Shown here: positions 1-64,000 of the stretch, in pieces
How positions within the stretch are numbered: the stretch's first letter is position 1
Layout of the letters: the number at the start of each line of letters is the position of its first letter
The notes under the pieces: model-generated
Database searches by the model: none
The model's input: only the letters and a program-made list of their open reading frames with translations
Told to the model about the DNA's origin: nothing
Origin: Geosiphon pyriformis uo1
Taxonomy: Eukaryota > Fungi > Glomeromycota
Assembly (NCBI GenBank): GCA_016748015.1
Contig: JAAOMT010000761.1
Span: forward strand, 252,139-316,138
DNA: 64,000 nucleotides
Reading direction: 5' to 3'
Program-made: the position numbers and the translations under genes

Positions 1-2388
1 AGTTCCATAGTTTGTAATAAAATGGTTTTCTTTCTGCTTATAGGATCTATTTTTACTTGTTAAAATCTAACAGTTAAATTAATTGTTGTAAAATAGACTG
101 AATTTTCAAATTAATCAAAAGTATTGTTAACTTTTAAAAATAATACATATCTCATTTGATAATCATATTTAATTAACAATAATCAATACAAAATTGTAGA
201 ATTCTTTTTTTTTGGATATTACTACAACAAAAAATGCTTATTTATTCTTGGTTTCTTGTATAAAGCCAAGTTTTTTCATCTAATCTATTTTTTTCTTGAC
301 AAATTCATTATTTTAGCAATTTAATTAATAAAAATTTAAATAGATAAATTAAATATTTTTAGTTTTAATCACATATTGAATAAAATTTGTTTGGTCAGAA
401 TATTTTTTTTGATATTATTGACTTATTTCGAACTAATAAATTTTTAATATCAATTTTTTAATCTTTTTTATTGATTTTCTTTTGTTTAATAGTTAATAAT
501 TAGATTTTGGATACTTTTTTTCAAATAATTTTTGTATAGCTTTGAATTTTTGTTAAAAATTAGACTAATTAATTTCGAATATTTGAACATAATTTGCATT
601 TATTACTTAAAAAATAGAAAAAATAGTTATACTAATATTAAACACAAAAATTATATTATTAATAATTATATTATACTTTTTTTTAGTTGTTGCTTAAATA
701 TTATATTAAACATATTATAGTATGACTAATAAATAAGTTTTTATAAATTATTAAAAGTTTTTATTGCTGTTAAAAGTGGTAAAAACTAATTTAGACTTTT
801 TTTTTAGAGTTTTAAAAATTATCAAATTCATTGTTTTGTTATTGTTATTATTTCAAAAAACTCTGTTTAATATTAACACGTAATTACAGTTGGTTTTGAT
901 TTACTATATATTAATTATAATTAATTGTAAATATATGATTTAAAGTTGTAATTATAGAATAATTAAGTATTATCTTAATTACAACTTATTGATTTTTCAT
1001 TTTTTACTTATATAAAATAATAATAATAATAATAACCAAAATCAATAATAATTTTTATAAATTTACAAATATATGTTTAATATATTAATATTAAGATTAT
1101 TGAGTACGTTTTTTAAAATTATAATACAATTCAAAAACACAAAACTTTTTATTTATTAAAAAAAACTGAAAATTAAAAATCTAATTAATTTAATACTTAA
1201 TGAAAAAATTATACAAATACACAAGTTTTTAGACTTTTATAATTGAGCAAAAAAAAATTGTTTAAGAATAAAGAATTAATATTAATAATTTATTTAAATA
1301 GAAGTTTTTATTTGTAATATTATTAAAAAGAAAATTTTTTTTGTATTAATTATTACTAATAGAATATAATTACAAAAAGTAATATTTATTTCATTTTTTA
1401 TATAAATAAAAATACAGTTTAATTCAAGAATATTTTATTTTTTATCATTAGTTCAACAGTAAAATTTTGCCAAATAAAATAATTTTTAAAAGTTAACAGT
1501 AATTTTATGTTCAAAAACAAATTTGTAATCAATAATATTAAAAGATTGTAAATAATAGTTTGAATATTTTCCAAGTTGATTTAAAATCATTTGTTTTAAT
1601 TGATTTTTTGATCATTAAGGAATTGTATATTATATTAAAATTTGAGCAATCATAAATGTACCATTTTTTTCTTTAACATTAAATAGATTTTCAAATTCCT
1701 TAATATATATTAATATTAATAAATAAAAATTTTTGTTGAAAAATTTACTATAACTTTTATTATTAGCGCTTTTTTATTGATTAATAATCACCTATATTCA
1801 ATTTTAATTGTTATCAATTTAACAATATGCAGATCAAACGATTATTTATACAGCATGTGAGAAAGATCACAATCACATAAAATTTTTTAAGCTTTCAACT
1901 TTCTTGGGAACGATTATCACTATTATCTCACAAAAATAGAATCATTCTCACCCCCCTTATGTCATAGTGTTATATTAAAAGTCGCAAATTTGAAATGTGG
2001 ATCGAATTCCAATCCTCCCGGCTTGGATTTAATATGAATAAACTAATTTTTACGCCCTTTTAATAGAAAATGTGAGGTGTTTTGTCTTTGGGTTGAAAGA
2101 ATCCGTTCAAAAATTAATGTAAAAATTGTGTAATAAAAAAACCCTACATATTATGGAATTTTTGGACTGACAAAGTTCAGAGAATTATTTTTTTGATTTG
2201 ATAATCCCAACCAATAAATGCGAGTTAGGATTTATCTTGATTTTTCATAAATATTTTTTTTTAAGCCACAATCCCTAAACCTCCTTTTCCCACAATCCAA
2301 AGCTCGGATTAAAACGCATATAAAAAACCTTAATAATTAAAAGCTCCATTGCAATAATCCTACTTCTATCATCATTAATTGTGGAAAT

Positions 2389-4700
2389 ATGATTAATTTC
2401 ACCAACGCTGTTTTTAATTTTGGGCCCCCGTTGCTTCTTATAACGATCCTGGCTTTGACAATTTATTATTTAAGAAAGCCAAAGTATAATTTGGTTGGTA
2501 TTAGGTCGAGCATTAAACCCTCGGATAGTTTCTTTTTTTCTAATGTTTGACCATTATTAAAATAATTTTAAAGAATGAACCACCCCTTGTCCCTTATAAA
2601 TATCCCTTAATCGGGCATACTTATGAGATTCGGGATGATTGTGAAGGCTTTTTAAGAAGATGCCGGGAAAAGGTTTATATCAGATAACCTAGATTTCTAA
2701 TTCATTATTGTTATTATTTAATACACTATATTTTTGTCTTTTTCTAGTATGGAGATATGTACAATATTTATCAATACGGCAAAGTTTATACTATCGCTGG
2801 AAAAGATTCTGCACCTGAATTGATGAAACATAAAGATGCGGACTTTCCGGGAGCCGTTGATATGGTATGCTATTCAATCTTAAAAAAATTTAAGAAATTG
2901 GTGTATTTTATAATCTTTTTTGAAACACTTATCACAATGCTGCGAAGATGTTTCCCATTATGCAACTTTTAGGTTCTACTGGTTCATCAACGCGAGAAAT
3001 TACCAAGCATCTGACAATAGAAATTACATCACTTCTCCCAAAACTTAATGAAAAGCTTCAACCCCAAATCAAAATATCAGTTGAAAAATATATTGGGCTT
3101 TCTGAAGGTTTAGTTTTTTTAACAGAATTTTCATCTTTCCTGTAATATGGCTAACTATACTTTGGTTTTTCTATCTCTCTTTTCTCTCAAAGAACCTAAG
3201 ACAATTTACTTTTTATTGAACAAAAGTCAAGAAATCCTAGCATTTGTAGCTGCATCTGTATTTTTGGGTGAGGTGAGGTGATCTTTAATCAAATTTATCA
3301 CCAGATGATTTAAATCCTTATCATCTAGGTACTTACAGTATTTCGTTGGTCAAAAATTAGGAACTCTCCAAGGACGAAGAATTATTACTCTCTTTTGCTA
3401 ATTTTTCTAAAGATGTCCGTCAAATCTTTCAAACGCCTCGAATATTGGCTTTTATTCATCCTTGGCTTCATAGACAATTATTATTGTATGTTTGAATTTG
3501 CTTTTTATAGCCTATGGGTAGTAGGTATTGAATATTTACGATTTCCTTAAACTTCTCACAGTTGGAAGATCAAACTAGGAAAAAACCCAGTAGAAAAGCA
3601 TCAAGCCGACTTAACGAAGAAACTTGTACCAATTGTTGAAAAGCGTATTAAAGAGATGAGAGAGCAGGGAGATAAATACAATCCACCGGTGAATATTTAA
3701 ATCAAAGCGGAAATTATTTCTTTATTATTATTTTTGTCTAATCTTATTATTATTTTTAAATAGCTCGATGTCATACAAATGCTGTTAGACGGTGGTTTGG
3801 TTGGTGAAAAAGAAAACATAAATTACAATCACATGGCCATACACATTTATATATTAGCTTTCTCTTCTATTTTTACGACAAGTCTCAAACTAACAAATGC
3901 AATTATAGGTAAGTCAATCTTTTATTATTATTATAATTAAGTCAAATATGTAAAAAACTATTAATATGGTTCTAAATCTGTTTAGACTATGCAGCCGAGA
4001 CTGATTATCAAAAAGAGCTATTAGAGGAACAAGATAAAATTGCTAAAGAATTTGGAACTGACGGATTTCCTGCACTCGATCAAATTGAAAAGATGGTGAA
4101 ACTTGATAGTTTTCTTAAAGAATCGATAAGATATAATGAGCATTTTCGTAAGCAGTTTCCAAATTTTATTATCCTCTTATTTTCTGACTATTTTTATAAC
4201 AAATCTTTTTCTGGTCTTTAGTTGGACTACAAAAAGCCAACATTTCTTCATCACCAATCACACTTTCAAATGGATATCAACTTCCCTCAAGTAATGTGCT
4301 ATGAAGCGTCTTGATATTTTTCAAATTTAATACTACTAACCTTGAATAATAATAATAATCTTTTTTAACTACATTTATAGAAAGAACAGTATTCATTGAC
4401 CTTTTAAGTGTCACTCAAAGTGAAGAACTTCAAGGCTCCAATCCGACTAAATTTAATCCTGTTAGATATCTCAATAAAGGCGGAACAACTACTCGAGTTG
4501 ACCGTGCCTATTTATCATTTGGACTTGGCCGAAATGCTTGTCCCGGTCGCTTTTTTGCAATGCTTCAAATCAAGAGCTTTCTTTCAATAATTATACGAAA
4601 TTTTAAGATTAGTTTTGTGGATGGTACTAAACCAAAAAAACTTAATTTTGAAGGCAATCGTATTCCTTCAAATGATGGGGTGATTTTTGAAAAAAGATAA
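2389..4700 (+). CDS. Cytochrome P450, about 11 exons
   Basis: Spliced by eye: N-terminal TM anchor (MINFTNAVFNFGPPLLLITILALTIYYL), Pro-rich hinge NEPPLVPYKYPLIGH, I-helix-like AFSSIFTTS (~3857-3883), ExxR (LDSFLKESIR), PERF-like FNPVRY, heme motif FGLGRNACPGRFFA (Cys ~4539-4541), stop TAA 4698-4700. Introns are GT..AG; internal boundaries are approximate. Confidence 0.93.
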
Positions 4701-6133
4701 GGTAAATTCTTTAAACTCCCAATTTGAGGATGTCTTCTCAATATTAGTAAATCTCTGATTCTTCTGAGATTAATATGATAGTTCCATATGACTATAATGG
4801 GGGGGGGAATATTTTCGAGATTTCAAATAAAATAGGTGAGGTAAAAAAAATGAATGATACTAAAATTGAGAAACATGTCAAAATGATAATATATTTTTTG
4901 ATCCAACTGTGACCCAAAAAGCTGGAATACTAGATAAATTATTTAATTGTATCATGAATTTTTGGTCAAATTTTGAAAGTAAGCTTACTTAATATGAATG
5001 GTAGTAGATTTGGCTTTAAAAAATATTCTTTAAAAACTGATTGACAAAATCATATAAATGTTTTATATTATACACATACTTGAAAACTTTCAATTTAAAA
5101 TTTTTAACAAGGTGTATTAGCCTTGTTTGGTAGCTTATTGAACACATACCATTCATCAAATGGTCAATATTTAAAATCAAAGTGTAAAAACAGGCACACA
5201 ATTTAAATGTCTACAAAATCTATTAAGAAATTGAACCATATTTAAATTTTAAAAGATATTTCCACAATAAAAAATTAGGAAAAAGGATATAATTATCGAT
5301 TACATTTACTTGAATTCTCAAGTCGTTTAATAAAATACTATTAATCAAAAAAGCGTACAATAACGTAGAGTGTTAGTTTAAATTGGATGATAAAAATATT
5401 TTACAGTAAATTTAAATACTCTTTCCCTCAATTTTATAAAATTTAATTGATGATAATTTAGAGTATTTCCTAAATTAGAGTCAGCCAGAAAATGAAATAA
5501 TAAACGAATAAACATTTAAAATGTTTTATGGTTTTTTTTATAAATGATACTTGATATGTTCTAATATATATTCTTTTGACCTTGAAGTTTTTATAATCAA
5601 TTTGTTAAAGATCTTTATACATAAAAAAAAAAAGGTTTTCTTAAAATTGACAGTTTATTAAAGTTAACTTTTATTTAAATTAATTTCAAAATTTTTTGAA
5701 AGGTTTTTAATTGCTTGTTACTTATATAATTTTTTTATTATAAGAAATATTTAAATAAAAAAAGATTTTACTTTATTATAAGATCATTATAACTTTAAAA
5801 CTTTAGCATTAAATTTTTAATATAAAGGTTTTCAAAATTACTTGAAATTTTAAAATAATATATATATGCATAATGATTTAATAAATTTATTGGGAAAATG
5901 ATTTTTTATTTATTATTAAGATATAATCTTTAAAAATAATATTTTTATCCCTAGAAATTGAAAAGATCAATTGAAACTCAACTGACTTGATTGAGAATAA
6001 AAATAGTCTTGTATAAAATTTGAAACCAGATTCTATTAAATTAATTTTTAAAAAATTTAATCTAGCATCTAATATTTTCCAGTTTACATAATTTTTTTTA
6101 AATAAGAAACTATTTAAAAAGATGAAATGCTAT

Positions 6134-7647
6134 CTACTTGATCCATGGTGGTAAGTCACTAGACCGAATACCAATTTTAATGCCAAAATATGGTCCATTA
6201 TTAAGCAAAAATTGGAAAGGCTTTGCTCCTCGAGAACATTCCTATAAAAGAAAAGCGATAAAAATGAACAATTAATCTTCTTTAAAGAGAAAAAAAGTTA
6301 TATTTGATGAATCAAAAAATAAGCACAAACCTCGCTTTCATCTAGAAAATCCCCGTCTGAATAATATTTTCCTCCTCCATGGCATTGATAAACAATTTCA
6401 TCGTCAGCCAAAGCATCATTCATACATTCACAATTATCAGAAGCAATCCAATATTCCATAACAGGATGAAGATATTTCTCTTTTTGTGATATAGATTCAT
6501 AATTTGGTAGATTTACGACGATATCATTTTTGTAAGTAACTCGGATTTTTAGAAACATGGCTGTGTTCAGAGCTCGAGCAAATTGCCGATTGCCTATTCT
6601 TGGCTGTCCATAAGTAAACAGCTGTAGGGAAATGTCTTGTCTACTTTTAAGGAGATAAAAGTCCAAAGCAGCAAATGTTGCATACACTGCTAGTTCAAAA
6701 TTATTGTAAAAAATTAATTTGAATTTTCAAAAAAAGCATTTTGAAATTAGGAATATAAAAACTTACCAGCACCCATGCCATGTCCCACAAAAGTTATTTC
6801 AGAGACAGCTGTCTCTGGGTTTTCTATCATTTTATCAAGGATATCGGAAAAACGAAAATCGGCTTTCTTGAATTGATGCCAAAATTTTTTGTTCACTTTT
6901 GCATTTTCATATAACGGGTAGTCAACCATTTTTCCAGAAAATGCGGTCATCCATTCAGTTGGTAATAAGAGTGAGCCACGGAAGTAGATAACTAGTTCAT
7001 TAGGACCCCCGATTACACTCGAAGCTAAATAAGGAAATATTATTTAGAATAAACTGAATATGTTGTTTGAATAAAAACTCGAAACTCAAAAATTTTCATT
7101 TTTTTTTTGAGCAAATGATTATATATTAATATTTCACATATATATATATATATATACCGTACCTACCTACCTACCTACCTACCTACCTACCTACCTACCT
7201 ACCTACCTATCTACCTATCTACCTACCTATCTACCTACCTACCTACTTACTTACTTACTTACTTACTTACTTATTTAATTAATTTACTTACTTACTTGCT
7301 TACTTACCTAATACTTTATCTTCCAGGGAGTAAGCCAAGTTAGCATACCAGGCATATTTTTTCAAAAACTGTTTTCCTTTGTAAGGTACAATTTCTTTTA
7401 AAGGAGGGATTACATTTAGTTCCACTCTTTTAAAAAAAGAATTTAAAGCTGAGCTCGTGTTGTTTTTTTCGAAAAATTGACCATTTTTTATGATTGCAGA
7501 GGTTGAGATTTGTTGATTCGTATTATTTTGAATGATATCACTAAAGTTATAATATCTTGAAAAAAGATGTAAAAGAAAGTAGAAAATTGTGAACAAAAAA
7601 ATTAATGTGGTATCTAAACATTTTATTGAGTTACCCAATCTTTTCAT
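6134..7647 (-). CDS. Class 3 lipase-like (alpha/beta hydrolase) protein, 4 exons, N-terminal TM/signal anchor, probably catalytically inactive
   Basis: Spliced motifs: YAWYANLAY, VIYFRGS, VGHGMGAVYATFAALD (GHSLGG equivalent), LFTYGQPRIGN, RVTYKNDIVVNLP, YLHPVMEYWI, C-terminal ECSR...NNGPYFG, stop TAG at 6134-6136. Confidence 0.88.
7160..7275. repeat. Compound (CCTA)n/(CTTA)n tetranucleotide microsatellite in lipase intron 1
   Basis: Directly visible tandem repeats. Confidence 0.9.
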
Positions 7648-9742
7648 TGTAATTTGAAATAAAAAGAGAATTTCGATTTTCTTCGAAATGATCAGTTAAA
7701 ATATAATAATTAGTAGATAAAAATACACGTGATGAAAATGATCATTTTCAAAAAGTTTTTTCCCTGACTAAAAAATATTTAATAAATGTTTTTAATTTCG
7801 GCAATTTTTATTAGCCTCCCCAATTTTGATAAATACATTTTTATTCCCGATATCTGTAAGTTTCATAATCAACTTATCTCCTGGATAAACCAAAGTAAAG
7901 ATAAAAATTTTAAGTTAAAATTTGTATTCTAAATAAGATAACAATATTTAAGTAACATTGTTTAATTTCATCCAGTATACTGGACAATAATTTTTTTGTT
8001 TTGTTTTGAATGAGGACCTAAAAATCTGGGGAATTAATCAAAAATAAATAGGTCAAATATTCAAAGAGCTACATTTCATTAATAAAAAGATAGCTATTTA
8101 ATATTTTTTCAATATACTGATTACGCAATAACTCGACAAACATAGAGACTTGCGATGGTTTTATATTGTGAATAGACTTTATGATATTCATTCTGCTTGA
8201 ATAGAATATATTACAAAAATAGAGTATATTATTATTATGATTATTTGGCAAAAATTTTGTTGCCTCGGGTTATGTTAATCTTTGAAACAAAAAAATAGCA
8301 ACGGAAAAAAGAATTTTTAGATCATTTCATCAGAAATCTTTTGAGTTCATTTTGTTGGTAAAGATGATTATGGCCAAGCAATTTTAATTATTTACATGTG
8401 GATCATCCATGAGAATCAGAAGAATATTTTTGGGTCTTTGCAATAATATTAAGTTGGGTCATCTAGATGATGATAATCAATGTATCTTTAATTGTTTAAC
8501 CCCCATGTGAAATGCCCATCTTAAAGAATATAAAAAGCATTTTCCACATTAAAAAATTCATAAAGTTTCATTATATCTTGTGATAAATATGAACTCATTC
8601 TTATAACAAACTTTTGATATTCAATGAAACACACAAACAAAGGCCTTTAAATGAGACATAAGAAAATATAAAAGCATTCAATGTGTTGACACATTAAAAA
8701 GAACAAACTTTTTTTACCTCGATTCATGAAATGCCACTTTCATCATCATCATCATCATCATTATCAAGGATATGTTATGAATTTTTCCTGGGTTCCCTCC
8801 ATTTCTTACCTCATAATACCTAAATTAAATTCGAGTCTTAAAGGATGTCAAAAATGATGTAATAGAAAAGAAAGAAAGACATAAACTAGAAATGTAATGA
8901 TGATGATGATAATGATGATGATGAAATTGATGATGATGATAATGATGATGATGAAATTGATGATGATATATTAATAAATGTAAGAATGATGTAATTTAAT
9001 GTATTGATAAGGATGACAAAAGGTGATCAAAATTATAACAGTAAATTTTTTTTATATGAATTAATAATCAAATTAAGGATGGTCGAAGTTTTTCAAATTA
9101 ATTAAAAAATCTATTATCAATTTTTTTAACTAATATGAATTACGTTAAATCATATTTTAAAATATGATTTTTTCAAGTTTAAAAAACTAGTTCATTTTTC
9201 AAAAAATTTATATATTATAATTCGATTTTTAATAAATAAATTAGAGAGCATTTAATGCTCTTAAAATAAAATATTGGTTGAAAACATTTTAGATAATTTT
9301 CTATTTTTAAATAGGTTTGAAAATACTGTATACTGTATAATGGGAAAAAAAAATTATTATCCTAACTTAGATTAAATAAATTATATTCAAATTAAAGATA
9401 TAAGAATTATTACATTATAACAAATGTTTTTTAAGTTCATGTTTTAAAATGTTAATTATTATAAAAAGTCTTTTGCTCGATTTCAGGACTGTTAAATTAT
9501 ATCAAATGCAATTACAAGAATAGAATCATTTTGGTAACTTAGTATAAATCATTGATTGATTGATTACATTAGAAAAAAATTCATTTGTTTGACCAATTCC
9601 TCTAAAAAGTTCCCCTCTTTCTTTCAGATATCTAGAATCAAGTATCGAAATATTTCATTTTTAAGGTTTTGCAAAAAAATTAAAGGCTAAAAATTCTAAA
9701 AGAAAAGAACCGCTTCCTTTTTAAATTTTGCATGAAATTTAT

Positions 9743-9804
9743 TCATTCCCTATTTAGCACCTAGTCAGTTAATCAGTAAGTCAGTCAGCTAATCAGTAAG
9801 TCAG

Positions 9805-9855
<51 letters not shown>

Positions 9856-10195
9856 GTTTCCGAGAACAAAGTTATATTTGTAAATTTACAAAAACAACAA
9901 TGACAGGTAAACAATGCAGTTGTGTTCATGCTTACTTTTTTTTTGTGTTGCATCTCTCAAAGTTTATTTTTAAGTCTGTGCTTATCCTTTTTAGCCTTTG
10001 CATGATTGTTTTTCCTTGGCTCCTTCTCGATTTAATCTCTTTCCATTGGGTTGACATTTGGTTTTGTGAAACCTCGTGAGCTAATCTTAAAAAATTTCCA
10101 AACATTTCTTGTATCTGTATAAACATGCATTGTATTCTTGTGAAAGGTATCTTGCACAAAAAAAGAGTTGTGCTTATTGGAAAATTTATGGTCAT
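9743..10195 (-). CDS. Possible small hypothetical protein (~88 aa, MTINFPISTT...RCNTKKKE), 2 exons
   Basis: Open frame of raised GC ending at a GTAAGC donor (9930-9935), with an intron containing CTGAC-like repeats and a TAG acceptor near 9750. No recognisable domain. Confidence 0.3.
9806..9855. repeat. (AATC)n microsatellite
   Basis: Directly visible. Confidence 0.9.
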
Positions 10196-10915
10196 TTTTT
10201 TTCTTTTTCTTTTTCTTTTTTTGAACAATAAAAAGGGATCAGGTGTTTATTATTATTTTTTTTTTCTACTGTAAAAAGGTCTGGATCAATAGCAGCAGCG
10301 ATAAACACGACAGCATGTAAAGAATTAGGAATCATAATTTTTATTTTATATTCTTTTATATACTTTATTATTTGTTTATTTATTTATTTATTTATTTATT
10401 TATTCAAGTTATGCTAAATGCTAAATTCTCAAATATTTTTGACAATGGTGTGATGGAGGTATGGTTCGCACAAAGAAATGTCAATTTCATTGACTTTGCA
10501 TCTTTTTACTGCACGGATTTGCTTTTATTCAAAGAGCTCACTGATAGCGTAATTGATGCATAAAAAATGTCACTGCTTAAATTTAAAAGATGTAAATCAT
10601 CATTGATTGAAGGAAGGATGCGTAGGATTTTCTAAATTGTAGGACTGACACCAAAAATAACGAAAATCTTTTAGAGAACTTACTTTTTTGTAAAAAAAAA
10701 AAAACAATGCATCTTCTTTCATCGGTTATGAATTACATAATGCAATCTTTTGACATGAAAGTTCAAACGGAATATTCGGAGTTGAACCTTTTATTTTTCC
10801 GAGGTTACTTTTTTTTTTTTTTTGGATCAAAGATCTTATTACCCTTTAAAAATTCAAACAATGCAATTTCTAATTCAGAGTGAATCTTGAAACAACTGCA
10901 CGATAATGCCGATAG

Positions 10916-10916
<1 letters not shown>

Positions 10917-10979
<63 letters not shown>
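10917..10979. repeat. (ATT)n microsatellite; similar tracts at ~12113-12163, 14440-14501, 16978-17021, 19194-19249, 20527-20594, 28964-28999
   Basis: Directly visible; these tracts cause the poly-I/poly-L artefact ORFs. Confidence 0.9.
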
Positions 10980-10981
<2 letters not shown>

Positions 10982-11777
10982 TAATGTAAAAATATTCTAA
11001 ACAAAATTTTACAATTTTTATAAAGATGTCGCCTAAGTGAATGAGGAAATAAACACTTGACAAAACTACGAAAAGGAGTTAGTGGTTTCATGACCACCAC
11101 CACATCACCACCACCTTATTCCCATTTTGCGACGATGCTGAACTTAAAAATTTGATGATTTTATAAGATCAGATAAGCATAATATTTTTTTGATATCCTC
11201 ACGAAAAGCTGCATATTTTTAACAAGTTAATGCAAATCATTTCTTATAAGTATGTCTCATCTCATATGTACAAATAAATAAACTCATATGCACAGAAATG
11301 ATGCCATGCATTGTAAAAAAATATTCCCAAAGAAAAATAAGGGTTGACTGAAATACATTAATGATAATTATAAATTATTTTGTTTTTTAGCTTGCTCAAT
11401 AATGGAAATGATTTTTTTAACACCCGAATTATAAGTAGCAATTTAAAAACTCTGCGATTTACCCTTCCAACGTTTGATTTCCAATTATACATTCCTTTTT
11501 TTTTCTTTTGACTTTTTGTCATTTTTCCTTTTCATCATCATTATCATCATCATCATCATCATCGTCATCATCATCATCATCATCATCATTAAATCGAACG
11601 GGATATAAAAAACATTTAATAGTGAATTTTTCGTTGAATCATCCAATTCCGAAAATTCCCTTCTCCTTTTATCAAAAAATAAGGCCTTAATCAGAATAAA
11701 TTTTTTTCAAAATTCATCTTCTTTATTCAAACAACCACTTTATGATTTTTTTTTAAAAAAGTTGAATAAATCGAAAA

Positions 11778-12110
11778 ATGAGTAGTTCTAATGATGTAAC
11801 CAAGGACAGCATTTATAGTAATGGCGGAGATAATCTTGAAAATTTTATTGGGATGGTTTTAATTGGCGCTAGTATCACTCTCACCGCGAATTCAGCATTA
11901 AGGATGGCGGTGTTACGAACCAGCGGCTCAAAAATGTTTCTTTTTCCAATTGTGAATGTCGCAATGCTGATTAATGAATTTGCAATGATTTTGATGATAA
12001 TTTCCACGACAAGATTACTCAATAAAGACTGGTACAATTGGAATTCATTCATTAATAATGTCACATACTTTATTTGCAAGCCAACTCTTTTGTACCTTGC
12101 GTAAGTATTT

Positions 12111-12163
<53 letters not shown>

Positions 12164-12913
12164 TTTTATAATTTTCATAAATTCTTTTTGATTTATATAA
12201 TTGTTCTAAAAAAAAAAATTTTTTTTTTTTATTCTTTTATTTAATTCATTTTTAGCTTTCTACGATGTCGTGCAGTCTATGAACCATATCGAAGATATCG
12301 TTGGATACATTTCATAATTATTGCAATCCGTGCCATTCAATTATTAATTATAGTTATCGTAAATTTTTATGATATCGAAAAATGTGGTGGATCTTTCCCG
12401 GGAACTGCCTGCGAGTCATATTACATAGTTTTCAAATTACGAGATGCTTTGGCACCTTTTTTTCGATTTTATTATCTCACCTCTGAATTAGTTTTTTACT
12501 TCAAATTATTTGGTACACTTAAAAAAATTCATTCTTCCGAATCACCAAATAATCAAGTTTTGCATTATCGCACTTATCAAACAATTTTATTCTCTCTCGA
12601 TCTAACTATTTTAGTGGCAATGAGTGTTTATAGACTATTAGCCTTCGCACCAGTCACCCTACCAACCTATTATTATGCTGAATTATTTAGCTCCGCCTTA
12701 ACTGTCTTTGTCATAACTGAATTCGGTCTTACAATTCCAGAACTTTTCAAATCTTCCACCGGTACAAATGGAAGCATAATTCCAACTTATAACGCTCACA
12801 TTTCAAGTTGGCAAAATCCAAATCGAGATTCGACTCCATTAAATTTAACAAATAAGAAAAAAACAACCCTTAGAAAAAATTTAAAAATTCCTCAAACACC
12901 ACAAAATGTTCAC

Positions 12914-12949
<36 letters not shown>

Positions 12950-13111
12950 CCAGTAAAGCGACAAAGCTCCTTGGATAGAAATCATTCCTTATTCGGCCAT
13001 AATATTCGAATGACAAAACGTGATTTGATTTCAAGAGAACGTGGAAATTCCAAAGAAAATGATTTTATCAATCATGTTCCTTTGAGAATGTCAAAATTCT
13101 CGAACTTTTAA
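11778..13111 (+). CDS. Orphan seven-transmembrane (GPCR-like) protein, ~392 aa, 2 exons (11778-12100, 12256-13111)
   Basis: A GTAAGT...TTTAG intron joins the two ORFs in frame. About seven hydrophobic segments, LAFLRC at the end of TM3, a Cys pair CGGSFPGTAC in the loop after TM4, and a Ser/Thr-rich basic C-terminal tail. Confidence 0.8.
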
Positions 13112-13619
13112 AAAAAAGACAATGATTTATCAAAATATTTTTAATTGATCATCTTCTAGATCAAATAGCCTGTAATTTTTTTGATACTTTCCCAAGAGAC
13201 ATGATATAATTATTTTTCCATTTTCGCAAATCTCATTATTCCTGAAGCTAATTGATCGCTTACATTTATTTTTCTCACAATGGGTTGTTATTAGAAAAAA
13301 CCGTTAAAAAAAAAATTATATTTATTTTCCTCGCCCTTCCTTTTTTTTTTTCTTTTTGAACTTTTAAACAAGGCCAATAAAATTTTATCATACAAACGTC
13401 ATTTTCTTTTCGCACTTTATTAAAAAAAAAAAGATCAAAGACTCGTACAATACACACACACAAGTTTCAATTCGTTTTCACACAAACCTAATTTATGCCT
13501 ATAAGTCAAATTGAAATTCTTTTTATGGTTGAAAAAAAAAAAATTTTTTTTTCCTTTCAAAAAACTCCTTATTACTCAAATCTATTTATAAATATTATTA
13601 AAAAATTCTTTTTGAATTA

Positions 13620-13680
13620 TACATACATACATACATAAATACATACATACATACATACATACATACATACATACATAAAT
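13620..13680. repeat. (ACAT)n microsatellite
   Basis: Directly visible. Confidence 0.85.
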
Positions 13681-14439
13681 AAATATATAAAGACATACAT
13701 ACATAAAATACTTATTTTTTACATACATTCTTTTATACTTTACATATACATTCACATTAAAATATATACCCTAAAAACCGTTTAAACTTTATTTTATTGC
13801 TTTTTTTTTTTTTACTATGATATTTTATTTTCGTTAACGTGATTTTTTTTCAGATCAGATTTGTATTCTTTTTCGTTTTTCAAAGATTTTTTTTTTTGGC
13901 AATATTTAATATGTTTTTTAAATTATAACCGTATCTTGCATTTCATCAAAGATTTCGCGATGCGATGCGATGCGACGCGACGATAATACCTAAAATATAT
14001 ATTTCGTGATCAATTTATCGTTCTTTTGCCCTTATTTTTAATCGAAAAATCAAAAAAAAAAATTTATTATTATTATTTTCAATATTATTTTCATTATTAT
14101 TATTATAATTTTTTGTACCCTTTTTCTGAATCAAATTAAGGAAAAAAAGGTGGTTCAATTATTCATTAATTTATTTTTTCCTAGCCAATGGTACAAATAC
14201 ACATAAAATAAAATAATATAATATAAAATAATATAATTCATTTTTATTGAACGTATTTATTAGATTATGCAATAAACCCTTCCCCTACCCTCCTCCTACC
14301 CTCCGTTATTACGTTCAGATAAGTTTTCAAGAAGCTAGCAAGTTCAAATTCTTAAATATTTAGCAATCTAAGACACTATGAAGATTTTTGATGGGCAAAA
14401 TGAAAATAAAATATATATATTTTTGAATTATTGATATTA

Positions 14440-14501
<62 letters not shown>

Positions 14502-14630
14502 CAATTGGGAATTCGAAAACAAATAAATTATGTATATTAAAAAAAAAAATTTTTGAATTTATATTAGCCACAAATTTGGTTTTGATTTTGATTTTGATTT
14601 TGATTTTTACAGGCAAAAGGCACTCACTTT

Positions 14631-14764
14631 AAATAAAATAAAAATAAAATAAAATAAAATAAAATAAAAATAAAATAAAATAAAATAAAATAAAATAAAT
14701 AAATAAGTAAATAAAATAAAATAAAATGAAATAAATAAAATAAAATAAATAAATAAATAAATAA
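14631..14764. repeat. (AAAAT)n/(AAAT)n microsatellite
   Basis: Directly visible. Confidence 0.85.
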
Positions 14765-15629
14765 AGGTTTATTACAATAACCGTAATTCAATTTTAATTA
14801 ATTAAAAAACAAATCATTTGTTTTTCGTAAAAAATTACTTAATCAGGTGGGGGATCATGAAAATGATACACCGAATGGTTTTTATAAATCAATCATTTAA
14901 AAGAAAAAACGCGTTCTAATAGATCTGGTTGATAGTTTATCAATAATATCTTTTATCACGTGAAATTTTTTGAATTTTGAAACTAAATGAAGCTTTGCTT
15001 TAAATATTACGCTACCAAATAATTGATGATAATCTTTTAAGAATACATTTTTCAAAATTAAAGATAGAAAGTTAATTAATTGAAGGAACTATAACAATGA
15101 CAAAACCTATCAATATATAAAAACTATCATTAATTATTGGTAGTATAATATTAAAAATCTTTTTTCTAAAACCCTACCAATAAATTACCCGTTCAATTGG
15201 AAACACTAGAAAAAAAAAATTTTCAATTCAAAAAAATCTTAATCGTTATCTGTCTCAGAAGTAATTAATAAATGTATCCTGTCAAGAATTAAAATCAAAT
15301 TATTAATATTTCATTAAAAAAACTGTTGAAATAGGAGATTTACACAACGTTAAACTTTTCAAAAGAGATTTGAAAGTTGGAAAAAAAAAAAAAAAAAGTA
15401 TCCTTAATCATTTTGAATAAAACAAAATAATTTCTTAAAATTTAAAATTGAAAGAGACCAATGGTACAGCCATTTATTAATAACTCTCATCAGCCTTATC
15501 TTAGAAAATATATATTTACAAAAGTAGAAAGGAAAGGAAGAAATTTCTCAAAACTATTATCTAAAAGTTGTTATTCTAAAAATGTCTTTGTTTGTATTCC
15601 CGATACAATTCCTCTTTCAAAATTTACCA

Positions 15630-16470
15630 CTAGTACCTTGCAGTAATTGACGGGGCCTTTCTAATAAACTTGCTTAATTCAACTTCTCTTAAAACAGCAT
15701 TTACCACATCAGCTTTTGAAATTTTTACCCGTCCAGCAGCTTTATGTTTCTTCAATTTTTCTTTCAATAAATGTCGCTTGATTAAATTTTCATTTTTTGG
15801 ACCTTCACCCACTTTTATTATTGTCCAATCTAAATCCTCGGAATTTTCCACAATTGTTTTATCTCTTATTTGTTTGTCTTTATCTTTATTCGCAAATAAT
15901 CTTGCAAAAAAACTATCGACTGTCGAGGTTTTATGAAATCGAACAACAATCAATCTTTTTACTCCAAGCTTGGACATGCTATCATTGATTAGACGTTGAG
16001 TTAGGGAACATTCTAACCGACTCCATGATTTTCGTGGTGAAAGACAATTTATAACAGCGTCTTGACCTTCGATCACTTTATCGAGGTCGGAAAGAGAAAA
16101 GATGGAACCTAGGCAGACTACTAAATTTGGGTTTCGAAGTTGTTGTTGGGTGAAAGGAAGTTTATGGTCATTTTGAACGAGTATAGTTACTCGGTATGAA
16201 GCATCAAGAGCTTTTCGAACAACGCGACTTCCCAAACGGTTACTTGCTCCGAGCACTAGAAAAATATTATTAATAATAATTAGGATTAATTGTCAAATTT
16301 ACTTCAAGATTCAAAATTTCTCCTTCATGAAAAACAGAAAGAAGCTCACCAAGAATATGTTGACCACGCGTGGAGCCCAGTGAAAATAATTCGTGATTTA
16401 AGGAGGAAATAGGATCGGAAGATTCCAATCCTTGAATCGGTAGTGACGAGCGACTAACGATATTAATCAT
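15630..16470 (-). CDS. NAD(P)-binding Rossmann-fold protein (flavin reductase/BLVRB-like atypical SDR), diverged paralogue, 2 exons (intron ~16256-16349)
   Basis: Spliced RGQHILVLGASNRLG, GQDAVINCL, GVKRLIVV, LDWTII, ISKADV. Confidence 0.85.
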
Positions 16471-16978
16471 GTTGTCGAATGAAAATTATGTTTTTTCAAA
16501 GAAAAATTTTTGAGGTTAAAAATTATAGTTATTTAGAGAGTGAGAAAACCCGAGACTTTGAAATGTCGATTAATTTTTGTTTTTGCGTAAAAAAAATTTT
16601 TTTTGGGTCAAGTTACTGCTCCATATATATATATATATACACACAACGAAAAATTTATGCATATAAATTTTTGCACAGACGAAGTCTGTACGAATAAATC
16701 CCGCATCGATTCTTGGGGAAAAGGGTTAACTTAAAATGTCATTGAGGATTTTTTTGGCCTACAACGCTTGCATCATTTCCAAAAGTATTATTGGTAAAAA
16801 TGAGATTATGTCAAGTTACCATTGTGTTACTGCTTTTGGTAATCAATTTGGTAATATTTATATTTTTTACCATTGATTGGACCCTTTATTCGGAGAATTA
16901 CATTAACTATTTAAAATATATGTACGTAAAAATCGATTCATCCGCTGATATTCAGAATAAGTTTTTATTAATGATATC

Positions 16979-17022
<44 letters not shown>

Positions 17023-19193
17023 CATTATTAATAGAAATATTTTTTAAAAAAAAAGGCCAAAAAGATACTTTGAAAGATATCTAATGAGTAAATCATTAAA
17101 AAAATATCCTTTACAAATTATGTTAAAAATAAATTTTCGTTTCACCAAAAAATATATATATTAAATATTCACCATTCAAGATTCGTAGAATGGGGTTTTC
17201 AATCGGGTGAATTATTATTCACTTCTTTTTCTTAAAATGTATTAACAATATTTATTGTTGATTGTAAATTTAACGAGATTATGCACGTGGTGATATTTCT
17301 AATATTTTTCAAATGCATTTTGTATTTAGATTTTAAAAATATACTCGAATAGGGTAGAATTAGATAAGCATTGAACAGAAAACCCCCACATTTTTTTACT
17401 TGATATAGTAAAAATAATTTTCAATGAGTACATAGTGCATTCAAATTAAGCATTCAAACTTGATCACAAATTTTATAGTGTGTCCCTCAAAATTAATCAT
17501 CATCATCATCATCATAAGATCCAAAGAAAGTTGTGAATTAATTTTGCATACGAAAAAATTTGTAAAAAATTCCATTCAGAATGTATGCATTAAATAATTT
17601 TTTTGAATAAAAATCTTGAGATTATAATGCAAAGATTGAATAAGATATTAAAGTTTAAGTTTATGTAATGAAATAAATTTTGAAATGTAAAGAACGAATC
17701 AATTGACTTTTTCATTTATGTTTAAAACCGTTTTTGAATGCTATGTAACAAAAAAAAATTTATTCTTGTTTCTTAAAACTTAAAAAGATTTTTGATTGAT
17801 TAGATTTTATTGATTTTATTGATTTTATTGATTTTCTTAATTCAAATCTCCATAGAAAAATCAATGGTAGAAAATATATATATATTTTTACTGATAATGT
17901 CTCACAAATTATATTATTCATTTTCTATTTTTTATGAACATGTAATAAAAAATTTTCAAATTCATACTTGTGATTATATATTTTTTATATATATACATTC
18001 GAAATCATTGATCTATTCTTTAAGGGTAATTGATAAGATTACTGTTTTTCCCCGATCAACTCTGTTGTCAATAAGCATATGATGTCATTGAAAATATTTT
18101 GAATGCACTGTAAATATTGTTCAATTATTGATAGCATGCATTTGTAAAAACTATTTTTGGAAGATCGTAAATCAATCGGGCAGGTATGCATAAATGCATG
18201 AAATCTTTGATAGACACAAGAAAGTCTCATATTTAGGTTAATTATTTTCAGTAAAGAACCAATGAAAAAAAAATAAAGTTCAATCAAACGAGAATTAGGG
18301 TAAAAAAAAATTGAGTACATTTTTCATTTTCAAGAATTCGTTAAAAAAAATCCAACACAATTTTTTTTTACCTTTTTTTTTAGTGTAACACTGAATAAGT
18401 ACTCATTTTTCAAAGGAAAACCCGATTGTTGTAATCTTTGATCATGTATTTTCTGCGTTTACTAAAATTTGTATTAATTTAGCACACTTCCATGCTTTGA
18501 TGAGTGTACATGATTCTTATTGATGCTGCTATTTTGAACTAGTTCAAATGAATAATTGAAATTTTTTTACGGTACTCGGGAAAAATTTAAGCGTTTAATT
18601 TTGTAATTCTTAAAAACTTTAAAATTTTTGTGAGTCTGGCAAATGGGTAAAATAAAACCCCTCCACACACACACACACATCCCCCCCTCCCCCCCTAAAA
18701 AATAATCACATAATTATATAGTTTGAACCAATAATTGAAAGTATTAAAATAAATTTTATTCAACTTATAATAGTCTAATAATAAAAAATTATATCAAGTT
18801 TATACCTCACGTTATGTATCGTTTTTCCACTTGAATTTCCTTAATATGATAAAGATTTTTCATGTAAAAGGTGGATCATGCGTAAAGTATTCCTAGTTTT
18901 AATTAAATTATAAATGTCAAGTGAAAAGTATTACTTTTTATGATTATATTATAGCTTTTTACTTAACTGATAGATTTTTTGGTTAGCCGGCTGAATCTAA
19001 AAGGCAATTATTCAAAGAGAATACGAATAATCGGATGTGAGAATAAAATTGATTGAATATGATGATATGATAATAAAGTCAACATTTGAAATAAATATAT
19101 TAAATGAAGCAAAAAGCAAATTAAAAATAGGTTCAGGTAATAGAATTCAAAAAAATTGTAAAACTTGAGCACCGATATTTTAACTGATTTCAA

Positions 19194-19249
<56 letters not shown>

Positions 19250-20529
19250 GTAAGCTGCTTGTCTCGTTTCAACTTTTTCTATTTGAAGATAGAACACAAA
19301 AAGCGTCTAAACAAATTTATCTAACGTCAAGAAAAACTTTAAAAATTTCCTTGGCAACAAATATTTTAATCTCTTTTATTTAAAAGTTATTATTGAAATT
19401 TGTATTATTTAAATCATTGAGATTCAGAAAGATATTATTTTCATTTTATAAAAACTCTCATTCAGTTATAAAAGAGTTTATCGTAAAAAAAAAAAACTTC
19501 TCATAAGGTAGAATGACTTTATAAATTATATTAAGTGTGCTTTGTGGGGGGGATTCAAATTATGATTGCTGCCTTGAAATAATAATTAGTCATGTTCCCA
19601 AATTAATTGGAATGATTTATTAAAGTACTGTTCATTTTAAGTTATATCATAAGACATTATCCAATTTTCACGTTAAACATTTACATTCAAGCCAATTATT
19701 ATAACTTTTTAATTTTAAATAACAAAAGAAAAATATTTTGATTTAAATATCATCTGTATAAAATTTACATTTTTTCAAAGATGGCTAATTATATATTTGA
19801 TGAGTTCGTTCGTTCGTTCGTTAGTATGAACAACTATTTTTCAAAATTTATTCCATTAAAATTTCAATGATGATAAGGTAAGGTTGAAAGTTGTGAAAGC
19901 AAAAATTTATGAAAATGTATGATAACCAATAACAAATATGGTGAGTTTAACTTGGAAAAAAAAAAAAAAACTTTTTTTTACCTCCCAAAATCATTTTGAA
20001 AAAAAGTTTGGATGTTTTGTTTTCAATTTATAAATAGCCAGTAGAATAAATATTAAAGAGATGAGAATTTAAATTATTCGAAAAAATACTTATTACTTGC
20101 TTTTGAAAAAAAAATTCATGCATCACGAATCAAATGCAGGACCAGTTTGCTTCTTCGGCCATCCAACTATAATTTATTTTAAAAAATTTTTAAGGAACCC
20201 TTTGTAAAAAACTTTATGAAAAATATTAACTTTAATTTTAAATCTATATATATATATATATATATAATGAGATAACTGGATGAATTCAGGAATTTCAAGA
20301 AAAATGTCATTTCTAAATTTGAGTCAACTTTTACAACAATTCAATGTTTGGTTAGCAATTTTTCAACAATATTTTTGGCCTAAACAAAAATTATCATGCA
20401 AAATACTTTCGGTTCCAAACGAAATTTGGTTTCCGGTTTTCGAAGAAATTTTTAATAAAGGATCTGATGTTTTAAAATGGTACCTATACAAAAATTATTT
20501 GATCAAAACTATAGAAATAATAATAATAC

Positions 20530-20596
<67 letters not shown>

Positions 20597-23452
20597 CCTA
20601 TTTTAAATGTTAGAGAATCATATTATGGCTATAATGACGGACATAAGAAATATCAAGATTCCTGATAACTTAATAAAATCTTCCATCCCCAGAATTAGGG
20701 GAGGTTTTATTCAAATTTTGCACGTTGATTAGTTAAAAAAGTTTAAGCACAAATTAATCTGATTTATTTTTTGAATATTTAATAAAAGAAATGATATTAA
20801 AATTCAAAGACTGAAATATTTTGGAGGTTATTAAATTATATTTAACTAGTTACTTTTAAAGTTGGAAACAGATTATATTTATTCAAAGATATATATGTCA
20901 TGATAAAATTTTTGTAATCCAAAAGAATTATTGAAAATAATACCAGCAATAATCTATAGTTTGTCTAAAGCTTTTAAGATTATATAAAAATATATTGATA
21001 GTTATTAAACTCTTTCTAAATTAAGCTTATATAGACCAAACTTTAGTTTTAGTTATTTCAACCTTTTCTAGGAATTCAATCATCAAAAATCAATCAATCA
21101 ATCATCAAAAATAAAAAATTGATAATTGTTTACCCATTTCCATGATTGTCATGATTTTTAATAAATCATACTAAAAATGAGCCTGACCTGGTAAATGTAA
21201 TCCATTCAAGGGTTTTTCGGTAAATATTAAAAATTTTTACTTAAATAACTTGATCATTTGATATACACACGATTTTTGATTAATTTTCAATATATTTACC
21301 CATCTTTAAACCTATTAAATTTTGCGCCTAATTTTTAACTCTATACCCCAAATCAATTTTTTCCCGTAATCGCTGATGGTAATTTTGAAAGAAATTTTAA
21401 ATGTAAATTTTTTAAGGATGAGATTGACTTTGTTTAAAATTTGTATTTTTTTTTTTAAAATAAAAAACTCCCATTTTAATTAGGACTGGATTTGTGACCA
21501 AATTATATTTTAGTGTAATTCAATATTTCAATCTTTTTTTAACTTTATCGTCAGATCAGTTTTTTTAACATTCTCTACCTCTGTTCTAAGGAGAACCAGT
21601 ACTCTTTATGGAATTTCATTTCCCTCTATGATTTCAAGATCTTTTAGAATTCTCTTCATCATCACAAATATTATTATATATTCTTGTAATTTACTATTTT
21701 CTACATAAATGAAGACTATATAAAGATATCTCATCTATTTTTTTCCAATAAAGATTTTTTTGAAATGATTTTCGACCATTTAAGTTTATGATCGCGATGC
21801 AACTAAACCACATGGCCATTTCACGGGGTAACAGGTTATACCAAAGAAACGAATGATTTTTTAATTGCCAATAATTAAATGTAACTTAATAACAATATGG
21901 TGATCACACAAACACTGTTGGAGAATTTTTGAAAAAAAAATTTTTTTTTTTTTTTCATGAAATCCAAAAATATATTGAATTCCCTAAAATTGTATTTTAA
22001 TACGAAAACTTTATATTGTGTTTAATATTTTCTGTCTAGTGACTGTTAATATTTGAGACATATTAAAAGGTTAAATTTTTTGAAGCCACTGATTAGATAA
22101 AACCACACCTACAATATTCACTTTTCAATAAAGATATTTTCTACTCTCAAAACAAAATCTTTTGATTGGACTTTTTAATAAAAAAAATTATGACTTCAAA
22201 CCCCAAAATTGAGCTCATTAAATTTTCAATAATGAAAAGCAATATAAAATCTTTAAATTTACATTTCTCGTTTTTATATCACCCTCATCTTTAAAATTAA
22301 CGAGGTCTTCTTTGATTAATTAATTAAGTTTAAAACCAAAAAGCCAAAAGAATTTTTACCCTTAAAATTTATAAAACTCTGAAAACCACGGGACGTCGAA
22401 TAAGATTATTTTGAAAATTGTGTTTTTACGATCCAGAAGAAATGTGACGCAAAAGAATTTTTTTTTTTTTTTTTTTTAATGGTGGTCAAGATAATTCACA
22501 ATAAACAATCAAACTTTAAAATCGGCCAAAAAGGTATAATCAATACGATTTTCATTTTTTTTATTTTTTTTCAAGGAAAGAGAAAAGAAAATCATCAATC
22601 TTTTCAATTTCAAAATCATTTATTTCTAACTCAATTTTTACACGAATTCGGGGAAAGGTGAACGAAGAACAAAGTTTCAAAACGCGGCTGTGGAACAAAA
22701 TCACTGTTACATTGTTACTTTTAAAATCATGAATCTTCAATCGGTGTCAATTCCCCAGTGTAGGAATCTCAATAGTTTATAAATTAATGAATAGTTTATC
22801 CGAAATACTCAAACCAATGAAATGATTTACAACTTGCTTATCAGAACTATAAAGTTATTACACCCGCCTAGCGCAACTGAATACGTGTAACAACCCATAT
22901 CATGGTAATTTTAAAATTATGCAATCATTTTTTGCTTCCCGAACCAATCTAGACGGACCATCTTTTATTTATTTATTTATTTATTTATTTATTCTTTAAT
23001 TTCTTGTTTGACTTAAATAGCTACCAATTGGAATGAAAGAAACATACCAATCTCGCTAACTTTTTTTTTTTCATTATTATTAATGTCTCTGAGCTTTGTA
23101 CTTTTTTTAATATATATATAAAACTTTAATTTTTTTGTTCGGGTTTTCACACACTGGAATTTTTAAGTATTTATCAAGTTTACAATGTTTAAAAAGATCA
23201 GATATTAAATTTCTTGTTATTTAAACATTTAAAAAGGGTGACATTGCACTTGTTTTTTTTTTTTGGATAAAATTTTTTCTTTCATTATTCGAAACTCCTT
23301 TTACCAATACTTTCCGTTTTATTTATCCAAAACCATTTTAGATGTTTTTTAGATTCATTATATTTAATTTTTCATTCAACCCTAACAATCATTTCCCCCT
23401 AACATTTGAACATTTTCTTCAATAATAAAAAAATAAAAAATCTGCTCATTAA

Positions 23453-23785
23453 ATGTCAAAAAAATCACCACGTGTTAAACGCCTCTCCCTGAAATCACGA
23501 CGAGGAACCGTTAAACGTGTTGGTTACCCCAAATTACGACTCGTTAAAGGTGGCTCTCTAATTATGGCGTTTAACAAAGAAATTCACCCAAGTTTTGAGC
23601 TACCAGTTGAACGCTTCCAAAAGAAAACCTCATCAAACACTTTTACCTTTCCAAACAATCCGGATGATTTCTTGCCTAACACTATGAGAGGCAAGCATAT
23701 TTTAGGTAAATAAATTTATACCTTTGTTTTGTTAATGAATGAATGAATGATTGAATGATTGAATGAATGATTGAATGAATGAATG

Positions 23786-23824
<39 letters not shown>

Positions 23825-24483
23825 CTTCTTTTTTCATAGTTCTTGGAGCTACAGGCCGTCTTGGAAGCTTAGTTGTACAACAAGCCTTAGAATCCTCGTA
23901 TCATGTAACAATACTAGTACGAAATGATCGTAACCTTCCATTCACATCAAAGCATTTAAGAAATCCAAACTTAGTAACCTGGGTCGGTTCTCCTCTCTCG
24001 CGGGAAACACTAGATCAAGTAGTTGAGGGTAAAGATGCAGTCATAAACTGTATTGGTCCAAGTATATTTCGTGATCATGACATTTGTTCACGTGTGCAAA
24101 AAGTATTAAACGAAAGTATGTCGGCAAAAGGAGTTCGACGTTTGATTGCTATCACATCACAAGGATGCGGTGATAGTGGCCGTCGCGTAAAACCTATTCA
24201 ACACTTTTTTGGAAGATTATTCGCAGGAAAGATTATGGATGATAAAACGGTACAAGAAGAAATTATAATTAAAAGAGAAGATCTAAATTGGACCATAATA
24301 AGACCTGGAATATTATGTAATGGGAAATTAACACGACGTTATCGAATAAATGAGTATTTAACCTGTATGAAAGTGAATCGAGCTGATGTAGCATATTTTA
24401 TTATGGCAGAACTGAGGACTAGTATGTGGTTAAAAAGAAAACCAACTATTAATGGTTACAAGAGATATATGTTCATGGGATGA
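23453..24483 (+). CDS. NAD(P)-binding Rossmann-fold protein (flavin reductase/BLVRB-like atypical SDR), 2 exons (intron 23706-23839)
   Basis: Spliced RGKHILVLGATGRLG, GKDAVINCIG, GVRRLIAITSQG, LNWTIIRPG, VNRADVA; basic N-terminal extension. The intron contains (GAAT)n/(GATT)n. Confidence 0.9.
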
Positions 24484-25067
24484 TGAAATTCGAAAAATGC
24501 TAAAATTTTAGCACGGCTAAAAATTTTTACTATAGACAATGTAAATAGTACACCTTTTAATGAGAATTTTAAAAATCATACAACCAACTGTCTTTTTACG
24601 AAAGACAATATTAATTCAAGCTTTTAAAACTTGAATCACTTTTATGAAAATATTTTCAAAGTGCCAATTTTCATATTCACTTTGTACCATTCAATTTTTT
24701 GCAATGAATCTAACGAACAGATTTTCCACCTTCTTTTAAAATAATTAATACGACGGATTTAATTCGAATGTTTAACACACTCATGAATAATTTCGTATTG
24801 CAATAGAAATTTGTATAATTTCATTAAAGCTGATTTCCTAAATTGTTTTGATCATATTTTTTCGGAAACTGTTTATATATATTTGATATAATAAAACGTA
24901 TAGGAAACTTTAATTATTGAAATTCTGAACACAGTCTTTAGATAAAGCAATTTTAATAATTATTATATTAAAAATTATTTATCTCCTTTTCAAATGTTGT
25001 CAAAAATGTTTTTTCTAATAAAAATTTAAAATTAATAAATATTTTAAAGGTTTCGTTTGTTGCATCA

Positions 25068-25109
<42 letters not shown>

Positions 25110-25945
25110 GTAATAACACTTTTGGAAAAAAATCATGTAAAATGTTTTTTGAATTTGAAAATGCATAGAAAAAAAAGATTTTTTTTATTATTAATAATTT
25201 TTAATTCAAATTGAAAATATATTTTGTTTTATAAAATTTTAAATTTTATTTTCAACTATTTAAAAATTAAAATTTAAATCAAAAATTTTTAAAAAATAAA
25301 CTATAAGTTAAACCATTAATCTTATTTATAATTTAATAAAAAAATTAAATATTTTAAAAAAATTTATATACAAAATAATTAACATATTTATACAATTATA
25401 TATTAAATAAATTTTTTTTAATAATAATAATAATAATAAATTTTTTCAAAGTTTAAATTGATTTATTAAATATGATTATATTTATTTCTATTTTTATAAA
25501 TTATTTTTTTAATTATTTTTTATTTAAATTTATGGTTTTTATTTAAAAAAAAAATTAATACTTTATTTTATCTTTAAATAAATTTGATTAAACTTATTAT
25601 TAAATTCTATATTAATTTAACAAATTTTAATTTCTTGATTTACAATTTAAATTATTTCTATTTAAAACTTATTTAATATTTATAATGTTTATAATTATTT
25701 TTTGCAATAATTAAAATTAATTTAAATTTTTAAAAAAAATTTGGTAGAATAAACACTAAATTATATGAGGTAAATCTAACATCTTCTTCTTTGACTGGTA
25801 AAAGGAAATATTTCTTAAAATCTTGAAATCTTTTGAGCTCACAAAGTCAAAAAATAAATAAATTTCTGATATGATCAATGAGATTTAATTAAAATCTTTT
25901 GAGCTCTAATTTTTTCTCGCAAAAATTGATTTTAGTTTTTTAAGT

Positions 25946-26051
25946 GATAGAAATAAAGCATGTTAAAGGTTTAAAGTTGATGTCACTCTTTATTAAGAGA
26001 TAGAAATACAGCATGGTAAAAGTTTAAAGTTAATGTCACTCTTTATTAAGA
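25946..26051. repeat. Tandem duplication of a ~53-bp unit (2 copies, few mismatches)
   Basis: GATAGAAATA.AGCATG.TAAA.GTTTAAAGTT.ATGTCACTCTTTATTAAGA occurs twice. Confidence 0.8.
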
Positions 26052-27089
26052 TATGGGTAATTTCATATGTTAAAGTTCATCAACAAATTAGGACATGCTT
26101 GAAATTTATCAAGTTCATTAAATGCGTTAATTTAAATATTTACATGACATGTGAAAACTTTTTACGGATTTAAGAAAATTTGAATAATTCATTTGATAAA
26201 CATAGTGTAAGAATTTCATTTTACAGATTTTTAGATTACTCATCAAGTATTATGTTTAAAAAAATAAAAAACCTATAGCCCCAAAAATAGAATTTTATAC
26301 GTTGAGGTTTATTTTGATTCTGAAACATATAGAAAATTTGGTGATAAAAATCCTAGTTGATCAGGAGAATTTGTGGCTCGAGAGCAATTCAAAATAGCAT
26401 GAAAAGCGAAATTTTCTGCACCCCCTTTAGGTACTGCGCAAAATTTAAATATAAAGTGGCTAAACAAAAAGAATGGGCGTAAAATGCGTGAAACAAAGTG
26501 GCGTCAGTCCGCCACACAATATTCTCATTGTTCTTTGGATATTGACAGAAAATTTGAATTAAAGAAGCGAGGCTTTCTGAAAAGAACCTCCTGTCCCCGT
26601 CCATACTAGAAAGAGACTCGGGTACCTATTCGATATTAGCTGTAAACATATATATAATTCAATAAAGATTTGAGAAGCCTTTTAAAAAATATTAAATATT
26701 GTTTTATAAAAAGCTTAGCTATTCTGAAAAAATTTTTAACGTTTAAGAAAATAAGTTCTTGAAGATGATCTTTTAGCAAGATATACTTCATCATCAACTT
26801 ATCTCCATATTGATGAATGTCACTTCTTATGTCGAATTGTTCCCGGGGCCGTTAATCAATTACCAAACCAACTAATAATGCCTAATAACCAACCACCAGC
26901 AGCCCCATCAGCCCCTATCAACTTTGGTCAAAACCCACCACCAGCCCACATCAACCCTGCTGAAAATATTCTCAATGTTCAGAATATTAATTTTACAGTA
27001 AGAGAAGAATTCACCGAACCAACCTTTGTCTGTTCCTACCGACTTACCACTCTGAATTAATATTTCACTTCCCTGACCTTTTTTAATTA

Positions 27090-27430
27090 TAATCGCCAAC
27101 TTCTATTATCGCTAACTTTTGTTATCGCCAAATTTTATCACCAAATTTTATTATCGCTAAATTTTATTATCGCCAACTTCTATTATCGCCAAATTTTATC
27201 ACCAACTTTTACGCCAATTTTATTATCGCTAAATTTTATTATCGCCAACTTTTATTATCGCCAACTTTCATTATCGTCAACTTTTATTATCGCCAACTTT
27301 TATTATCGCCAACTTTTATGGTCGTCAAATTTTATTGTCAACTTTTATTATCGCCAATTTTTATTATCACCAATTTTTATTATAGCCAAATTTTATCGTC
27401 GCCAACTTTGATTATCTCCAACTTTTATCT
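27090..27430. repeat. Minisatellite, ~16-bp unit consensus CGCCAACTTTTATTAT, roughly 20 degenerate copies
   Basis: Directly visible head-to-tail repeats without spacers. Confidence 0.9.
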
Positions 27431-28257
27431 AATATAAAACTTAAGCTTTTTTTCATTCTTTCGCTAATTTAAATCCTTTTCACGACATAATTCCAGGGTT
27501 AACTACCTTTTTAAAAATTGGGTGTTTGTTTTTTCACCTGCCTATCATCGAACTATCACATTGTTTTTTTTTCATTTTTCAAACCTTCTGATTTTTTTTA
27601 TTTAATTTATTGTTTCTCAGATATTAGATGTATTTAGATACCTACTTTTCTTTTATATGAGGCACTTTGGGAGCTTGATCTTTAAATATCTCGTTCATTT
27701 TCAACTTTGCATCCTTTATTCCTTCACCTTACCCCTCTCTTTCTCCCCCTATTAAATGGTTCAAACTCTTTTAAACCGATAAATAGACCTCGTATTTTTC
27801 ATGTACTTGAAAAGTTTTCTTTTAGGATTAGTAAACATTGATATAAATCTTACATCGCTACGCGTATGGATGAAGTTCATGTTCATTTGTACCTGTTTTC
27901 TGAATTATGTATTGTATGCCAATATTAGTAATATTGGCTATTAAAAGTGTGTAATACCAATAGATATAATCAATTCACCATTTATCTTTTTAATTAGATG
28001 ACAAAGACGAAAATCACGATTTATTAAAATTATTTTTGGAAATTTATTTCTAGTGGAATACGTTGACCATCTCAACACAAATATCAATATTACCCTTCAG
28101 CATCTGGATATTTTATTCAGAAAAAACATAGATAGATGGTGTATAATATAAAAATACAATTTGTCCACATTTTATGTTTTGAAACTTTCCATATATATTT
28201 TACTTTATTCTAATCTTTACATTTTCGGTGGAAAAATGTGACAAAATATTACCAAAA

Positions 28258-28959
28258 CTACCAGCCATTAAGATTACCGTTATTATTTCCATTAAGATTA
28301 CCAATATTTCCGTTTCCATTTGCATTACCGTTAAGACTTGAACCACCGGAATTAGCATTTCCATTGTTATTTCCGTTTCCACTTCCAATATTTCCATTGC
28401 CATTACCATTACCATTACCACCAACGAATGTGGGAACTGGTGCATATAGGGTAGTAGTGATGGTCTTTGTGGTACCAGGGAGCGTAGTAGTTACGGTCTT
28501 TGTGGTACCTACTGAACCAACGGTCACGTAGCTAGTTACAGTTACCGTTCCGAGAGTAGTGGTGACAGTAGTGGTGATGACAGATGGAGTTGGAGTGATA
28601 GTGATAGTTTTGGTTGTGGTAGGTACTGGGGCTGTTGATGTGACTGTGCTTGTGGCTGCTGCTGGAGTAGAGGTAACAGTGACAGTTTTTACTGCGCCTG
28701 GAATGACAGTAGTAGTGGTTGTGGTTGAAGTTGGTGGGACAGAAGTGACGGTTGATTTAACGGTCGAGGCGGGAGCGGTAGTAGTTGATATGATTGGTAC
28801 ATAACCACCGTTAAAGTTTCCATTATTATTACCATTTCCGCTGCCGATATTTCCGTTACCATTACCATTGCCATTATTACTTGCACCACCAAATATATCG
28901 ACGGGGCTTGAAGAGACGAGAAGGATATTGAAAACAAGAGCAAGGATAGCTGAACGCAT
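28258..28959 (-). CDS. Secreted Thr/Val/Pro-rich (mucin-like) protein with Gly-Asn repeat domains at both ends, 233 aa
   Basis: Signal-peptide-like MRSAILALVFNILLVSS; three NGNGNIG(S/N)xNGNNNGN modules; central TTKTVTTTLPG-type repeats; high GC against the background; single exon. Confidence 0.88.
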   Translation of the reverse strand: MRSAILALVFNILLVSSSPVDIFGGASNNGNGNGNGNIGSGNGNNNGNFNGGYVPIISTTTAPASTVKSTVTSVPPTSTTTTTTVIPGAVKTVTVTSTPAAATSTVTSTAPVPTTTKTITITPTPSVITTTVTTTLGTVTVTSYVTVGSVGTTKTVTTTLPGTTKTITTTLYAPVPTFVGGNGNGNGNGNIGSGNGNNNGNANSGGSSLNGNANGNGNIGNLNGNNNGNLNGW

Positions 28960-28963
28960 GTTG

Positions 28964-28999
<36 letters not shown>

Positions 29000-31900
29000 G
29001 ATGTTGATGTTTTTTGTATGAAAATTCAAAAGAATTCGGATTCCAAGTTAAATTGTTTAGACGTGATTACAAGTTTTTAATCGTAAGAAGATAGAAACAA
29101 TTTGGAATGAAGAAAAGTTGGTTTAGTTTTTACTTGAAGGTATTTATGTATTTTTTTTCGTTGATCCAAATTTGAAAAAGAAAATTCCATAATACGTACA
29201 TTGTAACTAGGCGTATTTTGATTCACTCTAAAATTTTATTTTTAATTAGGGCTTAGTTGTCTCGACCCAATTTTAGAAATTGATAATTAAAATTTAGGAT
29301 TAGTGATTCACGGAAATTATGATCAAATCATCATTATTTTTAATTTTAGTTAGATTTTTCTTATTTTGATTGCCAGAGTTTCGGTTTCATATAATTTTCA
29401 GGTGTTTTCCGGAATCAGAAATTCACAAAAAAAATATACTTTGTTCCACAAAAATTCCCCCAGTCATGAGCTAACCTTGGAAAGGGATCAAAATCAAACA
29501 GAGCCTCAAAGTAAGTACGAATATGGGTAATTTCCAACGCTGATCATGCAATTGAATGATGTTTGCATGAATTGCCAAGATTGTTTGCATCATTCAGGAG
29601 CCAAGTCTCTCAATCCACAACATTATCATAATGTGGCTTTGGATGAAAAGAGTCCTTTTTAGAAATGGCAGTGTTAAATCGGCGTAAGATTTAACTGGCA
29701 GTATCCTAAAAGAGCAAAAAACCTTAATGAGACGATTCCACAACAATTTGATAGCTTGCTGTTATTAGCAATATTAGTTATGCGTACAAATATTTTTGGG
29801 GCAATCTTTTTTGACAATCACATTTGAAAGTATTCTTTGGAAAAGTATAGGTATTATACATGGGTGAAAATAATAAAAAATTATTTCCATTACTGGGTAT
29901 ATTAATTGCCCGAACTTATGTGATCGATCCCCTATTGGGATTAACATAACGTGGAAAAAAGACTAAATAATTCAACCTAAATTTTTGTTTTTCTAGAAAA
30001 TTCTGGTCGAGTAAGCTCATACGATCAGAAAAAAGAATTTTTTCTTGTGTCCTCAATTTAGGGCAAAGGTAAAAGTTTCAAATTCAGGAGCTTTTTGCAG
30101 GGTTTGTAGCTATGCGTTAATTATTTTCTAAACAAAGGTTATTTTATGCAGTGATGCAGGGTAGTTGGCTTTGATTAAGATTTCTCCCGTTTAAAGAAAT
30201 TACAGTTACGCATTCTATTTTATGACTGAATACAAATTCTTGCCATTCCCGATCGATCAACAAATTTTAATCGGATTAATTAATTTTAGGAAATTCCCAA
30301 TCCAATTAGACCATCAAAAGCTGATGCAATTGTTCCAACAAATTGTTCAACTATTTATCTATTATGATCAATAAGTGGAAATATTTACCTTTGAGTAAGC
30401 ATTTAAAAAAAAATTTACTTCTTTCAATTTTTCTAAAAACTCAACATTTTAATCTTAACCACCTTTCTTTGAACATTAATTAAAATATAATAGAAAATAT
30501 TTATGCAACCTTATTTGTAGAGTTTAATGAAAATTTTACTATTTTCAATTATTTACTTACCATTCTATAATACAGATTACTCTGATATCCTTTGAAAAAT
30601 TAAATATATATATATATTTCGTTATTTAAAAAAGTTGACTCAAAGAATTGATATTAAAAACTTTGAAGAATTATATATATATATATATTCAAACTTTAAC
30701 AATTTTTTTTTCTGTCAAATTGACATAACCACACGTGAAAATACTGGAAAATTAATTAAATAGTTGAAGTTGATAATTTCTAATAAAAAAGATGTATGTG
30801 ATCGATAAAAAAGTTTTCAACGCTCGCATAAATAAAAATAAACATGAAAAATAAAATAAAAAATTATGACTCGATTTGGTATTTTAATTTAAATTACCTC
30901 AGCCTTTCAAACAATAATATGACGAGAAGACTATTATAGTAAAATTGCTTTAAAACAATAGAAGTTTGTTAATACATGCTTTTTGAGCAAAAATGGTTTG
31001 CATAAAGTTTAATTAACTTGGAACAAATGATTTTCCTAAAATGTAAATTTATAAATCTTATAATTTTTGATCTATTATAACTCAGATCAAAGTTATATTT
31101 ACATGATTGTATTTCAAAAATTTTTGATTTTACACATTTTGAAAAAATTTTATTAATAATTTTATAATTTTAAAATGTAAAAATTAAAAAATAATATGAT
31201 TACATTAAAATCTAAAATTTTTACAAAAAAAGAATTTATTAATGATTATATATAAATAATAATTTTTATTTTATTTTAATAAATATCAATTATTATTTTT
31301 TATTTTTATATCTAAATTATTTTATTTACAAACAAAAAAAAAGTGGTAAAAATAATATCAAACATTACACATTATGTTATAAATAAAAACATATATAAAT
31401 AATTATTAACTTAAAAAAAATTAATTAATTAAATTATTAATTTAGTTGAAAAAAAAATAGTTTTTGATAAAAGTTTTATTATATAAATATATTGATTTAG
31501 AAATCTTAATAATATTTAATTAAATAATATTTTGCCAATTATAATATAAATAATTTTTTTTATGCATTTAACTTTTTTAATATGCTGTATTTGTTATTTG
31601 TTATTGTAATTTTTTTTTAAAAATAGAATTTTGTATTGAATAAAATTCAAAAAAATATTATTAATTCAACAGATTACAAATTCAAAAATAAAGAATTTTA
31701 GACATTTAATTAACAAAATCAAAATTTTGATGACAAACTAATTCAAAAAAAATTATAATTTTACATAAATAATATAAAAAACAAAAATTAAGAAATATAA
31801 GATTTTAAAAAAAAATTAATTTGAATAAATTTTTTTGCAGCTTATTAAAATAATATAATAGACTTTGAATTTTTTTAATCAATGGAAATAGATAATATTT

Positions 31901-34704
31901 TACACATATTTCTCATTAATATAATATACGTTTTTTACCTCTTTTAAAACTTTTGAGATAGATAAAATTCTAAAGAACTTGAATAATAATTGTGATAAAT
32001 CTGCTTTTAAATAGCTAACCGTGTGAAGGCTTCAAAAGACCTAATAAGTTCCTCAAATCTATCTTATTGGGTCGATGCATACATGAAAATTTTTTAAATG
32101 AGCGAAATTATAAAAAATTCAATCTACAAACCAGGTAATAATGAAAATAGGCTAAAGAGAGTAGAATATCATGAATGGGTTCCACGAGAGCATTTCAAAC
32201 AAGTTTAGTATAATACACTTTTAAAGGATGGACAAGAATTTGTAATTATCACATTCTCTTGTTGCACTGAGCTGAGTAGACACTAATCCATCGAATCGTC
32301 ACATTTTAATAAGATAAGAAAACTAAGACTACAGTTGAGGAAGCAGAACAAATATTTATCCAAGCGCAAATGAATAAACTGGTCAAATAAGTTTTTTTTA
32401 ATTTGAAATTAATTAAATATTTCACAATTAATATGTCAGCCTTTATTCAGCAGCCATTTAGAAAAAATCAAGTAAAGAAATTCTGAATTTTAAATAAAAA
32501 CTAAATTAAGACATTAGTAATAACAGTTTAATATATAATTGGTTAACTTATAGTGTTTTTATGTATAATATAAATAACAAAAAACAAAAAATATTTTGGT
32601 TTAAAGTGAATATTTGTTATTGAAATTCATTAAATCAAATTTTATCATATCTTTAAATTTCGCATTTTTGAGTTCATTTCTTGAGTATTATTGAGTTTTC
32701 TTAATTATAGTATTGTTTTAGCAATAATATATATATCAGCTTATTTAATTATTTCAATAATATATAATAAAATAACTATATATTAATTTTATCTTTTAAG
32801 AAATTTTCTCCTAATAAAGATAATTCAATTAAATTTGCCTTAATAATCATAAATCAAACATAATTTTTCAAATTTTCAAATTTTCTTTGATATCAAAAGG
32901 GAAATTAACCTTTTTTTCGAAAGTATGTACAATAACCAACTAAGCTCTATCGGAAGAATTTTTAGCTTTTATTGTTTCTTTATTCCAAGTTTTAAATAAC
33001 AATATTTCTGTTGTGGTAATATTTCAGCATTAGTAAATTGTTCTATTGGACAACTTTTATTGTTTTTGTAAATACTTTGATGGAATTTTAAAATTTATCT
33101 TTTAAAAATTATTGATTTCAATTTAACTGTCTAGTGAATTTATATGAAATTTTTTTGAAAAAGATGATTTTAAAATTTCAAGTTTTTTTCTCTCTCTCAA
33201 AAATAACGCTCAATTTATACTATGTAAAAACCTTGCAGCTGTATTTTTTTAAATACACATATTATGGTTATAAATAAATTATTTGTTGTTTATAGTAAAA
33301 TAATTACCATTAGAGTTTAATAATGTCAAATTAATTAATTCTGGTTTAACCATGCTTATTGAGCTCAGCTTACTCGAAAAATTGATGAGAGGTCTAAGTT
33401 TTTTATGAAATAATGAGACACTTCTTCAGAACACACTGCACTAGCATTTTTTAAATAGGGTTTCGTTTTTCCCTTGTCTATATTGTGTCAGAGTGATATC
33501 TTTCCTTGATAAATTTTGCCAAAATTCTGAAAATTGCTTTTATTACTCTTATGTGGAATCACTTGTTCGTTTGTGTAACTAATGTTGATTCAGTTGTTAC
33601 CACGTTTCATCTAAATCTTATCCCTTCTGCTTATTAGGAGGATTTGAATATTAACCAGGTAGTATTTTATATTTTTGTAAATTATTAGTTTAGTAAATAA
33701 TCAAGAGATATAGCTTTATAATTTCGTATTAAAATAGGAATATCAAAATTGAGAGAAAAATAAAAATAAAAAGATTGGATAAATGCCCAAAATGATTAAA
33801 TTTTCTTAAAATGATTGCGATTTAACAATAAATGAGGTTAAGAAATCCCTGAAATCTATAATCAACCTGAAAACAGAAATATGATTTTGCAGTTTCCCAC
33901 AATAGAAAGAAATCAAATATCCAAAATGTCTGAAGAAGTAGAATTTCTCATAAGAAATTTTTACTTTATTAAACTGAGTTTTTTTAAAAAATATTTATAT
34001 AGCTTGATTGCTATTATAAAGAAATTTAAAATTCTTGCTACTATTTTACTGATAAAATCGTTAAATTAGAGGTAATGATTTAAGGTTTTAATTCACTCCG
34101 AAAAAATTTTCTCGCATACCAAAAAATGACTCATGACATATTTAAAATAATCTAAATAAAGTATAAATCGTCATATTTCACAAACAAAGATTTTATTAGC
34201 AGTAAAAGCTTCAAGTCTTTTGATTTAAATTTATTTTTTTTAGAATTAAAAATATCTAAATACTCAATTTTTTTGATTTTCAAGTATATGAGTCAAAACT
34301 CAATTTGCTACAAAGTATATATTTTTTGAGAGCAACTTGGTAGCTTTACTTTATCAATGATAGAAACCCAATATATTTTTGGTTACTTAAACATTCCTTT
34401 ATAAAATTTAAATGCTGGCAACATTTTATTGAACCTTGGTAAAACCAATGAAAATTATATTACTATAGTACTAATACATAATTAATATTAAAGAATAGTG
34501 AAAGAGAAATATGCAGTATCCTTTCGTTGTGAGTAGTTCTATTAATTTTTGCCTTTTATCAAGCGCTAGATAACTAAGTAAAAAGTCCAATTTGCATTAT
34601 ATTAACTTGAAGTATGTAAGCCACAAGTTCCGACGATAATTTTTCACACAATTTACTGGGATGGTCCGAAAAAGAGAACTTTCAATATGAATACTCTGCA
34701 ATTT

Positions 34705-34836
34705 TTACATGATCGAGCATTGACCAGTGCCACTGCCATCGTCTGGGTCACCAGTTGGTCCTTTAATTGAGCCGTTTCCAGGGGCGATAATTGAGAGTGG
34801 ATTGAATGAGGATTGATTGTTGGTTGTTGGTTGCAT
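34705..34836 (-). CDS. 43-aa CAAX-terminated peptide, putative lipopeptide pheromone precursor, copy 1
   Basis: ATG..TAA, MQPTTNNQSSFNPLSIIAPGNGSIKGPTGDPDDGSGTGQCSIM; differs from the other copies only at synonymous sites. Confidence 0.85.
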   Translation of the reverse strand: MQPTTNNQSSFNPLSIIAPGNGSIKGPTGDPDDGSGTGQCSIM

Positions 34837-34951
34837 TTTGTTTAAGTTATTTGATTTGATTTAATTTGATTTTGAGAATTCCGTATCTTTTTCTTTTCTT
34901 TAAGTTCTTTTGGTTGAATTGAATGAAAAGAAATTAGGAAGGCGCGATCAA

Positions 34952-35155
34952 TTTTATAGAAAAATATATGATTAGAAACAATATTAACTGAAACAGAATG
35001 TTAAAAAAGTCAAATTATTATTCCATTTAATCAGAAATCTGATAAACGCATTGTTAAGCTATACTAACAATATCCTAAAAACGGATCAGCTTTTAAAATT
35101 GATTATTTTAGTCGAAAAAGGCAAGATGTAGGTCATTGTTTTTTGCATTACAATA
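34952..35155 (-). promoter_or_regulatory. Promoter of peptide copy 1: TATAAAA (34952-34958) plus clustered AACAAT/ATTGTT sites
   Basis: TATA ~116-122 nt upstream of the ATG; AACAAT 34977-34982; inverted pair CATTGTTA 35049-35056 / TAACAAT 35065-35071; CATTGTT 35134-35140. Conserved in the other copies. Confidence 0.55.
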
Positions 35156-38084
35156 TTATAGAACGAATGCATGAATTTACAATGCCTTAAAAAGCTTTTG
35201 AGTTATACTTGTACAAAAAATACTTGTTTATTAATGGACAATGCTAAAAACTCTAAATTTCGATTATTCCAGTTCCTAATTTTTAACTGTATGTTAATGA
35301 GTATTACATGCGAGAAAATTTATGACCAGCATGCAAAATACTTTTGAATTCATAATTGTAAAAGGAACCTTTTTGGAATCTCTTCGGAAGTAAAATATGT
35401 TTAAAGATTTAGGTTTGCAATTCACTTAATGTGAAATAAAATAGTATTTTTGTTTCTTATTAAAAGTATCAATCTATAAACAAATGCTTTAAATTCAAAA
35501 TTGATTTGAATAGAAATGAAAATATTTTTTAAATTAAAATTAATTTATATTAGGTTCAGCTAAACGCCTGCTAATTTTATTCGTCTAATTTTAAAATAAA
35601 TTATAAGAATGTTTACATTACATGACTCACTTTCTATTTCGTACTCTGAAAAATTTTTGAATGGGAAACTAACTATCAACTTTTACTATTGCAAATTGAA
35701 AGAGTTAATGTTCAACAATTATTCATCTCCATTCGAGCACCATCTCGTTTTCATTCTTCAATTCTTAAGTCAAAAATAGGAAGACGGGACATTTTCAATT
35801 AGAACGAAAAATATTGATGTTTCCTGAGTTTCAAATTAGATATTGTTCTGCTAAAACTATAACTATTCTTTGAATTGTATAACCTGAAGCTTAGGTACTA
35901 ATAAAAAATATCAAATTAAGATTTAGATAATTTATTCATTTTTAATATCAGTTTTATTATCTCATGAAGAGTTTTTCACTTTATCCATTTGTTTTCTTTA
36001 ATATTTTTTGACAGTATTTTCTATATTCTGAAAATTTATTAATGATATTTTCTAATTAAATATTACTCTTTTCGTTAATAATCAAAGAATTCAGCATTCT
36101 TTATAAGTTTTTTTTTACCATTAATTAACATATTTTACTATTTAAACAATATTCTTATGATGAAAATATTGTTTATTTATGATTCAAATTTTATTTAATA
36201 TTTTTATGTGAAAATACTTTGGTTATTCCAAATTTTAATATTTATTATTATAAAGTCATCAATAAAATTTTAAACTTAGATTAAAATAAAAATTTAAATT
36301 CTAAATTTTACATCAAAAGTTGATGCTTGATAGCTAAAAGCACAATAAAGAAAACATGAAAATACAAGTGCAATATAAATTTTTGCTCAGAGCAGTATTA
36401 AAAAGATAATCTTTGACAATAGCAATATTTCTTAGAAGTATTTTTTCAATTGTTAGTATAATAAACTTTAGTATTTTAACTTCTATTATTAATTCATATT
36501 AAAAGTATAATTTAAAGGTGAAATTTATTTCAATTTTAAAAGAAATTTTTATAAAACTTATAACTTCAAATAGAGGATGGAATAAAATAATTTGAGTGTA
36601 GATAAACAGTTAATTTTAGTTTCAATGGATTTTGATCGGAGAAATATGGTTCAAGATTGGTTGATATATATTTATCGCAGGCTTTGGTTTCAGAATTTTC
36701 AAGGTACTTATCAGGTGAATAAATTAAATTTTTTTTATTGTAAATCGTTCAGCTTTTTATGCGAATTGTTTTCATTTCAAGATTTCTATGATCAAATAAT
36801 ATCTGTTACTTTTTTCTCTTTGATAGTATTGTCAGCGTTATTTATTATTAAATTAAATTTCTTTGGAAACTATGAACCATAGAAACTATTGAGAATTAAT
36901 TTAAACTATCTACCGATATTTCTAAATTTTCAAAAATGACTTTACATCTTGCAGTTGCAATGAAAAATAACCTGTTATTTTAAGATAACAATTTAATAGA
37001 ACTTTTTAATTTTCAATTGAGTCCAATATTCTTAATATCAAAGATTCTTCGTATCACAGCTATCATAATCAAAGACTATAAAATTCCATTATCAGATGCA
37101 CTAAAATAAAATTGCGAAAATTTGAAAGGTTATTACCTTCATAATCACTGCTAACAAAAGTATTTATAAACTTTTATTATATCTCTTCTTCTTATTAAAG
37201 TAGAATTTAACTAATAATAAAAGATATATTTTTTAATTTAATTTTGTCAGATTTTTAAGTCACTGAAATAATCAAGAATGAGAATTTTAATAGGAGTGAC
37301 AATTCAATAGATCAACAGATTTAAGAAAAAACTTGATATTTTAATTTCTAATAATTGTTACAAACCCAAATTAATTTTGAATTTTCTTTTTTATTATTAG
37401 CTCACATCAACTTAAATTTTCCAGCTTTAATACAAAAAGTAAAATATTAAACAATCAAGATAACCAAGATAATCAAACTATTTCTCATAACTAATTTCAC
37501 TGATTTTTCACACAATTGAGTATTGAATTTTTACAGGGTTCTTATCAAAGGCTCTTGTATCAAACCTTTAAAAAGTTTAAAAACCGATCTGAATTAGATT
37601 TAATAAATAACTTAATTCAGACGAAATGCTCGAATGTCTTGGGTTGTGTTAAGTAAGTAAAGATTGAACAGGTTCTTATTTGACTTTAAAGTATCACTTT
37701 GCTATTAAGAGATATAGTTTTAAAGATCCAAATAGCTTTATTTTACTTGAGCAAAAAAACTTTTTATGATTCTTGATTTAAAGCCTATCATTACCAAATT
37801 TACATATTAAGATAAAACTAACAAATTATATTACTCTAATGCTAATAAACAATTAATATTAAATAATTGTGAAATAGAAATATGCCGTATCCTTTAGTTG
37901 CGAGTAAATTCTATCGACTTTTGCTTTATTGCTGATTAATAAGAGCTAGATATCTATGTAAAGAGTCCAAGTTTGCATTATATTAACTTGAAGTATGTAA
38001 GCCAGAAGTGCCGACGATAATTTTCACACAATTTACTGGGATGGTTCGAAAAAGAGAACTTGCAATATGAATACTCTGCAACTT

Positions 38085-38216
38085 TTACATGATCGAGCAT
38101 TGACCAGTGCCACTACCATCATCTGGGTCACCAGTTGGTCCTTTAATTGAGCCGTTGCCAGGAGCGATGATTGAGAGTGGATTGAAAGAGGATTGATTGT
38201 TGGTTGTTGGTTGCAT
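38085..38216 (-). CDS. 43-aa CAAX-terminated peptide, putative lipopeptide pheromone precursor, copy 2
   Basis: Identical protein to copy 1; synonymous differences only. Confidence 0.85.
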   Translation of the reverse strand: MQPTTNNQSSFNPLSIIAPGNGSIKGPTGDPDDGSGTGQCSIM

Positions 38217-38403
38217 TTTGTTTAAGTTATTTGATTTGATTTAATTTGAATTTGAGAATTCAATTTCTTTTCCTTTTTTTTGGTTGGATTGAATGAAAAA
38301 AAGTTGGGAAGGCACGATCTATTTTATAGAAAAAGATATGATTAGAAACAATATTAACTGAAGCAGAATGTTAAAAAAGTCAAATTATTATTCCATTTAA
38401 TCA

Positions 38404-38535
38404 NNNNNNNNNNNNNNNNNNNNNNNNNNNNNNNNNNNNNNNNNNNNNNNNNNNNNNNNNNNNNNNNNNNNNNNNNNNNNNNNNNNNNNNNNNNNNNNNN
38501 NNNNNNNNNNNNNNNNNNNNNNNNNNNNNNNNNNN
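38404..38535. other. Assembly gap (132 N)
   Basis: Run of N in the promoter region of peptide copy 2. Confidence 1.
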
Positions 38536-41500
38536 AATTTTTAATTTCCTATTCTATTTGAATAGTTGCTAATTAGAGTGCAAATTGAAACCTGTTAAAG
38601 GCGAAAATAATTTAGGTTCGATATTTTTTCAAAAAAGTTTTCATGTTTTAATAATTCTTTTATTTTCAAATATAAGAAACTTTCAAGTAGAATGAACAGT
38701 ATAGATGTTATGCCAGTTTATGAGTAGAAATTTTTTGCTAAAAAATAAATATTAAAATTCTACATAACGCTATCTATAATCTGAAGCTTAAATAATATTA
38801 ATTTTTTTAAAACAATACCAAAATAAGTGTTGAATTTTTAATATATTCATTCAGAAAATTTATTTAAAGCATTATAAGTTTTACGAGTCAGGTTTATTTC
38901 ATTTTTTGAGTCAGATAATGGTATTTTTAATGGAATATTATTCTTTCAGCATTATTGACCAGAAGCTTTTACTGTGTAAATTATTTTGTGATTGATTAAG
39001 AGGACCAACAACTTTTACTATTCAAATAAAGTTTTGCTTATGACTTCATTTGGTAAAAAAAGGGTCTTCCGATTATAATCAAAAATAACCAATATTGTGA
39101 AAAGCAAGAACAATTCATTTGATCTAAAAAACTCTTTTCTTGAAAACCTTTAATAACTAAAGACACCTAGGAGTGGCTCAATCAAAGACTTACCCATGGC
39201 AACGACGCAGGGAGTGTTCGATCATTATTACTTATATTTTGGTGTAAATCTTAATCAGCTTTATATGCAATTTTTTTTATAAGCTTCAATAACTTTTGAA
39301 ACTTGAAATTTTGATTTTTTTATATTTCTCAAACTTTCCATTTAATCTCTAAATCATATTATCTCACGCAATTAAATCTGAAATAGAACGATGACCCGCA
39401 TATGATAAGTTTCAAAACCTGATTTAATTGATCCAATTTATAAAATATGAAATAACATAAGTATATTTAAAATTAATCAAATTTCATAAAATGAACTGAT
39501 TAATCGAATGAATATAACCAATATTATTAAAACCAAAATTAATCACTGAAATATTGAATTTTTTAAGATAATCAATAAAAGCAATAGTTTTAAGAATATC
39601 AATGACAAATAAGAAAGATCTTAATTCAATTACGAAAAAACCATGTTTATATGTCTTGAACTAATGAAATGCTGAATTTTTGTGGAAATTAAATAAGTTT
39701 TTACATTGAATTTAGCCAATAATTAAAATGGATTCCAATCAAAATTAGCATCGGAAAATGGCAATATAAAAAAAGATGTGGGCTGTAGAATTTTCCTAAA
39801 TTTTCGGACTTTCACTCAGAAAATAGAAGTTTCAATTAAAACAAATTGGTTTAGTTAAAATATATATATAATTTATTTAATGTATTTGTAAATATTTTAT
39901 AAATTATAAAAGTAATAATAATACTTAAAATTGTAGGCTAATTTAACAAAAAATAATTGAAAATTATTCAATAAAATAAAAAAAGCAAAATTTAATACAT
40001 AAATATGATAATTTGGTAAAAAAATTAAACAATTAAAAAAATATAATGAGTGATCAAGATTTTGTATAAATAAAAATATTTAAAATTTCTGTTAGTTTAA
40101 TGCTATTTTTATTTAAAACTATTCTATTGCAAATTGAAGACACAAATGAATAAATAGCAAAAAAGCAGTAAAGTAAATAAAATAACACATCAAATTTTAT
40201 ATCGAAATTATTCAAATAGAAAATCAATTTTAAAACATCAATTTTAATTCAAAAAAAATAATGCTTATTTATCAAAATTAAATGAATATTTTTATATTTA
40301 AGTAATTTACTAACAGATATTTAATTATTTTCAGATTAATTTTGGCAAAATAAATATAGAAAAAATGAAAAATATTTATTAATATAAAATAAACTATTAT
40401 TTAATATAAAAATAACTTTTTAAATAATTATTTTTACAATTTTAAAAAGTTAAATATATATCAAAAAATTAATAATCAATTAAAATTAGTTCAACAAATT
40501 TTATTCAACAATTAAATCATTGATCAAATTAACAATTAAGTTAAAAACTACTTTAAAAACAAAATGACCATTATTGGTATATAAAAATCAAAAAATTAAA
40601 TTCTGGTAAAATAGATTAATTATTGCATAAATTTGTTTTATTTTTTCAAGATTTTATTTACATAAAAGATGATGAATTTTTAATTTTTAAATATTTATAT
40701 ACATATATATTGTATATAATGAAAATAGGTAAACTTCAAAAATGAAAAACCTTTGATTTCAAAAAAAAATTTATAAAATAATAACAACTTAAATTTTGTT
40801 TATTATAATAATTATATTGTATTAATTTAAAAATATATAAATAAAAGAAATGACTTTGATAGACATTTTTGATTAAAAGTTCATTATAATATCAAATTTG
40901 ATAATTTTATTAATTTAAAATATTTCAAAAATAATTTAACAAAATACTTTCAGAATAATTTGATTAATAAACGAATAATTATATAAAACTTTAACTTAAT
41001 TAATAAAAAATTTTGTTTAACATTTTTTAAATTATGAAAACCAATAATTAATCAAAAATACAATATTGATTAAATATCAAGTTTATTAACTTTATTAATA
41101 ACAATTGGAAAAATGGCCTTAAAACTAAAATTTTTAAAATATATAAATAGTTTATTATTGTTACAAAAATAAGACATTTATTTCTTGAACAGCATTTTTT
41201 AGAATTCAATAAATCCTATTGTTATTCAAAAACAATTTTTTTTACTTTTCAAGCTAATTTTAACAAATACAAATAAAAAAAGATATTGACTGGTTCAAGG
41301 AAAAAAGAGATAATTTCTAAAGCTGTAAGAAGTTTTCTTTATATATTTAACAAAAAAATCAGGTCAACATTTAGGTCAATAACTTAGTATATGTTGCAAC
41401 TTAAAATTTAATTCAAACTCTTGTACAAATTTCACTTTTCTTTTTTGAAATTAACTTAAATCCCTATTTGTTGAAACTCTTATCTGGAAATTTTTCTTCT

Positions 41501-43430
41501 AGGATAAAATCTCAATGTAATATATTTTATAAATTTTGATTTATATTTGATTATAAGTTTGGTTTTCTAAATTTAATTCAACACCCTTATAACAGTAACG
41601 CTATAAAGACTTTTAAAATTTCCTACAAATATCTTGATAGACCTCAGATTTGTGATTCAAATCAAAAGAATTTTTAGCGCATTAAAAGTCCAAAGGCAAA
41701 AATTGCTTTTTTTCACTAAAATAAAACTTTTATTATTATTATTCTCTTTCAATTCTTCATATTTTTAAATTTTTAGCTGCCATTTTTTATTCAGGAAGTT
41801 GCCTTTTTCTATATAGCCGATTAATACTTCCTGGCAGAAATATTTTATTCTGTTTAATACATCCTCTCTTCATTTCTAAAGCATAAATGGCCTCCTTCAA
41901 AATTTTCACATACGAATAGCCTCCAATTAGTTTCTCATTTCGAAATTGCGATATATAATTTCTTAAGATCCAGGAGTGTTTTGCCCTAAATGTACAAGTT
42001 TGTTGGGAAATTTTCACTCTTAAATTTTTATTTGCAAACGAGCAATAAACAAAGCTTGTTTTCGAATCAAAGGATTTGACCAAAATTTCTAGTCAAGTCG
42101 AAAAATCTATGCCAGGAACAGGTTTTTTAAGATTCAAATCTAATGATTCAATTATGGTACCACAACTATGTACAACATTTGCGATCGCCCCAAGTACTCT
42201 TTTGCGGGCGCAGTGATTAAAGGGAAATTTTTTCTTTAAAAAACTTTTTCAATGCATAATTTTGTTATCTTATTAATCGAAAATTTGGCTACTTTAAAAT
42301 TTGATAATGATATAATCTGAGTAATTCGTTGATTTTTTTGGCTCTCCATAAGATACTTTCTTTTTAATAATATCCTTGTAAAAAAAACCTGTCAGAGAAT
42401 GATTTGATCCAAATCTTAGGTCTGAATTTTTTTCCTTACTCAAAAAGCAGTATAGGAGTGTGCCTATAAAAAAATGCATTGCAAAGCAAAAAAGAAGCCA
42501 GCCCTTCCGAATAGTCGACTGAACCCCCCAAAAAATTATTTTCCATTGCAAATATAGATTTCCTAAAATTAACCAATTTAATTGGATTCTTCTAACTATA
42601 AAAAGCGCTTTTCTTTATGACCCACAATTGTCTAATTCCAAAGTTTTTACGTCTCCATAAGGTTCTAGAGATCTGCAAGTCAACTTCTTTAAGAGAAATA
42701 ACCCTGATGGCATTTTGCAGAACTTAATATTTGTATCACAAGGTTTTTCCATGGGTTTCGGTGAATCTAACTTCCGTTAGCCGATTCAATAAAAATTACT
42801 TAGCTCGCCGCAATTGAGGAGGTTTTGCCTATCAGCCCAGGAGATATCCCTCTAGGCTTCCGGTAATTTCCGGGGATAATTTCTCATATAGTTTGCAGCA
42901 ATAACTTAATGGTTATGAGTATTCAATATCCTTGTTCTCTTGATGATGAATAGCAAAATAAAATTGCCAGGCCTGGGTTGACATGAATCAAGATTTAATT
43001 ACATCTAGCAATTCAACTTGTAGAAGTTAAAAATCCAAATTTTTGAATTTGACTCATTGAACTCAACTGTTCATTTTATTAATTCGAAGTATCTCCTTGC
43101 ACTTTATTAAATTAATTGTTTGGTATGTTTCACCAATAACAATACTTGATTGCCGATGCACAGGTACTGCAAATGATATATGTTTACCAATTATTTCCGC
43201 CAAACGTCACACGGCAAATTTCCCAATATAGATCACTGGCAATCACATATCATGGGTTTTTGTCAGTTTTTGGGGTCTGATATCAATTTAGCGTATTAAA
43301 TTAATCGAAACTTTATAATTGCCAATAATTTTTTATGTAAAAAATACCTCTCTTACTAAAACATTTCAGAAACCGTTTGAAGTATTCCTCTTTTAGGTTC
43401 ATTTTTCAGTCAAGGATAAAAATAAGAAAC

Positions 43431-44577
43431 ATGCCAAATAAAAGGAAACCTAAGTCACATGTGAATCGAATACGGGAAAATTTTTTAAATGAATATACTT
43501 TATCGAGAAGATCTCAAAAGTTTGTGGATGTCAAAGAAGTTCAAACACCCACCGTCGGATATAAAAGCTTCAATTGCCCAGAAAATATCCCTCTCGAAAT
43601 TCTCACTAATATTTGTACATACCTGACGCCAAGTGATCTCAAGGGTCTAAGACTAGTATGCAAATTCTTTAATGAAGTTCTCGGATCACCGGTTTATTCA
43701 ATTTCACAACAAATTTGGGAAAATTCGAGGCTTGCTTACTGCCCAGACCAACAGATGCCACCTCCTGAAGATATGTCTGAACAGGCATATGAAAACATTG
43801 TTCTCTATGAAAATGGATGTCAATTATGTGGCAACAAAGATGAAACTCCATCAATTTTCTGGGTGGTAAAAATACGTTGTTGCACAAAGTGTCTACAAAA
43901 CAATATTTTGAGGTATACCTCTTTGCCTTTATGTGCCTTTGTCACCTTAAACTTGTATTAAGTTTCTCTAAATTTTTTTTCCAAGTAAGGAACAGCTTCA
44001 AATAAAATGGCAAGTTCCAGATGAATTAATCGAAGTCATTGAACCGGTCACTCAACGTGATTTGTATGAGGATGGGCTTTCTTACTATTGGAAATCACAG
44101 GTTGCTCTAAAAATTAACCAATATATTCGACTTTTTCCCACGAAAAAAGAGACCTGGCTTCAACACGAAAAGACTCGTATTCACAAAATCAAGCAAGAAA
44201 CTTTTCGACGAGAACAATTTGATGACCATCAAATTCAGCACAAAATAAATTCATTGAAAAGTCACCTGGAGTCATTGGTTACAGAATTTTTTAAATCGAT
44301 TACTTCTCCTCAACCAAGGGGTCTTCGAAAACAAGCTGTACAAAGCTGTCCTTGTTATAAAAAGCTATTGTCCGATATCGAATCACTTCCATTTATCCCG
44401 AAAGAGTGGGGGAGCTTTAAAGTTAAACTGGAACTCGAAATTAAAGAAAACCTCAAAAAACATTATAATTTCAATGGTTATACAAGTTCTAATGATAGCA
44501 CTATTGCTGATGATGAAGATCATCAAAGTCTTGACGACAGGTGTGCGAATGTCCTCCACTTAGGAGTTATCACTTGA
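43431..44577 (+). CDS. F-box domain protein, ~357 aa, 2 exons (43431-43912, 43986-44577)
   Basis: F-box IPLEILTNICTYLTPSDLKGLRLVCKFF; QQIWENSR...PPPEDMSE..Y; CQLC...CCTKC Cys cluster; an in-frame GT..AG intron joins the two ORFs. Confidence 0.88.
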
Positions 44578-47390
44578 GAAGCAAAAGACTTTTTATAAAG
44601 GCAAAGAAATATTAATAAGGCTCTTTGCTTCATAAAAAAATTTCTAATTACAAACATTTTTTCTTCATCCTCTTTAATAAGACTAGAGCGTTTTGCTTCG
44701 ATAGTTTATATTAAAGAATGCTGCTTTTATATATAAGAGCAATTCTGTTTCGACTTCGAGTGAAACTCATATTAATTAATGTGGGCAATTGCCCGATATA
44801 TGAGGTTAAATAAGTTGCATTATAAACCTATATTTTAATCTTAAACTTTTAAAGAAATATAAAAATATTTTTGAAAAGGATTTTGCTTAAATAAGCTGAC
44901 CTAAAATTTTTACAGAATGACTAGTGGAAATCAACTAAGAATAAATTTAGAGGAAATCTATTCACAAGTTAGAGGCTAGCCCAAGATATTACTAGAATTT
45001 AATGATTTAAAATTTTGTCTTTTAAAAATGTTTTTTGAAATCTTGAATTGTGCTTGGTCTCATTATCCGATGTGCCCCCTTATAATATCTATACTACACT
45101 AAAACTGGTTTTAAAGCAAATTTATTTATTTATTTTTATTACGTGACATTTTAACTAATATATACGAAAAAGATTCCACTCACTGAAGACTAACGTGGCA
45201 GCTAAGAAATTTTGTAATTTCAACCGGAAAATTGCTGAGCTTGTTGGTTGTAACTAGGAAATTGTCGGGAATATACTCAAATGTGAGGAGAACGTCCCTG
45301 AATTTCCGCCGAGGCAGTAAAAAGGTCGACTTCCTCTTCTTAACACTCCAGAATATGCCCGGCGAAATAAAGCAGTCATTGCGGGTTACAATTATTAATT
45401 TTCTATATATATTTAACTGGCTAAAAACAAAAATATCCGTAGTTTTTCGATCATTGCCCAATTCTTATGGTCTTTTTGCTTTGATCTTTTTAGCCAACAG
45501 AAGGCCATATGAAAATCTACATGCGACTCCAAAACGGTAAACTTACAACCATTCACGTGAGCATGGAAATGACATTTATTCCCCTCCTTTCGTAAACTAT
45601 CCTAAAACTATTTAAAAGTGTCACTTTCTACAGGATAGATAGGCTTAAAAATGAATTAATATAATTTAAAATGTTCTCCATTTCAAAAATTATGTGTAAA
45701 TATGGTCACTTCATTATATTATGTTATCTTTTTGATCACTATTTTAATTAATTAATATGAATCTTTCAATTAATCATCTTTTCAGTAAATAATTCACCTT
45801 TTAAATTAATTAATTTATATCATTGATATATTTTTTACTTACATTATGGATAATGAAATCTTAATTTAATTTAGATGTTTTATTATAACTCATTAATTGT
45901 ATGTATATAATTTTTTATCTTATCAGCTTACTTTATTATTATATTATTGTCATTGTTGTTATTTTTATTTTTTAATTACATTATTGTTATATTTATTTAA
46001 ATTATATTATTTGCATTAATTTTAGAACATTATATATTACATTTCAATTTATTGATATTTATATATACAACTCTTTTTTATTAACAAAATTCTTTGGTTG
46101 AACAATATTAATTATTTTTTATTTTATTAATATTTAGTAAATAATTAAAAAATTTAAATTAAACAAAATTTTCTAAATAAATTAACGAGATAACTAATAA
46201 AAAAAATTTTTAATAAATAAAATATTAAATTTCTGTGTCAAAATATTTGTATTAATTTGGTAAAAAAGAATCATTTGGCAATAAACTTTTTATAATCGTT
46301 TACAGTTCAAGTTTAAGTTTTTAGAAAAATAAAATAAATTCATAATTGCTTAGCAAGTTAAAATTGTACGTCGTGTTTTTAGGTTGGCAAAAATAAAAAA
46401 TTTTTAATTTTCTTATTCAATATTTTATTATAATTGTTAATATTGAATATTTTCGTATTAAATGAGTTTTAATTTGGTTTATCACTATATCTTACAAAAT
46501 TCATCTGAATTACAATATTCTATTAAAATTTACAAAGATATATCATATTTAAATTATATTATATTTATATAATAAATTTCTTTTCTTTTTAAATAAAGAT
46601 TAATGTTTTCATTTCTCGCTTTGTTTTTTCTACTCTCATAACACTTTATATATTAATGTCAAAAAAAATTTCTAATTTTTTTTTGACGGTAAAATTTTGA
46701 AATTAGAGATATTAATTGAAAAAACTTAAATGAGTTATGTTATCAAGGTTTGAATTATCTAAAAAAATAGAGAAAAATAGCTCATAATATATTTTTAAAA
46801 TACTTAAATTAAGTTATATGAATTATAAGCATTCATAATTCAAATTAAAAATTTTATTAGCAGTAAAAACTTCAGATTTTTTATTTAGGTTTCTATTTTT
46901 TTTGGGGATTCCAAATATCTAAGGCTCAATTTTTGCGTTGAATAATTTAATTTTTCAAGTTCACCAAGAATATACCTTAAAAGCACCTGAGTAGCAGTAT
47001 TTTATATATGATAGAAAACCACATTTTTTTTTTGAGTAAAAAAGTTCTACAGTTCTTGAGTTAAAGCTTTCCTTTATTAAGTTTAAATGCTAGAAGCATT
47101 TTATTTAAACTTTGGTAAACCAATGACATTTTATAAAAGTAATGCTATAATCCTAATGCACAATTAATATTAAGAAATAGTGAAAGAGATATATGCGATA
47201 TCATTTCATTATAAATAATCCTATTGACTTTTGCATTACTATTGATTATTAATAGCTTGATAACTATGTAAAGAGTCCAAATTTGCATTATATTAACTTG
47301 AAGTATATAATTCAGAAGTGCTGACGATAATTTTTCACACATATTATTGGGATAAAAAAGAGAATCTTCAATATAAATACTCGGCGAATT

Positions 47391-47522
47391 TTACATGATA
47401 GAGCATTGACCAGTGCCACTGCCATCGTCTGGGTCACCAGTTGGTCCTTTAATCGAGCCGTTGCCAGGGGCAATTATTGAAAGTGGATTGAATGAGGATT
47501 GATTGTTGGTTGTTGGTTGCAT
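47391..47522 (-). CDS. 43-aa CAAX-terminated peptide, putative lipopeptide pheromone precursor, copy 3
   Basis: Identical protein; private synonymous codons at L14, I16, S23, S41. Confidence 0.85.
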   Translation of the reverse strand: MQPTTNNQSSFNPLSIIAPGNGSIKGPTGDPDDGSGTGQCSIM

Positions 47523-49729
47523 TTTGTTTAAGTTATTTGATTTGATTTGAATTTGAAAATTCAGTTTCTTTTCCTTTTCCTCAAGTTATTTTGGTTGGAT
47601 TGAATGAAAAGAAATTGGGAAGGCACGACCAGTTTTATAAAAAAATGTGATTCGAAACAATACTAATTAAAGCAGAATATTAAACAAGTCAAATTCGATC
47701 ATAAATTTGACAGATGCATTGTTAAGCTATGCTAAAAATATCCTAAAAACGGTTTTTTTTATCATTTTAGTCGAAAAAGGCAATATTTGGGTCATTGTTC
47801 TTTGCACTACAATATTATAGAACAAATGCATGAATTTACAATGTCGTAAAAAGGCTTTTGAGTTATAGTTGTACAAATAATACTTGTTTATTCATGGACA
47901 ATGCTAAAAACTCTAAATTTAGATTGTTCCAGTTTTGATGTTTAACACTATGTTAACGCAAGAAAATTTATGACTACCATGCAAAATACCTTTGAATTCA
48001 AGATTGCAAATAGGGATCTTTTTGGAATTTCTTTAAAAGTGAAATGTGTTTAAAAGATTTAGGTTTGGGATTCAGGGAATGTGAAATGAAATTGCATTTT
48101 TGTTTTCTTAGTAAATGCTTTTAAATTCAGAATTGTTTTGGTGAGAAATAAAAGTATTTTTGAATTAAAGTTTAGAATAAATTATAAAGATTTTTTCATT
48201 AAATGCATTTCGTATTCAGACAGTTTTAATTTTAATAAATTTTTACCTACAACATTAAATATCAACTCTTATTCTCCAAATTTAAACCGGCCAAAGGATA
48301 AAATAATTTGACCCATTTAAAATAATTTGATCTTTTCTCAAAGAATTTATTTTCAACAATTCTTCATCTCCATTCTGCATTTCTTTAAGTCGAAAATAGG
48401 AAGATAGGGAAATCTTAATTATAACGAACAATACAGATATTATGCGAGTTTCGGAGCGGATATTGTTCTGCTTGAACTATAAATATTCTTTAAATTTTGT
48501 AATCTGAAGTTTAAATACTAATAAAAAAATGTTGAATTAACGTTTAGATAATTCATTCATAATAATGTCAGTTTTATTTTCTCATTGTGTTTAACCATGT
48601 AGAGATTTACATCTGGGCATTTATTTATGTTAAAAATTTTTACAAATTTAAGAAAAATAATCTCTGATTAAATTATTCAGCATTCTTTATAAGTTTTTGT
48701 TGATTAATTAGCATCTTTTACTATTTAAACAATAATTACATTGCATTTTTCAAATTTAATTTTCAATTTTTATGTAAAACCACTTTGGTCATTCCAAATT
48801 CTAATACTTATTGTCATAAAGTCGTCAATAAATTTTAACCTTAGATTACAATCAAATATAAATTTTAAATTTTACATCAAAAGTTTTATGCTTAATAGCT
48901 AAAAGTACAAAAAAAACATAAAAATACAATGAAATACAGCTTTTTTTTAAAGCAGTATTAAAAGAATAATTTTTCACAAAAGGAATTTTTTTTATAGGCA
49001 TTTTTTCATAAAAAACTTCTGTATTTTAACTTCTATAATTAATTCATATTGAAAGTATAAATTAGAGATTAGATATTTTCAATGTTAAAATTTATTTTTA
49101 AGAAAAACTTATAACTTCAAATAAAAAAATTTAATAGAATAATTTGAGCGTAAATAAAACATTTAATATGAATTTCACTGAATTTTGATAGGAGAAATAT
49201 GATTCAAAGATTGGTATATATATATATATCGCAAGCTTTTAATCTCTTTGATTTCAAAAATTTAATAATTTCAAGGTAAATATCAGGTTTGAGTTGAGTT
49301 AGTAAAGATTGAACAGGTTCATATTTGACTTTCAAGTTTCACTTTGATATTAAGAGAGATATTTTTAAAGCTCCAAATAGCTTTATTTTACTTGAGCAAA
49401 AAAACTTTTTATGATTCTTGATTTAAAGCCTATCATTACCAAATTTACATATTAAGATAAAACTAACAAATTATATTACTCTAATGCTAATAAACAATTA
49501 ATATTAAATAATTGTGAAATAGAAATATGTCGTATCCTTTAGTTGCGAGTAAATTCTATCGACTTTTGCTTTATTGCTGATTAATAAGAGCTAGATATCT
49601 ATGTAAAGAGTCCAAGTTTGCATTATATTAACTTGAAGTATGTAAGCCAGAAGTGCCGACGATAATTTTCACACAATTTACTGGGATGGTTCGAAAAAGA
49701 GAACTTGCAATATGAATACTCTGCAACTT

Positions 49730-49861
49730 TTACATGATCGAGCATTGACCAGTGCCGCTACCATCATCTGGGTCACCAGTTGGTCCTTTAATTGAGCCGT
49801 TGCCAGGAGCGATGATTGAGAGTGGATTGAAAGAGGATTGATTGTTGGTTGTTGGTTGCAT
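49730..49861 (-). CDS. 43-aa CAAX-terminated peptide, putative lipopeptide pheromone precursor, copy 4
   Basis: Identical protein; one synonymous change (S35 AGC) relative to copy 2. Confidence 0.85.
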   Translation of the reverse strand: MQPTTNNQSSFNPLSIIAPGNGSIKGPTGDPDDGSGTGQCSIM

Positions 49862-52800
49862 TTTGTTTAAGTTATTTGATTTGATTTAATTTGAATTTGA
49901 GAATTCAATTTCTTTTCCTTTTTTTTGGTTGGATTGAATGAAAAAAAGTTGGGAAGGCACGATCAATTTTATAGAAAAAGATGTGATAAGAAACAATATC
50001 AATTCCCTTTGATCATAAATTTGATAAACGCATTGTTAAGCTATACTAACAATGTCCTAAAAACGGATCAGCTTTTAAAATTGATTATTTTTGTCGAAAA
50101 AGGCAAGATGTAGGCATTGTTCTTTGCTCTACAATATGATAGTACGGAATCATGAATTTTCAATGCCGTAAACAGACTTTCAAATGATTATTCTTCAAAA
50201 CGTGCTATAGTTGTACAAAGAATACTTGTTGATTCACGGACAATTTTAAAAACTCTAAATTCGATTATTCCAGTTCTGACGCTTAAGTCTATCCTAGTGG
50301 GTATTATAGAGAGTAAATTTATCACTGGCATGCAAAATATCTTTGAATTTAAGATTGTAAATAAATATCTTTTCTAAATCTTTTCCAAAACAAAGAAACT
50401 TTAGAGATTGGGAATCAAATAAATCTTTTGTTTTGTTAACACAGCTATCAATCTATAAACAAGTGCACTTCAATTTCAAAATTAAAACTTTTCATTAGTC
50501 TTTTAATTTCCTAGCCTTCAAAAGTCTTATTTGAATACGTGTTAATTCTTAAAGTTGCAATTTAAATCTGCCAAATAGCGAAACAATCTAACCGAATTTA
50601 AACAATTTGATATATTTTCAAAAAAGATTCATGTTTAAAAATTCTTTATCTTCTCATTCATAAGTTGGACATAAGAAAATGCAAAATCTTCAATGAGAAC
50701 CATAGATATTAGAATTTCATATGAGACTATGTATAACTTGGATCTTAAATATCATAAAATCATTTAAAACGACAGCAAATTAAAATCTCGGGTCTTTACT
50801 CATCCATTCAGAAAACTCATTCAATCAGATTTAGTTACCTTTATTATATATCCTCTTTAATTATGAACAGCTTTAGAATTCTCTTTGACAATCTTTTGGG
50901 TAGTTTCTACCTCTGAAAATTTGAAAGTAGTATTTTCTGATTGACTAGTTTCTTTTACATAATATTTAAGAATTCAGCAAGCCTTAATATTTTGGAAACA
51001 TCAGAAATACAACGGTCAACAATACCCAATTCTTATTTGATTTTCGTATGTGGGAATGGTTCAATTAGAGAACTTATCTATTGCAGAGGTATCATATTAA
51101 CACTTAAATTATGAATTGCGAATATCGGTATTTCATAAAGTTTGTGAATCTCAAGTGTATTAATAGGGGCTTTTATTCAAGAACTATTTTTTGGACTTTA
51201 TAAATTCTAAACATCGAAAACTATAAATACCATACTTTCAAATGTTAAAATAAGTCATTTTTTGGTTTACTCAATGCAGTAGCCAAATATTTTTTTCAGG
51301 TTATTTTTTAAATGGTACTGTTATAAAAGATTTATTTTAAATCTCTATCAACTTTTCATGCTAAAAAATTTGAAATTGTCTCCAGAACATAAACTAACTT
51401 AGAAATTCAAATAGTGTTTTTTTTGTAAGTCGAAATTATTTTATTAAATCTTTAACTAGTTTACTATTTTAACTTCTTAATTGGGAATTTCTAACTTTTT
51501 CATACCTTTGAATCATACAGTATAATTCCATGTATTAAATCTGAAATAGAGAAAATAAACCTAAACCTTTTAATTTTGTTACCATTTTATAATTTTTCAA
51601 CCATGATTCTTTAGCATATTTTTAACTAACTTTGGAGCCTAATTTACAAATAACTCAAAATTGGTTAATTAGTCATTATAATCAAATATTTAAAAAATTA
51701 CTTAATATTCAAATTTAAAAGTAAGATTAGTTTTATTTTGACTTTCAACATATTTCGTCTAAATTAGTTAATTCAATTCAACTTTTAAATATATGCTACT
51801 ATTAAATATATTTGACAGTAATCAGCTGCTATAAAATGAACTTAAATTAATGAAATCAGCACAAATTGCTCATTTGTTATATATACTGTTAAAAAATTAG
51901 AGTCAATAAATATAAATTAAGATAAAAATTAAATTATCAAAAAGATTAATTTATATAAAAATTTTATTAAAATTACATTTAATAATCATGAGTTTGATAA
52001 TTTCACAAAAAATTTTGTTTTTATGTTGGCATTTCAAATAAATTATTTACAGCCAAAAATTAAAAGCCTTAAGTTAAATTATTTTTCAATAATAAGTATT
52101 ATATAAAAATTTCAAATAATAATTCGGATTTTCAAAAATTCTCTTATTTGAGCTAAAAGTAATAAAAAAAAATGAAATCCTTTATTTTAATTTTTAATTA
52201 TATCGATGCTAAAAACTTTAATTCAAAGTCAAAATTTATTAAGTTGCATTATTAATTATTCAATTTTTTTTAAAAAACAAGAAGAAATATTTATTAAAAA
52301 GCAATGTGACTATATAAATTCATTGGTTGGAAAAGAATAATATTTGTAACTTATTCAAAACAAAAATAATATGAATAAACAACAATTTTAAAAAATGTTT
52401 AAATGATATTATATAATAATAATTTTTTCGAAGTCTTGGGTTTTCTTAATATTATTAAAGACATCTTATTCTCAACCATGAAAAAATTAAAAGTTATTCT
52501 GTTGATATTGTTATTAACTTTATTACAAAGCAAAGATAAAATCACATACAAAAATCAATATATTTTGGATATTTGTAAAAAAAAAGGGTAAGAAAGTTAC
52601 CAAAAACAATTAAAAAGATTTTGACTGAAAAAAAAGATTGAAAAAACATGATGATGCATCAAATAGCTTAACAATTAAGATCCGTGTTGCTATTTTTCAT
52701 TTTAAAGTGCATATACTTTGTCAAAGTCTTTATGAGTGGCGTTTGTGGTAAACTCACATCGAGATAAGGAGGTCTATTGATAGGTTGAATTATCTCAAAT

Positions 52801-55800
52801 TTTTTAATTAATTAGAAAAATCGGGAGACTTGCAAAAAGATTACAATTTAAGTCTCTAATCAAAAGGGATATTTAAAACTGAATATATGATTTTTATTAA
52901 TTTTTAAATATTATTCAATTGTAAAGAGAAATTTAAAATCAATGCATGATCAGTTTTCTGCAAGTATTTTTTTGAACTTGATATTCATTCAATATATTTT
53001 AATATTCTCACAAGTATTATGCGACATGTTTAAACCAAATTTAAGTAATCGAAAGTATTTCAAGTAGAATGAATCCATATATCAAATCGCAAAATTACTA
53101 AGATAATGTCCATCTAAGATTACTTTTATATACTAATATTAATTCTTCGCTGAGATCCTCTCGCCAAGAATCCAATTAGAATTTTTCTGCAATTCGGCCG
53201 ATCTATAAACATAAGTCAAGATAAACTCGTGAAAAATTTTTCATAAACAGGGGGATTATTAGTAAATAAAAGAACTTTTCTATTTTTTTTAGATGTACTG
53301 CTAACTTTTTAAATGGATCAATCGCGACAATCTGAATTGTTTCGGATATCTTTACTGAAAAAAAAACAATTTTTTATGTGGATGAATATAATTTAGGAAT
53401 TATCAACTGCAGGAGCAAAAGAGTACTAATGAAAATATTAGTTTGAAGGCAAAAGAAGAATGGAAACGAGAAAGAAAAAGTTTTACTGGGACATTGATGC
53501 ACAGTTTAAGTCGATTATAAAAGTTTTTCAACAATGAAAAACCACGGTATTCTTATTTATCAGTTTTATTCATAGAATGATAAAGAATTAAGCTTTTCGT
53601 GGAAAAGGTTTTAACAAAAAACTTTCAAATCTGATTTAAAGTTAGAACTTTATTAATTTTTAAATTTTTAAAATAAAAATCAGAGTAAAAATAAAATGAA
53701 ACATGGAATAAAAATAAAATAAACATAGCCAGATCACTTTTGATTCCAGCGAAAGGATTCTATATTCTTCTTTGATTTTTAAGAAACAAACTTCGCTCTA
53801 ACTATGACTAAAGATAAAGAAAATTGTTTTCTATACCACAAAGGTCAATTAAAACGATTGGAAAACTCTTAAAAGCTTTAGTAAAGAACAATGGAGCATG
53901 CTTCTGCATCTATTTCGAAAAAACTAATTTTTACAGCTTTGTGCATATTCCCATGAGATTTGACGATTGTCGAATTCTCCCTCTGCATTAAAAACAAAAG
54001 ATCGGACGCCATTGACATTGCGAAATTAGTAGAACAGTGATAATATGCACTTTTTCGTGAGGCGTTTTTGTTTTAGCTGCAACTACTAATTCAAAACACA
54101 AACTTAGATCACATGAAATTGGGTGATAACCTTTTTGTATATTTTTTTAAAAAATTTAACTTGACACGTCATGATGTAAAACTGTAAATTTAATGTTTGT
54201 GGTGGGGGTGGGGGTATTTGTTCTTTGGTTAGAATAAAATTCATAACTACATGTTTCAGAGAGAATTTCAATTGTTACCTTTCGACGGGAAAAAATGAAA
54301 AATTTTTATCAGAATAAACTTTAATTTGGGTTACTCATTCTAGAAATTGATGATTCTATCAATTAATTTTACCACTAATTTTCTATAAAAATGCCATAAA
54401 TCTCGATTTTCTTTTTTTCTTCTCATATCCTTCAAACTATCCTTCTCGAATACATCCCACTCCCTTGCGACTACTTTCCTTTAAGATTTAATCCTCACAA
54501 AAATTACCCTTTAAATTTTTTCAATGGATGATGCCAAATAATTTTCTTATTGATCAAGAATAAAATTTGACATATTTTGTCCTTTTACGAATGTTTGGGA
54601 GGAAATAAAATAAAGACCACTTTAAAGATGAATTTAATTCTCTTTTTAATCAATAAGTAGAACACATAAATTTCTCAAACTTTTATGCTTCTGAATCATC
54701 CTTTGAAACATGCAAATCAGTGGAAATCTTGAATGAAGATTTCCCTGTGTAAAACTATTAATATTTATAATTTTATATTCCAATTTTAAGTTACTTTCTA
54801 CCAACCAAAAATTTAAGATCAAACCTCAAGAAAACAGAAGAAAACGAAACCAACTAAATTAACAGAAAAAAATCAAAGCAAGCAACACGAACAGAGCAGA
54901 AGACATTTTTATCATAACAAAAACATTTTTTTCCCCCATTCTCTCTAGTCATTCTATTTACTTAGAATGAGGGAATATACAACATTCAAAAACTATTATT
55001 TTTCAAACCTTTTACAGATAACATTTTGATCGTTTCACCTTTCCTGATGACGGTTCTTCACGACTGTACTCTAATTCTTTAACCATATGTCCAATTCATT
55101 TCGACATTATTTAATTGTAAATATAATCTCGTTATAAATTAATTGTATATAATTATTTTAAATTAATTTTACATTGTGTTGAAGTTATATTTTATTGTTA
55201 TTAATTGAACATATGTATAATTTATAAGTCACAAAGTATTTATGAAATGGGAAAATTAAATAAGAAATAAGTTTTAAATTAAAAATGTGAATTAATATTA
55301 TTTTTAATTTTACGGGTTGCGATATTTTATACTATATATTTGTGAATAAATAAAAAGCCCAATTAGAAATCATTAATTATTATACTTGAATGTTTTTTCT
55401 TGCACTTTTTACATCGATGGTGTTTCAGAATAAAAACTCAAATTTTTATTTTAAACCAACAATAAATTCAGTAAAAACTTCTTAACTTTTCAGATTACAG
55501 CAACACTTTAAACAAGGGATGTAGTAACGCTTCAACGAAAATTTTTTACAAAAGTCCCATATGCTTGAATTTAGATATCTCATTATTTTAGACAATAGAA
55601 AGCAGAACCTTTATATATTACTCTTTCTTGGGAATTAAAAAGAGCCAACAAAACACATTTAAAAATGTGAATTTTGTTTCATCAAACAGAAAAAAATTCC
55701 TTTGAAATGGCCTGCATAGGAAAACCCTCTAAAACACCTAATCTGGTAAATTGGGAATTGATCGTCCTCAAATCTCTGGGGAATATCGTAATGTGCACAG

Positions 55801-56997
55801 ATGACTTAACTCAAATTAGGCATTCAAAGGAAGAAAAGTTCGGTTTTTAGAAACTATTTCATGATTTATTGTGTGTGAATTATAAAACGCCAATCATAAA
55901 TTTTTTATTCTCTTTAGCTCAAAACATGAGATAACTCAGGATGTGACGAGTTTGTATGTGAAAAATTCTTCAGTAAAACACTTTCAAAAAAAAAATTTCC
56001 CCTAAATGTTTCAACCTTGTCTTATTTTAAAAAGGGCAGGTAAAACTGAAATTCATCTTTTACAATATAAAGGATTCATCGCCAAATTAGGAACCTCCCT
56101 TTGTTCAAAATATTCGTCAAAGTTTTTCCGTTATATCAATTAAATATTAAAAAACCCCCCACCTAAAAAAAAATGAACTATAAGTAGAAATATCCCTTGT
56201 GAGAAAGTCGTCTACTCCACTAAAAAGTCTTTGCCTATGATTTAATTCAATCTAAACTAATAATTAAATTATTAAATTATTAAAAGCACATGAGACATGA
56301 CAAATCAGACCCTTTGCAGATATCTCCGCGTCAAAAACCTGAGATCTTTTATTCTTTAGTTTATTTTTAAGAGAAATAAAATCAAAAAACTACATTTGAA
56401 CCGTTTATATTGAGTATATTCAATACCTTCGAAACAAAGTGAACTTTCAAAACTCTTTTTCATTCAATATTGATTATAGTTAAAATCAATGATTGTTAAA
56501 TTTTAACCATTTTTAATATGTATATATTGCTCCTCTGTCTTAAGTTTCACAATTATGCAAGGATTTAAAATTTATGCGTCATTATGAAAAATTAATTCTA
56601 GTATTCTATATTTGGACAAAAAAGTCTACCCTTCCGCAATTTTGCATACATAAAACAGGAGATTTAACTTCATTATTCTTTGTCTCCACATTAATCTCTA
56701 GGTATCTCACATGAAAATGATATTCAGTAAATACTTTTACTTTGCATTTTGAAATTAAATACATTTATACATTTTCAACTTTGCTATAAATCATGTGACT
56801 ACTTTTTATTTAGATTTTGATGATAGATAATCACCAATGAAAAGGTTATCTTTTGATTAATAAAAAAAAATTAAAAATAATCCTGCTTTTAGTTAAAATT
56901 TTAACCTTTAATATTATTCGGCTACTCTGATATTTACAGATATTTCACATTGTCTTTTTCTCAATTTTAAAAATAGTTAATCATTTTTAAGCTTCCT

Positions 56998-58540
56998 TTA
57001 CCAAGAAACATTCTGATTCTGTCCATATTCTTCATTCAAACGAAAACCTCCTGGATGTGAATTCTTCCCATGTTGATTGTATTCATAAGGTAACTGTGAG
57101 TATTGCTGGTTATTATAATATTGTAGTTGCTGTTGTGGAATTTGCGTCGGAGGTAGAGCTGAGAACGAATGCTCAGATGGTATGTTGATAGAAGATGAAT
57201 ACATTGTTGGAATTTGATGATGTAAAAGTGTAGCAATAGTTTGAGGTGAAGATGGCACTGGAAAAATTACTGGAGATGAACCAAAAGGAGGTGAAGCATA
57301 AGGCGAAGTGGATCCTGAAGTAATAAATGACTGCTGTGGCGGTGGATAAGGCGAATTAAATTTTTCATTAGATGATATAATTGGGATCGTTCCAGCATAT
57401 GAAGGTGGATTAGGATCGGGTGGAATTGGTAGAGGTCGACCTTTGTTATAAGTATAAGATGTTGATGAATCTGGTTCACCAAGTTCGTAAGTGCTAGTTG
57501 ACGGATTCAAAAAATGCTTTGGATTGGTGACTAACCCAGGCTTAGAATGATTTGTTAACAAAGCAGAGACTCCTTCATTATTCTCGTGGACCAAAACCTC
57601 TTCCTCAAATTCAGCATACTCTGCTACTGATTCATTAGCATCTTCAAGTGATTTTTCATGTTCCTCTTTGCGTTTTTGTTCCAAGAATGCCTCGCCACTC
57701 ATTTCAGGTTTATGTGAAATCTTTTCGGCATTTTTGAATCGTGAATGAATCAATCGTTGTCCCGCGATAAATGCGATAATAGATACGAACAAAAATGACA
57801 TTGCGGCCACCATCATCCAAAAAGCGTTCGATAGTGAAGCATTGAAATTCTGATTTTTTTTGATTGCTTTTACCGCGATCACAAATAAAATCAAATCGAC
57901 GAGAAATGCAAACATTGTTGTGAGCAATGCTGCTATGGCACATTTGACAATAATTGTTAGGAAGTTTCCTTGTCGTTTGGGGCGAAAATGTCCAATTGTT
58001 CCCATTATTGTTATTAAAAGTGCCAGGCCGAGAGCTAGAAAACAAATTTATTTTCTCTATCAAATCAAAATTCAAGTCAGAGAAAGTTTGAATGCGTCAA
58101 AGAAACCATACCTATAATGTGAGTAACAGCCAAGTATCCTAGTCCAGCACCTATTGTTTCACCAAGTATTCCAACATTAAACTTTTGCAATTCTGGGGGA
58201 AGGTCATTTGAATCTTTACATGAGCAAAGAAATTTTAGTCACTTCGAAAAACCCGGGATTCTTGTATTTGAAAGACGGATAAGGTTAAGATTTTAAAACG
58301 TAACTTACCTATTTTAAAACCGGGTTTTGCAGCCGAGCATGTAACCTGTCCTTTAACTTTCGCACACCAACCCCATAAACCAACACGAAAATAATCAACC
58401 AGGCTTTCAGATTCAGAATTTACGTTAATGAAGTATATACCGGGGGTAAGCGGTACACTAATGTTCACTAAGAATAAACATAGCAAAGCGCTAAATGCGA
58501 GAACTGTTCCAGGTGTTGCCTCACGGCCCAAATAAGGCAT
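56998..58540 (-). CDS. PalI/Rim9/SUR7-family multi-pass membrane protein with a long Pro/Ser/Gln-rich cytosolic tail, 3 exons
   Basis: N-terminal TPGTVLAFSALLCLFLVNISVP; claudin-like GLWGWC..(8)..C motif; three further TM helices (THIIALGLALLITIMG, AIAALLTTMFAFLVDLILF, NAFWMMVAAMSFLFVSIIAF); PPSY motif in the tail; two in-frame GT..AG introns. Confidence 0.87.
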
Positions 58541-61500
58541 TCTTTTAAATGTCCACTATATGATTTGAAATTAAGAGACTACAAAAAATTCAAGCCAACT
58601 AGATCTTTTGTAAATAAGTTATAAAATTTCAGATATGAATTTCTTTTGCGTTTTAGAGTATGAGGATTTAAAATATTGAGAATATGTACATGAACTTCGT
58701 GGGAAGCAGTATTTATAAGAGTGATGCAGGATTCACAGTGCACATGGAAAATGTCACGAAGTTAAATTCCTATGCGTGGCGGATGGTATCTTATGTTTCT
58801 ATTTTGAAAGAATAAGAATTCAAGTCCCCCGATTTGTTGCGTGTTTGGTGTTTCATCAGGAGAATATTAAATTGGCTTAATCAATAAACACAAAGCCATT
58901 CTATTATATGTCCTGTTATTGATGATGATTCAGCATCACAGACAGTTTAGCTTCAATAAATCCTTCTATTCAAGACGATAAAGGTATGACATGTCCTGCA
59001 GGAAATCACTTAATTTAGTGAAGTGCCAAGTTTTACAGCAGATCATATATACGCCTTGTCCCATTGTTTTTTGAAAACTTGGCTCAAAAAGAAAATTATT
59101 TATCGATTCATTCAAAAAGCGAAATCCTAATTTTCAACTGATTCAAATTTTTTCCCCAAGAAAAATAAAAGTGTGACTCCTTTGGTTTTTTTATATTAAA
59201 TCAAATTTTATAAATGTACTTTAACTAAAGAAAGGATAAGACTTTGCGAAAGAAAAGCAAGATTTAGTATTGAACGGTACAAAAAAGAGATAGTTAAAAA
59301 GTTTCAGTTAAATTTCTTATAACAAAAAAGAAATTACTATAATTTGGAAATTTAATTACGATTATATAATTGAGCTTCTCAAAGCAAAGACGATACAAAC
59401 GGGGGGGGGGGGGGGGAAGAAGTAAATTTATGATAGCATAATTCGCTGTAAAGTATTGATAATTAAAGAGCTTAAAAGAACTATTATACATGTGCAAAAA
59501 TTTCATCTCACATGTTAATCATGTTTAAACATCAGTTTTAGATTTCAATTGATCATGGCATTTTTCAATAAGAATATAAAATTTGAGGAGAAAATATCTC
59601 CTCTTGTTATTAAACTAATTTTTATTTATAGCTTTAGAATTCTAGATAATACCATGAATATGATTTCGATTCAAAAATTGACGCCAAGAGCACTCTTGGC
59701 TTGTCTGTATTCAATATTATTGAAATAGGTTATTCATTTATAAGCCACATATCTTGATTATTTTTTTCATGGTGAGGGCTCCTTGTCATTGTCTTGATAG
59801 TATATCGTAAAACTGACAAGACCACTTGACAGAATTCGATTAAAGTTTTCCCACCAATATGACTTGTGAGGCTTTACACTGCATACGAGGCGGTGTAATT
59901 GAATCATTACGAAAGTAAAACTGACATGTGACTAGGATAAACATTTAATCCAGAAATCATCAAGATTATCAAGTGATGATAACGAAATTATAAATATATT
60001 TTCTCTTATTGGAAAAAGCAAATCATCCGAAATCTGGCTTGCAGATATTTCATTATACATTTTTATGAATTAGTTTTGGGAAAAACGAAATTTTTTTTAT
60101 TATGACTTGATCCCACGCTGAATCATTGTCTTAAGTTAAAAATGGGGCTAAAAAAATAAAACTCTTTTATGACTGAGAGCCTATTCAAAGTATTGTCTGT
60201 TACAAACAAATGATAAATAAGTTGTAAACCAGATAAAAGAATGTAGATCGGTTATTAAATATCCCAATTCAAAAAACTCGATGAATATTAAAATGAATGA
60301 TTTGAAATTAAAACAGCAGTTAACAGTATTTAATTGTTTTCACTATTTAAATTTCAATTTGCTTATAAATAGTTGCTGATGAATATTTCCCGGATTATAA
60401 AAAATTTCTGAAAAGATTCTTAAGCATTATAATATTACAATCTTCTAACTATTTTTAGAGGATGAGAATATGAACAATGTTGTTGTGTCTGTATAATAAA
60501 TAATTTTTATATTAAAATTGATAATTAAGTATCAAAAAACAAATACTTTTTTGGCATAAGATAAATAATTAATATATATTTGTTAAATATAAATTGTAAT
60601 AAGATTAATTTATTTTGTACATTGCTTTTTATAGTTTTTTTGTATTTAAATATAGACATTCATTATACTTATCTAAAATGTTGAACTTAACTATGTTATT
60701 TACTATTATTAAGAAAAATTTAAAAATAAATATCATAATATATATATACCTTATTAATTGTGTACATTTTTTTATCTAACGTATCGTATAAAATGGTTTA
60801 TCAATTTAATTTGTATCCTCAAATAAAATTATTATTGTTATGACAAAGCAAGAAAGATCAATAAAACCACATAGCAGATAAGTAAATAAGTAATTGAGAA
60901 CTAAATATTAACCGGTGTTGATCTACTTGTGGATCAAATAACCAGTCCAACTCTTCCTTATATATCTGAATCCCAATTCCAAATTTTGTTACTAGCTGAT
61001 TTGATCAGTCAATTTTCTAGAATATTCCAGAATACTCAATGGTTAAAATTGGTATAGTATATTTAAATAAATATAATTACATATTTTAATTGTAATTTTC
61101 CCAAAAACATATTTACATGTTGAAATAAATCGAAAATTAAATTAAATTTTTTAAGTTATTACGACATTTTTAATATTAAAAACTACAAATAAAATATTTT
61201 ATTTATATGTTTGATTTAAAAATAGAAATATAATTATGTAATTATGCTTAAATTAGATTTTTATATATAATTTTAAACAAAAGAAATTTAAAATCTAAGA
61301 TTTAATAAATGATCCAACACAATTATTATTATTTGCTGAAGTTTTTCTATTAAAGAACTCAAAGAATATAATAAAGCTGACTACTGAAACTGATAATGCT
61401 TTAAATGAATTCTTGAATGGAAACATTAAAGATATAAAAATTTATTTTGGTATTGTCTTAAAAGATTTAATATTATTTAAGCTGCAGGTTATAAATAACG

Positions 61501-62335
61501 TTATGTAGAATTCCAAGTATACTTATTTTTTGAAGAAAAATGTATGCATAAAATCTACACTGCTCATTCTACTTGAAAGTTTCCTGTTTTCTTATGTTTG
61601 ACCTAATAATAAAAACATCTTTTTTAGAAAAAAATCAAATTATCTAAATTGGGTTAATTTATTTCGCCCTTTAACAGGTTTTATTGTGCACCACTAATTA
61701 GCAACAATTCAATAAGACGTTTAAAAAATAGGAATTAAATATATACAAATACGAAATATTTAAAATACAAAGCAGGCATCTTTACAATTAATACAGGAGG
61801 GGTCCGCAAAATTATCTAAAACCTAGATTAATGAAGAGCCTAAATTGGGTTATGTAAATCGAATAATTCGAGCTTTTTTAAAATAAATTTTTCCTATGCA
61901 CACTTAGCAAAAATTCATTAATGCCTGATAATATTAAATTCTATTTCTTACTAACTACTTGATTTCAAAATTTCCTTCAGATTGATTTTGAAATTGAAAA
62001 GCATTCGTTTATGATTGATACTTATTCTAAAAAACGAAAAATCATTTTATCACAATTTTTAAATTATATTTTGCTTTCGAAAAGGTTTAAAAAAGATATC
62101 CATTTATAATCATGAATTCAAAGGTATTTTCCGTCCTAGCGATAAAGTTTCTTGCATGTATTACTTAGCGTTAAACAGCAGGAACTGGAATAATCAAAAT
62201 TTAGAGTTTTTAATATTGTCTGTGAGTAAATATGTATTCATTGTACAACTATAACACGTTTTACAGAATACCCTTTAAAAAGCCTGTTTACGGTATTGTA
62301 AATTCATGCATCCGCTATGTAATATATTGCATTGC

Positions 62336-62515
62336 AAAGAACAATGACCCACCTTTTGCCTTTTTAGACTAATAATCTGATATGTTTTTAGGGCATTGTT
62401 AGTATTGCTTTAACAATGCATCTATTAAATTTATGATTAAATGAAATAATATTTTGACTTTTTTAACATTCTGCTTCAGTTAATATTGTTTCTTATCACA
62501 TCTTTTTCTATAAAA
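62336..62515 (+). promoter_or_regulatory. Promoter of peptide copy 5
   Basis: AAAGAACAATG 62336-62346; inverted GCATTGTTA 62393-62401 / TAACAATGC 62411-62419; ATTGTT ~62485-62490; TATAAAA 62509-62515. Confidence 0.55.
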
Positions 62516-62629
62516 TTGATCGTGCCCTTACAATTTCTTTCATTTAATCCAACCAGAAGAAGTACGAAAAAAGAAAAAGAAATTGAGTTCTCAAATTCAA
62601 ATTAAACCAAATCAAATAACTTAAACAAA

Positions 62630-62761
62630 ATGCAACCAACAACCAACAATCAATCCTCATTCAATCCGCTCTCAATCATTGCTCCTGGCAACGGCTCAAT
62701 TAAAGGACCAACCGGTGACCCAGACGATGGCAGTGGCACTGGTCAATGCTCGATCATGTAA
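62630..62761 (+). CDS. 43-aa CAAX-terminated peptide, putative lipopeptide pheromone precursor, copy 5
   Basis: Identical protein; private synonymous codons at P13 and T28; 48% GC (64/132) in a strongly AT-rich background. Confidence 0.85.
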   Translation: MQPTTNNQSSFNPLSIIAPGNGSIKGPTGDPDDGSGTGQCSIM

Positions 62762-64000
62762 AAGTTGCAGAGTATTCATATTGAAGATTCTCTTTTCCTA
62801 CCATCCCAGTAAATTGTGTGAAAAATTATCGTCGGGGCTTCTGAATTACATACTTCAAATTAATATAATGCAAATTTGGACTTTTAACATAGATATCTAG
62901 CTCTGAAGAATCAATAGTAAAGCAAAAGTCAGTATAATTACTCGCAACGAAAGGATACTGCATATTTCTCTTTCACTATTTTTTATTATTAATTGTATAT
63001 TAACGTTATAGTAATATAATTTGATTGGTTCTACCAAATGTTAAATAAATTATTTCTAGTATTTAAATTTGGTAATAAAATGTTCTGATTCAAGACCATA
63101 AAATATTCTTCTCTCAAAGCTAATTGGACCTTTAAAAGTATATTTCTTAATGGCGAAGTGAAACTTGAAAGTCAAATAAAACCTATTCAATTTTTACTAA
63201 TTTAACTGAAGGCATTTAAATATTAAAATATAAAATCAAAACTTAAATTAAAAGCCCTGATGCTTTTTACTGTTAATAAATTTCTGAATTTAGTTTAGAA
63301 AACTATAAAATTGTTTTCACCATGCAAGAAAATATTTTAGATTAAATTAAAATTTTATAAATAAGAATGATAGTAATTTTAAATTATTATATTAACTTTA
63401 ATTTTATCAGCAACAAAGTAGCAAAAGTTTTGAAGTTTTTTATACAGCTTTCAAATTATACATATATCAAACCAAAAAAGTGAAGCTTATTCCTTCAAAC
63501 TATTATTCTATGTTGAAAAAAGTTATTTCCTAAAGTCTATTTTGAAATTTTTCACAGATTTAATCCAAAAGCGATTGACAAGAAAACTGCGATTATTGAA
63601 TTATAAATTGTGTGAAAATCAAAAAAATCAGTTATGAAAAATTCTATAGCTTGAATTACTTAGTTACTTTAATTGTTTGATTTCTCGCTTTGTGTTAAAG
63701 CTGACAATTTTGAATTAATAGCCTAATAGTAGAAAAAGAAAATTTCAAATTAATTCGTTTTCATATCAATTATTGATTCTCAGGATTGTTTGCTTTCTAA
63801 TTTTGAAACAAAGGTTTTTTTTCTTAAATCTATTTGTGTATTAAATATTAATAACTTCTTAACTCCATTTAAATTCTCATTCTATATTATCATAAATCTA
63901 TTTCTCAATTATTTCAGTGAATTAATACACTGTCAAGATTTAATATAAAAATGTATATCTTTTTTATGTTAGAGATATTAGGCTCAATTGAAAATCAAAA

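Follow-up and report, generated by a model that had tools for sequence, protein, structure and literature searches.

The 43-residue peptide encoded five times in the window (the whole stretch of 64,000 nucleotides that was analysed) belongs to a well-supported candidate family of a-factor-type pheromone precursors outside the Dikarya. A precursor of this kind in a non-Dikarya, Glomeromycotina-like fungus had been proposed in the first-pass annotation; the source genome is that of Geosiphon pyriformis, a member of the Glomeromycotina (Archaeosporales), and at the level of sequence the proposal is supported by purifying selection, by a CAAX end in relatives from Ambispora, by the presence of STE3 and processing genes, and by a literature in which the AMF ligand is reported as not found. 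It is shown that the genes are genuine, old, under strong selection and present in many copies, and that a receptor and most of the processing genes exist; expression, every biochemical step (prenylation, cleavage, export), the exporter, the pairing with the receptor and the biological role are inferred only.

No sexual cycle has been observed in AM fungi or their relatives, although these retain genes for meiosis, a STE3 receptor, a STE6 exporter and a putative MAT locus. Among GPCR families, only the STE3-like receptors are general to fungi. Halary et al. (2013) found STE3 and STE6 in AMF (STE6 in Rhizophagus) with no pheromone gene, and called for new approaches (PMC3834313); in the literature after that survey, we found no paper describing an AMF pheromone gene. 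No better candidate than the peptides described here has yet emerged for the pheromone missing for the STE3 of these supposedly asexual fungi, and having a concrete candidate ligand makes the AMF pheromone question experimentally approachable. If the candidate is borne out, it would be the first peptide pheromone family outside the Dikarya and would move the origin of the a-factor/STE3 system further back in the evolution of fungi.

A multicopy family of short CAAX peptide genes

Translation recovered all five of the 132-nt ORFs previously reported, at the same positions and on the same strands (Table 1), and each encodes the same 43-aa peptide with its sole Cys at position -4 and a CSIM-stop end. 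Such ends are rare by chance: among 262 ATG-ORFs of 25-100 aa in the window only six have a CAAX-like end, and the peptide family accounts for five of the six. The genes are intronless and form islands of higher G+C (46-48% in the ORFs vs 26-28% in the flanks). The peptide is polar, Gly/Pro/Asp-rich and probably disordered; by inspection, without a predictor, its polar N-terminus and a longest hydrophobic run of only six residues agree with the absence of a signal peptide, as had been claimed.

Table 1. Peptide genes, their upstream regions and the assembly gap, in positions of the window
Feature	Position	Strand	Evidence and remarks
Copy 1, 43-codon CAAX peptide gene, CSIM-stop	34705..34836	-	translation; protein identical in 24 genome copies
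Promoter and leader, copy 1	34837..35136	-	TATAAAA 34952-34958 (-122); AACAAT/ATTGTT cores at -146, -219, -235
Copy 2, peptide gene	38085..38216	-	translation; 97.8% identical to copy 4 over 714 nt
Leader and proximal promoter, copy 2	38217..38403	-	TATAAAA 38322-38328; ends at assembly gap
Assembly gap (run of N), copy 2 upstream region	38404..38535	.	flanks match repeat unit
Copy 3, peptide gene	47391..47522	-	translation
Promoter and leader, copy 3	47523..47822	-	TATAAAA 47633-47639
Copy 4, peptide gene	49730..49861	-	translation
Promoter and leader, copy 4	49862..50161	-	TATAAAA 49967-49973
Promoter and leader, copy 5	62330..62629	+	TATAAAA 62509-62515; near-palindrome ATTGTTA-N-TAACAAT 62395-62417
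Copy 5, peptide gene	62630..62761	+	translation; 1.2 kb from contig end

The family had been described as one of five copies, a number that holds for the window only: the Geosiphon genome contains at least 33 intact copies, with the CSIM end in 33 of 33, together with about four decayed ones. They cluster near contig ends and are located on contigs C729, C578, C551, C622, C657 and C700 and on six further contigs, and the 2.9-kb surroundings of copy 5 are 98% identical to C729:947674-950802. The encoded protein is identical in 24 of the 33 copies; 31 show no change between I24 and M43, the few substitutions falling mostly in the N-terminal half. Nei-Gojobori comparison among the copies gave pS 0.38 vs pN 0.008 (ratio 0.02), and 32 of the 40 variable sites lie at third codon positions. 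Purifying selection on the peptide is very strong, and a synonymous divergence of 38% beside a non-synonymous divergence of 0.8% identifies these as old, selected coding genes, not repeat debris.

A separate TATA box precedes every copy at a distance of about 115 nt (-112 to -122), and the start context has A at -3. These features and a conserved Met1, all found also in Ambispora, rule out the possibility that the ORF is the last exon of a larger gene. The 21-nt leader before the ATG, which had been called invariant, is indeed identical in the five window copies, but genome-wide it is exact in only 11 of 33. Upstream of copy 2 a run of N begins 188 nt before the ATG; it interrupts no reading frame, and copy 2 retains an intact ORF, leader and TATA box. 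The near side of the gap corresponds to the other copies at -197..-1 and the far side to copy 5 at -968..-918; since both sides come from one repeat unit and keep its order and orientation, the sequence suggests that the true gap size is probably about 0.7 kb, not 132 nt.

The ORFs had also been described as unannotated. Some copies on this contig do have GenBank models (G9A89_006322, G9A89_006324); these, however, are wrong, with false 3' introns that delete the CAAX end; their C-terminal extensions are artefacts, because they vary between copies while the CAAX-stop is invariant. As long as public gene models hide the CAAX end, homology surveys of annotated proteomes will go on missing the family.

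Relatives, receptor and processing genes

Relatives of the peptide gene are present in Ambispora, with four copies clustered within 10 kb in A. leptoticha and two on separate contigs in A. gerdemannii. They have the same length and the same single Cys, and end in CVIM, CVIV or CIIW; two of the A. leptoticha copies show pS 0.60 vs pN 0.02. Orthologues lacking the terminal CAAX would have refuted the pheromone proposal, and the Ambispora relatives instead retain it with changed residues. Judged from these genomes, the predicted CAAX box is conserved across two families of Archaeosporales, and the retention of a C-terminal Cys-x-x-x-stop while its residues change between genera argues for selection on the CAAX rule itself. 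In the Geosiphon and Ambispora alignment the N-terminal half is conserved between genera at least as much as the presumed mature part.

Protein searches (a profile against 1.84 billion proteins, and word-index searches) found relatives in Geosiphon and Ambispora only, unannotated short ORFs of other AMF genomes being outside their scope. The remaining matches were low-complexity repeats or fused gene models, and the single metagenome match (L046) was a false positive, with 58% G+C, the motif within a long ORF and no CAAX. The ESM Atlas gave no match for the peptide, and four family members searched against Pfam with E up to 10 matched nothing, including no pheromone family; as the lipopeptide-pheromone class is defined by features and not by homology, the Pfam result has no bearing on mechanism.

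The first-pass annotation had named a Ste3 homologue among the genes to look for, and one intact STE3 gene was found (C642:334886-335808; 148 and 75 bits). Its three exons are separated by GT-AG introns, and the first two of them span positions 1-292 of the Pfam STE3 model. Its contig carries no copy of the peptide gene, so that linkage of the basidiomycete P/R type is absent. A STE2 search gave no match in Geosiphon nor in any control genome, and is hence silent on absence. Of the enzymes to be expected, Ste24, ICMT (Ste14) and three prenyltransferase beta loci were found, but the six-frame search detected no Rce1-like gene and no M16 middle domain of Axl1/Ste23, which introns may hide in this intron-rich genome. 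Many ABC_membrane loci are present, several with two membrane domains, although orthology to Ste6 was not shown. A complex prediction that paired peptide residues 11-40 with the first two STE3 exons, entered as separate, unjoined chains, scored 0.00 and speaks neither for nor against binding; the fold of the partner was uncertain.

A published sieve for a-factor genes (Srikant et al.) selects precursors of fewer than 100 aa that end in CAAX, have an Asn 5-20 residues upstream of the Cys, come from multiple gene copies encoding identical peptides and are conserved in related species; the Geosiphon family passes on every count. The Asn in question, Asn21, precedes Cys40 by 19 residues and does not vary in the Geosiphon and Ambispora alignment. 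Mature forms generated by a cut after K25 or after DD, as earlier suggested, found no support, and a cut at the invariant Asn21 agrees better with the Axl1-type rule of yeast. Cleavage after this residue, itself only inferred, is the likeliest, and would yield a 19-residue acidic, Gly/Pro-rich lipopeptide.

Proposed pathway and alternative readings

On balance, and with real reservation, we favour the view that these are independent intronless genes for farnesylated, carboxymethylated signal precursors of the a-factor, M-factor or basidiomycete Mfa type. The 43-aa precursor, lacking a signal peptide, would be synthesised in the cytosol and farnesylated by farnesyltransferase at Cys40 of the CSIM box; the last three residues would then be clipped, for which the genome has Ste24, and the new C-terminal Cys methyl-esterified by the ICMT/Ste14 homologue. 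Removal of the conserved polar N-terminal extension after Asn21 would release the lipopeptide, an ABC transporter may export it, and the single STE3-type receptor is presumed to sense it, in mating or in mating-like cell-to-cell recognition. That the peptides are the ligands of the glomeromycotan STE3, and that farnesyl-peptide/STE3 signalling predates the Dikarya and still operates in AM-type fungi never seen mating, is a more tentative claim, which we place a little short of evenly balanced.

Several observations count against a pheromone. With one peptide type and one receptor in one genome, the fungus would be signalling to itself, unless further types exist in other nuclei or isolates; at least 33 copies is, to our knowledge, far above any described pheromone gene family; relatives were found in Archaeosporales only, the N-terminal half is at least as conserved as the presumed mature part, and linkage to STE3 is lacking.

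Some of the same observations would suit a farnesylated lipopeptide that is exported without acting through the fungus's own STE3 in mating, be it a self or quorum signal in hyphal fusion, a signal to symbiotic partners or a surface-active lipopeptide, with the high dosage serving bulk production. So many copies with identical products suggest that large amounts are needed, and both the single peptide type with its single receptor and the lack of linkage are consistent with this. The family is, however, common to Geosiphon, with its cyanobacterial symbiont, and to the plant symbiont Ambispora, and is thus not partner-specific; STE3 is intact here and is the only receptor class known to us for farnesylated peptides of this type; and the two A. 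gerdemannii copies diverge chiefly within the presumed mature part, a pattern seen in recognition peptides. We consider such a role unlikely, but not negligible. Distinctly unlikely, too, is a small prenylated peptide that is never trimmed or exported and remains in the cell as a membrane-anchored factor. A CAAX end predicts prenylation only and not export, no exporter has been assigned by orthology, and good conservation of the N-terminal half is unexpected for a discarded pro-region; yet we know of no class of 40-residue, domain-less intracellular CAAX peptides, the multicopy layout with identical products is typical of pheromone precursors, and the sequence is polar and probably disordered.

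The short, signal-less, multicopy genes, with several Pro as possible protease sites, also recall precursors of otherwise modified ribosomal peptide natural products, such as the multicopy MSDIN precursors of Amanita, in which case the terminal Cys box would be incidental. We find this very improbable: the products are identical with no hypervariable core, the Cys-x-x-x-stop is retained though its residues change between genera, and the copies are neighboured by F-box, SUR7 and NmrA-like genes, with no modifying-enzyme genes adjoining. Hardly any weight remains for a non-functional ORF that travels with a repeat or transposable element or is homogenised by gene conversion, a reading already strongly disfavoured. 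High copy number, clusters near contig ends and some decayed copies might suggest it, but neither conversion or recent transposition can produce 38% synonymous divergence with an invariant protein, and the family is conserved in another fungal family. Inter-copy homology fades in the flanks, leaving the ORF as the conserved core, and the ragged repeat boundaries, centred on the ORF, together with the high synonymous divergence rule out a transposable element.

Comparison with known lipopeptide systems

The CSIM box itself has a precedent in prelamin A, which ends in the same tetrapeptide, is a farnesyltransferase substrate and is processed by ZMPSTE24, the orthologue of the Ste24 also present in the Geosiphon genome; prelamin A, however, is a large nuclear structural protein and not a secreted peptide. 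Similar in size, at about 35-60 aa, and likewise with a CAAX end are the precursors Ustilago Mfa1/2, Cryptococcus MFa/MFalpha and Agaricomycete Phb. Mature basidiomycete pheromones are Gly/Ser/Asp/Pro-rich ligands of STE3-type receptors, encoded by clusters of several genes. These genes lie beside the receptor in an allelic mating-type P/R locus, whereas in Geosiphon STE3 is on another contig and no allelic series is known, and the Geosiphon peptide is unmatched by the Pfam pheromone models.

The S. pombe M-factor (mfm1-3) resembles the Geosiphon family in that several genes encode one identical peptide, which in M-factor is farnesylated and methylated, behind an N-terminal extension, there of 30-32 residues, and its production needs the Ste14 and Ste6 homologues (PMC2134810); it differs in having three intron-bearing genes, a nonamer product and expression in one mating type only. 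S. cerevisiae also has more than one gene for its Ste3 ligand (MFA1/MFA2), and as in Geosiphon the precursors are short and signal-less, carry an N-terminal extension and have their only Cys in a terminal CAAX box. The two yeast genes contrast with at least 33 in Geosiphon, and the mature part is 12 residues and hydrophobic in yeast as against a presumed 19, acidic and hydrophilic, in Geosiphon; family-level homology between the two is not detectable. Axl1 cuts yeast a-factor at N21/Y22 (PMC2148179), and the Geosiphon Asn is likewise at position 21. In the same register I24-K25-G26 and D30-P31 are shared with mature a-factor, a match at 6 of 13 positions that was reached by 9 of 20,000 shuffles; it was noticed post hoc and may be chance but, if true, it would mean that the a-factor precursors and the Geosiphon genes share one ancestral gene.

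The CAAX-peptide genes in the window and in the Geosiphon genome

All five ORFs singled out by the first-pass annotation were found where it had placed them, each encoding the same 43-residue peptide; translation bore out the lone cysteine at position -4 and the CSIM terminus in every one, and the 21-nt leader, claimed to be invariant, is identical across the five. Of the window's 262 ATG-ORFs between 25 and 100 aa long, only six have a CAAX-like end, and five of these six belong to the family; the observation is real and well above chance expectation. The window is AT-rich (25.8% G+C), and each family ORF forms a G+C island of 46-48% against 26-28% in its flanks. It represents the terminal 64 kb of a 316-kb contig of Geosiphon pyriformis (Glomeromycotina, Archaeosporales), in agreement with the Glomeromycotina/Mucoromycota-like source previously proposed. 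Between 29 and 64 kb the window holds few genes besides those listed in the table.

Family members, neighbouring genes and other features discussed in the text
Feature	Location	Strand	Remark
Copy 1	window 34705-34836	-	43-residue CAAX peptide
Copy 2	window 38085-38216	-	43-residue CAAX peptide
Copy 3	window 47391-47522	-	43-residue CAAX peptide
Copy 4	window 49730-49861	-	43-residue CAAX peptide
Copy 5	window 62630-62761	+	43-residue CAAX peptide
Class 3 lipase fragment	window 6298-6687	-	neighbour gene
NmrA-like NAD(P)-binding paralogue	window 15630-16256	-	neighbour gene
NmrA-like NAD(P)-binding paralogue	window 23815-24483	+	neighbour gene
F-box gene	window 43377-45540	+	neighbour gene
SUR7/PalI-family membrane protein gene	window 56998-58540	-	neighbour gene, two exons
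Decayed copy (L036)	Geosiphon contig C551:39722		start codon or N-terminal half lost; C-terminal motif and Cys box retained
Decayed copy (L037)	Geosiphon contig C700:140157		as L036
Decayed copy (L039)	Geosiphon contig C777:605211		as L036
Homeodomain gene	L051 3670-5484 (Geosiphon contig C657:364670-366484)	-	intronless, 604 aa
Ambispora gerdemannii copy	L045 8307-8435
Ambispora gerdemannii copy	L052 10001-10129

A six-frame search of the whole Geosiphon genome returned 37 family matches, 33 of them intact 43-codon ORFs, all 33 ending in CSIM. An identical protein is encoded by 24 of the intact copies; most substitutions in the other nine fall within the N-terminal half, and residues I24-M43 are the same in 31 of the 33. 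About four additional copies have decayed, being fragmentary or without a start codon, while their C-terminal halves are still recognisable, which indicates that the family undergoes birth-and-death turnover. Clusters are found on contigs C729 (11 copies), C578 (the five of the window), C551 and C622, with pairs or singletons on eight more contigs. Two clusters adjoin contig ends, and the end of the window contig (window 61130-64000, C578:313268-316138) is 98% identical over 2.9 kb to a locus on C729 (L008, C729:947674-950802); the assembly probably breaks inside the family arrays, so that the true copy number may exceed 33, a figure which has to be taken as a lower bound.

Upstream of copy 2, whose ATG lies at 38216, a run of Ns (38404-38535) begins 188 nt before the start codon. 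No reading frame spans the gap, and copy 2 keeps an undamaged ORF, leader and TATA box. The near side of the gap aligns with other copies at -197 to -1 and its far side with copy 5 at -968 to -918; the two flanks are thus parts of one repeat unit, arranged in the same order, and the missing DNA probably amounts to about 0.7 kb rather than 132 nt.

Selection on the peptide and its relatives in Ambispora

The 33 intact copies comprise 29 distinct nucleotide sequences, with a mean pairwise difference of 0.38 at synonymous and 0.017 at non-synonymous sites; among 31 of them, 0.38 compares with 0.008 (ratio 0.02). Third codon positions hold 32 of the 40 variable sites. We attribute this pattern to purifying selection acting strongly on the peptide; had recent transposition or gene conversion been responsible, the synonymous differences would have been erased. 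Into the flanks, the homology of the copies declines and stops at uneven points (median -127 to +21 relative to the ORF), leaving the ORF as the conserved core; a mobile element is disfavoured on these grounds, and repeat debris can be considered effectively excluded. That these are real, selected CAAX-peptide genes is a conclusion we hold with high confidence.

When 1.84 billion proteins were searched with a profile, and in two index searches besides, the only organisms with relatives were Geosiphon and two species from a different family of Archaeosporales, Ambispora leptoticha and A. gerdemannii. Read from the DNA rather than from the gene models, A. leptoticha has four copies inside ~10 kb (three ending in CVIM, one in CIIW), and A. 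gerdemannii has two on two contigs, ending in CVIM and CVIV. These copies keep a length of 39-43 aa, one Cys only, Met1, Asn21 and a motif G-P-T-x-D. The pheromone proposal would have been refuted by orthologues without a CAAX end; here the residues of the box vary while Cys-x-x-x-stop holds, as predicted by selection on prenylation. Between two of the A. leptoticha copies, 60% of synonymous sites have changed against 2% of non-synonymous ones. The A. gerdemannii pair differs mainly in the ~12 residues preceding the Cys (pN 0.135), and may represent two peptide specificities in one genome. The N-terminal half is conserved between the genera at least as much as the presumed mature part.

The description of these genes as unannotated was correct for the true CAAX end but not for every locus, given that GenBank models some copies, including G9A89_006322 and G9A89_006324 on the window contig. 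In these models invented 3' introns swap the CAAX-stop for unrelated tails which vary from copy to copy, and the same false 3' intron occurs in the public models of both Ambispora species, making the CAAX end invisible in public proteomes; across the three species this concerns copies 1 and 2 of the window among others, and proteins P0001-P0008, P0014, P0017, P0018, P0020 and P0021. Several further public models join a family ORF to adjacent genes (355-792 aa).

Promoters and pathway genes

The best conserved upstream elements are TATAAAA at -112 to -122, ATTGTT ~24 nt before it and an A-rich leader with A at -3; having its own set of elements, each copy looks like a separate small transcription unit, although no expression data are available. 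Ambispora promoters, diverged elsewhere, again carry TATAAA at -114 to -138. Transcription of pheromone genes in S. pombe, Ustilago and Cryptococcus depends on HMG-box factors. The regions upstream of the 33 copies hold 3.4 cores of the SOX/MATA-HMG type (AACAAT/ATTGTT) per 300 nt, the window at large 0.69 (~5x), and some of these cores form a near-palindrome ATTGTTA-N-TAACAAT (for example, window 62395-62417); the Ambispora upstream regions (L044, L045) have 2-5 in 400 nt, compared with ~0.8. This suggests that HMG-box factors might control the family promoters, but it is only a lead, because the copies are related by descent.

The search for pathway homologues called for by the first-pass annotation succeeded in part. 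A single STE3-family receptor gene lies on contig C642, with three exons and GT-AG introns, exons 1 and 2 of which, analysed separately and not joined, span positions 1-292 of the Pfam STE3 model; it shares no contig with the peptide copies. ICMT/Ste14, Ste24, three prenyltransferase beta-subunit loci and many ABC_membrane transporter loci were also found. Neither an Rce1-like protein (PF02517) nor an M16 middle domain of the Axl1/Ste23 type (PF16187) was detected in six-frame searches of this intron-rich genome, which may reflect either loss or fragmentation by introns; Ste24 by itself is able to take the AAX off a-factor (PMC2148179). A search for STE2 gave no match in Geosiphon, nor in any control genome, and is uninformative on its absence. 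The homeodomain gene on C657 lies ~21 kb from two N7S-variant copies.

A candidate a-factor-type precursor family

The computational sieve of Srikant et al. for a-factor genes selects ORFs of <100 aa that end in a CAAX box, have an Asn 5-20 positions ahead of the Cys, occur in more than one copy for an identical peptide and are conserved in related species. The family passes all five steps. On this basis we propose that its members encode precursors of a peptide signal that carries a farnesyl group and a methyl ester and is perceived through STE3. Every biochemical step is inferred. The precursor would be farnesylated and methyl-esterified at its last Cys, and the site at which Axl1 cleaves a-factor, N21/Y22 (PMC2148179), points to a likely cut behind Asn21, an invariant residue; the predicted 19-residue product is GSIKGPTGDPDDGSGTGQC, its terminal Cys bearing both the farnesyl group and the methyl ester. 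Its sensing by STE3 is likewise inferred, without binding data.

The a-factor-type reading first advanced for the window remains the best supported, through the sieve, the selection and the Ambispora CAAX ends, and remains a candidate. Less probably, the peptide could be conceived as an exported lipopeptide whose role is non-mating or does not involve STE3, as a prenylated peptide which remains intracellular, or as the precursor of another modified-peptide class. Thirty-three copies are unprecedented for a pheromone gene family, and this is a weak point of the pheromone reading, as is the strong conservation of the N-terminal half; moreover, a genome with one peptide type and one receptor would be signalling to itself, unless different types exist in other nuclei or isolates. 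Expression and biochemical data are lacking. We consider the full mechanism, a family of a-factor-type pheromone precursors outside Dikarya, moderately probable.

STE3-like receptors have been reported as the sole GPCR family general to fungi. STE3 and STE6 were described in Rhizophagus, explicitly without a pheromone gene (Halary et al., 2013; PMC3834313), and upregulation of a pheromone gene was not seen by Mateus et al. (2020); our literature search found no paper connecting Glomeromycotina and pheromone with farnesyl or CAAX. Numbered like the yeast a-factor precursor, the peptide has Asn21, I24-K25-G26 and D30-P31 in common with mature a-factor (six of 13 positions, residues 21-33), a match reached in any register by nine of 20,000 shuffles (a-factor sequence from PMC2134810; window:34708-34836:-). 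This same-register resemblance, recognised post hoc, could reflect deep homology or chance. The family offers a candidate ligand in a lineage where the identity of the ligand has been open since 2013, and would be a new case of a known peptide type.

Follow-up and report, generated by a model that had tools for sequence, protein, structure and literature searches.

Five copies of a CaaX peptide gene and their silent variation

The window, a stretch of 64,000 nucleotides from Geosiphon pyriformis that runs to a contig end devoid of telomeric repeat, contains five copies of a gene for a 43-residue peptide (Table 1). Each is a small intron-less gene in which a TATA box, approximately 115-120 nt before the ATG, is followed by a conserved leader and the 43-codon ORF. 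The flanks of the copies can be aligned over approximately 250-450 nt, implying that each lies within a duplicated unit of 0.7-0.9 kb. The assembly gap lies outside all ORFs, 187 nt from the start codon of copy 2 (38216) on its upstream side; the match between copies 2 and 4 stops 50 nt short of it. The gap is without effect on the silent variation described below and hides only the distal promoter of copy 2.

Table 1. Peptide genes, duplicated units, promoter elements and assembly gap in the window
Feature	Position	Strand	Details
Copy 1, 43-codon CaaX peptide gene	34705..34836	-	ATG to TAA; identical peptide, silent differences only
Copy 2, peptide gene	38085..38216	-	recent duplicate of copy 4; one ORF difference, silent
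Copy 3, 43-codon CaaX peptide gene	47391..47522	-	extracted ORF, identical peptide
Copy 4, 43-codon CaaX peptide gene	49730..49861	-	extracted ORF, identical peptide
Copy 5, 43-codon CaaX peptide gene	62630..62761	+	orientation opposite to copies 1-4
Unit of copy 1 (promoter, ORF, 3' flank)	34452..35362	-	TATAAAA 34952-34958
AACAATG sites, unit of copy 1	35049-35055; 35134-35140		
Unit of copy 2	37641..38354	-	97.8% identical to 49286-49999; TATAAAA 38322-38328
Unit of copy 3	47145..48022	-	TATAAAA 47633-47639; AACAATG 47717-47723, 47793-47799
Unit of copy 4	49286..50373	-	TATAAAA 49967-49973
Sites, unit of copy 4			AACAATG 50031-50037, 50115-50121; CATTGTT 50048-50054
Unit of copy 5	62230..63207	+	TATAAAA 62509-62515; AATAAA 63044-63049
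Sites, unit of copy 5			AACAATG 62340-62346, 62412-62418; CATTGTT 62394-62400
Assembly gap (N run)	38404..38535	.	

Extraction and translation of the five ORFs yielded the same 43 residues followed by TAA. An earlier note on this DNA had listed 13 variable codons, all of them third-position and silent, with neither amino-acid changes nor indels; we recovered exactly 13 sites, in the same codons and with the same alleles, and likewise found the ORFs free of replacements and indels. With a silent probability per random point change of 0.235-0.276, set by the transition bias, the chance of 13 silent changes out of 13 is 7e-9 to 6e-8. The comparison with the other five reading frames that the note had proposed gave 13, 13, 13, 3 and 13 codons in which the variation would be replacing, and those frames contain stops. 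Within the ORF, pairwise difference amounts to 0.151 at third positions and is nil at the first and second (dN/dS = 0), and the flanks, as had been claimed, carry many indels and differ by 0.10-0.20. Strong conservation extends to the approximately 40 nt directly 5' of the ATG (difference 0.037 among the window copies). At 0.39, GC3 in the ORF exceeds that of neighboring genes (0.23-0.33) only slightly, an excess too weak to serve as an argument for high expression.

Genome-wide family and selection on the ORF

Searches of the Geosiphon genome recovered 37 matches to the peptide gene on 14 contigs, with 33 intact copies on 12 contigs. The peptide is identical in 24 of the 33, which are encoded by 21 different DNA versions whose 33 variable sites are all silent. 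Across all 33 copies dN/dS is 0.029, with third positions diverging at the rate of the flanks and positions 1 and 2 almost frozen, and there is not a single indel in the ORF, as against approximately 30 gap intervals, most of a length not divisible by three, per adjacent 150 alignment columns in the flanks. Among 31 copies the codon-state changes comprise 47 silent and 5 replacing ones, a ratio with a binomial probability of 2e-24. Between clusters the divergence at position 3 (0.29) equals that of the flanks (0.30), indicating that the copies are old and have not been recently homogenised.

These observations bear directly on the possibility that no protein is made at all, and that the similarity of the copies reflects either a repeat or mobile element recently duplicated or subject to gene conversion, or a constraint on RNA structure. 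The copies do lie within repeated units, and copies 2 and 4 form a recent duplicate pair. Yet copies with identical peptides differ at up to 51% of their third positions and up to 37% of their flanks, and are thus neither recent nor homogenised, and the binomial probability given above also weighs against such an origin. We regard this explanation as vanishingly improbable and as refuted by the silent-only variation, the dN/dS, the absence of indels and the old divergence. A constraint on RNA structure in particular is ruled out by the strict period-three variation in an ORF lacking indels and by the absence of compensatory pairs; no Rfam family matched the peptide gene. Judged from the substitution pattern, translation of the ORF and selection on it are essentially demonstrated, and the reading offered in the earlier note, that the frame is translated under purifying selection, finds stronger support across the genome than in the window. 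The data show this multicopy ORF to be real and old, and the purifying selection on it to be very strong, with a signature among the cleanest possible for a small ORF.

The constraint is not evenly spread along the chain. The putative pro-region had been described as being as invariant as the C-terminus, which holds for the five window copies but neither genome-wide nor between genera. Within the 31 copies all 5 replacements fall in residues 1-22 and none in residues 23-43. Comparison with the Ambispora relatives described below reverses this pattern: conservation is highest over the N-terminal 28 residues (pN/pS 0.18) and lowest over the 10 residues preceding Gln-Cys (pN/pS 0.44). This between-genera conservation bears out the guess that the N-terminal part is constrained and points to a sequence-specific constraint; this part may have a function of its own.

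Relatives, gene models and the CaaX terminus

All 33 Geosiphon copies end in Cys-Ser-Ile-Met followed immediately by the stop codon. Six orthologous ORFs were identified in Ambispora leptoticha and A. gerdemannii, all of which stop directly after a C-[VI]-I-[MVW] motif (Cys-Val-Ile-Met and near variants of it), and the CaaX-stop ending is thereby conserved across three species. Protein searches (full-library phmmer and a word-indexed profile) recovered only Geosiphon and Ambispora proteins, besides spurious hits to repeats of a coral EGF protein. The family has so far been seen only in Archaeosporales (Geosiphon, Ambispora), with other Glomeromycota covered as proteins rather than as DNA. A scan of JGI metagenomes with the family alignment produced 216 pattern matches with no relatives among them, and look-alikes in the ESM Atlas provided no usable match. 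Similarly, none of the 13 family members scanned matched any Pfam family at E up to 10, and thus no similarity to a known pheromone family was found; this weighs little, since pheromone precursors can rarely be aligned between classes. AACAATG sites of the HMG/SOX type lie upstream of the Geosiphon copies, and the Ambispora genes have 8 such sites upstream, against 0.52 expected, and none downstream. Pheromone genes of S. pombe and U. maydis are under the control of HMG-box factors.

All public gene models of these loci, in Geosiphon as well as in Ambispora, insert an intron through which the stop or the final codons are lost. Taken at face value, they would make the ORF the first exon of longer spliced genes and the CaaX-stop not a real C-terminus. 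We consider this very unlikely: the splice donor differs in almost every copy, being placed after residue 34, 37, 40 or 43; codons 35-43 show only silent variation; the stop right after the CaaX recurs in all 33 and 6 copies of the three species; the sequence past the stop bears one- and two-base indels; and the downstream partners are unrelated, being a lipase, a Kelch protein or a region with no domain. Because the CaaX end is spliced out in all public models, a collection of 15 billion proteins lacks the correct ORF and the CaaX signal is hidden in databases, which cautions that gene models can conceal small CaaX ORFs.

A candidate a-factor-type pheromone and its comparison with known systems

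Short CaaX peptides of this kind recall a-factor-type precursors, which are typified by a length below 100 aa, a Ser/Thr-rich N-terminus and a terminal CAAX or CPAX (PMC10569646). The 43-residue peptide is well within the length limit and has no N-terminal signal peptide, its N-terminus being polar (Gln, Pro, Thr, Asn, Ser) without a hydrophobic core, and the segment preceding the Cys is Gly/Asp/Pro-rich and acidic. A CaaX with Met as X directs farnesylation. The genome encodes a Ste24-type M48 protease, an ICMT and three prenyltransferase beta genes, and, at gene level, a Ste3-class receptor: its single STE3 gene (G000:C642:334886-335808) has two exons, starts with ATG and covers all 292 positions of PF02076 (Pfam matches with E = 1e-41 and 4e-19). 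STE2 was not detected in this genome.

Given these features, we propose, with a probability of about 0.68, that these multicopy genes encode the precursor of a farnesylated pheromone of the a-factor type, and we see the peptide as the best candidate for the missing STE3 ligand. By analogy with yeast a-factor we infer its prenylation, processing and secretion, STE3 as its receptor and any role in mating. The precursor would be made in the cytosol without a signal peptide; farnesyltransferase would modify Cys40 of the terminal Cys-Ser-Ile-Met, a Ste24- or Rce1-type protease would remove the last three residues, and ICMT would methylate the new C-terminus. The N-terminal extension would be partly cleaved off, and the lipopeptide exported by an ABC transporter and sensed by the single STE3-type receptor. 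The many copies would serve dosage, and the pre-Cys segment, which is invariant in the species yet differs from genus to genus, would carry receptor specificity.

Alternatively, the peptide might be translated and prenylated without being a STE3 ligand, acting as a membrane-anchored intracellular micro-protein or as a non-mating lipopeptide signal, for instance in hyphal self-recognition, fusion or symbiosis. Several features speak for this and against a pheromone. The pre-Cys part is acidic and hydrophilic, whereas mature a-factor and the pheromones of basidiomycetes are hydrophobic. The greater between-genera conservation of the N-terminal 28 residues than of the C-terminal part is unexpected of a mere leader and fits the whole chain mattering. 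None of the 37 matches lies on the contig of the only STE3 gene (C642), although in an assembly of 792 contigs they may still be linked at a distance, and CaaX motifs are not exclusive to pheromones (PMC10569646). On the other hand, no known intracellular CaaX protein looks like this 43-residue chain, which lacks both a domain and a second membrane signal, while the size of the peptide, the lack of a signal peptide, the multicopy clusters, the orphan STE3 and the HMG-type promoter sites match pheromone precursors. The conservation of the family in Ambispora, which is plant-symbiotic, further indicates that it is not confined to symbiosis with Nostoc. We accordingly view a role other than that of STE3 ligand as rather unlikely. 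Two further points weigh against a pheromone: we know of no pheromone gene with anywhere near 33 copies, and these fungi have, to our knowledge, never been observed to reproduce sexually.

Somewhat more probably than not, the peptide would be the first farnesylated peptide pheromone of the a-factor type known outside Dikarya, and the orphan STE3 of Glomeromycota would have it as ligand; the lipopeptide/Ste3 system would then predate the Glomeromycota-Dikarya split. The pheromones of most early-diverging fungi are unknown (PMC6339444), and meiosis genes, a MAT-like locus and STE3 have been retained in arbuscular mycorrhizal fungi and related groups, with no pheromone identified (PMC3834313). 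Sex in this supposedly asexual group is a long-standing question that a defined 43-residue candidate makes testable, as synthetic peptides can be assayed both on yeast carrying STE3 and on living hyphae; a true pheromone would furnish a synthetic reagent to provoke and study a cryptic sexual or recognition response in arbuscular mycorrhizal fungi.

Among known systems, the a-factor precursors of S. cerevisiae (MFA1/MFA2) are similarly short and cytosolic, lack a signal peptide, are encoded by more than one gene, carry an N-terminal extension rich in Ser, Thr and Gln, and have their single Cys at the fourth position from the end, before the stop. Yeast a-factor is matured by Ram1/Ram2, Ste24/Rce1, Ste14, Axl1/Ste23 and Ste6 and received by Ste3, and the Geosiphon genome has Ste3, Ste24, ICMT and prenyltransferase genes as in this pathway. 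A small likeness, Ile-Lys-Gly followed after three residues by Asp-Pro, is shared by mature a-factor (PMC2134810) and Geosiphon residues 24-31. Nevertheless, there is no detectable homology. The Geosiphon Cys lies 9 residues past the Asp-Pro rather than 2, and the part before it, hydrophobic in a-factor, is acidic and rich in Gly. The genera also share a strongly conserved N-terminal extension, and there are 33 copies rather than 2.

Cys-Ser-Ile-Met is also the end of human prelamin A, and Cys-Val-Ile-Met that of K-Ras4B. Despite the identical or near-identical CaaX, these are large folded proteins with other domains, as opposed to a domainless 43-residue peptide; prelamin A is also cut upstream of its farnesyl-Cys, by a Ste24 homologue (PMC2148179).

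The 13 family members scanned showed no match to PF08015, the family of the basidiomycete precursors. The latter (Ustilago mfa, Cryptococcus MF, Coprinopsis/Schizophyllum phb) are CaaX peptides of 35-60 residues, often present as several clustered copies per genome, driven by HMG-box factors through upstream sites and sensed by Ste3-type receptors only, with no Ste2. The Geosiphon genes resemble them as short, multicopy and clustered CaaX precursors in a genome with STE3 and no detectable STE2, but basidiomycete pheromone genes adjoin the receptor in the mating-type locus, whereas the Geosiphon STE3 is on another contig. A further comparison is with the orphan pathway of arbuscular mycorrhizal fungi, for which Halary 2013 reported a single STE3 together with an STE6, but no gene resembling a- or alpha-factor (PMC3834313). 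Geosiphon belongs to the same phylum and likewise has one STE3, and the Geosiphon/Ambispora family would supply the missing ligand of this pathway.

Silent variation in the peptide reading frame

Codon-by-codon alignment of the five ORFs of the window, which encode an identical 43-residue product, recovered 13 variable sites, each a silent change at codon position 3, thereby reproducing allele for allele the variants listed in an earlier note as well as the absence of indels. As a single random change is silent with a probability of 0.235-0.276, 13 out of 13 is expected by chance with P = 7e-9 to 6e-8. None of the other five reading frames reproduces the silent-only pattern: the other two sense and two antisense frames have an altered amino acid at all variable codons, and the remaining antisense frame, which has its third positions in common with the ORF, shows three altering codons and stops inside. 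The ORFs differ pairwise by 1-10 nt (1 nt between copies 2 and 4); the pairwise difference amounts to 0.151 for third codon positions and to 0 for first and second ones. A repeated unit of 0.7-0.9 kb surrounds each copy, and the flanks carry the substitutions and indels previously claimed for them (pairwise difference of 0.10-0.20 in 50-nt windows, gap fraction up to 0.3); the 40 nt immediately 5' of the ATG are conserved (0.037).

A six-frame search for the peptide in the 128 Mb genome (792 contigs) of Geosiphon pyriformis, a glomeromycote that hosts Nostoc, gave 37 matches, 33 of them intact 43-codon ORFs. These are spread over 12 contigs, mainly in tandem or mixed-orientation clusters, with 11 on contig C729 (in two arrays), five in the window and five on contig C551. 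The identical peptide is encoded by 24 copies with 21 distinct DNA sequences, which vary at 33 sites, namely 32 third positions and one silent Leu first position. Mean dS and mean dN for the complete set of 33 copies are 0.60 and 0.018 (ratio 0.029), and no copy has an indel in the ORF, while the 150 alignment columns on each side hold about 30 distinct gap intervals per side, the majority not multiples of three. Counted as minimal codon-state changes in 31 copies, 47 silent changes stand against 5 replacing ones (binomial P = 2e-24), all five within residues 1-22. Divergence at position 3 follows that of the flanks both within clusters (0.15 versus 0.13) and between them (0.29 versus 0.30), implying that third positions evolve neutrally and that the duplicates are old. 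Recent duplication or gene conversion is ruled out as the cause of peptide constancy, given that third positions differ by up to 51% between identical-peptide copies. Translation of this frame, and strong purifying selection on it, are supported to the full extent that sequence data permit on their own. The four remaining matches are decayed and show what becomes of the peptide gene once constraint is gone: one is frameshifted, another combines heavy divergence with a gap that shifts the frame, and two are divergent or truncated.

Genomic setting and gene models

Features of the peptide loci and their surroundings (C, Geosiphon contigs, C578 carrying the window; L, sequence excerpts)
Feature	Location	Strand	Remark
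Peptide ORF, copy 1	window 34705-34836	minus	
Peptide ORF, copy 2	window 38085-38216	minus	
Peptide ORF, copy 3	window 47391-47522	minus	
Peptide ORF, copy 4	window 49730-49861	minus	
Peptide ORF, copy 5	window 62630-62761	plus	
Decayed relative L034	G000:C551:39722-39844		frame shifted by 3-nt and 1-nt deletions
Decayed relative L035			internal deletion, numerous replacements; Cys-Leu-Ile-Met end still present
Decayed relative L036			one-base gap shifting frame, numerous changes
Decayed relative L037			C-terminal half alone left
Peptide and ~750-aa membrane protein	G000:C704:508907-513327 (L033)		Geosiphon
Peptide and ~750-aa membrane protein	L040:7782-13360		Ambispora leptoticha
Homeodomain gene	G000:C657:364670-366484 (L052:2670-4484)	minus	604 aa
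NAD(P)H-binding ORF	window 15630-16256	minus	NmrA-like, PF13460
NAD(P)H-binding ORF	window 23815-24483	plus	NmrA-like, PF13460
F-box protein gene	window 43377-44577	plus	apparently two exons, 43377-43961 and 44062-44577
SUR7/PalI-family membrane protein gene	window 56998-58540	minus	exons 58235-58540 and 56998-58005
Peptide ORF	L041:8307-8435		A. gerdemannii
Peptide ORF	L054:10001-10129		A. gerdemannii

All public models of the peptide loci carry an added intron, with a donor that differs in nearly every copy, which removes the stop or last codons and fuses the ORF to unrelated downstream sequence. The true CaaX-ended ORFs were not found in a collection of 15 billion proteins, and this is probably why the family has gone unnoticed.

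In both Geosiphon and A. leptoticha a peptide copy lies directly upstream, on the same strand, of a gene for a ~750-aa single-pass membrane protein (30% identity between the two, E = 1e-59), with which public models fuse it; this protein family has more than 30 Geosiphon loci, one just before the window (C578:249883-250245), so the adjacency may be due to chance. The homeodomain gene is 21-24 kb from two peptide copies on its contig (387080, 389542), a proximity with a chance probability of roughly 5%, given nine hits to homeodomains and peptide genes at about 13 loci. Within the window the F-box gene lies between copies 2 and 3, and the SUR7/PalI-family gene, whose product has a long Pro/Ser/Gln-rich tail, between copies 4 and 5; the PF13460 ORFs are paralogous, in opposite orientation and 8 kb apart.

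The sole N run of the window (38404-38535) is spanned by no ORF and lies 187 nt upstream of the copy 2 start codon, which ends at 38216. The region around copy 2 (37641-38354) matches that around copy 4 (49286-49999) with 97.8% identity over 714 nt, stopping 50 nt short of the gap; all that the gap hides of copy 2 is its distal promoter.

Promoters and orthologs in Ambispora

Conservation over the 33 copies delineates a TATAAAA at -112 to -122, an A-rich leader ending in AAACAAA before the ATG, and conserved blocks (about -176 to -304) in which AACAATG, a heptamer of HMG/SOX type, or its complement occurs, with at least two such sites in each of the four window copies with a readable promoter. 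The heptamer density upstream of the Geosiphon copies (5.7 per kb versus 0.24-0.32 per kb) is not independent evidence because the copies share ancestry. Ambispora promoters are mostly unalignable with one another and hence offer a test on sequences that are largely independent: 6 x 360 nt upstream hold 8 sites versus 0.52 expected (P about 9e-8, for a heptamer chosen after the Geosiphon alignment), and none occurs downstream of these copies. HMG-box factors control the pheromone genes of fission yeast and smuts, and the peptide genes may be controlled likewise.

Two protein searches, one an exhaustive phmmer run and the other profile-based, recovered relatives only in A. leptoticha and A. gerdemannii, both Archaeosporales, whose contigs hold four copies clustered in 10 kb and two unlinked copies, respectively. 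Their ORFs have 39-43 codons, with the stop directly after C-[VI]-I-[MVW] in all six, and 15 positions are invariant family-wide. In comparisons across species, conservation is highest in the first 28 residues (pN/pS 0.18) and lowest in the 10 residues preceding Gln-Cys (0.44). The latter segment does not vary among 31 Geosiphon copies; such constancy inside one species combined with change from one species to the next is the pattern that would be expected of a receptor-specificity determinant. The two A. gerdemannii copies, one of which ends in Cys-Val-Ile-Val, differ at several residues of this segment and may represent two pheromone specificities within one genome.

Likely function and likeness to a-factor

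The peptide has a polar, Gln/Thr/Asn/Ser-rich N-terminal start, no hydrophobic signal sequence in its 43 residues, a Gly/Asp/Pro-rich second half and a single Cys four residues from the end, in Cys-Ser-Ile-Met followed by TAA. Met at the last position directs farnesylation, and prelamin A ends in the same tetrapeptide. The peptide ends in a box of the CAAX/CPAX type, which in a small product whose N-terminus is rich in Ser/Thr serves as the working definition of a-factor-type precursors (PMC10569646). The Geosiphon genome has a single STE3 receptor gene, with two exons covering the whole Pfam domain, and genes for a Ste24-type protease, ICMT and three prenyltransferase beta-subunits, enzymes of a kind whose pathway is described in yeast (PMC2134810, PMC2148179). 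STE2 had no match in this genome, a weak result, as the search control matched nowhere either. Arbuscular mycorrhizal fungi were previously reported to have STE3 and STE6, with the pheromone gene stated not to be findable (Halary et al. 2013, PMC3834313), and the non-subscription literature searched described no CaaX pheromone from any glomeromycote. We propose, with a probability of about 0.6-0.7, that these multicopy genes encode the precursor of a pheromone that is farnesylated, secreted and recognized by STE3, the main rival being a prenylated peptide with another role.

The likeness to a-factor of Saccharomyces cerevisiae may be coincidental, both peptides being so short. The precursor starts with Met-Gln-Pro, as does the a-factor precursor. 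Residues 24-31 read Ile-Lys-Gly, three residues and Asp-Pro, an arrangement also present in mature a-factor (PMC2134810).
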